This document shows, one piece after another, positions 1 through 31,318 of a stretch of DNA of 31,318 nucleotides. This DNA comes from a virus (taxonomy: Duplodnaviria; Caudoviricetes). The notes beneath the pieces are model-generated. The model did no database searches and had not been told where the DNA came from. It saw only the letters and a program-made list of their open reading frames with translations. The DNA is taken from positions 1 to 31,318 of IMG/VR virus record IMGVR_UViG_3300033481_000119; one strand, 5' to 3'. Numbering within the stretch: the first letter of the stretch is position 1; each line of letters opens with the position of its first letter. Made by a program: the position numbers and the translations under genes.

Positions 1-126
1 GAACTGACAGATTACGTTAATTGGTTTAACAAAAAAAGAATTCATTCAAAATTAGGCTATTTAAGCCCATTAGAGTACAAACTTGCACACCTTAAAAAAA
101 CTGTCTAATTTAGTGTTGACAATCCA
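1..126 (+). mobile_element. IS3-family insertion sequence, right end (transposase C-terminus plus right inverted repeat)
   Basis: 1-108 reads ELTDYVNWFNKKRIHSKLGYLSPLEYKLAHLKKTV*, the typical IS3 OrfB tail (Y-x-x-W-F/Y-N..R-I-H-S-x-L-G-Y-L-S-P). It is followed by TGTCTAATTTAGTGTTGACAATCCA, ending in CA at 126 as IS3 ends do. Confidence 0.85.
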
Positions 127-342
127 ATAGCTTCAACACTTCGATCCACTACATACTTTTCAATCTCGTATATATACAAGTTCTATAGCCGGCTTGATTT
201 TACTCAGTTTTAAGTGACCATGCTAGATTTTTATCTTTACAAACCACTAAATAAAGGTAGCTTTTAAGCTAAGCCGCTTGTTAAGCGATTGCTGTTCAAC
301 CTTCCCCCTTTATCATCACAAATTAGATAAAGGGAGTTATAT

Positions 343-394
343 AAAAAATAGCGTAACCAAGTACTAATTCAAGTACCTAGTTACGCTGTTTTTT
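343..394 (-). terminator. Intrinsic terminator, possibly bidirectional, closing the minus-strand cluster
   Basis: Stem AGCGTAAC-CAAGTACT...AGTAC-CTA-GTTACGCT flanked by A and T runs, just after the stop at 401. Confidence 0.7.
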
Positions 395-400
395 CTAGCA

Positions 401-1066
401 TTATTTAAGCTCAATTACTTCAAAGCTAATGATTTTTTCAAAGAATAAATACTCTTTGCTATTTTGTGAACCAACAACCTTATTAAAAATATAATATGAA
501 TTACCTGTATCAACAATACGATTACACCATTTGATAAATTGATCAGCTTCATAATCAGGTAAATAATACTCTCGTTCACTAGAATCATTCATGATGATTC
601 TTAATAAGACTTTCCCATGTGAATATGGTTTAAGTTCTCCTGTAGAATCTATATCTAGGCAATCAAAATCAAATCGTATCCCATCACCTGAATATACTTC
701 TGCAAAATGTTCTTTATTCACTAAATCTGTTTTTTCAAGTCCTAAAATTTCTCTAACCACAGTATCATTATCCAGATTGGCCGTCCCTACTAAATCACCA
801 TCGATTTTGTAACTAATAGCTTTTGAATATTGTGGATGCTTAGAATGAATAAATCTTATTGATGTTCCAGTAAAGTTAAATTTTATTGAGCTAGAGTTTA
901 CCACATCCACAGAAACACCTTCTGGTATAACCGTCGTAGTTGTATTATATTCACCAGAAACTTCCTCTGTTGTCCATGGTCCTGTATAACTTATATTTTT
1001 ATCTCTATCGTCTAATCTTCTCCATCCTTCTTCCGGAGCGGTTAGAACTTGCCCTACTGTTGCCAT
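401..1066 (-). CDS. Hypothetical protein, ~221 aa: N-terminal beta-rich carbohydrate-binding-like domain plus a small C-terminal domain
   Basis: GGAGG at 1075-1079 favours ATG 1066 (MATVGQVLTAPEEGWRRLDD...). Motifs SIKFNFTGTSIRF and FDFDCLDID suggest a jelly-roll fold. The C-terminus (LRIIMND..EREYYL..FIKW..KEYLFFEKIISFEV) resembles Bacillota accessory proteins, from recollection only. Confidence 0.7.
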   Translation of the reverse strand: MATVGQVLTAPEEGWRRLDDRDKNISYTGPWTTEEVSGEYNTTTTVIPEGVSVDVVNSSSIKFNFTGTSIRFIHSKHPQYSKAISYKIDGDLVGTANLDNDTVVREILGLEKTDLVNKEHFAEVYSGDGIRFDFDCLDIDSTGELKPYSHGKVLLRIIMNDSSEREYYLPDYEADQFIKWCNRIVDTGNSYYIFNKVVGSQNSKEYLFFEKIISFEVIELK

Positions 1067-1198
1067 TTTACAGTCCTCCAAATAAATTATTGTTTTTGTA
1101 TATTCAAGAAACTCTTATTTTCATTGCATATTACCTATATATCGACTTTTAATTATATAGATATTCTTCTGATTGCACTTATTAAATTTAAAATAAGT

Positions 1199-1855
1199 TT
1201 AATAAGTATATCTCAGTTTAAGAATTGTTTTTTCATCGTCAAAATTATGATCAACAGCAACACCTAAATATTTGCCATCATTCGATATCTTTCTTGATAC
1301 CGAATATCCAAATTCGGCAGGTGCCCAATTATCCACGTTTTTAGGTGCATAATCAACCTGCCGCAATATTTTTTTATATGCATGTATGTTATATTGATTG
1401 AGTACAATCGGATCAGTTTCTTTGTACTGCGATAACTCTATTTTCTGGTCTGAATTTTTAGGATTAGTCACAATTGCAAAATCGGCACTAGACTTTTCAC
1501 GTTCTTTTTCAACAATAATAGGTACTTGTTGTACAACAGTATGAATTACAGTATCCGGTGCTTTATTTTTGAGTGCGCGAATTTGTTGCGCGGTTTCGTC
1601 TAACTGACTTTGTAGCATATCAACATGTGCATTATTAGCAGCCTCTTTTACACCTTGAGATGTTTCGGCTTGTTGCTGGCTTTCATATGTTTCTAGCTGC
1701 GGTCTAGCAAAAAAATATTCACAAATTAGGTATCCGCCTAAAAAAAGCAATGACATAGTCAAAATAGCTATAATTACTTTTATGCGTTTTGGTAACATTT
1801 GTACTTTTTGTGCTGCTTCCTCAACGGATTTTTCAACTAATTCTTTTTCATCCAT
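1199..1855 (-). CDS. Membrane-anchored lysis-cassette protein, candidate spanin-like
   Basis: 218 aa, SD GGAGG. One N-terminal TM segment (VIIAILTMSLLFLGGYLIC), a Q/E-rich coiled coil, then amphipathic beta-strands ending in LKLRYTY. Lies directly after holin and endolysin. Confidence 0.6.
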   Translation of the reverse strand: MDEKELVEKSVEEAAQKVQMLPKRIKVIIAILTMSLLFLGGYLICEYFFARPQLETYESQQQAETSQGVKEAANNAHVDMLQSQLDETAQQIRALKNKAPDTVIHTVVQQVPIIVEKEREKSSADFAIVTNPKNSDQKIELSQYKETDPIVLNQYNIHAYKKILRQVDYAPKNVDNWAPAEFGYSVSRKISNDGKYLGVAVDHNFDDEKTILKLRYTY

Positions 1856-1879
1856 TTCAAAAAACCTCCTAAAATTAAT

Positions 1880-1923
1880 AAAGCGCTTAAAATCGATATC
1901 TTAGGATTCAATTTAAGCGCTTT
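1880..1923 (-). terminator. Hairpin/terminator between the endolysin and the 218-aa gene
   Basis: Perfect 12-bp inverted repeat AAAGCGCTTAAA (1880-1891) / TTTAAGCGCTTT (1912-1923). Confidence 0.55.
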
Positions 1924-1944
1924 CATTTATATGGACTTAACTTT

Positions 1945-2460
1945 TTACGCGAAATAATTAGTTACCCCTCTTGCAATTGCATGTGCAAAATCAACTTGGC
2001 GATTTGCAAGTAACTGTTCATCAGCAACATTACTGACAAATGCTGTTTCGACCAAAACTGCTAGGCAATCAGTATGTTTAATCACGTACAATTCAGTGCT
2101 GTATTTTACACCACGATCAACAGTACCAAGTGAATTTACAATCTGATTTTGAATGCCAAAAGCTATCGATTCACCTGCACCGCCAGAATTATAACAAAAT
2201 GTTTCTGTTCCTTGTGCCTCAGTGCTAGAAGCCGCATTGCAATGAATTGATACAAATAGATCTGCACAAAATGTATTGCTTTCATTAATGATATCTGCAA
2301 GTTCATTTTCCTGCACGAATAAAACTTCGTAACCAACTGCTTGTAAATCCCTACATACGATTTCAGCAATATTTTTTACTACATCTGCCTCCTGCAAAAA
2401 TGTTCCTACAGCACCACTATCAAGTCCGGGGCAATGCCCTGCGTTGATACAAACTTTCAT
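1945..2460 (-). CDS. Endolysin, N-acetylmuramoyl-L-alanine amidase (Amidase_3), catalytic domain only
   Basis: Zn-amidase motifs INAGH..D.GAVG, E-AD, FVSIHCNA, AVLVETAFVSN. 171 aa with no cell-wall-binding domain. Confidence 0.93.
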   Translation of the reverse strand: MKVCINAGHCPGLDSGAVGTFLQEADVVKNIAEIVCRDLQAVGYEVLFVQENELADIINESNTFCADLFVSIHCNAASSTEAQGTETFCYNSGGAGESIAFGIQNQIVNSLGTVDRGVKYSTELYVIKHTDCLAVLVETAFVSNVADEQLLANRQVDFAHAIARGVTNYFA

Positions 2461-2483
2461 TTTTCATCGACCTCTTTCATAAA

Positions 2484-2912
2484 CTAAAGTTTTTTTTCTT
2501 CTTTTATTTGAGCCAATTTATCTCTAACGAAATATGGGAATAAATTACCCCAGCCACCTTTATCGGCATTTTCGACAATACTAACCAATTCAAGTACACC
2601 ATAAGCACATATCGCCATGTAACGCAAGGTATTTGTGTTAAACAATAAATCAGCACCATAGAAAAAAGCAACGACTATGAAAATCGTTGCCTTTTTTCCT
2701 ATACCTTTAAATCCTAGCTGACTTGATAATTGTTTTGTTTGCCAAGCAGCGTACATACCTGTCATATAATCTATAACTACAAATAACATAAGCATTTTTA
2801 CTTGAACATCAAAACCGCCTACCGCCTTTGCAAATATTGTGCCTAAAAGCCCTGCAACCGCTAATATTTTAAGTTCAGTTAATGTATACATATTCATAAA
2901 AAAATCTAACAT
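2484..2912 (-). CDS. Phage holin (Phage_holin_4 type, toxin secretion/phage lysis family)
   Basis: GGFD..LMLFVVIDYMTG..AA...LSS..GFKGI.KK..IF..V..D and E.VSI.EN motifs, several TM segments, directly upstream of the amidase. Confidence 0.9.
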   Translation of the reverse strand: MLDFFMNMYTLTELKILAVAGLLGTIFAKAVGGFDVQVKMLMLFVVIDYMTGMYAAWQTKQLSSQLGFKGIGKKATIFIVVAFFYGADLLFNTNTLRYMAICAYGVLELVSIVENADKGGWGNLFPYFVRDKLAQIKEEKKL

Positions 2913-2972
2913 TTCATCATCCTTTCAGCACAAAAAATAGAACCTACATTGGCTCTTTATAAGATTATTATT

Positions 2973-5060
2973 TTAAATAATAAGCGCATATCCTGTAAAT
3001 GTGCTTGGTGTCATATTTACTGTAATTGATTTAAGATATGCATTTAGCGTATAACCATTAACGATATGTGTATAGGCAACCGATGCTGTTCCATTACTAG
3101 ACTTGTAATAGTTAATAGAATATATAATCTCTCCGTCTGAAACAGTATATGTAGTATATGGACTAGTCCACCACCTAGTGGATAGTTGAACAGTATAACC
3201 ATCTGGATACAAACTACTATATATAGTTCTATAATTTAAGTAATTTCCATCCCCACTAGTACTAGATTTTGCATCTGAGATATACGTCACATGCTGCCCA
3301 GAAAATGATTCCCAAGTTCCATCAAGTGTTGGGGTAAGTGAATAAGATTTTAAGGTTGTAACAGTATTTAAATCATTATTTAAACAAATTGCAAAGTCAA
3401 TTGACATTGGAGCAAAGGTATCAGACCATTGAGCTATCGTAATAGCATTTATTGTTGCTACAGCCATACCATATGTCTTGATATTAGAAATATCAACAGT
3501 TGTCCAAACATTACTAATAAAAGACTTCCACGTCACTCCTTTATCAAAACTAACCAATATATTTAAATTATTACCAACCACCGATACTCCTTGAACGCCC
3601 GTATAATGCAATAATGATATTCTGGTGTAATCAGTGGTTTTAACCACACCACTAACTGCGTTGTTCGGGGGCATCCAACAAGGATAAGTCGATGGAATTA
3701 ATATTTTAGGCGGTGCATAAATATCACCTGTGAATCCTCCATCATAATTCCTAAATAGTCTTTGAGCGGTTGTTCTTTTTATTTCTTCTTTTACTATTTC
3801 AAAATCCAAATATTCTTCTTCACCATTTGGATAAAACAGTTTTATTCTTGCTTTATTAATGCCTTTTGTTAATTGACTAGGATTGATTGTAAACTCAACA
3901 TTATTCATTGCTATGTCACTAGAAGTCTGTTGAACAATTACAGAATCATTCAGCGTTAAGTTATATTTACCAGAGATAGCTTCTGTTGACCGGCTAGTAA
4001 GTGAGACTGTTACGGGCATGCTCTTGTGTTGATGCGTCGGAGTTACGGTTAGAATGTATCTACTATTGGCATTAGAGCTGGAGACAATACAATCATCCAG
4101 CCCAACTCCTATAACATTTCTTACTTCTCTACCAATGCTTTCATCATCAATGGCAAATCCTAAATCGTTTCTGGTACGGACACCTGCAAGGTTATCATCT
4201 AATGTTACACATAAATCACTTCTTATTCGCAAACCTGCAACTTCATCATCCAATGGCATGCCAAAATCTTCTCTTCTTCTATTACCAAAATTTAAATTAC
4301 AAATATCTTCACCATAAGTAGAACTTGCACGTAGACCAAAAGAATAATCATCTAAATTAGACCCATTCTTTCCGTTTTGCCTAGCATTAAGCAATTGCAA
4401 TGTTTCGTCATCATTGGATTGATAACTTCTTGTCGTCCTGCCCCCGGATTTAATTGTATCAATTTCCACATCTAAACCGTTGTAATTAAGCAGGGAGATC
4501 GGCCCATTGCTTAAATCTTCAATATCTAATCCACTGTTTCCAGTTATAGAAATATTTCCAACGTCTTCACTATCTGCAATATCCACACCGAAAAAGGTCT
4601 GAACATCAGAATTTAGACAGAAAGTGAATTCTACATTAGAAATAGAAAAATTATCTACACCAGTACTAGCACCAGTATAAAGATTTATACCATAATATTT
4701 AGTTCCTTTACCAATATCGTGCAATGTAACTGTTGCTGAACCGCTTGACAAAGTTGTTAAGTACACCCAACTGGTGCCATTATAGGCTTGGACTCCGACA
4801 GATATTCCCGAGTAATAAGTGATGGTGATGTCATAAACTAAAAATGGAGCACCAAATAACACATACCAAGATGTACCTCTATTATAAAAACTATCATACC
4901 ATGCAGTTGAGTCACTTCCATCCATGGCATAATAAGGAGAAGCCATTTGACGTGTGCTACCATTAACAGTTAATGAATAGGCAACCCCATCAATTGTATA
5001 AGACGATGGGGTTGTATTACTTGTCATTAACTTGGCAAGTTTGTAAAAACGTGTTGCCAT
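2973..5060 (-). CDS. Putative receptor-binding/fibre-associated protein, 695 aa
   Basis: N-terminal discoidin/F5-8-like domain (MTSNTTPS..Y.AMDGSDSTAW), acidic 17-aa repeats, an Ig-like segment, and an LVSFDKGVTWKSF..W...GM..ATINAIT..QW domain also seen in the 905-aa protein. Last gene before lysis. Confidence 0.55.
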   Translation of the reverse strand: MATRFYKLAKLMTSNTTPSSYTIDGVAYSLTVNGSTRQMASPYYAMDGSDSTAWYDSFYNRGTSWYVLFGAPFLVYDITITYYSGISVGVQAYNGTSWVYLTTLSSGSATVTLHDIGKGTKYYGINLYTGASTGVDNFSISNVEFTFCLNSDVQTFFGVDIADSEDVGNISITGNSGLDIEDLSNGPISLLNYNGLDVEIDTIKSGGRTTRSYQSNDDETLQLLNARQNGKNGSNLDDYSFGLRASSTYGEDICNLNFGNRRREDFGMPLDDEVAGLRIRSDLCVTLDDNLAGVRTRNDLGFAIDDESIGREVRNVIGVGLDDCIVSSSNANSRYILTVTPTHQHKSMPVTVSLTSRSTEAISGKYNLTLNDSVIVQQTSSDIAMNNVEFTINPSQLTKGINKARIKLFYPNGEEEYLDFEIVKEEIKRTTAQRLFRNYDGGFTGDIYAPPKILIPSTYPCWMPPNNAVSGVVKTTDYTRISLLHYTGVQGVSVVGNNLNILVSFDKGVTWKSFISNVWTTVDISNIKTYGMAVATINAITIAQWSDTFAPMSIDFAICLNNDLNTVTTLKSYSLTPTLDGTWESFSGQHVTYISDAKSSTSGDGNYLNYRTIYSSLYPDGYTVQLSTRWWTSPYTTYTVSDGEIIYSINYYKSSNGTASVAYTHIVNGYTLNAYLKSITVNMTPSTFTGYALII
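4090..4360 (-). repeat. Imperfect 17-aa tandem repeats within the 695-aa protein
   Basis: DFGMPLDDEVAGLRIRS / DLCVTLDDNLAGVRTRN / DLGFAIDDESIGREVRN / VIGVGLDD, with two weaker units upstream. Confidence 0.7.
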
Positions 5061-5074
5061 AAGGATTTACCTCC

Positions 5075-5944
5075 TTATGCTATTCTTAGTAAAATAGCCC
5101 TGCTTGGAAATGATGTTATATTAACAGACGCTACGACTGCCACATAATATGTGTATGTTCCAATTGTAACTGTATCACCAGTGATAAAATTTGTACCAGA
5201 ATAATATGCGAATTTTAATCCGTCTAATTTACCTCTAAAACTTTCGGTAGCACTTCCATAATAGGCAGTAGCTCCGAAACTTTTAGCAGCAACATTTGGG
5301 TCGCCTGGTGGAATTAATGCATACAACATAATTGAATAAGGGGCTGTAACTGATCCCATAGTATCAGAAGTATTGCAAATCATTGCTGAAGCTGCTGTTG
5401 TTCCATTGTTTGAAGTTGCCACTAGCATACCTCTGGAAGCACTGTCTGACACGAATAATGTATCTGGCTCACCAATGTAAATTACAGTTGGTGCTAAAGC
5501 CGTCGCCGATGGATATTCAATTTCTAAAATCAATTTACTAGCATCTGCATACACATGATACGTGCAAATGGTATCTTTGCCTAATGTAGTGGTTACTGCT
5601 GCTACAGGAGCAATATATAAATTAGTCCACGCTAATGCTGTCCTCCCAAATGTCCCTGCTACACCTGCCGCTCCAGGCACGTAAGTGTCTTGCAATCTAT
5701 AGGACATGCAACAATAATCAGTTGTAACTATAGAGTTAACTGCGGTAGAGCTAATGTCTCTAAGGTTTAATAATAAATTCTTATCTCCAGTGTTTCCTGT
5801 TGATTTCATTACTACAAAATCAGAACTAGCTAAAGACGCCACATTACTCCACCCTGCAGAAGTTAATTTGTCGATAATAAGTTGATATATTGCTGATTTT
5901 GCACAAGTTCCCGAAGTAAAAATATAATCTGTTGGTATAGCCAT
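5075..5944 (-). CDS. Virion structural protein, 289 aa, probable distant paralogue of the tip proteins at 13344-17009
   Basis: N-terminal helix-W-strand pattern and C-terminal RGKLDGL...GDTVTIG..YYV, matching VGEFDGM...KDTLIHEG..YKV of 16068-17009. Confidence 0.6.
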   Translation of the reverse strand: MAIPTDYIFTSGTCAKSAIYQLIIDKLTSAGWSNVASLASSDFVVMKSTGNTGDKNLLLNLRDISSTAVNSIVTTDYCCMSYRLQDTYVPGAAGVAGTFGRTALAWTNLYIAPVAAVTTTLGKDTICTYHVYADASKLILEIEYPSATALAPTVIYIGEPDTLFVSDSASRGMLVATSNNGTTAASAMICNTSDTMGSVTAPYSIMLYALIPPGDPNVAAKSFGATAYYGSATESFRGKLDGLKFAYYSGTNFITGDTVTIGTYTYYVAVVASVNITSFPSRAILLRIA

Positions 5945-5967
5945 AATAAAAATCCCCCTTAAATTTG

Positions 5968-7113
5968 TTAATTATTTTTTATAGTTACGTGGAAAACAAC
6001 ACCAGTGTCGTCTCCAGCGGTTGAAGCTCTGATAACATCGCCAGATGATATGGACGTATTGGTAGCCAAGCCACTATATTCTTGATATGAAGTATTTGTT
6101 GGTAATGTCAAGTCACTCCCCCCAACTACTGACCATACATCTGCCTTTGCAACATAATTTGCTTTTGATTGCATTTCAACATTAAACAATAAAGAGGCGG
6201 TTTGTGGCTCAGAACAAATGACCGCGATTTTTTGTATTGTGCCATTCCACGGATACATGATTTCGGTTTCCCCACCCACAAATACTACTGTTCTTATGTC
6301 TTCATATACTGGCATCCCTTTATAATCTAATCTGCCATTATGATCTGACAAGCCAGCTACTACATTAGGAACCCCTTGGATGTTATCCCATTTTAGCACC
6401 ACATCCATGCTTTCCTTTTCAGCTCTTTTAATCCAAGTAGTATTGGTAGCATCATAAATATATTCCGCCCATCCAGCCGTAACAGTAGTATCTCCAGTAG
6501 CATCTACAACGTGAACTTGTAGACCGTCATATAGCTTGGTTACATTGATGACGTTGCGGTCAGCTATATTACTAACTACCCGCATTTCTTTAACATTTGG
6601 AGGTAATTGAGACATTGGTACATAACCACTTGAATTTAACTCAGCATAGCCACCAGCCTGCCCCTTGTTTAATGTATTTTCTTTTAAATCTAACGCTTCT
6701 TGTAGTCCAGTAATTGCACCAATCACGTGCTGGTTTGCCAAATTGCGACCTTGTAAATCCTGATGTTTTATGAACGTTGCCCCACCGAATAATTTTAAAA
6801 CCCACGTTGCCGTACCATCTGTGACTATATCACCTTCACCATATCCTTGTGGTTCAGTAGTCCCAGATGTTCCACCAACACTACACATATAAAAGCCCCA
6901 ACTCGGACAAGTCAGGTTTCTGACTATATCTTGTTTTTTATAGGCTGTGTTAGGTTTCCACATATCAAAATGCGATTTGCTGTCTGCATGTGCTTTTGGT
7001 AAAACAACATCATCAATGGTTTGTATCGAATCGTTAATTTTCTCCCGCATCACATAATCGGAGCCTAAAATCAGCGGTAATCCTAGATTTTTTGTTACAC
7101 TTTCCTCCGCCAT
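5968..7113 (-). CDS. Tail fibre/adaptor A, ~381 aa
   Basis: SD GGAGG before ATG 7113. CBM5/12-like WKPNTAYKKQDIV..DGTATW, fibre motifs QHVIGAITGLQEALD and GYAELNSSGYVPMSQLP. Directly after the central tip protein. Confidence 0.75.
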   Translation of the reverse strand: MAEESVTKNLGLPLILGSDYVMREKINDSIQTIDDVVLPKAHADSKSHFDMWKPNTAYKKQDIVRNLTCPSWGFYMCSVGGTSGTTEPQGYGEGDIVTDGTATWVLKLFGGATFIKHQDLQGRNLANQHVIGAITGLQEALDLKENTLNKGQAGGYAELNSSGYVPMSQLPPNVKEMRVVSNIADRNVINVTKLYDGLQVHVVDATGDTTVTAGWAEYIYDATNTTWIKRAEKESMDVVLKWDNIQGVPNVVAGLSDHNGRLDYKGMPVYEDIRTVVFVGGETEIMYPWNGTIQKIAVICSEPQTASLLFNVEMQSKANYVAKADVWSVVGGSDLTLPTNTSYQEYSGLATNTSISSGDVIRASTAGDDTGVVFHVTIKNN

Positions 7114-7126
7114 TATCTTTCCTCCC
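6685..7126. repeat. Copy 1 of a ~440-bp diverged direct repeat (fibre N-terminus plus RBS)
   Basis: Colinear with 30635-31076 at a constant offset of 23950 bp, e.g. TCCTAGATTTTT and CATTATCTTTCCTCCC occur in both. Confidence 0.9.
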
Positions 7127-7127
7127 A

Positions 7128-10100
7128 TCATATTAATTCAATGAACTGCGTACCATCCCATTGTAAATATTTCTCTGCTTTCATATTAGGTTCTTTAAAT
7201 TTCGTTCTTAAAACAAAACCAGTTTCCAGACTAACAAAATCATGCTCAGTATTATTTTTAATTAACATGGCTCGTCCGTCCGGAATAATATAACTATCGT
7301 CATAGCATAAAACTGTATTAGTAGCCGCCTGCAATACTTTTTGCCCCAAAAGTATAACTGGAAGGTTAACATATTTAATATACTGCTCATCTGATGCCGT
7401 GTTTTCAGGCACAACTACCTCTGCAGTATCACCCCAATTGGAGATACATTTCAATGCGCTCTGCTCATCCACAACACCGTTAACCATCGTTGGAATAATC
7501 CAGCTAAAGGTCCGTTTCTGTGCCTGGTAAGATAGCAAATCATTTAATTTTGCATAAATTTCAATTGTTGTTTCTCCGGTAATTCCTGCAAGACTCCCAC
7601 CATCTATAGCCCTTTGCGCCCATGAATACTCAAATATTGATGCTGTATCTGGCAGTGTATATTCTTTAATCTGTTTATCATCTGCATAAACGTTTACGAT
7701 ATATTCTAATCCAGCTGGTGGCGTAAAAGCGGTACTGCTCCAGTATTCTTTTTCATCATCCTGACTCACACAGCCAAAACTAAACTGCTTATTTCGCGCA
7801 AACCATTTAATACTTAAGTCGCCAGCAAATTTACTTGTATTAACCTGCTCATAGAGCAAATGCGCATTCATACGAATTTTTCCTGGCGGCGAAGGTCGTT
7901 CCGCGCGCCTAACTGTAGTAAGACGTCGCACCTTAGCATTGTCAAAGGCTTCTTTTTCATTTACTGTACTGGTTGTAATATTATAAAATTCATCCACTGT
8001 TTTTCCTTCATGACAAACTGGTCCACCAGTCGTTACGTTTGCATAATGACCAGATTCTATAAAGTAAATGATTTCTCCATTTCCATGTTTTTCGGGCACA
8101 GTATCGTATACCCCGCGAATGATTCCCTGTACACGCCAGTTACCATTTGGCATCTGGGTAATATTGCTCCATGCCATAAGCTCATTTCCCATCATTAGGA
8201 GTTTACCGCCACGCCTTGCCGATACGATATCGGTTGCGGAATCACTAAGTGCACTAAATCTTAAATCTTCAATGCCACCTAAATCAATGATTTCAATCCC
8301 CGTCAAGTCCTCAGCATTGCTAAATGCATCATAATCGTAAATGAGCCGACCAGTTGCTGTCCATTTACTCATGGTATTTGTCGTTTCAAAATTCTCGCTT
8401 GCTCGCTTGCGCCATATCATCCAAGCTTGTGTTTTCAGATCTGGTTTCACAGCAAATGCAAACACATACGTATCTTTAATCTGCATAATTTCATACGGTA
8501 ATTCAAAATAATTAAAAGTTTGCACGCCTGTTGGATAAAGAGGTTCAGGTTTCCACTCTGTAGAATCCGAAAAATTAAAATCCGTTTTTGCCAGACTAAA
8601 GATATCTTCCATGAGTTCAATTTTAATCTTGCCGTCCGTAAAATTTCCTAAATTTACATCAGTAACTCTAAATAGCATATTTTTAACACCATATGCCGGA
8701 AAATTCAAACAGCAAATATCCCCAAGTCGCAGCATATACAAGTTTCGATTTCCTTCAACAGAAGCTGTAGCTAGCGGATATCCTTGCTGCATTAATTCCC
8801 TTTTTGCGGCCCATAAAGCATTTTCGGCTTTTGTAAAATACGGGTAAGAATAAGTTTTTGTCGTTAAAATTCCATTATTGATTTCAACATTTGCCTGATC
8901 TATGTCAGATAAAGACCCAGTTTCGTATAACGCCGATCTATCGGTATAAGTTGCCGATATCTCTGATACAGTCTCGCGCCAATCAAGCCGCGAAAAGGAA
9001 ATGGTTGAAATATTACTTTCATCTAATAAGAAAATCTCCTTTAAATTCTGTTGATCCTCGGGCAATACATCGTCTGTCTTATATTGATTAAGATCGTTTC
9101 TAATTAATCGATAGGTAAGTTTTCCATCTTTAGGCTCAATAAATTTCACTGCATTGATATGCTCACAAATCGAATCAATGATCTGCCCTGCTGTAACTTT
9201 ACTCGTTAGCAGTAATGTAATTCCTATTTTTTCCTCTTGCAATGTTTTGCCGATTTCTTTCAACGCATCAAGGTTTAAAATCTCTTCCGACTCAGCAATC
9301 CCCCAATTTTTATTGACATGCATTTCATAAAAAGCCTCAGCTGGATTTACATCTTCATCAATACTCCCTAATCCAAGATGATCCGGTATGTTTTCAATCT
9401 CATACCACATCGTTGGCACCGTAGCCTGTTTACCGACGTACGCAGTAGGAATAACAACTGAGATAAAGGGACGATACGCTGGCGTAAACCCACGAAGCTC
9501 TTGCTGAATACTATCTGCCTGCATTTGATTTACCATCCAGGCATCCGGCATTTGATTAGCTCCGCCAAAATATACATGAATTTCACCAACGAATCCTCCA
9601 TTTTCATCTGGACCTCCAAATAATTGATCGTTGTTTATTGGTATAACAAGAGCACTACCATTTTGTTCTTTTGCTCCTACACTGCCTTCCCATATAAGCT
9701 CTTCATTCATATAAATTTTCTTTAATTTCACATTTTCGCCAGACCAACAAATAAGTTGCTGATAGCCAAGATAATACTTAAAGCCCTTTTGCAATGTCGT
9801 CTTTAGATTTCGACCATTGATAAGCCATGACAAGAGCCACATAAATAAAGCATTAATCAAAGGTCCTACCGCCATATCTTTACCAGCTATTTTTACCGTT
9901 ACTGGGGCAGGTCCATCTTTTGTTTTAGCCGTTCCTTCTCCTCCACCAGTCGTTGTTGCAGGGGAAGCTATATATTGTGCAATTAAAGAAAAAACCATTG
10001 GCCAAGCCGAAAAATTTGCGTGAGCTGCATAGGTTTCTGTATAAGCTTCTGCTCTAAAATCTCCATAATAAATAGTCAATGGCGATTTAATTAGGCTTGT

Positions 10101-10259
10101 CCCTAGAATTACTGGTATTGGTGTTCCTATTTTGGTCTCAGTTACATTTAAATCACTAGGCTTTAGGCTTGAAGAATCACTCTGGGATTTTGAGCTTTTA
10201 TTTAAAAAATACAAGGCCAGCGTAGATAACCCCCAGCCTGCATATGGATTTAATGCCAT
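7128..10259 (-). CDS. Central tail tip/hub protein (Phage-tail_3, gpJ-like), 1043 aa
   Basis: GTPIPVILGT..IKSP..YYGDF, GFKYYLG, LFGGPDENGGFVG, PAYR, DVNPAEAFYE...WG, R.DWRETVSEISATYTDR, LGDIC.LNFP.YG, and VQGIIRGVYDTVP..H motifs. Confidence 0.85.
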   Translation of the reverse strand: MALNPYAGWGLSTLALYFLNKSSKSQSDSSSLKPSDLNVTETKIGTPIPVILGTSLIKSPLTIYYGDFRAEAYTETYAAHANFSAWPMVFSLIAQYIASPATTTGGGEGTAKTKDGPAPVTVKIAGKDMAVGPLINALFMWLLSWLINGRNLKTTLQKGFKYYLGYQQLICWSGENVKLKKIYMNEELIWEGSVGAKEQNGSALVIPINNDQLFGGPDENGGFVGEIHVYFGGANQMPDAWMVNQMQADSIQQELRGFTPAYRPFISVVIPTAYVGKQATVPTMWYEIENIPDHLGLGSIDEDVNPAEAFYEMHVNKNWGIAESEEILNLDALKEIGKTLQEEKIGITLLLTSKVTAGQIIDSICEHINAVKFIEPKDGKLTYRLIRNDLNQYKTDDVLPEDQQNLKEIFLLDESNISTISFSRLDWRETVSEISATYTDRSALYETGSLSDIDQANVEINNGILTTKTYSYPYFTKAENALWAAKRELMQQGYPLATASVEGNRNLYMLRLGDICCLNFPAYGVKNMLFRVTDVNLGNFTDGKIKIELMEDIFSLAKTDFNFSDSTEWKPEPLYPTGVQTFNYFELPYEIMQIKDTYVFAFAVKPDLKTQAWMIWRKRASENFETTNTMSKWTATGRLIYDYDAFSNAEDLTGIEIIDLGGIEDLRFSALSDSATDIVSARRGGKLLMMGNELMAWSNITQMPNGNWRVQGIIRGVYDTVPEKHGNGEIIYFIESGHYANVTTGGPVCHEGKTVDEFYNITTSTVNEKEAFDNAKVRRLTTVRRAERPSPPGKIRMNAHLLYEQVNTSKFAGDLSIKWFARNKQFSFGCVSQDDEKEYWSSTAFTPPAGLEYIVNVYADDKQIKEYTLPDTASIFEYSWAQRAIDGGSLAGITGETTIEIYAKLNDLLSYQAQKRTFSWIIPTMVNGVVDEQSALKCISNWGDTAEVVVPENTASDEQYIKYVNLPVILLGQKVLQAATNTVLCYDDSYIIPDGRAMLIKNNTEHDFVSLETGFVLRTKFKEPNMKAEKYLQWDGTQFIELI

Positions 10260-10269
10260 TTTCTCACTC

Positions 10270-11175
10270 CTATATCTTTATCGTTCCGACAAAGCCTTTT
10301 GAATCCCGCTCAATGACTGATGAATCTACCCAATACACCCCTTTACCAGTTGGATTTTTCTCGCTGTCAGTTGGCGGCATATAAGGACAACCAGTGAAAT
10401 TTTCTATATTTTTAAATTTTTTTGCACATACAGAAAATAAATGATCACACCCTGGCGTTACAACTACATCGTTATGCGGATCTCTTAAAAAGGGGTATCT
10501 TACCGTAACGATGCTGCCTTTGTGCGAATCAATCATCCGAATCTGATCGTCATAATATAAGCAACCTCCGGTAAAATAGCCATCTTCATAATTTGCAAAC
10601 TGCACGGAGTAAATCTTTAACTCTTCAACCTTATCAACGAAAATATTGACCTGCCAATCCGCTTTACTTAAACGGCAATTTTGATCATAAATCATATTTT
10701 TACAAAAGTATTGATACATTCCATTTGGCAATTCTTTATCAAGCCAGTTTTCAAGTTTTGCAGTTAAATTGCATTTTGATTCCTGAAAATTGGCCTGACT
10801 GATGATACCATAAAATACAACATCATATTTATCGATGTTTTCAGCATGTGCACGATAAATTCGAACCTCGACAGCTTTTTCTGGGGGAGCCCCCTGAAAA
10901 AGCTTCGCAACCGGATGATCTTTCCATACAGTAATCTGCATATCGGAGGCTGTACTGCCGCTTGTATTCGGTCGAATTTCTGCCCGTTCAATATAATCAG
11001 CAAAATATTTTTCCGTCCGTACTTGCCCTCCATCTTTAATTGTTATACTCACATCTTGGTGATTTGACGTATAGAAATAATTGATGTCTTTTTGTGTAAA
11101 TTTATAAAACTCTACCGGTTGACCACCTTCAATTAATTTTTCATAAACTGTGATATTGCTTTCTTCTTTGTCCAT
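10270..11175 (-). CDS. DUF2163 / phage BR0599 tail tip protein (gpL-like, probable Fe-S cluster)
   Basis: QPVEFYKF, C..MIYD..C, GYFTGG and the C-terminal PGCDHLFSVCAKKFKN..NFTGCPYMP signature. Confidence 0.9.
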   Translation of the reverse strand: MDKEESNITVYEKLIEGGQPVEFYKFTQKDINYFYTSNHQDVSITIKDGGQVRTEKYFADYIERAEIRPNTSGSTASDMQITVWKDHPVAKLFQGAPPEKAVEVRIYRAHAENIDKYDVVFYGIISQANFQESKCNLTAKLENWLDKELPNGMYQYFCKNMIYDQNCRLSKADWQVNIFVDKVEELKIYSVQFANYEDGYFTGGCLYYDDQIRMIDSHKGSIVTVRYPFLRDPHNDVVVTPGCDHLFSVCAKKFKNIENFTGCPYMPPTDSEKNPTGKGVYWVDSSVIERDSKGFVGTIKI

Positions 11176-12384
11176 TTATTCTGTTACCTCCGCGAATTCT
11201 AGGTTTATATTAGCAATACCAGTCGTTTCATAATCGGTTGTCAACGTATCGCTATTGAACCTGTATAAACAGAGAAACGATATCATCTTGATTTCGCTTT
11301 TATGAAGCGCCTTTTTAATTGGCATATCTAGAAATATCTTTCCATATTTCTGACTGTCATCAAGGCTGAAGCCTGCGATTTTTAAAATCTCAATGGTACC
11401 GTCTTGAAAGAAAACGATAAGAGTTTTCCTCCTTTTGCTTGACATGTAATATTTCCAATACAAATTAAATTTTGCAATTAATACGTTACCAGATGTTACA
11501 CTCTCTACGAGCTCCACATCAATAACCCAAGTAGGCGCATAAAATGATTTCAATCGACCTTTACAACGGCAAAAAAAACGCTGGATAAACTGAAGTTCTT
11601 CATAGCTAATTGCACTATACTCCATGCTGCGTACTTCTGTTGTTTCATTTGATTTTAGATCATACCGTATAACGCCGGATTGATTATCCAATCGGTTTGC
11701 ATTGCGACTGTAGCTGCTGCCAATGTCTTCGTTCCAGGTAGGCGGCATCATAAATAATTCCCTGCCTAGATACTCATCCAGCGCATTTTTACTTTCTGCA
11801 AAGGATAAGCGCGGATAGTTGTATTCATTGACCCCATCCGGCAAGTCTATACTTAAGCCACGATTGATAAACTCTACATTAATTGTCATATTCGTCAACT
11901 CAGCAGTAAGATTTGTATATTTATCTTCCTGCTGTAATATCCCCCAAAACACAGGCACGACAAATGTACTAAAGGCTTTCCAATTATGTGTTACTTGTTT
12001 GCCTAAATGTAAAATTCCATCTGCGCTTACATTTTTCAATGTAAAATATTCGCCACCCTCTTCATCATTGGTCCAGAGCATCGTTCCTGCGCAATCGCGG
12101 TAATTCCACATATCTTGTTTTTTAAGTGCGACAATGCTTTGCCTATCGTAAATCATATTTTCCAAGATTGTATTTGCATGCCAAAGCGGGAATTGTAAGA
12201 CTTGTGTCTGTGTACTACAGGTTAACGCCCGCAAATACTGGCTCTGTTTGGTATTTACACCTACATATTCATACTTTACATACCGACGCGGCTTTCCTCT
12301 GAGAACTACTCTTTGCTCCGTGCCATCCCATGCCGTATGAATCTGTGTTAAATATTCAATTTGTTCTGTAATTTTTTCACTCAA
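11176..12384 (-). CDS. Distal tail (Dit-like) structural protein, ~402 aa
   Basis: ITEQIEYLT.IHTAWDGTEQR..LR.KPRR, second lobe PPTW...FF.R.KGRLKSFYAPTW and ISFL.L.RFNSD. AGGTGG SD favours TTG at 12384 (ORF track start 12396). Confidence 0.7.
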   Translation of the reverse strand: MSEKITEQIEYLTQIHTAWDGTEQRVVLRGKPRRYVKYEYVGVNTKQSQYLRALTCSTQTQVLQFPLWHANTILENMIYDRQSIVALKKQDMWNYRDCAGTMLWTNDEEGGEYFTLKNVSADGILHLGKQVTHNWKAFSTFVVPVFWGILQQEDKYTNLTAELTNMTINVEFINRGLSIDLPDGVNEYNYPRLSFAESKNALDEYLGRELFMMPPTWNEDIGSSYSRNANRLDNQSGVIRYDLKSNETTEVRSMEYSAISYEELQFIQRFFCRCKGRLKSFYAPTWVIDVELVESVTSGNVLIAKFNLYWKYYMSSKRRKTLIVFFQDGTIEILKIAGFSLDDSQKYGKIFLDMPIKKALHKSEIKMISFLCLYRFNSDTLTTDYETTGIANINLEFAEVTE

Positions 12385-12389
12385 AATTT

Positions 12390-13331
12390 TCACCACCTTG
12401 GCGATAAATCAAAGATTTTTTCAATTGATTCAATCGATTTTCCACTACCAAGCCACTTCCAAAGTCCCCATAACATCCAAGGCTCGTAAACGGGTTTACT
12501 CATATTCATAATGGACGCAAAAAATGCAACCATCAAAAATTCTCCTAAAATCATATCGATGATTGCATTTCGCTTTTTATTTGCCATGACAAACTTTACA
12601 TCAGGACCTTTAATCGCCATATCCGAATAATCGCCTGTCGCACTTCTTACCGGTACGCTCGTTCTTAAAATTTCAGCTTTTTCCGGCTCGGATAATACTT
12701 GCATAATCTTATTTTCTGGCTCTGGCTGTCTAAATTCCTTTTTCATCATCCTACCACATCGGTGATGCAGTGTTTCATTAAAGAATTGATCAACATAGGC
12801 TAACAAATAGCCTAAATTTATATTTGCATCATCCTTGTGTATGGTATCATCAGAATTAATTATTTTTCCATCATCATCGTAAACATAACCACGCTTTTTT
12901 ACCCATGCAATAAGAAAAATATCATTCATAAATTTGGCAGAAAAATAGATTTTGAATTGATGTGAACTTAAAATATCCCAAACAATTCCCATATCCGATA
13001 ATGTATTTATTTTTTCTGACGTTTGTACGCCCTTATCATCAGTAACCGTAAAAACTTTCCCGATTGCATCATAGTAGTAAGTCCAGCCGGTCTGTAGCTG
13101 CGGATATTTTACAGTTGAACTATTGCCATGTTTTAACCTTATAGATTCCAATTCAAACCAAGCCATCGTATCGCCATAATATTCTTTATGAAAATTTACA
13201 CCTAAATGTCCCAATGCTTTCATGCGGACAAGATCAATTCCCCGCGGACAGCGTCTTATGCTTTTCGAGGATTTATCTAAATATTCACCCGAAAGCATAT
13301 TCGCCATGAAGCCGCCTCTTTCGTTTGACAT
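12390..13331 (-). CDS. Hypothetical tail-module protein, 313 aa
   Basis: Tightly packed in the operon with SD GGAG. Hydrophobic C-terminal helices; ends IFDLSPRW* just before the next start. Confidence 0.65.
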   Translation of the reverse strand: MSNERGGFMANMLSGEYLDKSSKSIRRCPRGIDLVRMKALGHLGVNFHKEYYGDTMAWFELESIRLKHGNSSTVKYPQLQTGWTYYYDAIGKVFTVTDDKGVQTSEKINTLSDMGIVWDILSSHQFKIYFSAKFMNDIFLIAWVKKRGYVYDDDGKIINSDDTIHKDDANINLGYLLAYVDQFFNETLHHRCGRMMKKEFRQPEPENKIMQVLSEPEKAEILRTSVPVRSATGDYSDMAIKGPDVKFVMANKKRNAIIDMILGEFLMVAFFASIMNMSKPVYEPWMLWGLWKWLGSGKSIESIEKIFDLSPRW

Positions 13332-13343
13332 AACGCATCACTC

Positions 13344-14420
13344 CTACTGCATAATAGAAATTCCGTCGTAACCAAACATACCAGCTCTCTTTACATGCGG
13401 GAATACCTGGTGCAGATTTCCTGACTTTGGATAGCTGATTTCGTAGCAGCTTGCAGGTGCTATATTTCTCATTGAAATCGCATAAACCGCCGGTACATAA
13501 CCTACCTGAGAAAAATTCATTAAAGAATCTGGATCTCTTTGAATATATAACGCAATCGGTAAATTAACGCTGATGCAGTTTAACGTATTGACGTTTCTGC
13601 CATAATCAGATACAGTTTGCGATTGCAGATAAGCATAGTGCGGTACCTTCGGAAACCAGCTAGCCCCCAATGAATCTAGATTTGTCAGCGGACTACCTAA
13701 AATTTTCCCCGTACTACAAGCACCAGTTGCAGGTCCTGTTGTAGCCCAAAGCACTGGATTTTGCCGAAGTGGTGCTGCATCCACGTCAATACGTAAAAAC
13801 GTACTAGGATTCGAAGACATACCAAATAAATGATTCGAACCAACAGCAATCTGCTCTACGTCCCACGAGGTTGGAAACATATTGTACGAGTTTTTACTAC
13901 CGCTAAAAATTGTTCCGCCGTTCCATGTACCAACTTTCTGTGTTTCCCCAAATGCCAAATGCTGAAATATCCCTTTTTCAAGCTCCAAAGATAATACCAC
14001 CATAATTGCAGGATCATCCACATAGTTACAATACAGACGATAGTTCTCACTCTGTTTTACTGGGATACCTACACCAATTGGGCTCTGCGCTGTATTAACA
14101 ACAACATTCGGCTGATCAAACCATTGGCCGCTCGGTGGATTTACTGTATAGTTCGTTGCACATGTCAAACCAATTCCATAGGCTTGATTGGAATTTTGCT
14201 GATTAGAAAAAATTACTTTCCCATTTGCTGAGCGAAAAACAGCGTAAATATCCTTCTTTTTTACCGCTAAAACATTACCATCGTTTACCCCACTGCCGTT
14301 TATATCCAAATCGCTCGTACAATTATTGAGAACAGTAAACCCTTTATCGACAAGAAAATCTCTGATTTTTTCTAAGACGTCATTTGGGCCGCCTAATTTT
14401 TCATATACTGTATATGCCAT
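13344..14420 (-). CDS. Virion structural (tail tip) protein, 358 aa
   Basis: MAY....G..ND.LEKIRDFL...GFTV, LELEKGIFQHLAFG...K.G.W.GG and HQVFP...YDGI motifs recall D3112/B3-type post-TMP proteins. Confidence 0.7.
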   Translation of the reverse strand: MAYTVYEKLGGPNDVLEKIRDFLVDKGFTVLNNCTSDLDINGSGVNDGNVLAVKKKDIYAVFRSANGKVIFSNQQNSNQAYGIGLTCATNYTVNPPSGQWFDQPNVVVNTAQSPIGVGIPVKQSENYRLYCNYVDDPAIMVVLSLELEKGIFQHLAFGETQKVGTWNGGTIFSGSKNSYNMFPTSWDVEQIAVGSNHLFGMSSNPSTFLRIDVDAAPLRQNPVLWATTGPATGACSTGKILGSPLTNLDSLGASWFPKVPHYAYLQSQTVSDYGRNVNTLNCISVNLPIALYIQRDPDSLMNFSQVGYVPAVYAISMRNIAPASCYEISYPKSGNLHQVFPHVKRAGMFGYDGISIMQ

Positions 14421-14432
14421 TTTCCCACTTCC

Positions 14433-16055
14433 TTATTCGCTTAATTTAATCACGCAATTCATACAACGCGATAGTTTATCTAATCGCTCAATTTCAGCAA
14501 TCTGCCTCTCGTTTGATTGCGATTCCCCCTGCAGTACCGAAAAAAAGTTTTTTATATGAAATTTTCGATTTACCCATCCATTCGGCAATACCAGATAAGT
14601 CGCACCATCCTTTTCATGGATACCATATCTAGTCACTTGCTGCGAAGACCAATAGATATTTTTAATTTTCCCGAGAAGGTTCTGATTGGTATTCTCAGCC
14701 GTATTAGCAACGAAATACAATGGTTCTAACTGGTACGTACTGCAATTTTCCGTAGCTACATCATTTAAATAAGCAATATTTGCCACACCAGAAGGATAGA
14801 TATTTTTCACCGTGCTCAAATCAGTAAAATTCGGTGTCAGATAGTACCTTGCACCAGATATTCGCTCTGGCTCTTTATGCGCAGAATAATATTGCCCGCG
14901 ATCATGGTAGTAGTACGCATCTTGTTGCAAACCAAAATTAGCAAAGGATTGCCAGTTACCATTAGGCAGCATTGCCTGCACCTGAGAATACATATAGCTA
15001 TCTAGAAAAGTATTTGAACCATTCCACCAAGTCGATGCAAAAGTTGGGATTCCATGTGAAAGAGACCAGTTTTTTTCTGTGTAATCCAAACGGAAGCCAT
15101 GCTCCACCTGCGGTGTACCGTTATAACTACAAAGTTCCGTTATTGGTAGGGCACCACTTGTCCCACCTAAAGCCATTGCAGGAAAAGGATATTCACTTTG
15201 CGTATCAAAGGCTTCAAAAAATCCTACAGAGGCTACATCCCAATGCTCCTGCCAGTTGATAACGATAATTAAACGATGTCTATCTTTATACAAGTATACA
15301 GTTATCGCTTTCTCTTTATCATCTTGGCTACACTCATTCTTCGAAAAATCAAAATAATCTGGACTATAACCAATAGCAGGACAGCCTACTCCTGGATACA
15401 GTGGTGGATCAAGAAAGGATGGATAGGTTTGGCCTCTATAAGTATTGTAATATTTCAATGCTTTTGCCTGAATGCTTGCTCTTTCATTGCCCATAAGCTC
15501 TGACCAGTCAAACTCAGGTTGATACTGTTTAAACATTGTAAAGAATAAAACATTTGCATCTTTAGCAAAAATATCTGGAGTCGGAGAAAATGTATAGGAA
15601 TCTCTTGCTGTAAAACTATAATTTTTACTGTATATTTCTTCCTCCTTGCCATTTGGCAATTTTTTTATTCCTACTTTTACATCATAAGGATTTTTTGAAT
15701 ACAGAGTAACTACACCATTATTTATTGTAAAATCCGTATTATCCGCTAGCCCTAGCCCTTTTTTACTTAAAGCAAATTCTTTTCTTAAAACATCGTCTTG
15801 TTTTAACCAATTCCAATAAGAGCTACCAACACGGATTTTATCTGCCATAAGCCCAATATATCCATATTCATTTTCTTGGTAATTTGGCACTTTTAAAACC
15901 GTCCCATATGGCCAGCTTTCATTTCTCATCAATTGCCAGGCATCATCCCCATGAATACTTTGATCGGTTACATAGGTAGTAACATCTGCAAGTACATCAT
16001 CTAAAAATGAAGCGGATGATCCCTTATAATTATAAATAATTTTTTTCCAAGGCAT
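14433..16055 (-). CDS. Virion structural (tail tip) protein, 540 aa, paralogue with insertions
   Basis: HRLIIVI..VASVGF...EYPFPAM.GG, MLPNGNW and LLGKIKNIYW...DGATYLVLP parallel motifs in 16068-17009. Confidence 0.65.
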   Translation of the reverse strand: MPWKKIIYNYKGSSASFLDDVLADVTTYVTDQSIHGDDAWQLMRNESWPYGTVLKVPNYQENEYGYIGLMADKIRVGSSYWNWLKQDDVLRKEFALSKKGLGLADNTDFTINNGVVTLYSKNPYDVKVGIKKLPNGKEEEIYSKNYSFTARDSYTFSPTPDIFAKDANVLFFTMFKQYQPEFDWSELMGNERASIQAKALKYYNTYRGQTYPSFLDPPLYPGVGCPAIGYSPDYFDFSKNECSQDDKEKAITVYLYKDRHRLIIVINWQEHWDVASVGFFEAFDTQSEYPFPAMALGGTSGALPITELCSYNGTPQVEHGFRLDYTEKNWSLSHGIPTFASTWWNGSNTFLDSYMYSQVQAMLPNGNWQSFANFGLQQDAYYYHDRGQYYSAHKEPERISGARYYLTPNFTDLSTVKNIYPSGVANIAYLNDVATENCSTYQLEPLYFVANTAENTNQNLLGKIKNIYWSSQQVTRYGIHEKDGATYLVLPNGWVNRKFHIKNFFSVLQGESQSNERQIAEIERLDKLSRCMNCVIKLSE

Positions 16056-16067
16056 TATTTAATCACC

Positions 16068-17009
16068 TCAAAACCATTCAAATGCAAAATACTCGTCATT
16101 GTCACGTCGATGAACATTATTGAAAACTTTATATGGTTTACCTTCATGTATCAGCGTATCCTTTGATGATAAGTCTTCGCGATTTCCAATAAAATACATC
16201 CCATCAAATTCTCCAACAATTCCTGGCTGATCACATTCATATAAAAGCACTGGAAACATGATGACATTTTCTATCGTAAGATTATTATCTAGCACCGTAA
16301 GCACATTCGTCGGTTTGGTATTTTGCGGCCATACACAAAGCTTTCCAGCTATAGGACTTCCGCCTTTATTTTGTCCCGCCCGCCAAGTACCATCAGGACG
16401 CCTGATTCTAAGTGTTGTATCATCACCGGAGCCTCCCGGATTAATAAAGGTGCTATGCACATCTGACGTAGAACTCCAACCAACGCCATCGTATCCACTG
16501 CCTCCAATAACAAGCGGATAAGGATACTGTCTTTCTACCGAAACAGTTTTTACAAAACCAATATAGGCACATTCATACTGTGTTGACATTTGAACAGTTA
16601 AAATAAACCTTGATGAATTCGCACTGAGCCAACACGTCATCCTCGTATTATCGGCAAGAGGAATAATAGGAAGGGTATTATGATAAATGCAACCGGGCTG
16701 CTCAACCCATTCAAGCCCTGCATCATACCCAGCGTATCCGTTAAACCGTATGTCGGTTTGTTCTCCTTTATTTTTCGTTTGTATGCCAATGTAAATCTCA
16801 TCCTCGCCATCACCTACACCTTTTAAAATAATTTCTCCTCCGATTCCACTTTGCAAATCGTAAGATTCACTTGCAAACACTTGTACAGTTGCCGGATATA
16901 TCAACTGCCAAGCCATCCCCGGAGCGAAATTATTTGGATCAATAAGAAATTCTACAGATTGCTTTACTAAATCTTTGACATTGTTTGCAACAAATTCTAG
17001 ACATGCCAT
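16068..17009 (-). CDS. Virion structural (tail tip) protein, 313 aa
   Basis: EIILKG.G.G.DEIYIGI, GYD....W.EQPG, RFILTV...YECAYIG, QYPYPLVIGGS, PDGTW and GEFDG.YF motifs typical of the first post-TMP gene in D3112/Nazgul-like tails. Confidence 0.75.
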   Translation of the reverse strand: MACLEFVANNVKDLVKQSVEFLIDPNNFAPGMAWQLIYPATVQVFASESYDLQSGIGGEIILKGVGDGEDEIYIGIQTKNKGEQTDIRFNGYAGYDAGLEWVEQPGCIYHNTLPIIPLADNTRMTCWLSANSSRFILTVQMSTQYECAYIGFVKTVSVERQYPYPLVIGGSGYDGVGWSSTSDVHSTFINPGGSGDDTTLRIRRPDGTWRAGQNKGGSPIAGKLCVWPQNTKPTNVLTVLDNNLTIENVIMFPVLLYECDQPGIVGEFDGMYFIGNREDLSSKDTLIHEGKPYKVFNNVHRRDNDEYFAFEWF

Positions 17010-17039
17010 TTGATCACTCTCCTTTCATTTTGGGGGCAT

Positions 17040-17071
17040 AAGAAAAGACAGCTGAAAAAATCAAGCTGTCT
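17040..17071 (-). terminator. Intrinsic terminator at the distal edge of the moron block
   Basis: AGACAGCT...AGCTGTCT stem followed by TTTTCTT on the minus strand. Confidence 0.65.
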
Positions 17072-17095
17072 AAATTCTAAATATTAAACTGCAAA

Positions 17096-17124
17096 TAATA
17101 AAGGACGCCATCAAACACGTCCCT
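17096..17124 (-). terminator. Probable terminator of the 72-aa gene
   Basis: GGACG...CGTCC stem followed by TTTATTATTT on the minus strand. Confidence 0.45.
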
Positions 17125-17147
17125 AAAACTGAATATGCAGATTTGCC

Positions 17148-17366
17148 TTATCCTTGATAAGCAACTAAAACAGTGTTATCAATGCTGCCAAATAAATTTT
17201 TCATTTGAGTAACTACCTGATCTTTATCTTGGTCTACCTCAGCTATCTCGGATAGAAGCTTCGACTGATCTCCAAATTCTCTAAGTTCTGCAACTAATTT
17301 ATTTTTCTGTTCTATGATTAGATTCCATAACTCTAATAACGCTTGCGCAATTTGCTGCATCATCAT
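17148..17366 (-). CDS. Small helical hypothetical protein (moron), ~72 aa
   Basis: SD-like GAAGGGG upstream, two amphipathic helices, own downstream hairpin. Confidence 0.55.
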   Translation of the reverse strand: MMMQQIAQALLELWNLIIEQKNKLVAELREFGDQSKLLSEIAEVDQDKDQVVTQMKNLFGSIDNTVLVAYQG

Positions 17367-17501
17367 ACAACCCCTTCTTTACACCATCAATTAGGATATA
17401 GCATCACACTCATTCATTTATTAACTGCTGTACAATCCCTTATTTAATAGCTTTGAAATTAAAATAAAACTGACTCAATTACAAATAATATTCCCACTGA
17501 T

Positions 17502-17651
17502 CTAAATTATTTTCATACTAAAGTTTCCCTTAGAATGCGAACCAACTATTGTTCGACTAACAAAATCATCTTTGCTGCTAGCTGTCCCAACGTTACATAT
17601 ACTGATATCCAGCACCATATAATACAATAATAAAATCAAAATCCATTTCAT
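17502..17651 (-). pseudogene. Truncated exported-protein moron, 49 codons
   Basis: GGAGG then ATG: MKWILILLLYYMVLDISICNVGTASSKDDFVSRTIVGSHSKGNFSMKII*. Signal-peptide-like start and the same promoter layout as the 163-aa genes. Confidence 0.45.
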
Positions 17652-17685
17652 AAATTAATCCTCCAATGATATATTTTACAAATAA

Positions 17686-17714
17686 ACTATAACATTGGAT
17701 ATTTTTTCCGTCAA
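17686..17714 (-). promoter_or_regulatory. Sigma-A-type promoter, cassette 3
   Basis: TTGACG-N17-TATAGT with extended -10 TG. Confidence 0.65.
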
Positions 17715-17722
17715 CGTTACAG

Positions 17723-17755
17723 CAAAAAAGCCCCCGATTATATTCGAAGGCTTCC
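17723..17755 (-). terminator. Terminator after the 17762-18253 gene
   Basis: Minus strand AAGCCTTCGA..TCGGGGGCTTTTTT (G:U stem plus U run). Confidence 0.6.
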
Positions 17756-17761
17756 ATTATT

Positions 17762-18253
17762 TTATTTTTCCATATTGATAACTTGCTTCCATTCAGCTAG
17801 GACGTTATCAGATAAATTTATTGTATTCGCCATACCGTTTTCTTTATAAAATCTCATGCTTATTTTATTAGCATCTTTTATTTTTTCAACTAATGCGGGT
17901 GTTAGTTCTACTTCAGAAGAAATGAGATCAGCAGAATATGTAAACCGTTTAATCTTCGTATTTATAACTTTTGCTTCTGATATTTCAGCATCCGTTTTGA
18001 TTTCTGCATCTTTTTTAGAATACATATCATATTTATCACTAGCATCAGAACTTAATAAGATATTATATTTAATCTCACCTTCTTTAAAACATCTTTTCGA
18101 AAATGTTATACCGGTAGAAATATTGGGCTGATTAAACGACATTAATAAAACACTTTCATCAAACGAATCTACATTTCTTTTAATATAAGCATAAGAAACA
18201 GAATTAGTCCCTACAAAACATAATACAATAAAACAAAGCAATAATTTTTTCAT
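17762..18253 (-). CDS. Exported (Sec signal) hypothetical protein, paralogue 2; candidate exclusion/immunity moron
   Basis: MKKLLLCFIVLCFVG..SYA signal peptide; about 70% identical (hand count) to 18526-19017. Confidence 0.75.
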   Translation of the reverse strand: MKKLLLCFIVLCFVGTNSVSYAYIKRNVDSFDESVLLMSFNQPNISTGITFSKRCFKEGEIKYNILLSSDASDKYDMYSKKDAEIKTDAEISEAKVINTKIKRFTYSADLISSEVELTPALVEKIKDANKISMRFYKENGMANTINLSDNVLAEWKQVINMEK

Positions 18254-18281
18254 ATCAAATTCTCCAATACAATTTTGTTTA

Positions 18282-18310
18282 ATTATACCATTAGAGAATT
18301 TTGCCGTAAA
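18282..18310 (-). promoter_or_regulatory. Sigma-A-type promoter, cassette 2
   Basis: TTTACG-N17-TATAAT with extended -10 TG. Confidence 0.75.
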
Positions 18311-18313
18311 CCT

Positions 18314-18463
18314 TTACCGTGTTTTTTTCATTAGCATGCTTTGTACCTTCGCATTCTCAACCATGTTCCTTTTATAGCCAACATCCACCTGACTCTTTAC
18401 CCAAGGTTCCAGCGATTTAATAAATCCATCACCGATAAAGCGATTGGTAAGCACAATTTTAGG
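18314..18463 (-). pseudogene. Orphan copy of the last 50 codons of the tape measure gene
   Basis: PKIVLTNRFIGDGFIKSLEPWVKSQVDVGYKRNMVENAKVQSMLMKKTR* versus the TMP end PKIDVTNRFVGDGFIKSIEPW...MKKTW*. No ATG/GTG/TTG before an upstream in-frame TAG. Confidence 0.9.
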
Positions 18464-18525
18464 ATTAGAGATTCTTTCCTCAATACTACATGAATGAATC
18501 CTCTAACTATATTAGAAGGCTTCCT

Positions 18526-19017
18526 TTATTTTTCTGTATTGATGACTTGCTTCCATTCGGCTACAACTTTATCAGATAAATTGATTGTATTAGCCATACC
18601 ATTTTCTTTGTAGAATCTCACACTTATTTTATTGGCATTTTTTATTTTTTCAACTAATTCAGGAGACAATTCTACTTTAGAATCAATAATATCCGCAGAA
18701 TATATAAACCGCGTAATAGTAGCGTCTACAACTTTTACTTTTGATATGTCAGCGTCCGTCTTAATTTCTACATCCTTTTTAGAATACATATCATCTTTAT
18801 CACTAGCGTTCGAACTTAAAAAGATATTATATTTTATGCCTCCATCACTAAAATATATTTTTTTTAATCCTATATGATTAATTATATCTATATCATTATA
18901 AGAAACAAAACGTATGCTATTATCAAATGAATCTACCTTTCTTTTAATATGAGCATAAGAAATCGAGCTATTCCCTACAAAACATAATACAATAAAACAA
19001 AGTAATAATTTTTTCAC
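18526..19017 (-). CDS. Exported (Sec signal) hypothetical protein, paralogue 1; candidate exclusion/immunity moron
   Basis: GTG start with GGAGG, signal peptide ending SYA, directly behind the TMP stop. Confidence 0.75.
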   Translation of the reverse strand: MKKLLLCFIVLCFVGNSSISYAHIKRKVDSFDNSIRFVSYNDIDIINHIGLKKIYFSDGGIKYNIFLSSNASDKDDMYSKKDVEIKTDADISKVKVVDATITRFIYSADIIDSKVELSPELVEKIKNANKISVRFYKENGMANTINLSDKVVAEWKQVINTEK

Positions 19018-19045
19018 ATAAAATCCTCCAATACAATTTTGTTTA

Positions 19046-19074
19046 ATTATACCATTAGAGGATTTTACCGTAAA
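19046..19074 (-). promoter_or_regulatory. Sigma-A-type promoter, cassette 1
   Basis: TTTACG-N17-TATAAT with extended -10 TG, 3 bp after the TMP stop. Confidence 0.75.
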
Positions 19075-19077
19075 CCT

Positions 19078-22000
19078 TTACCATGTTTTTTTCATTAACA
19101 TGCTTTGTACCTTCGCATTTTCAACCATATTTCTCTTATAGCCGACATCCACCTGACTCTTCACCCAAGGCTCTATTGATTTAATAAATCCATCGCCAAC
19201 AAAACGATTGGTGACATCTATCTTAGGACTAACATGATTTGCAATATCAGCAGTTAAGCCATACGCGCCTTCCATACCCGTAGATGGTATCATTCCTCTT
19301 AGCGACCCACCACTCGCATATTTTGCATGAACATCTAAAATTTTTTTTGGTATCATTCCCTGATTTATAGCATTCATAATATTCGTACCATAATGATTAA
19401 CAGCCTTTTGCTTCATGACCCATTCGCCATCTGATACTCTGACGAATTTTCTTAGATTACTTACATATGCCAATATGCTATCACTTGTTCCTGTGCCGGG
19501 TCCTTCCACCTGACCGCTGTTCATTGAACCACCATCAGCAAAAAGTCCAAGCCCATACTGCGACAGGTAAGAAAAACCTGCTTTTAACGGCGAAGCCGAA
19601 TTCGTAGAACTCCCACCATAATCAAGTCCATACTGTGATTGATAAGAGAAATTTACATCATTACTTTTCTTAGAATTTGCGGGAAAAAGTGCATTCATAA
19701 TATCTGTAGCCATTGCTTGGGCATAAATTTTTTGTATTGACTGCAGAACCGTAATTGCTAAATTATTAAATGCATCACCAAGTGATTGACATTCAAAAAT
19801 CCCTTTTTCAAGAAAATTAAGCAACCCATCTTCAAAAGCTTGTTTGCTGGCATAGTGGACTTGATTCAATGTTGAGCCTAATCCATTAAGCTGATTTTCG
19901 AGCACTGCTATTTCATTATTTAGGACAAGTAATTTATTCTCATCATCTTCATTATCTGACAATTCATTTCTTTTTTGTTTTTTTGCTGCAATCGCACCCT
20001 GCAAATACTCCCGATTAGCTTTATCCGTTAAATCTTGCTTCTGTAATTTGGTCAACGATGGATCTGAATTAATTAATGCAAGCCTATTTTTCAGTTTTTC
20101 ATCTAGCGCAGCAAGCGATGCATTGTAAAAACTGATGATATTATTATCAATTTTATCAAGTAGATCGCTAATTTTATTGGCAAAATCTGTCCATTTATTT
20201 TCCTTAGCAACCTTAAGCATTCCTTCTAATTTTATGCGTTCATCTGAAACTGAATTCTTATAGTCGCTTGCTGCCTCGTTTGCTACATCAAGTTCACTTT
20301 TTGTTCCTAAAGCAACGTCATTGAATGCTTGTTTTTGTTTTCTACTGGCTGCATCATAAGCGGATTCGATATCTTTTTGTGCTTGCGAAAATTCAGCTTG
20401 TCCAATTTTAAATGTTTTTACATTTTCTGCCGCTTTAATGTATTTTTCTGGCATGTGGTTATTCTTGAATTTTTCAATCGTACTATCATATTCCTTTTGA
20501 AGTTCACCGATCTGCTGAGTTGAAATATCTCCAGTCATTTCGGCGGATTCTTTAAGAAATTTATCACCTTGTGCAACTAGGCTTTTAATGAACTCTACAT
20601 ATTTTGATGCTCTTTCTTTTGTTACTTTTACCCCTTGCTGACCTGCCGAACCACCAACTGCTGTATAGTCACCAAAACCCACTATTTCTGCAAAATCCAT
20701 ATTGATATTTTCAGCTACACCAGTAGAACTTCCAGCATGCAGAATCTTGCCATCACCTTGATAAACACCTACGTGATTGGCTTTATACGCAGTATTGTTG
20801 CTAGCAAGTGCAGACCTATCGTTAGATACGTCCATATATTTTGTATCATAAAAAACTAAATCACCTTGTTTAAGTTTTTTTCGATCAGTAAAGAAACCTC
20901 CCGCATCTTCCATTTGCGCTAGCTGTCCATCCGCTGTGCGACTTGAAAGTGATAAACCAGCACCAGCATACGCATCCATGGTTAGTTTCCCACAATCCGT
21001 GCCAGTTGCCCAGTCACCACTCCCCCCCATATGGTATTCCATGCCAAGAAATTTTTCTGCTGCCGAATATATGGCAGCACCGCTGTCAATAGAAGCTCGA
21101 CCTAACTCTTCCATATCTTTAGTTACACCCTTAAGCTCATTAGCAAAATTGCTAATTTTAAGGTCCGCCGCATTCAGTTGATCTTTTTTATCTTGACTAT
21201 TCTCGAAGTCCGTATTTTCAATTTTCTCACGGATTAACTTTTCCGTTTCAAGATTAATGCCAGCCTTATCAGCTGCAAGCTGTGCATCCTTTGCGAAATA
21301 AGCATATTCATCACCATTCGGATCTGCTTTATGATCTTCGTCAAGCTTCTCTTTATCTTGCGCTATTTGTATAAGCTTTAACTGCCGCTGCTGTTCAAGC
21401 ATCTTGGTGTAATCATCTAAATCGCCCTTCTGTTCTTGATAATACTTACTGTCATTGCCACCAGCAGCAGGCGTCGTAGGAGCGCCGGGAGGTTGTTCTG
21501 ATTCAGGCGGTTTATCTTCAGAAGTTTCTGGCTTATCCTCAGGAACTTCTGGCTTATCCGTTTCATTCGTATTATCGTCAGAATTTTTACCAAGATATTT
21601 ATCTATCCAGCCCATGATTGTATCACCGAATGCTGCAACACCGATTGAAACGATAAATAAAAGAATATTTGATTTTGTAAGATTTTTAAATGCCGTTGTT
21701 AACAGGAGCACGGCTCCTCTTAGACTACGAACATTTTTAACAGCGGACGCCATACCTGAAACCGTTGATAGAATCAAAGTCTGTGATGCCTTCGATGTAG
21801 CAATAACTGCTAATCTTAGAGCAGCATATGCTGTTTTTGTCTTATCCACAAGAGAAATAATTTGCTTTAAAATAAAAAATCCTGCTAATACTTTAACAGC
21901 AAATTCAATGGATGATTTCATGGTCAAAAAATTTCCTGTACCTTCTGGTACAATACTTCTTACAATATAGGTAAGATCATTGCCAACTTGTATAATTGCC

Positions 22001-23415
22001 CTGGATACATTGATAAAATCGTCAACAAGATCAAGTGCTGCATCGATGATTCCATCAAGCGCATTTTTGCCAGTATCACCAAATTGCCCGGCAAGCGCAC
22101 TAGCTTCATCATACATATTCTTAATATCTTCACCGATTTCAGTAATTTTCTCTACAAAATCTTCCGGTACAATCTCTTCCGGAAAAAGAGCTGCAAGAAC
22201 GCCCTGATTGTCACCGCTCCGGATTGCATCAGCAACATTATTTGTCCAATCACGAACACGTCCTAATCCATCCGTCAGCGCACTATCGAGTGGGCTTAGA
22301 ATAAAATCACCGATCGCCAGCGCATTGTCTTGAATCGTAGACAGCATCCCTTGCTTTGAATCGGCAATTTTTGTTGCTAAACCACTGAACTTATCATTCA
22401 TCCCTTCGAGTAAGGCATTCATTGCTGTATCTGCATCGATTCCTGCTGCGCCGATATTCTGCATTTGTTCGGCACTTAAACCTAACTTATCTGCAAGGAT
22501 TTGGTATGCAGGAATTCCTTCTTTCGTTAATTGAAGAAGATCATCATTGGTAACCGTACCTCGCTCTTTCATTTGTCCCATAGCAAGCGTTACACGTTCA
22601 ATTCCATCATTCTTTAGATTAAGTGCCGCAGAGGCATCTCCAACCGTTTTAAGTACGGATAGAGACTGTTTTGCACTAAAGCCAAATGACAGAAGTTTTT
22701 TCCCAGCCTCAGATGCACCTTGAAGATCAAACGGTGTGTCTGCCGCGACTTTTTGTAAATCCCCTAGATATTTTTTTGCAAGCTCTGTATTACCAAGTAA
22801 AGATTCAAAAGCAATTGTATTTTGTTCCAGTGCTGCGCTATATTCCAAAACAGGGGCAACCGTATCTTTAATCGCAGTACCTACCATTTTTACTTTAGAA
22901 TATACGCCTACCGCAAAACTTCCTATTTTAGAAAGCTTCGTCGAAAAAGATTCTGCTCCAGATTGATTTTGCTCATTAAATAGATTTGTCGTATTAGATG
23001 CATCCGCGGAGGCTGACTGCGAAGACATTTTTGTCTGCGTCAAGTTTCTAACCTTATCAGCAAATTCTTTAGCTGAACTTAACCCTTCCTGATCAGACAA
23101 TGAAACGCTTATTTTTTGTTCAGTATTAGATGATAACAGGTCCTTGACTTCTTTTATGCTAGAAATAGCCCTTTCATTCTCAACATCAACAGAAATCTCC
23201 TGGTGTTTCAATACATTTAAGGATTCTTCAATTGTTTTTATTTTATTTTGGGCTGCAGAATCATCAACTGTTATCTGAATCGGATTGGGATTTTTTAGCT
23301 TGATAGAATTTGTATTTTTCACAAATTCTTCAACCTTCTGACTACATACTTGAAGTGCTTCTAAAAACTGCGTGTTGTCTATCCTTATTACAACTTTTGT
23401 TTCATTTTCTGCCAA
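19078..23415 (-). CDS. Tape measure protein with embedded NlpC/P60 peptidase, 1445 aa
   Basis: Tape-measure N-domain (AFESLLG...A..TPFDL....AGKKLLSFG...L..EGIPAYQILA), hydrophobic helices, NlpC/P60 (DCGK, GDLVFY, HVGVY, LHAGSS) and C-terminal FADGG..GPGTGTSDSI..VSDGEWV. Follows tube and chaperone genes. Confidence 0.93.
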   Translation of the reverse strand: MAENETKVVIRIDNTQFLEALQVCSQKVEEFVKNTNSIKLKNPNPIQITVDDSAAQNKIKTIEESLNVLKHQEISVDVENERAISSIKEVKDLLSSNTEQKISVSLSDQEGLSSAKEFADKVRNLTQTKMSSQSASADASNTTNLFNEQNQSGAESFSTKLSKIGSFAVGVYSKVKMVGTAIKDTVAPVLEYSAALEQNTIAFESLLGNTELAKKYLGDLQKVAADTPFDLQGASEAGKKLLSFGFSAKQSLSVLKTVGDASAALNLKNDGIERVTLAMGQMKERGTVTNDDLLQLTKEGIPAYQILADKLGLSAEQMQNIGAAGIDADTAMNALLEGMNDKFSGLATKIADSKQGMLSTIQDNALAIGDFILSPLDSALTDGLGRVRDWTNNVADAIRSGDNQGVLAALFPEEIVPEDFVEKITEIGEDIKNMYDEASALAGQFGDTGKNALDGIIDAALDLVDDFINVSRAIIQVGNDLTYIVRSIVPEGTGNFLTMKSSIEFAVKVLAGFFILKQIISLVDKTKTAYAALRLAVIATSKASQTLILSTVSGMASAVKNVRSLRGAVLLLTTAFKNLTKSNILLFIVSIGVAAFGDTIMGWIDKYLGKNSDDNTNETDKPEVPEDKPETSEDKPPESEQPPGAPTTPAAGGNDSKYYQEQKGDLDDYTKMLEQQRQLKLIQIAQDKEKLDEDHKADPNGDEYAYFAKDAQLAADKAGINLETEKLIREKIENTDFENSQDKKDQLNAADLKISNFANELKGVTKDMEELGRASIDSGAAIYSAAEKFLGMEYHMGGSGDWATGTDCGKLTMDAYAGAGLSLSSRTADGQLAQMEDAGGFFTDRKKLKQGDLVFYDTKYMDVSNDRSALASNNTAYKANHVGVYQGDGKILHAGSSTGVAENINMDFAEIVGFGDYTAVGGSAGQQGVKVTKERASKYVEFIKSLVAQGDKFLKESAEMTGDISTQQIGELQKEYDSTIEKFKNNHMPEKYIKAAENVKTFKIGQAEFSQAQKDIESAYDAASRKQKQAFNDVALGTKSELDVANEAASDYKNSVSDERIKLEGMLKVAKENKWTDFANKISDLLDKIDNNIISFYNASLAALDEKLKNRLALINSDPSLTKLQKQDLTDKANREYLQGAIAAKKQKRNELSDNEDDENKLLVLNNEIAVLENQLNGLGSTLNQVHYASKQAFEDGLLNFLEKGIFECQSLGDAFNNLAITVLQSIQKIYAQAMATDIMNALFPANSKKSNDVNFSYQSQYGLDYGGSSTNSASPLKAGFSYLSQYGLGLFADGGSMNSGQVEGPGTGTSDSILAYVSNLRKFVRVSDGEWVMKQKAVNHYGTNIMNAINQGMIPKKILDVHAKYASGGSLRGMIPSTGMEGAYGLTADIANHVSPKIDVTNRFVGDGFIKSIEPWVKSQVDVGYKRNMVENAKVQSMLMKKTW
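21497..21559 (-). repeat. Three 21-bp/7-aa repeats in the TMP linker
   Basis: DKPEVPE DKPETSE DKPPESE; TTCTGGCTTATCC recurs 21 bp apart. Confidence 0.7.
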
Positions 23416-23420
23416 TTATT

Positions 23421-23681
23421 TCACCTCCTTGCAATGCGATCATAGTACTTATCTAGTTCTTTAGACTCAGACCAAACACTCATGCGAACATCATTCATAT
23501 AATTGATTCTGGCAAATATTGCACGGGAATAAAATTCACTGATCTGATCAATCGTCATCCCCAAAATTTCATCTAATGAAAATCCCTTATTTTTTAATAC
23601 GTCAGCAATATCGAGCCAATCTACTTCTTCTCCGGCTGTTTTGCCTTGATTTTGTTGACAATCGGCGCTAAGCGCTTCGTA
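23421..23681 (-). CDS. Tail assembly chaperone frameshift extension (gpT-like), reached by -1 slip
   Basis: The -1 frame is open for 86 codons (YEALSADC...DWLDIADVLKNKGFSLDEILGMTIDQISEFY...RIARR*). Its end AGGAGGTGA is the TMP SD. Not in the ORF track. Confidence 0.8.
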   Translation of the reverse strand, partial: YEALSADCQQNQGKTAGEEVDWLDIADVLKNKGFSLDEILGMTIDQISEFYSRAIFARINYMNDVRMSVWSESKELDKYYDRIARR

Positions 23682-24073
23682 AAAAAATCATAATGATTTT
23701 CAAGAATTGCAAAAATTAAGAGTATCGCCTCTTCAATATCAATCCCCACTTTTTCATCTAAAAACCATTCGCGCGGTTTTCTGGTATAAGCTGCCAAGAT
23801 TGTCGTAAGAGATTCTATATTTTTTTCAATCGCTTGATTTATTAAATCCCACCCCTCTTGATTAATAGATATAGCTTTTCCTTTTTCAAAAACAATGCCA
23901 TTGCCAGGTTCAAGTAATGCAAATACATCACTCATAATCGTTTGCAAAGCCAAAGTAAATTTAGGTAAATCAACTAATTTAAAAGCTTTTATTTCTAACG
24001 TTTCCCCTTTTATTATGATTTCAGCACCATTTTGCGTTAAAATTTCTAAGCTGTTTTTTTTGGGCATTTTCAT
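23621..24073 (-). CDS. Tail assembly chaperone (gpG-like), 150 aa
   Basis: Between tube and TMP genes, with a YDFFT slippery site near the C-terminus. Confidence 0.8.
   Translation of the reverse strand: MKMPKKNSLEILTQNGAEIIIKGETLEIKAFKLVDLPKFTLALQTIMSDVFALLEPGNGIVFEKGKAISINQEGWDLINQAIEKNIESLTTILAAYTRKPREWFLDEKVGIDIEEAILLIFAILENHYDFFTKRLAPIVNKIKAKQPEKK
23681..23687 (-). promoter_or_regulatory. -1 ribosomal frameshift heptamer T TTT TTT
   Basis: GAT TTT TTT ACG in the chaperone frame; a slip gives TAC GAA GCG... open to 23421. Confidence 0.8.
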
Positions 24074-24163
24074 TTCTCCTTAAATTTTTTTATTTTTACA
24101 TAAGGGCAGACACGTTAAACCTAGACTGTACTAAATTTTTGACTCAAAATAATAGAATTGAGA

Positions 24164-24180
24164 CCGCCCAAATTGGGCGG
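24164..24180 (-). terminator. Hairpin/attenuator after the tail tube gene
   Basis: CCGCCCA-AAT-TGGGCGG, with only a weak U tract. Confidence 0.5.
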
Positions 24181-24199
24181 CCCTATCAAAATAACCTTT

Positions 24200-25369
24200 T
24201 TATGCTACATTGATCAATTTAAAGAACGGTTCGTCCGGATGATTTTCACGATCAGAAAGCACCGTCATTTCAAGGGTAAAAGTGCCCCATTCCTCTGTGA
24301 TTAAACCAATATCACCAGTAGGAACGATAGATACATGCCAAACTTCTAGATTATAAGGACGACCATGAGAAGGATCGCCAAGGAATAATAAATCCCCCTC
24401 GATTTTTTTCGCTGTTCCACCCATAATTTTAGGATATTTTGCTTCAGGTACTTTATAGGATACACGTACCTTTTGGCCATCTGGAATATTTGAGGTATCT
24501 GGAATTGTAATAATCCCGCCTCTAAGCTGTGTTTTATCTAGAATGTAATCCACACCTGGAACATATTTGTTATTTGCTGGTGTAACTTTGATTTCATAAA
24601 TTTCACCTGCTACAAGGTCTTGTCCACTAGTGCCTGCAGCAAAAACTACTGTCACACCTTCAGCAAGTGTTTGAGCAGTACCGGTAATCGTAATCGGCGC
24701 ACTTTCCATGCTACTGCCTTTTCTATAAGTAAATGTTGCATCTGTAATCGTTCCTGCTGTAGAATTCGCTTTAGCAACCGTAATAAAATATGAAGTTGAG
24801 TCTGTTCCAGAATAGAGACCTCCAGAGGTTACAATAGCGGTACCTGACGTATTGCCCACCTGCGCAAAAGATTTTGCTGCGCCAACTTTGGCAGGAGAGC
24901 CAGTCAATGGTTGGATCACAACATCCGTAATATTTTTATACGGAACCGAAATAGGTGAGCCTAGATTAACCGTATATAGTTCATCTGTAACCAATTGCTC
25001 TTCTTGTGTTTCTACGCCTGCCTCGCCATATAAAGCCAATGCAAGATTATAAGGGTTATATTCGTCTAAAGTTAAGGTTAATTTATAAGTCATAGATTTC
25101 ACTGCTTCTGCATAGACTTCTTTTGCTGCGTTCATCGAACTCATTTTTTGAACTTTTTCAATTGTTGGGGTTAGATTTAAAGTTTCAACATTCCCCATGT
25201 GTCTGCGTACAAGCGGATTTCCCAAAGAGTCCCATAATCTAAAAAACACCTTACCAGCACCAATCATTAAATCCTTTGGTGATGGTGCAGAGGCAAATAA
25301 TTGCATATCAAAATTAAAACTTTCCGTGTTATTTGTAATATTTCTTTCTAAAATTTCTTTCTTATTCAT
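24200..25369 (-). CDS. Major tail tube protein (non-contractile, D3112/chi-like) with an inserted beta-domain, 389 aa
   Basis: IGAGKVFF, HMGNVETLNLTPTIEKV, LTLDEYNPYNLALALYG, GVDYILD...G.ITI and P.GDIGLITEEWGTFTLEMTVL.D motifs. Upstream of chaperone and TMP, with no sheath gene. Confidence 0.85.
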   Translation of the reverse strand: MNKKEILERNITNNTESFNFDMQLFASAPSPKDLMIGAGKVFFRLWDSLGNPLVRRHMGNVETLNLTPTIEKVQKMSSMNAAKEVYAEAVKSMTYKLTLTLDEYNPYNLALALYGEAGVETQEEQLVTDELYTVNLGSPISVPYKNITDVVIQPLTGSPAKVGAAKSFAQVGNTSGTAIVTSGGLYSGTDSTSYFITVAKANSTAGTITDATFTYRKGSSMESAPITITGTAQTLAEGVTVVFAAGTSGQDLVAGEIYEIKVTPANNKYVPGVDYILDKTQLRGGIITIPDTSNIPDGQKVRVSYKVPEAKYPKIMGGTAKKIEGDLLFLGDPSHGRPYNLEVWHVSIVPTGDIGLITEEWGTFTLEMTVLSDRENHPDEPFFKLINVA

Positions 25370-25455
25370 TTACTTATTCCTCCATAATTTTAAAAATATA
25401 ATGTAATTGGCTATTCTATAAAATTTCTAGTTCTTCATTAGTAAATTTTATAGGT

Positions 25456-25489
25456 AAAAAAATACCGCTAAGAGCAAGCTCTTGCGGTA
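25456..25489 (-). terminator. Intrinsic terminator just upstream of the tube gene
   Basis: Minus strand TACCGCAAGAGC-TT-GCTCTTAGCGGTA followed by TTTTTTT. Confidence 0.75.
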
Positions 25490-25595
25490 GCTATGGCAAT
25501 CAAACGCACCACCTCCTTTATAGGTTTTGAAAATTAACTACATCAAAATCCTCTTAGGATGAATTCACAAATATTTTATATAAATCACTTCGTCT

Positions 25596-25976
25596 TCACA
25601 TTTCAGCTAAAGCCTTATTTACAGAATCACTTAATGCTGTCCAACCTAAATCACTAAATTTCCCTTGCAATATTTCAAGTTTCTCTTTACCAGATAAAAA
25701 TTTGTCAATTTTCATTTTTTCTTCTGCAAATTTAATTCCTTCTCGCGTCATCTGAACAAACTGTGTGTTTTCTGCATTTGGATAAGGATCATTTCTCATA
25801 AAATGAAGTTTCGTCCCCGAGATTAGACTTTCGCTCTGTAATTTATTTAAAGCAACCCGAAAGGACTTCTCATCCATATCTAATGTAATATTAGATATTA
25901 AATTCATATCGGGGATATCTTTTTGATATTCGATATAAATTGCTAGCAATAGCTTTTGTTTAGCATCTAAATTCAA
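25596..25976 (-). CDS. YjcQ-like winged-helix hypothetical protein, 126 aa
   Basis: TTG start with AAGGAGG. KLLLAIY.EYQKDIPDM..I....LDM....F..AL.KLQ.E.LISG....MTREGI.F pattern. Confidence 0.6.
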   Translation of the reverse strand: MNLDAKQKLLLAIYIEYQKDIPDMNLISNITLDMDEKSFRVALNKLQSESLISGTKLHFMRNDPYPNAENTQFVQMTREGIKFAEEKMKIDKFLSGKEKLEILQGKFSDLGWTALSDSVNKALAEM

Positions 25977-26040
25977 GTAGGTATACCTCCTTTGTTTTAA
26001 ATATTTTAACTAGCCACTTTACTAAATGAGTTTTCTTCAC
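25960..26040 (-). CDS. Possible 26-aa basic peptide
   Basis: AAGGAGG, 7 nt, then GTG: MKKTHLVKWLVKIFKTKEVYLLEFRC*, overlapping the next start. Confidence 0.3.
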   Translation of the reverse strand: MKKTHLVKWLVKIFKTKEVYLLEFRC

Positions 26041-26091
26041 CCGCATTCCTCCTTGAGATGCCAATATTAAAAGTCTAAAGTCAATCCTAAA

Positions 26092-26126
26092 AAACTAAAA
26101 CCACCTACAGCTCTTGTAAGTGGTTT
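26092..26126 (-). terminator. Promoter-proximal hairpin/terminator
   Basis: Minus strand AAACCACTTACA-AGAGC-TGTAGGTGGTTT followed by TAGTTTTT. Confidence 0.6.
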
Positions 26127-26149
26127 ATCTATAAACTTTTGATGATACT

Positions 26150-26200
26150 ATCATAACACCTCGATAACTAAAAAAACGGAAGTAAACCGAACGAAAAAAC
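26150..26200 (-). promoter_or_regulatory. Activator-dependent phage late-promoter-like element
   Basis: Extended -10 TGtTATGAT (26150-26158) with no consensus -35. Instead there are 10-bp-spaced direct repeats AAACGGAA (26174-81) / AAACCGAA (26184-91) on the plus strand. Confidence 0.5.
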
Positions 26201-26331
26201 CTTAAAGGTGCTGTTTTTTTACTGCTAAATAACCTTAATGCTACTCTTTATTTCGATAGCAACTGAAATTTTATAGGGTATTTTACAGTTACTCCACGCA
26301 TGATTTATAAAAACAGCTTCTGTAATGACTT

Positions 26332-29049
26332 TTAAAACTCAATTACACCTTCGCTATAATTTATTTTATAATCTCCGTTGGTTAATAATTTAACACGCAA
26401 AACGTTATTGCGCGGATAGCCATATGTATAATCTGCGCCTGGCATTGCCATATCCCAGCTACCTTTCATATCAACTTGCATAATAAGCTCATCTATTTCA
26501 CACTGATCACTTATACTTTCAATCATCGGCAAATAGGCAAATCCAATTCCTGTTTCTTCCGTCGTTAATGCATCCCACTCACTTCTAGTAATGGACGAGA
26601 TCGTTTGTGTATCAATCCCATCGCTTTTTACCGCAGCAATATTGGCTGAGTCAATATTTTGCCATATCCCACCTTTCAATGTTTTATAATGCGCCAAATC
26701 TGTGGTAACGAGCACTTTACATTTTCCGTTGCCAGAGAATTTTCCCTTTATAGATACCTGATCAATTCCCTCAAAACTATCAATAGCGATCAATCCTCTA
26801 GGAAAGAGTATTTTATCAAATGGTACAGCTGAAATTTTTAATGTTGCTCGTTCCTCTTTGCCAATTGTATAGGCAAGAATTTTAAATTTTTGCAATGGTT
26901 TAAGGATTGATGCCTTTGCAATACTTTTTCCACCAGATTTAAATAGATTTTGTTTTTCCACATCTGTAAGTGTAGTCCAGTCGTCGCTCACCTTGCTCAA
27001 AACATCCTCTACAACTTTGTAACAACTATGATCTTCTTTTAAGTATAAAAAGCGGCTTTCTCTTTTTACGGCTAAAACTGGTCTAAAACCGACATATTCA
27101 TTAGCTGAACTACTGTCATATTTACTTTGACTCATTGTAATTACATTTTTGTCCTGAGAACCTCGTGCAATTCTTAAGCTTGGTGATGCTGCCGTTCCTA
27201 TGTCATCAACAGTTGATAAGGTTGCCAAGGTCCAGGATTTCGTGGATAGACAATTCCAAACATCATTATCAGAGGGTATGATGGCACCACCTAAGTTATT
27301 ATAAGAAATAACTTCATCCCATTCACCGTGATTTTCTGCATCCACATGCCGGTCAACAATGGTATGAGGAATTCGCATTGTCATACCATCGATATCATCA
27401 ATATTGATTTCTAATCCTGAACTTGTACATAGCCCCACATTATTTAACGTTTCCCATGCTATCTTTCCTTGAATATTACGATCTGCAACGAGTTTTAAAT
27501 CTCCTGCGGGCGTATAGCCAACGCAGATAAAATAAAAAGTGCCATCCGGCACTTCTGGTGCTAAATCTGAAAAATTCGCTTTTACAGCTTTTCCAAGGTT
27601 AGCAAATTTACCAAATATATTGGCGGTTGAAACATATTCACATGAAATTGCTTGTCCTAGTTGAATTTTTTTAATGTCCTTCACTAATTCTAGTGGACAA
27701 TCAGGTGTCCCTCTTGTAAATATATCGGAAGTTGGATTATATATTAAAACCGGTCTAAAGCCGACATATTGATTCGCTGAACTACTGTCATATTTATTTT
27801 GGCTCATTGTAACTGGATTTATATTTTTATCCTGAGACCCTCGTGCAATTCTTAAGCTTGGCGCTGCCGCTGTTCCTATATCATCCACAGTTGATAGTGT
27901 CGCCAAGGTCCAAGATTTCGTGGATAGGCAATTCCAAACGTCATTATCCGACGATGTGACTACACCACCTAAATCACAGAAAGAAATGAATTCATCCCAT
28001 TCACCATGATTTTCTGCATCCACATGTCGATCAGCAATTGTATGAGGAATTCGCATCATCATACCGTCCATAGCATCGATATTGATTTTTACTCCTCTAC
28101 TTGTGCAAAGACCCGCATTATTTAACGTTTCCCACGCTATTTTTCCTTGAATATTACGATCAGCAATAAGCTTTAAATTTCCTGCTGGCGTATACCCGAC
28201 GCAGATAAAATAAAAAGTTCCATCTGGCATTTCTGGTGCTAAATCTGAAAGATTCGATTTTATAGCTTTTCCAAGGTTAGCAAATGTACCAAATGTATTG
28301 GCGTTTGAAACATACTCACATGAAATAGCCTGTCCTGGCTTAATTTTTTTGATATCATTCACTAATTCTAACGGACAGTCAGGTGTTCCTCTCGTAAATA
28401 CATCAGGCGTTGGGTCATAGATTAAAACCAGTCTGAACCCACAAATTGCAGAAGCTGTACTTGATACGATATTCGCGATGGTTGAAGGCGCCGTTCCACC
28501 ACGTTGTATTCTTTGCGCCGCATTCGCTGCAATTCCAGCATCATCTGCAAATGCAGGTGTATTGAGCGTCCAAGACGGAACACTTGTATGCCAAAACTCA
28601 GAATCACCTTTACTTATTTTTCCTCCTAAATCGTAATTTAAGATAATTGAGTCATACTCACCATTATAAGTACCATCATTTTGTAGAGATGATCCGATTA
28701 ACCTCATAGAATAATTTGTTGAATTACCATCAATTGATACTACACTAGGAAGCGTTGCACATAAATCTGCTGTATTTAAAGCTTCCCAGGCTATATTCGC
28801 TTGGATATTTCTATCGGCGACTAATTTTATTTTCCCATCCGGTGTATATCCTACACATACGAAGTAAAATGCTCCATCTACAGTTATTGGATTTGTAGTT
28901 ACATCAATCAATACCTTAGTTGCTTTTCCTAAATTAACAAAGGTTCCGAAAGCTCCTGATGTTGCGGCAGTATATTCACATGATATTGCTTGATTAGGCT
29001 GTATATCATTAATATCTGTTACAATTTCTAAAGCCGTGATTGTAGCCAT
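26332..29049 (-). CDS. Putative receptor-binding protein with three tandem ~225-aa domains, 905 aa
   Basis: Three copies of ISCEY...F.NLGKA...FYF.CVGYTP.G..KL.ADRNIQ..IAWE.LN...GE[WY]D...SWTL...RG...GFR.VL, then a C-terminal domain shared with the 695-aa protein. Confidence 0.65.
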   Translation of the reverse strand: MATITALEIVTDINDIQPNQAISCEYTAATSGAFGTFVNLGKATKVLIDVTTNPITVDGAFYFVCVGYTPDGKIKLVADRNIQANIAWEALNTADLCATLPSVVSIDGNSTNYSMRLIGSSLQNDGTYNGEYDSIILNYDLGGKISKGDSEFWHTSVPSWTLNTPAFADDAGIAANAAQRIQRGGTAPSTIANIVSSTASAICGFRLVLIYDPTPDVFTRGTPDCPLELVNDIKKIKPGQAISCEYVSNANTFGTFANLGKAIKSNLSDLAPEMPDGTFYFICVGYTPAGNLKLIADRNIQGKIAWETLNNAGLCTSRGVKINIDAMDGMMMRIPHTIADRHVDAENHGEWDEFISFCDLGGVVTSSDNDVWNCLSTKSWTLATLSTVDDIGTAAAPSLRIARGSQDKNINPVTMSQNKYDSSSANQYVGFRPVLIYNPTSDIFTRGTPDCPLELVKDIKKIQLGQAISCEYVSTANIFGKFANLGKAVKANFSDLAPEVPDGTFYFICVGYTPAGDLKLVADRNIQGKIAWETLNNVGLCTSSGLEINIDDIDGMTMRIPHTIVDRHVDAENHGEWDEVISYNNLGGAIIPSDNDVWNCLSTKSWTLATLSTVDDIGTAASPSLRIARGSQDKNVITMSQSKYDSSSANEYVGFRPVLAVKRESRFLYLKEDHSCYKVVEDVLSKVSDDWTTLTDVEKQNLFKSGGKSIAKASILKPLQKFKILAYTIGKEERATLKISAVPFDKILFPRGLIAIDSFEGIDQVSIKGKFSGNGKCKVLVTTDLAHYKTLKGGIWQNIDSANIAAVKSDGIDTQTISSITRSEWDALTTEETGIGFAYLPMIESISDQCEIDELIMQVDMKGSWDMAMPGADYTYGYPRNNVLRVKLLTNGDYKINYSEGVIEF
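27073..29049 (-). repeat. Intragenic tandem domain repeats (27073-27744, 27745-28422, diverged 28423-29049)
   Basis: GFR.VL anchors at 27073, 27745 and 28423 (spacings 672 and 678 bp). The two C-terminal units are highly similar at DNA level. Confidence 0.9.
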
Positions 29050-29069
29050 ATTTTTTCACCTCGCTTATA

Positions 29070-29768
29070 TTAAGCCCAAATGCTTGTTGATTTTGGATTA
29101 TCTATATATTCTAATATTGGTCTATAACATGTATATGCATTTCGTGCTGATCCTGATGGATGATCTGTGGTTTCTATGAAATTACCGTATATCGGAATTC
29201 CATATAAATTTAATTGACTACTAACCATATGAATATAACAATGATAACTACCATTTAAAGTTGTGCCATTCATATTTAAAGATGTACACATTGTTGAACC
29301 AATTCGATCTTGATTGATTTCAACATAAGCAATTTCTCCAACTGAAGATGTTACTGCGACATTAGTTCCATGCCATACTTTTGCGTCAGCTTTTGTTATA
29401 TTCCCGTTTAAGTCAGAATTAGAAATATATTTTAAGAATTCATCTCTAGATAAAGATCTTATTAATCCTAAATTAGTTTTTATTCCAGTTAAGTATCCTT
29501 TAGAATTAAGTGATTGCGCAGAAATAGCACTCTGTACTAGCCTATCAGCAACAAGTAATCCCTTATCAGTTTTAATAAAATAAAAATATCCATTAGCGGT
29601 AGATGTCGGCGTAGTAGGTAACTCGTTTAACGTACTTTTTACTTCTAAATTTTGAAAATCTCCTGCTACATTAGCTGTCGGCGCTACATACTCACATTGA
29701 ATATAATCACCAATTAGCATATCACTTAATTTTGTACACAGCCTGCCATTACTCTCTGGTGCTCCCAT
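29070..29768 (-). CDS. Single-domain paralogue of the 905-aa repeat, 232 aa
   Basis: IQCEYVA...F.NL...GYFYFIK..GLLVADRLVQSAIS...LN...YRPILEY. Confidence 0.7.
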   Translation of the reverse strand: MGAPESNGRLCTKLSDMLIGDYIQCEYVAPTANVAGDFQNLEVKSTLNELPTTPTSTANGYFYFIKTDKGLLVADRLVQSAISAQSLNSKGYLTGIKTNLGLIRSLSRDEFLKYISNSDLNGNITKADAKVWHGTNVAVTSSVGEIAYVEINQDRIGSTMCTSLNMNGTTLNGSYHCYIHMVSSQLNLYGIPIYGNFIETTDHPSGSARNAYTCYRPILEYIDNPKSTSIWA

Positions 29769-31063
29769 TATAAAAATCCTCCTTGTATGTTTTCAATTGT
29801 TTTATAACCAGAAAAATCAATAAAGTCACTTTCACATATCGTATTTCCATCCATATTTTCTGAATTATTTACTTTAATTTTATATTCCGTATTTTTTCTC
29901 ATCACTCCATCAAAAATAAATTGATCAGATAGCTCTGCACTTTGCACATCGACAATAAAATCCTCTGCATCCGCATTATCGAAGTTATACATTGTAAAAA
30001 GTTGATCTTGTTCACCGCCTTGCGAGTTAAATTTCAAAATTTCTACTGGCGGAAGCCTGAATTTATTGGTATAACTTATGGGAATATCTAAAGAAACTGG
30101 TGCGATAACATTTAATTTTGTAAGCTGTTTTAAATCAGCACTTTCACTACTTAACAGTTCCCAATAAATTTGTTTAAATTTATCATCAGAAATATGGCTT
30201 ATCCTACAACGATAAAGTTTTCCATTATGGACTACCAGCATGGTCGATTCATATTCGGTATTTGCAGTCCAATTGGGTGCCCCACCTAAAATTGATTTTC
30301 CATTAAAAGTTGGCTGATTATTTTTTTCACCATATTTATCTAATGAATTTTTATTATCGTGAATATGAGCTCGCTTATTTAGACTATCCAAATCGATAGC
30401 TTCTGTAATTGTTATTTTATCAATCTTCGCTTTATCCAAGACAGAATAATCATTCGTAGAAAGCCCTCTACCCTCAATCTTATCCACTTTGCCGGATAGA
30501 GTCGCCATGATTGCAGCTATAGCACTATCATCATCTGCTAAAGCATCGGCTATTTCTTTAAGTGTATCTAGTGTTTCTGGTGCATCCGCGATTAGATCAT
30601 CAATGGTCTTTTTTAGATTTTCTTTTGTTACTGTTAAATCTAATGCATCTTGTAGCCCTGTAATTGCTTTAATTTCATGTTGGTTTTCTAAATTTCTACC
30701 TATTAAATCACTATGTTTGATCGACGTTGATCCGCCAAATAACTTTAATGTCCAAGTGACTGTACCATCTATAATACTATCGCCCTCACCATAGCCTTGA
30801 GGTTCTACAATTGCTGATATACCAGCAATTGTACACATGTAAAAACCCCAACTCGGACAGGTTGGGGTTCTAACTACGTCTTGTTTTTTATAAGCGGTAT
30901 TCGGTTGCCACATATCAAAGTGAGCTTTGCTGTCCGCATGGCTCTGGGGTAAAACAACATTATCAATGGTTTTTATTGAGTCATTGATCTTATCCTTCAT
31001 CACATAATCAGAACCTAAAATTAGTGGTATTCCTAGATTTTTCGTTGTACTTTCCTCTGACAT
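29768..31063 (-). CDS. Tail fibre/adaptor B, ~431 aa
   Basis: True start MSEESTTK at 31063 (GGAGG, and homology to 7113). Two CBM5/12-like motifs (WQPNTAYKKQDVV, WTANTEY...VVHNGKLYRC), fibre motifs APETLDTLKEIADAL and KVDKIEGRGLSTNDY. Confidence 0.75.
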   Translation of the reverse strand: MSEESTTKNLGIPLILGSDYVMKDKINDSIKTIDNVVLPQSHADSKAHFDMWQPNTAYKKQDVVRTPTCPSWGFYMCTIAGISAIVEPQGYGEGDSIIDGTVTWTLKLFGGSTSIKHSDLIGRNLENQHEIKAITGLQDALDLTVTKENLKKTIDDLIADAPETLDTLKEIADALADDDSAIAAIMATLSGKVDKIEGRGLSTNDYSVLDKAKIDKITITEAIDLDSLNKRAHIHDNKNSLDKYGEKNNQPTFNGKSILGGAPNWTANTEYESTMLVVHNGKLYRCRISHISDDKFKQIYWELLSSESADLKQLTKLNVIAPVSLDIPISYTNKFRLPPVEILKFNSQGGEQDQLFTMYNFDNADAEDFIVDVQSAELSDQFIFDGVMRKNTEYKIKVNNSENMDGNTICESDFIDFSGYKTIENIQGGFL

Positions 31064-31076
31064 TATCTTTCCTCCC
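30635..31076. repeat. Copy 2 of the ~440-bp diverged direct repeat
   Basis: Matches 6685-7126; the encoded 143 aa are about 76% identical (hand count). Confidence 0.9.
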
Positions 31077-31180
31077 TCGTATAATAAGTTTTGTAAACAG
31101 ATATCCGCCAACTTACAAAGCTTATTTTTTATTTCAATTACTTCTTTAGGAACTCCTGATGCTACAATAGATTTTAGTGA

Positions 31181-31318
31181 TCTGTAGCAAAGATTGGACC
31201 TGTTATGGCAGCTGGTATTCTTGCTGAGATTGGTTACATTGAAGCATTTAAGTCCCAAGATGCCCTTGCCAAATATGCCGGTCTTGTCTGGCGTGAAAAC
31301 CAGTCGGGCCAGTTTACC
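31181..31318 (+). pseudogene. IS110-family transposase fragment, 5'-truncated, running off the window
   Basis: SVAKIGPVMAAGILAEIGYIEAFKSQDALAKYAGLVWRENQSGQFT matches the Transposase_20 motif. In-frame TAG TGA lie immediately upstream. Confidence 0.85.

What the first reader, a model, noticed from the sequence alone, without database searches (positions are those of the whole stretch)
1199..31063. Headless non-contractile tail cluster: candidate F-type tailocin in a probably diderm Firmicute
Seen: apparently intact tube, chaperone, TMP, tip, fibre and lysis genes, with no terminase, portal, capsid, neck or sheath gene. The tube gene lies under 800 bp from a late-promoter-like element, where the packaging and head block normally sits. 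Known: F-type pyocins and Listeria monocins are tail-plus-lysis clusters derived from siphophages. Inference: a domesticated tailocin built on a D3112/B3/Nazgul-style tip (DUF2163 + Phage-tail_3) in a Negativicutes-like host; I know of no described example. Against: no recognisable tail terminator gene or activator gene, and IS relics on both sides.
Basis: partly seen in the sequence, partly recalled or inferred. Interest (0 to 1): 0.85.

Follow-up and report, generated by a model that had tools for sequence, protein, structure and literature searches.

The report
Headless Chi-type tail weapon in Negativicutes
A set of phage tail and cell-lysis genes with no head or DNA-packaging genes is kept intact in several strains of an uncultured double-membrane Firmicute, and likely encodes a domesticated tail that would kill rival bacteria, of a tail type and in a host group where our literature searches found no such weapon.

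Summary
The window is a whole contig with tube, chaperones, tape measure, tip, two fibre cassettes and lysis genes, and no head, portal, terminase, neck, sheath or terminator gene. Genome G001 (Negativicutes, LpxC present) carries the same locus at 89-95% DNA identity on an 835-kb contig: housekeeping genes, XRE repressor, late-activator-like gene, fibres, tail, lysis; no integrase, replication or head gene, and 11 head or terminator queries find nothing in that genome. Ten core tail genes have dN/dS 0.12 at dS 0.18, with no stop in 24 gene pairs. A third strain bridges the same headless junctions. Related prophages put a head block and a terminator-fold gene directly before the same tube. The tail is of Chi/YSD1/JBD30 type, not lambda or TP901-1. 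Against: a genome with 98% identical flanks has an empty site, an IS fragment abuts one fibre cassette, and nothing shows expression, particles or killing. Best reading: an F-type tailocin of a new tail lineage (0.7). Three more headless clusters of this tail family in two other genomes arose separately. The scan's notes held no look-alike locus.

The parts
1..108 (+). 3' fragment of a transposase at the contig end (IS3-type label recalled from motif); outside the element
   Evidence: six-frame translation
343..394 (-). terminator-like hairpin closing the element; likeness to G001 ends here
   Evidence: sequence
401..1063 (-). 220-aa protein, phrog_10059/11984 (unknown); paralogues lie behind lysis genes of prophage G008 and elsewhere in G001
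1199..1855 (-). 218-aa membrane-anchored protein, weak Rz-like spanin match (E 5.7e-5)
1945..2460 (-). endolysin, Amidase_3
   Evidence: E 1.2e-34
2484..2912 (-). holin, Phage_holin_4_1
   Evidence: E 1.4e-26
2973..5060 (-). fibre cassette A, 695-aa likely receptor-binding protein; allele swapped against G001 (39% identity)
5075..5944 (-). fibre cassette A, 289-aa virion structural protein (phrog_9130)
5968..7131 (-). fibre cassette A, 387-aa fibre; first ~150 aa 75% identical to the 431-aa fibre of cassette B (likely shared baseplate anchor)
7128..10259 (-). 1043-aa tip/baseplate hub, Phage-tail_3 + Rcc01698_C; relatives Chi 8vjh_A and JBD30 8rk3_o
10270..11175 (-). 301-aa BR0599/DUF2163-type baseplate protein with 7 cysteines
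11176..12396 (-). distal tail protein; matches JBD30 8rk3_U residues 186-560 and Chi 8vjh_B
12390..13331 (-). 313-aa conserved tail-region protein, no family; possibly the N-terminal part of a split distal tail protein (inferred from position)
13344..14420 (-). 358-aa phrog_687 structural protein, likely side-fibre subunit; no PDB sequence hit
14433..16055 (-). 540-aa conserved tail-region protein, no family or PDB hit
16068..17009 (-). 313-aa phrog_687 protein, homologue of JBD30 8rk3_c (likely pilus-binding fibre gp47 or gp48)
   Evidence: (E 2.7e-17)
17148..17366 (-). 72-aa ORF, 90% identical in G001, unknown
17762..18253 (-). secreted 163-aa beta protein, copy 2 (98% identical in G001); candidate exclusion/immunity protein
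18314..18463 (-). duplicated 3' end of the tape measure gene in front of copy 2, also in G001
18526..19017 (-). secreted 163-aa protein, copy 1, allele swapped against G001 (42% identity)
19078..23415 (-). 1445-aa tape measure protein with two hydrophobic segments (aa 505, 579), an NlpC/P60 domain (aa 791-901) and one divergent stretch (aa ~1138-1186)
23421..23630 (-). -1-frame extension of the tail chaperone (lambda gpGT-type, label recalled), open in window and G001
23621..24073 (-). tail assembly chaperone (phrog_1442)
24200..25369 (-). 389-aa tail tube protein of YSD1/Chi type with inserted domain
25596..25976 (-). 126-aa YjcQ-like ORF at the place where relatives have head, neck and terminator genes
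   Evidence: (below cut-off)
26098..26186 (-). late-promoter-like element followed by a terminator-like hairpin; second copy of the element that follows the activator gene in G001
26332..29049 (-). fibre cassette B, 905-aa protein with three repeats
29070..29768 (-). fibre cassette B, 232-aa protein related to the repeats of the 905-aa protein; allele swapped against G001 (56%)
29768..31063 (-). fibre cassette B, 431-aa fibre with CBM_5_12 match
31181..31318 (+). transposase fragment at the contig end (IS110-type label recalled from motif), standing where G001 has the first promoter copy and the activator

Best explanation
The cluster is a headless siphophage tail-plus-lysis locus kept under purifying selection in a Negativicutes chromosome, and it likely encodes a domesticated F-type tailocin whose flexible Chi/JBD30-type tails would be released by lysis and kill competing bacteria. 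Shown: gene content, the headless junction in three strains, the chromosomal site with an XRE repressor and a late-activator-like gene in G001, two copies of a promoter-plus-hairpin element (one before fibre cassette B, one before the tail operon), and selection. Inferred steps: relief of the repressor (signal unknown; the 118-aa repressor shows only an HTH domain) would switch on the activator; it would drive both promoters; tubes of about 225 nm (JBD30 ratio), likely variable because uncapped, would assemble on the tape measure; side fibres would catch a surface filament and either fibre cassette would bind the cell surface; the tape measure would cut peptidoglycan with its NlpC/P60 domain and form a membrane pore; holin, amidase and the spanin-like protein would release the particles; the secreted 163-aa proteins might protect the producer's kin.
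For: Same locus in G001 at 89-95% DNA identity over its main blocks, running recA...pepA-PHP-ATPase | repressor | 109-aa ORF | activator-like gene | cassette B | tail | lysis, with no integrase-, replication- or head-sized gene among the ORFs between. 0 of 11 head or terminator queries hit G001; the positive-control prophages in G008 or G005 were found. dN/dS 0.122 (bootstrap 0.105-0.142) at dS 0.184 over 5252 codons of 10 core tail genes; 0 in-frame stops in 24 of 24 gene pairs against a rough neutral expectation of about 140 in the core genes. Cassette B and yjcQ, at the headless junction, are constrained too (0.18-0.24), and the junction spacer itself differs at 24 of 342 aligned bases. Run X3 has one contig bridging ATPase-repressor-activator (141 differences in 2283 bases) and one bridging 905-aa gene-yjcQ-tube (211 in about 3370); activator, yjcQ and 905-aa variants share a 16,517-base contig length in a further data set. 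Receptor-side genes are swapped while the core is fixed. No known phage is close: after the 97% cluster the next tube is 66% and the next hub 75% identical. 40 of 49 chosen tube loci have a capsid gene upstream and a terminator-fold gene before the tube. F7 pyocin without terminator keeps its killing activity (PMC12874032 section 4).
Against: No expression, particle or killing data. The locus is accessory: G005, 98% identical in both flanks, has 94 other bases in place of the 34.7-kb element. In the window a transposase fragment lies about 120 bases before cassette B, in place of the first promoter copy, so this strain may have lost or uncoupled that control. No tail terminator in the cluster or found in G001, whereas monocin and wild-type F7 pyocin are capped. 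dS is patchy (0.03-0.36 among the 20 closely aligned genes) and above the 0.03-0.08 between G001 and G005 housekeeping genes, so recombination shapes the locus and part of the selection signal could be imported. G001's completeness is not given, and the window's own genome is not available. Only one complete locus (G001) was read.
Confidence: 0.7

Rival explanations
1. Cryptic prophage remnant: one deletion removed integrase, replication and head genes; the rest looks conserved only because strains refresh it by recombination with related phages or each other, and it is now being lost.
Against: 24 of 24 gene pairs open, dN/dS 0.12, chaperone -1 frame conserved; junction-specific genes also constrained; no phage closer than 66% (tube) or 75% (hub) on record; the loss is clean, leaving repressor and activator next to a duplicated promoter element.
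Confidence: 0.12
2. The tails are made and selected, but not to kill: they serve adhesion or biofilm structure, or the locus is kept for programmed lysis and for exclusion of related phages by the secreted 163-aa proteins.
For: Intact lysis cassette; many fibre and carbohydrate-binding genes; the 163-aa family sits beside the tape measure gene in many prophages of this group, a place that suggests superinfection exclusion (Ltp-type precedent, PMC3952083, abstract start only); one holder run is a biofilm (laid).
Against: Lysis or exclusion alone would not keep tube, chaperone frameshift, tape measure and tip at dN/dS 0.02-0.26; the tape measure keeps an NlpC/P60 domain with the Cys and His motif residues and hydrophobic segments.
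Confidence: 0.11
3. A split particle: the tail module pairs with heads encoded elsewhere (a gene transfer agent in two loci, or a satellite or helper phage).
For: The tip is of the Phage-tail_3/BR0599/DUF2460 type shared with gene transfer agents; split encoding has precedent in the F7 pyocin terminator; capsid families not queried could be missed.
Against: 0 of 8 capsid, portal and terminase queries hit G001; neck, adaptor and terminator genes that join tail to head are absent from the locus and the terminator from G001.
Confidence: 0.07

Closest known systems
F-type pyocins of Pseudomonas aeruginosa (F7 pyocin structure)
   Same: Headless non-contractile tail genes with regulators and lysis genes; no terminator gene in the cluster; variable fibres (10.1101/2021.02.16.431561 passages; PMC12874032 sections 3-4).
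   Different: Pyocin tails are HK022/lambda-like; this tube matches YSD1, Chi and JBD30. F7 takes a terminator from a distant gene; none was found in G001. Host is a Firmicute; there is a second fibre cassette upstream of the tube.
Monocins of Listeria and efagins of Enterococcus faecalis
   Same: Firmicute F-type tail clusters laid out as regulators, tail, lysis (PMC11830787 and PMC12713668 passages).
   Different: Monocin is TP901-1-like, 11.6 kb, capped by its own terminator FtbF; efagin is 14.6 kb and species-wide. Both hosts have one membrane. This element is 34.7 kb, accessory, in a diderm host, with a tip of the kind seen in phages of Gram-negative bacteria.
Phages JBD30 (Casadabanvirus, D3112 group), Chi and YSD1
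   Same: Sequence matches for tube, distal tail, hub/tip and one side-fibre subunit; JBD30 binds type IV pili with gp47/gp48 fibres (PMC11445458 passages).
   Different: These are whole phages; here head, neck and packaging are gone, there are three genes at the side-fibre position, and the receptor is unknown.
Temperate siphophages of Negativicutes (Propionispira arboris L003, Sporomusa aerivorans L004/L005, Sporomusa sp. KB1 L006, G008, G043, G063 and others)
   Same: Same tail gene order from tube to fibre; tube 42-64% identical; same secreted protein beside the tape measure gene.
   Different: They carry terminase, portal, scaffold, capsid, neck, adaptor and terminator directly before the tube; the window and G001 have cassette B, a promoter copy and yjcQ there.
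Rhizoviticin of Allorhizobium vitis
   Same: F-type tailocin from a recently domesticated prophage, present in some strains (PMC10811719 abstract and passages).
   Different: It keeps an integrase remnant and replication genes; this element has neither. Sequences were not compared.

Membership tests
F-type tailocin (kind) | Non-contractile tail genes (tube, chaperones, tape measure, distal tail, hub, fibres), no sheath | tested here: met
F-type tailocin (kind) | No terminase, portal, capsid or neck gene in the locus | tested here: met
   window and G001; junction bridged in run X3
F-type tailocin (kind) | No matching head genes elsewhere in the genome | tested here: inconclusive
   0 of 8 head queries hit G001, but its completeness is not given, not all capsid families were queried, and the window's own genome is not held
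F-type tailocin (kind) | Chromosomal, without integrase or replication genes, with regulators and lysis cassette | tested here: met
   G001 ORF map from recA to the contig end, regulator families; no end repeat found
F-type tailocin (kind) | Genes intact and under purifying selection across strains | tested here: met
   dN/dS 0.12, 24 of 24 pairs open; one strain pair only, with further alleles at protein level
F-type tailocin (kind) | Inducible production of headless flexible particles | not testable with these tools
   needs culture, induction, EM and MS
F-type tailocin (kind) | Non-replicating killing of sensitive bacteria | not testable with these tools
   needs spot or depolarisation assays
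F-type pyocin family | HK022/lambda-type tube and tip | tested here: not met
   PDB sequence searches returned only YSD1, Chi and JBD30 chains; that pyocin chains are in that copy was assumed
Monocin family | TP901-1-type tip and in-cluster terminator cap FtbF | tested here: not met
   no terminator gene; tip is Chi/JBD30 type
Chi/JBD30-type siphophage tail | YSD1-type tube, DUF2460 distal tail, BR0599 protein, Phage-tail_3 hub, phrog_687 side fibres in this order | tested here: met
Gene transfer agent (RcGTA type) | Head and packaging genes in the cluster or genome | tested here: not met
   none in locus; none found in G001 with 8 queries
Intact temperate prophage | Integrase, replication, packaging and head modules | tested here: not met
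   against G008, G043, G063

The most novel reading that the evidence does not exclude
This is the first member of a tailocin family built on the Chi/JBD30 filament-grabbing tail, domesticated at least three times in diderm Firmicutes. In this lineage the tube is left uncapped, two fibre cassettes under separate copies of one late promoter give particles of two specificities, and a polymorphic stretch of the tape measure protein is paired with a cognate secreted immunity protein plus a spare copy, a toxin-immunity logic not seen in the tailocin papers read here.
Probability: 0.25. Interest if true: 0.82.

Novelty: new variant of a known kind. Interest (0 to 1): 0.62.

Why it matters
Few F-type tailocins are described (pyocins, monocins, rhizoviticin, efagins in the papers read). 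This one would add a new tail chassis, the Chi/JBD30 type with side fibres that in JBD30 catch pili, and a new host class, anaerobic Firmicutes with an outer membrane. Close intact prophage relatives and separate headless clusters at different stages of loss (G140 keeps scaffold and adaptor remnants, G055 keeps only the terminator, this lineage has lost that too) make the path from prophage to weapon directly comparable; the efagin preprint notes that such intermediates are scarce. It also offers a natural test of whether a terminator is needed, and of whether tailocins can carry dedicated immunity proteins.

Tried and rejected
No RNA holder was listed among 8 runs; this says nothing on expression. 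The complex predictor was not available, so binding of the 163-aa protein to the tape measure stretch is untested. The model of the 163-aa protein (pLDDT 89) gave no PDB match at E<=0.001; the wider fold search and the viral library were not obtained; Atlas neighbours were unnamed or IalB/DUF3122-like, leads only. The Atlas hit for the 905-aa protein (DUF6273, 0.84) is under the bar. Co-variation of tape measure and 163-aa alleles could not be extended: contigs of runs X1-X4 are too short. The 358-aa and 540-aa proteins and the terminator alignment had no PDB sequence hit; the terminator was identified by fold instead. yjcQ as a hidden terminator: no match to the 31-row terminator profile in the window; not folded. 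No attachment-site repeat at the element's ends. G001:C2 285-345 kb, flagged by short DNA matches, is a CRISPR-cas region, not a second phage; C2 1770-1779 kb holds orphan fibre and amidase genes without tube or head. Relatives in the families of G055 (1 of 3) and G140 (1 of 8) showed no further terminator hit, so those clusters could not be tested for selection. A pilus receptor in the producer: no PilT hit in G001, flagellin-family hits present; neither identifies the target. Annotated phage collection: 3 weak partial hits only. The scan's own notes had no look-alike by place or sequence.
Full report
What is in the window. The record is one linear contig of 31,318 bases, and no larger genome is held for it. 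Twenty-four genes lie on the minus strand. In reading order: a three-gene fibre cassette (431, 232, 905 aa), a promoter-like element, a YjcQ-like ORF, tube, chaperone, tape measure (TMP), two secreted 163-aa proteins, a 72-aa ORF, four tail-region genes, distal tail, BR0599 protein, tip, a second three-gene fibre cassette, holin, amidase, a weak Rz-like gene and a 220-aa gene. No protein was named terminase, portal, major capsid, connector or sheath. Both contig ends are transposase fragments (family labels recalled), so the window alone cannot exclude a head block beyond the right end.

A close relative settles the layout. A scan of genome contigs with a tube alignment found a 97% identical tube on an 835-kb contig titled uncultured Veillonellaceae (L002, genome G001). 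Its surroundings read recA, recX, rny, spoVS, pepA (these names recalled from the sequences), a PHP gene, an ATPase gene, then a 118-aa XRE repressor on the other strand, a 109-aa ORF, a 164-aa regulator (phrog_36 E 4e-15, phrog_248 activator, phrog_79 Q-like), and then the window's genes in the same order at 89-95% DNA identity over the main blocks. There is no integrase, replication or head gene between the ATPase and the tube. G001 has LpxC, and a search of its class returned the Sporomusa genomes G003 and G004, so the host is a diderm Negativicute; its order holds only two genomes. Eight capsid, portal and terminase queries and three terminator queries found nothing in G001, while prophages in G008 or G005 were found by nine of them, G055 and G140 clusters; rang only in control genomes. 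Completeness of G001 is not given.

More strains. Contigs of soil run X3 bridge ATPase-repressor-activator (141 differences in 2283 bases) and 905-aa gene-yjcQ-tube (211 differences), so a third strain has both junctions; X1 covers 30 of 30 bins, X2 28, X6 15, in short pieces. Protein clusters hold further alleles; activator, yjcQ and 905-aa variants share a contig length of 16,517 bases, which suggests one contig. Another activator allele, 97% identical, is on record on a 7,071-base contig; whether it belongs to the window's cell was not determined. Against universality: G005, 98% identical to G001 on both flanks, has 94 unrelated bases where G001 has the 34.7-kb element. The locus is accessory, as the efagin preprint reports for several tailocins (passages).

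Selection. Window against G001: 24 of 24 gene pairs are open. Ten core tail genes give dS 0.184, dN 0.022, ratio 0.122 (bootstrap 0.105-0.142); 20 closely aligned genes give 0.162; four swapped alleles (163-aa copy 1, the 232-, 289- and 695-aa cassette genes) were left out of the pooled figure and range 0.21-0.43 at near-saturated dS. A rough neutral expectation is about 140 stops in the core genes. The -1-frame chaperone extension is open in both strains. Both strains share the headless junction, whose spacer differs at 24 of 342 aligned bases, so the divergence most simply follows head loss. Caveats: one pair; dS is patchy and higher than between G001 and G005 housekeeping genes (0.03-0.08), which points to recombination; but no phage closer than 66% (tube, 33 hits) or 75% (hub, 50 hits) is on record.

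What was lost. Of 49 tube loci that I chose for enough likeness and flank (some duplicated between collections), 40 have a capsid gene upstream; 5 are headless on reading (window, G001, two in G055, one in G140); 4 are undecided (L149 and L153 too short, L172 and L200 too distant). The gene directly before the tube in the prophages folds like the terminators of T5, lambda and Chi (pLDDT 92; best E 4.9e-6). The window and G001 lack it. F-pyocin clusters lack one too (preprint passage); F7 pyocin borrows one from 290 kb away and, without it, still kills with longer, more variable tubes (PMC12874032 section 4). A tree of 33 tubes puts window+G001 in a well supported clade with head-bearing prophages and needs at least three separate head losses (G055b is a long branch).

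Tail type. The tube matches YSD1, Chi and JBD30 chains, the tip Chi and JBD30, the distal tail both, and the 313-aa protein a 318-aa JBD30 chain (E 2.7e-17), likely gp47 or gp48, which bind type IV pili (PMC11445458 abstract and passages). G001 itself has no PilT hit and has flagellin-family genes, and carries a FliB-like flagellin methylase inside its tail operon that the window lacks; the receptor is open.

Control and variation. The element 781 bases before the tube is a copy of the one directly behind the activator in G001 (score 135 against at most 64 in 1000 shuffles); each has a -10-like box and then a terminator-like hairpin. That it is an activator-dependent late promoter is inferred from position. 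The two fibre cassettes share a 150-aa N-terminal part at 75%, so either could dock on the baseplate (inferred). The only divergent TMP stretch between the strains (aa ~1138-1186) goes with a swapped first 163-aa gene, while a second copy behind a duplicated TMP 3' end is 98% identical; run X1 shows yet another tandem arrangement. An exclusion or immunity pairing is a lead from two strains only.

Mechanism and odds. Most likely an F-type tailocin (0.7): regulators, two late promoters, uncapped Chi/JBD30-type tails, TMP pore with an NlpC/P60 domain, release by lysis. Gene content, layout and selection are shown; induction, assembly, receptor and killing are inferred from pyocins, monocin and JBD30. 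Rivals: recombining remnant (0.12), non-killing use (0.11), tail for heads made elsewhere (0.07).

Novelty. Five paper searches listed no tailocin in Negativicutes or on a Chi/JBD30 tail; one search listed 30 of 3,061 papers, 12 of 166, 15 of 70, all of theirs. I saw passages of 10.64898/2026.08.24.746745, PMC10811719, PMC10538166, PMC11830787, PMC12713668, 10.64898/2026.03.17.712343 and 10.1101/606087. The library lacks most subscription journals, and supplements of the bioRxiv tailocin-prediction preprint, not seen, may list such loci. Verdict: a new variant of a known kind, interest 0.62.

Noticed in passing
G055:C281 around 23.5-46.5 kb (L118, L119; also L022) and G055:C223 1-14 kb (L120): Two further headless clusters of this tail family in one genome, each behind a similar regulator pair, keeping the terminator; one has lysis genes before the tube and a short 532-aa tape measure. 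No head gene hit in that genome with 6 queries.
   Followed up: partly
G140:C15 about 18.8-37.6 kb (L136, L137): Headless cluster with what look like scaffold and adaptor remnants, terminator, tube and a 482-aa tape measure, and no lysis genes beside it; looks like an earlier or different stage of loss.
   Followed up: partly
L002:18408-19619: FliB-like flagellin lysine methylase inserted in the tail operon of G001, absent from the window and from a run X3 contig spanning that place; could be self-protection against a flagellum-binding tail.
   Followed up: partly
window:17762-19017 and 18314-18463: Tandem cassette of tape measure 3' end plus secreted 163-aa gene; copy number or order differs in run X1. 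The family flanks tape measure genes in many Negativicutes prophages and has no PDB fold match.
   Followed up: partly
G001:C2:1770000-1779000 (L243, L244): Orphan fibre, amidase and 220-aa-type genes without tube or head, about 12 kb from an XRE gene 43% identical to the cluster's repressor; might supply extra fibres in trans.
   Followed up: partly
L229 (G005:C263): The empty site holds other cargo just downstream (three exported proteins and IS pieces), so the place behind the ATPase gene is a variable island.
   Followed up: no
L111 (G008:C7 2820-2831 kb): The intact prophage carries a second lysis cassette and extra fibre-like genes behind the first, so stacking of fibre cassettes predates domestication.
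   Followed up: no
window:17593-17757: Small 54-codon ORF, with a probable shorter membrane-peptide reading, between the 163-aa and 72-aa genes; no family hit.
   Followed up: no
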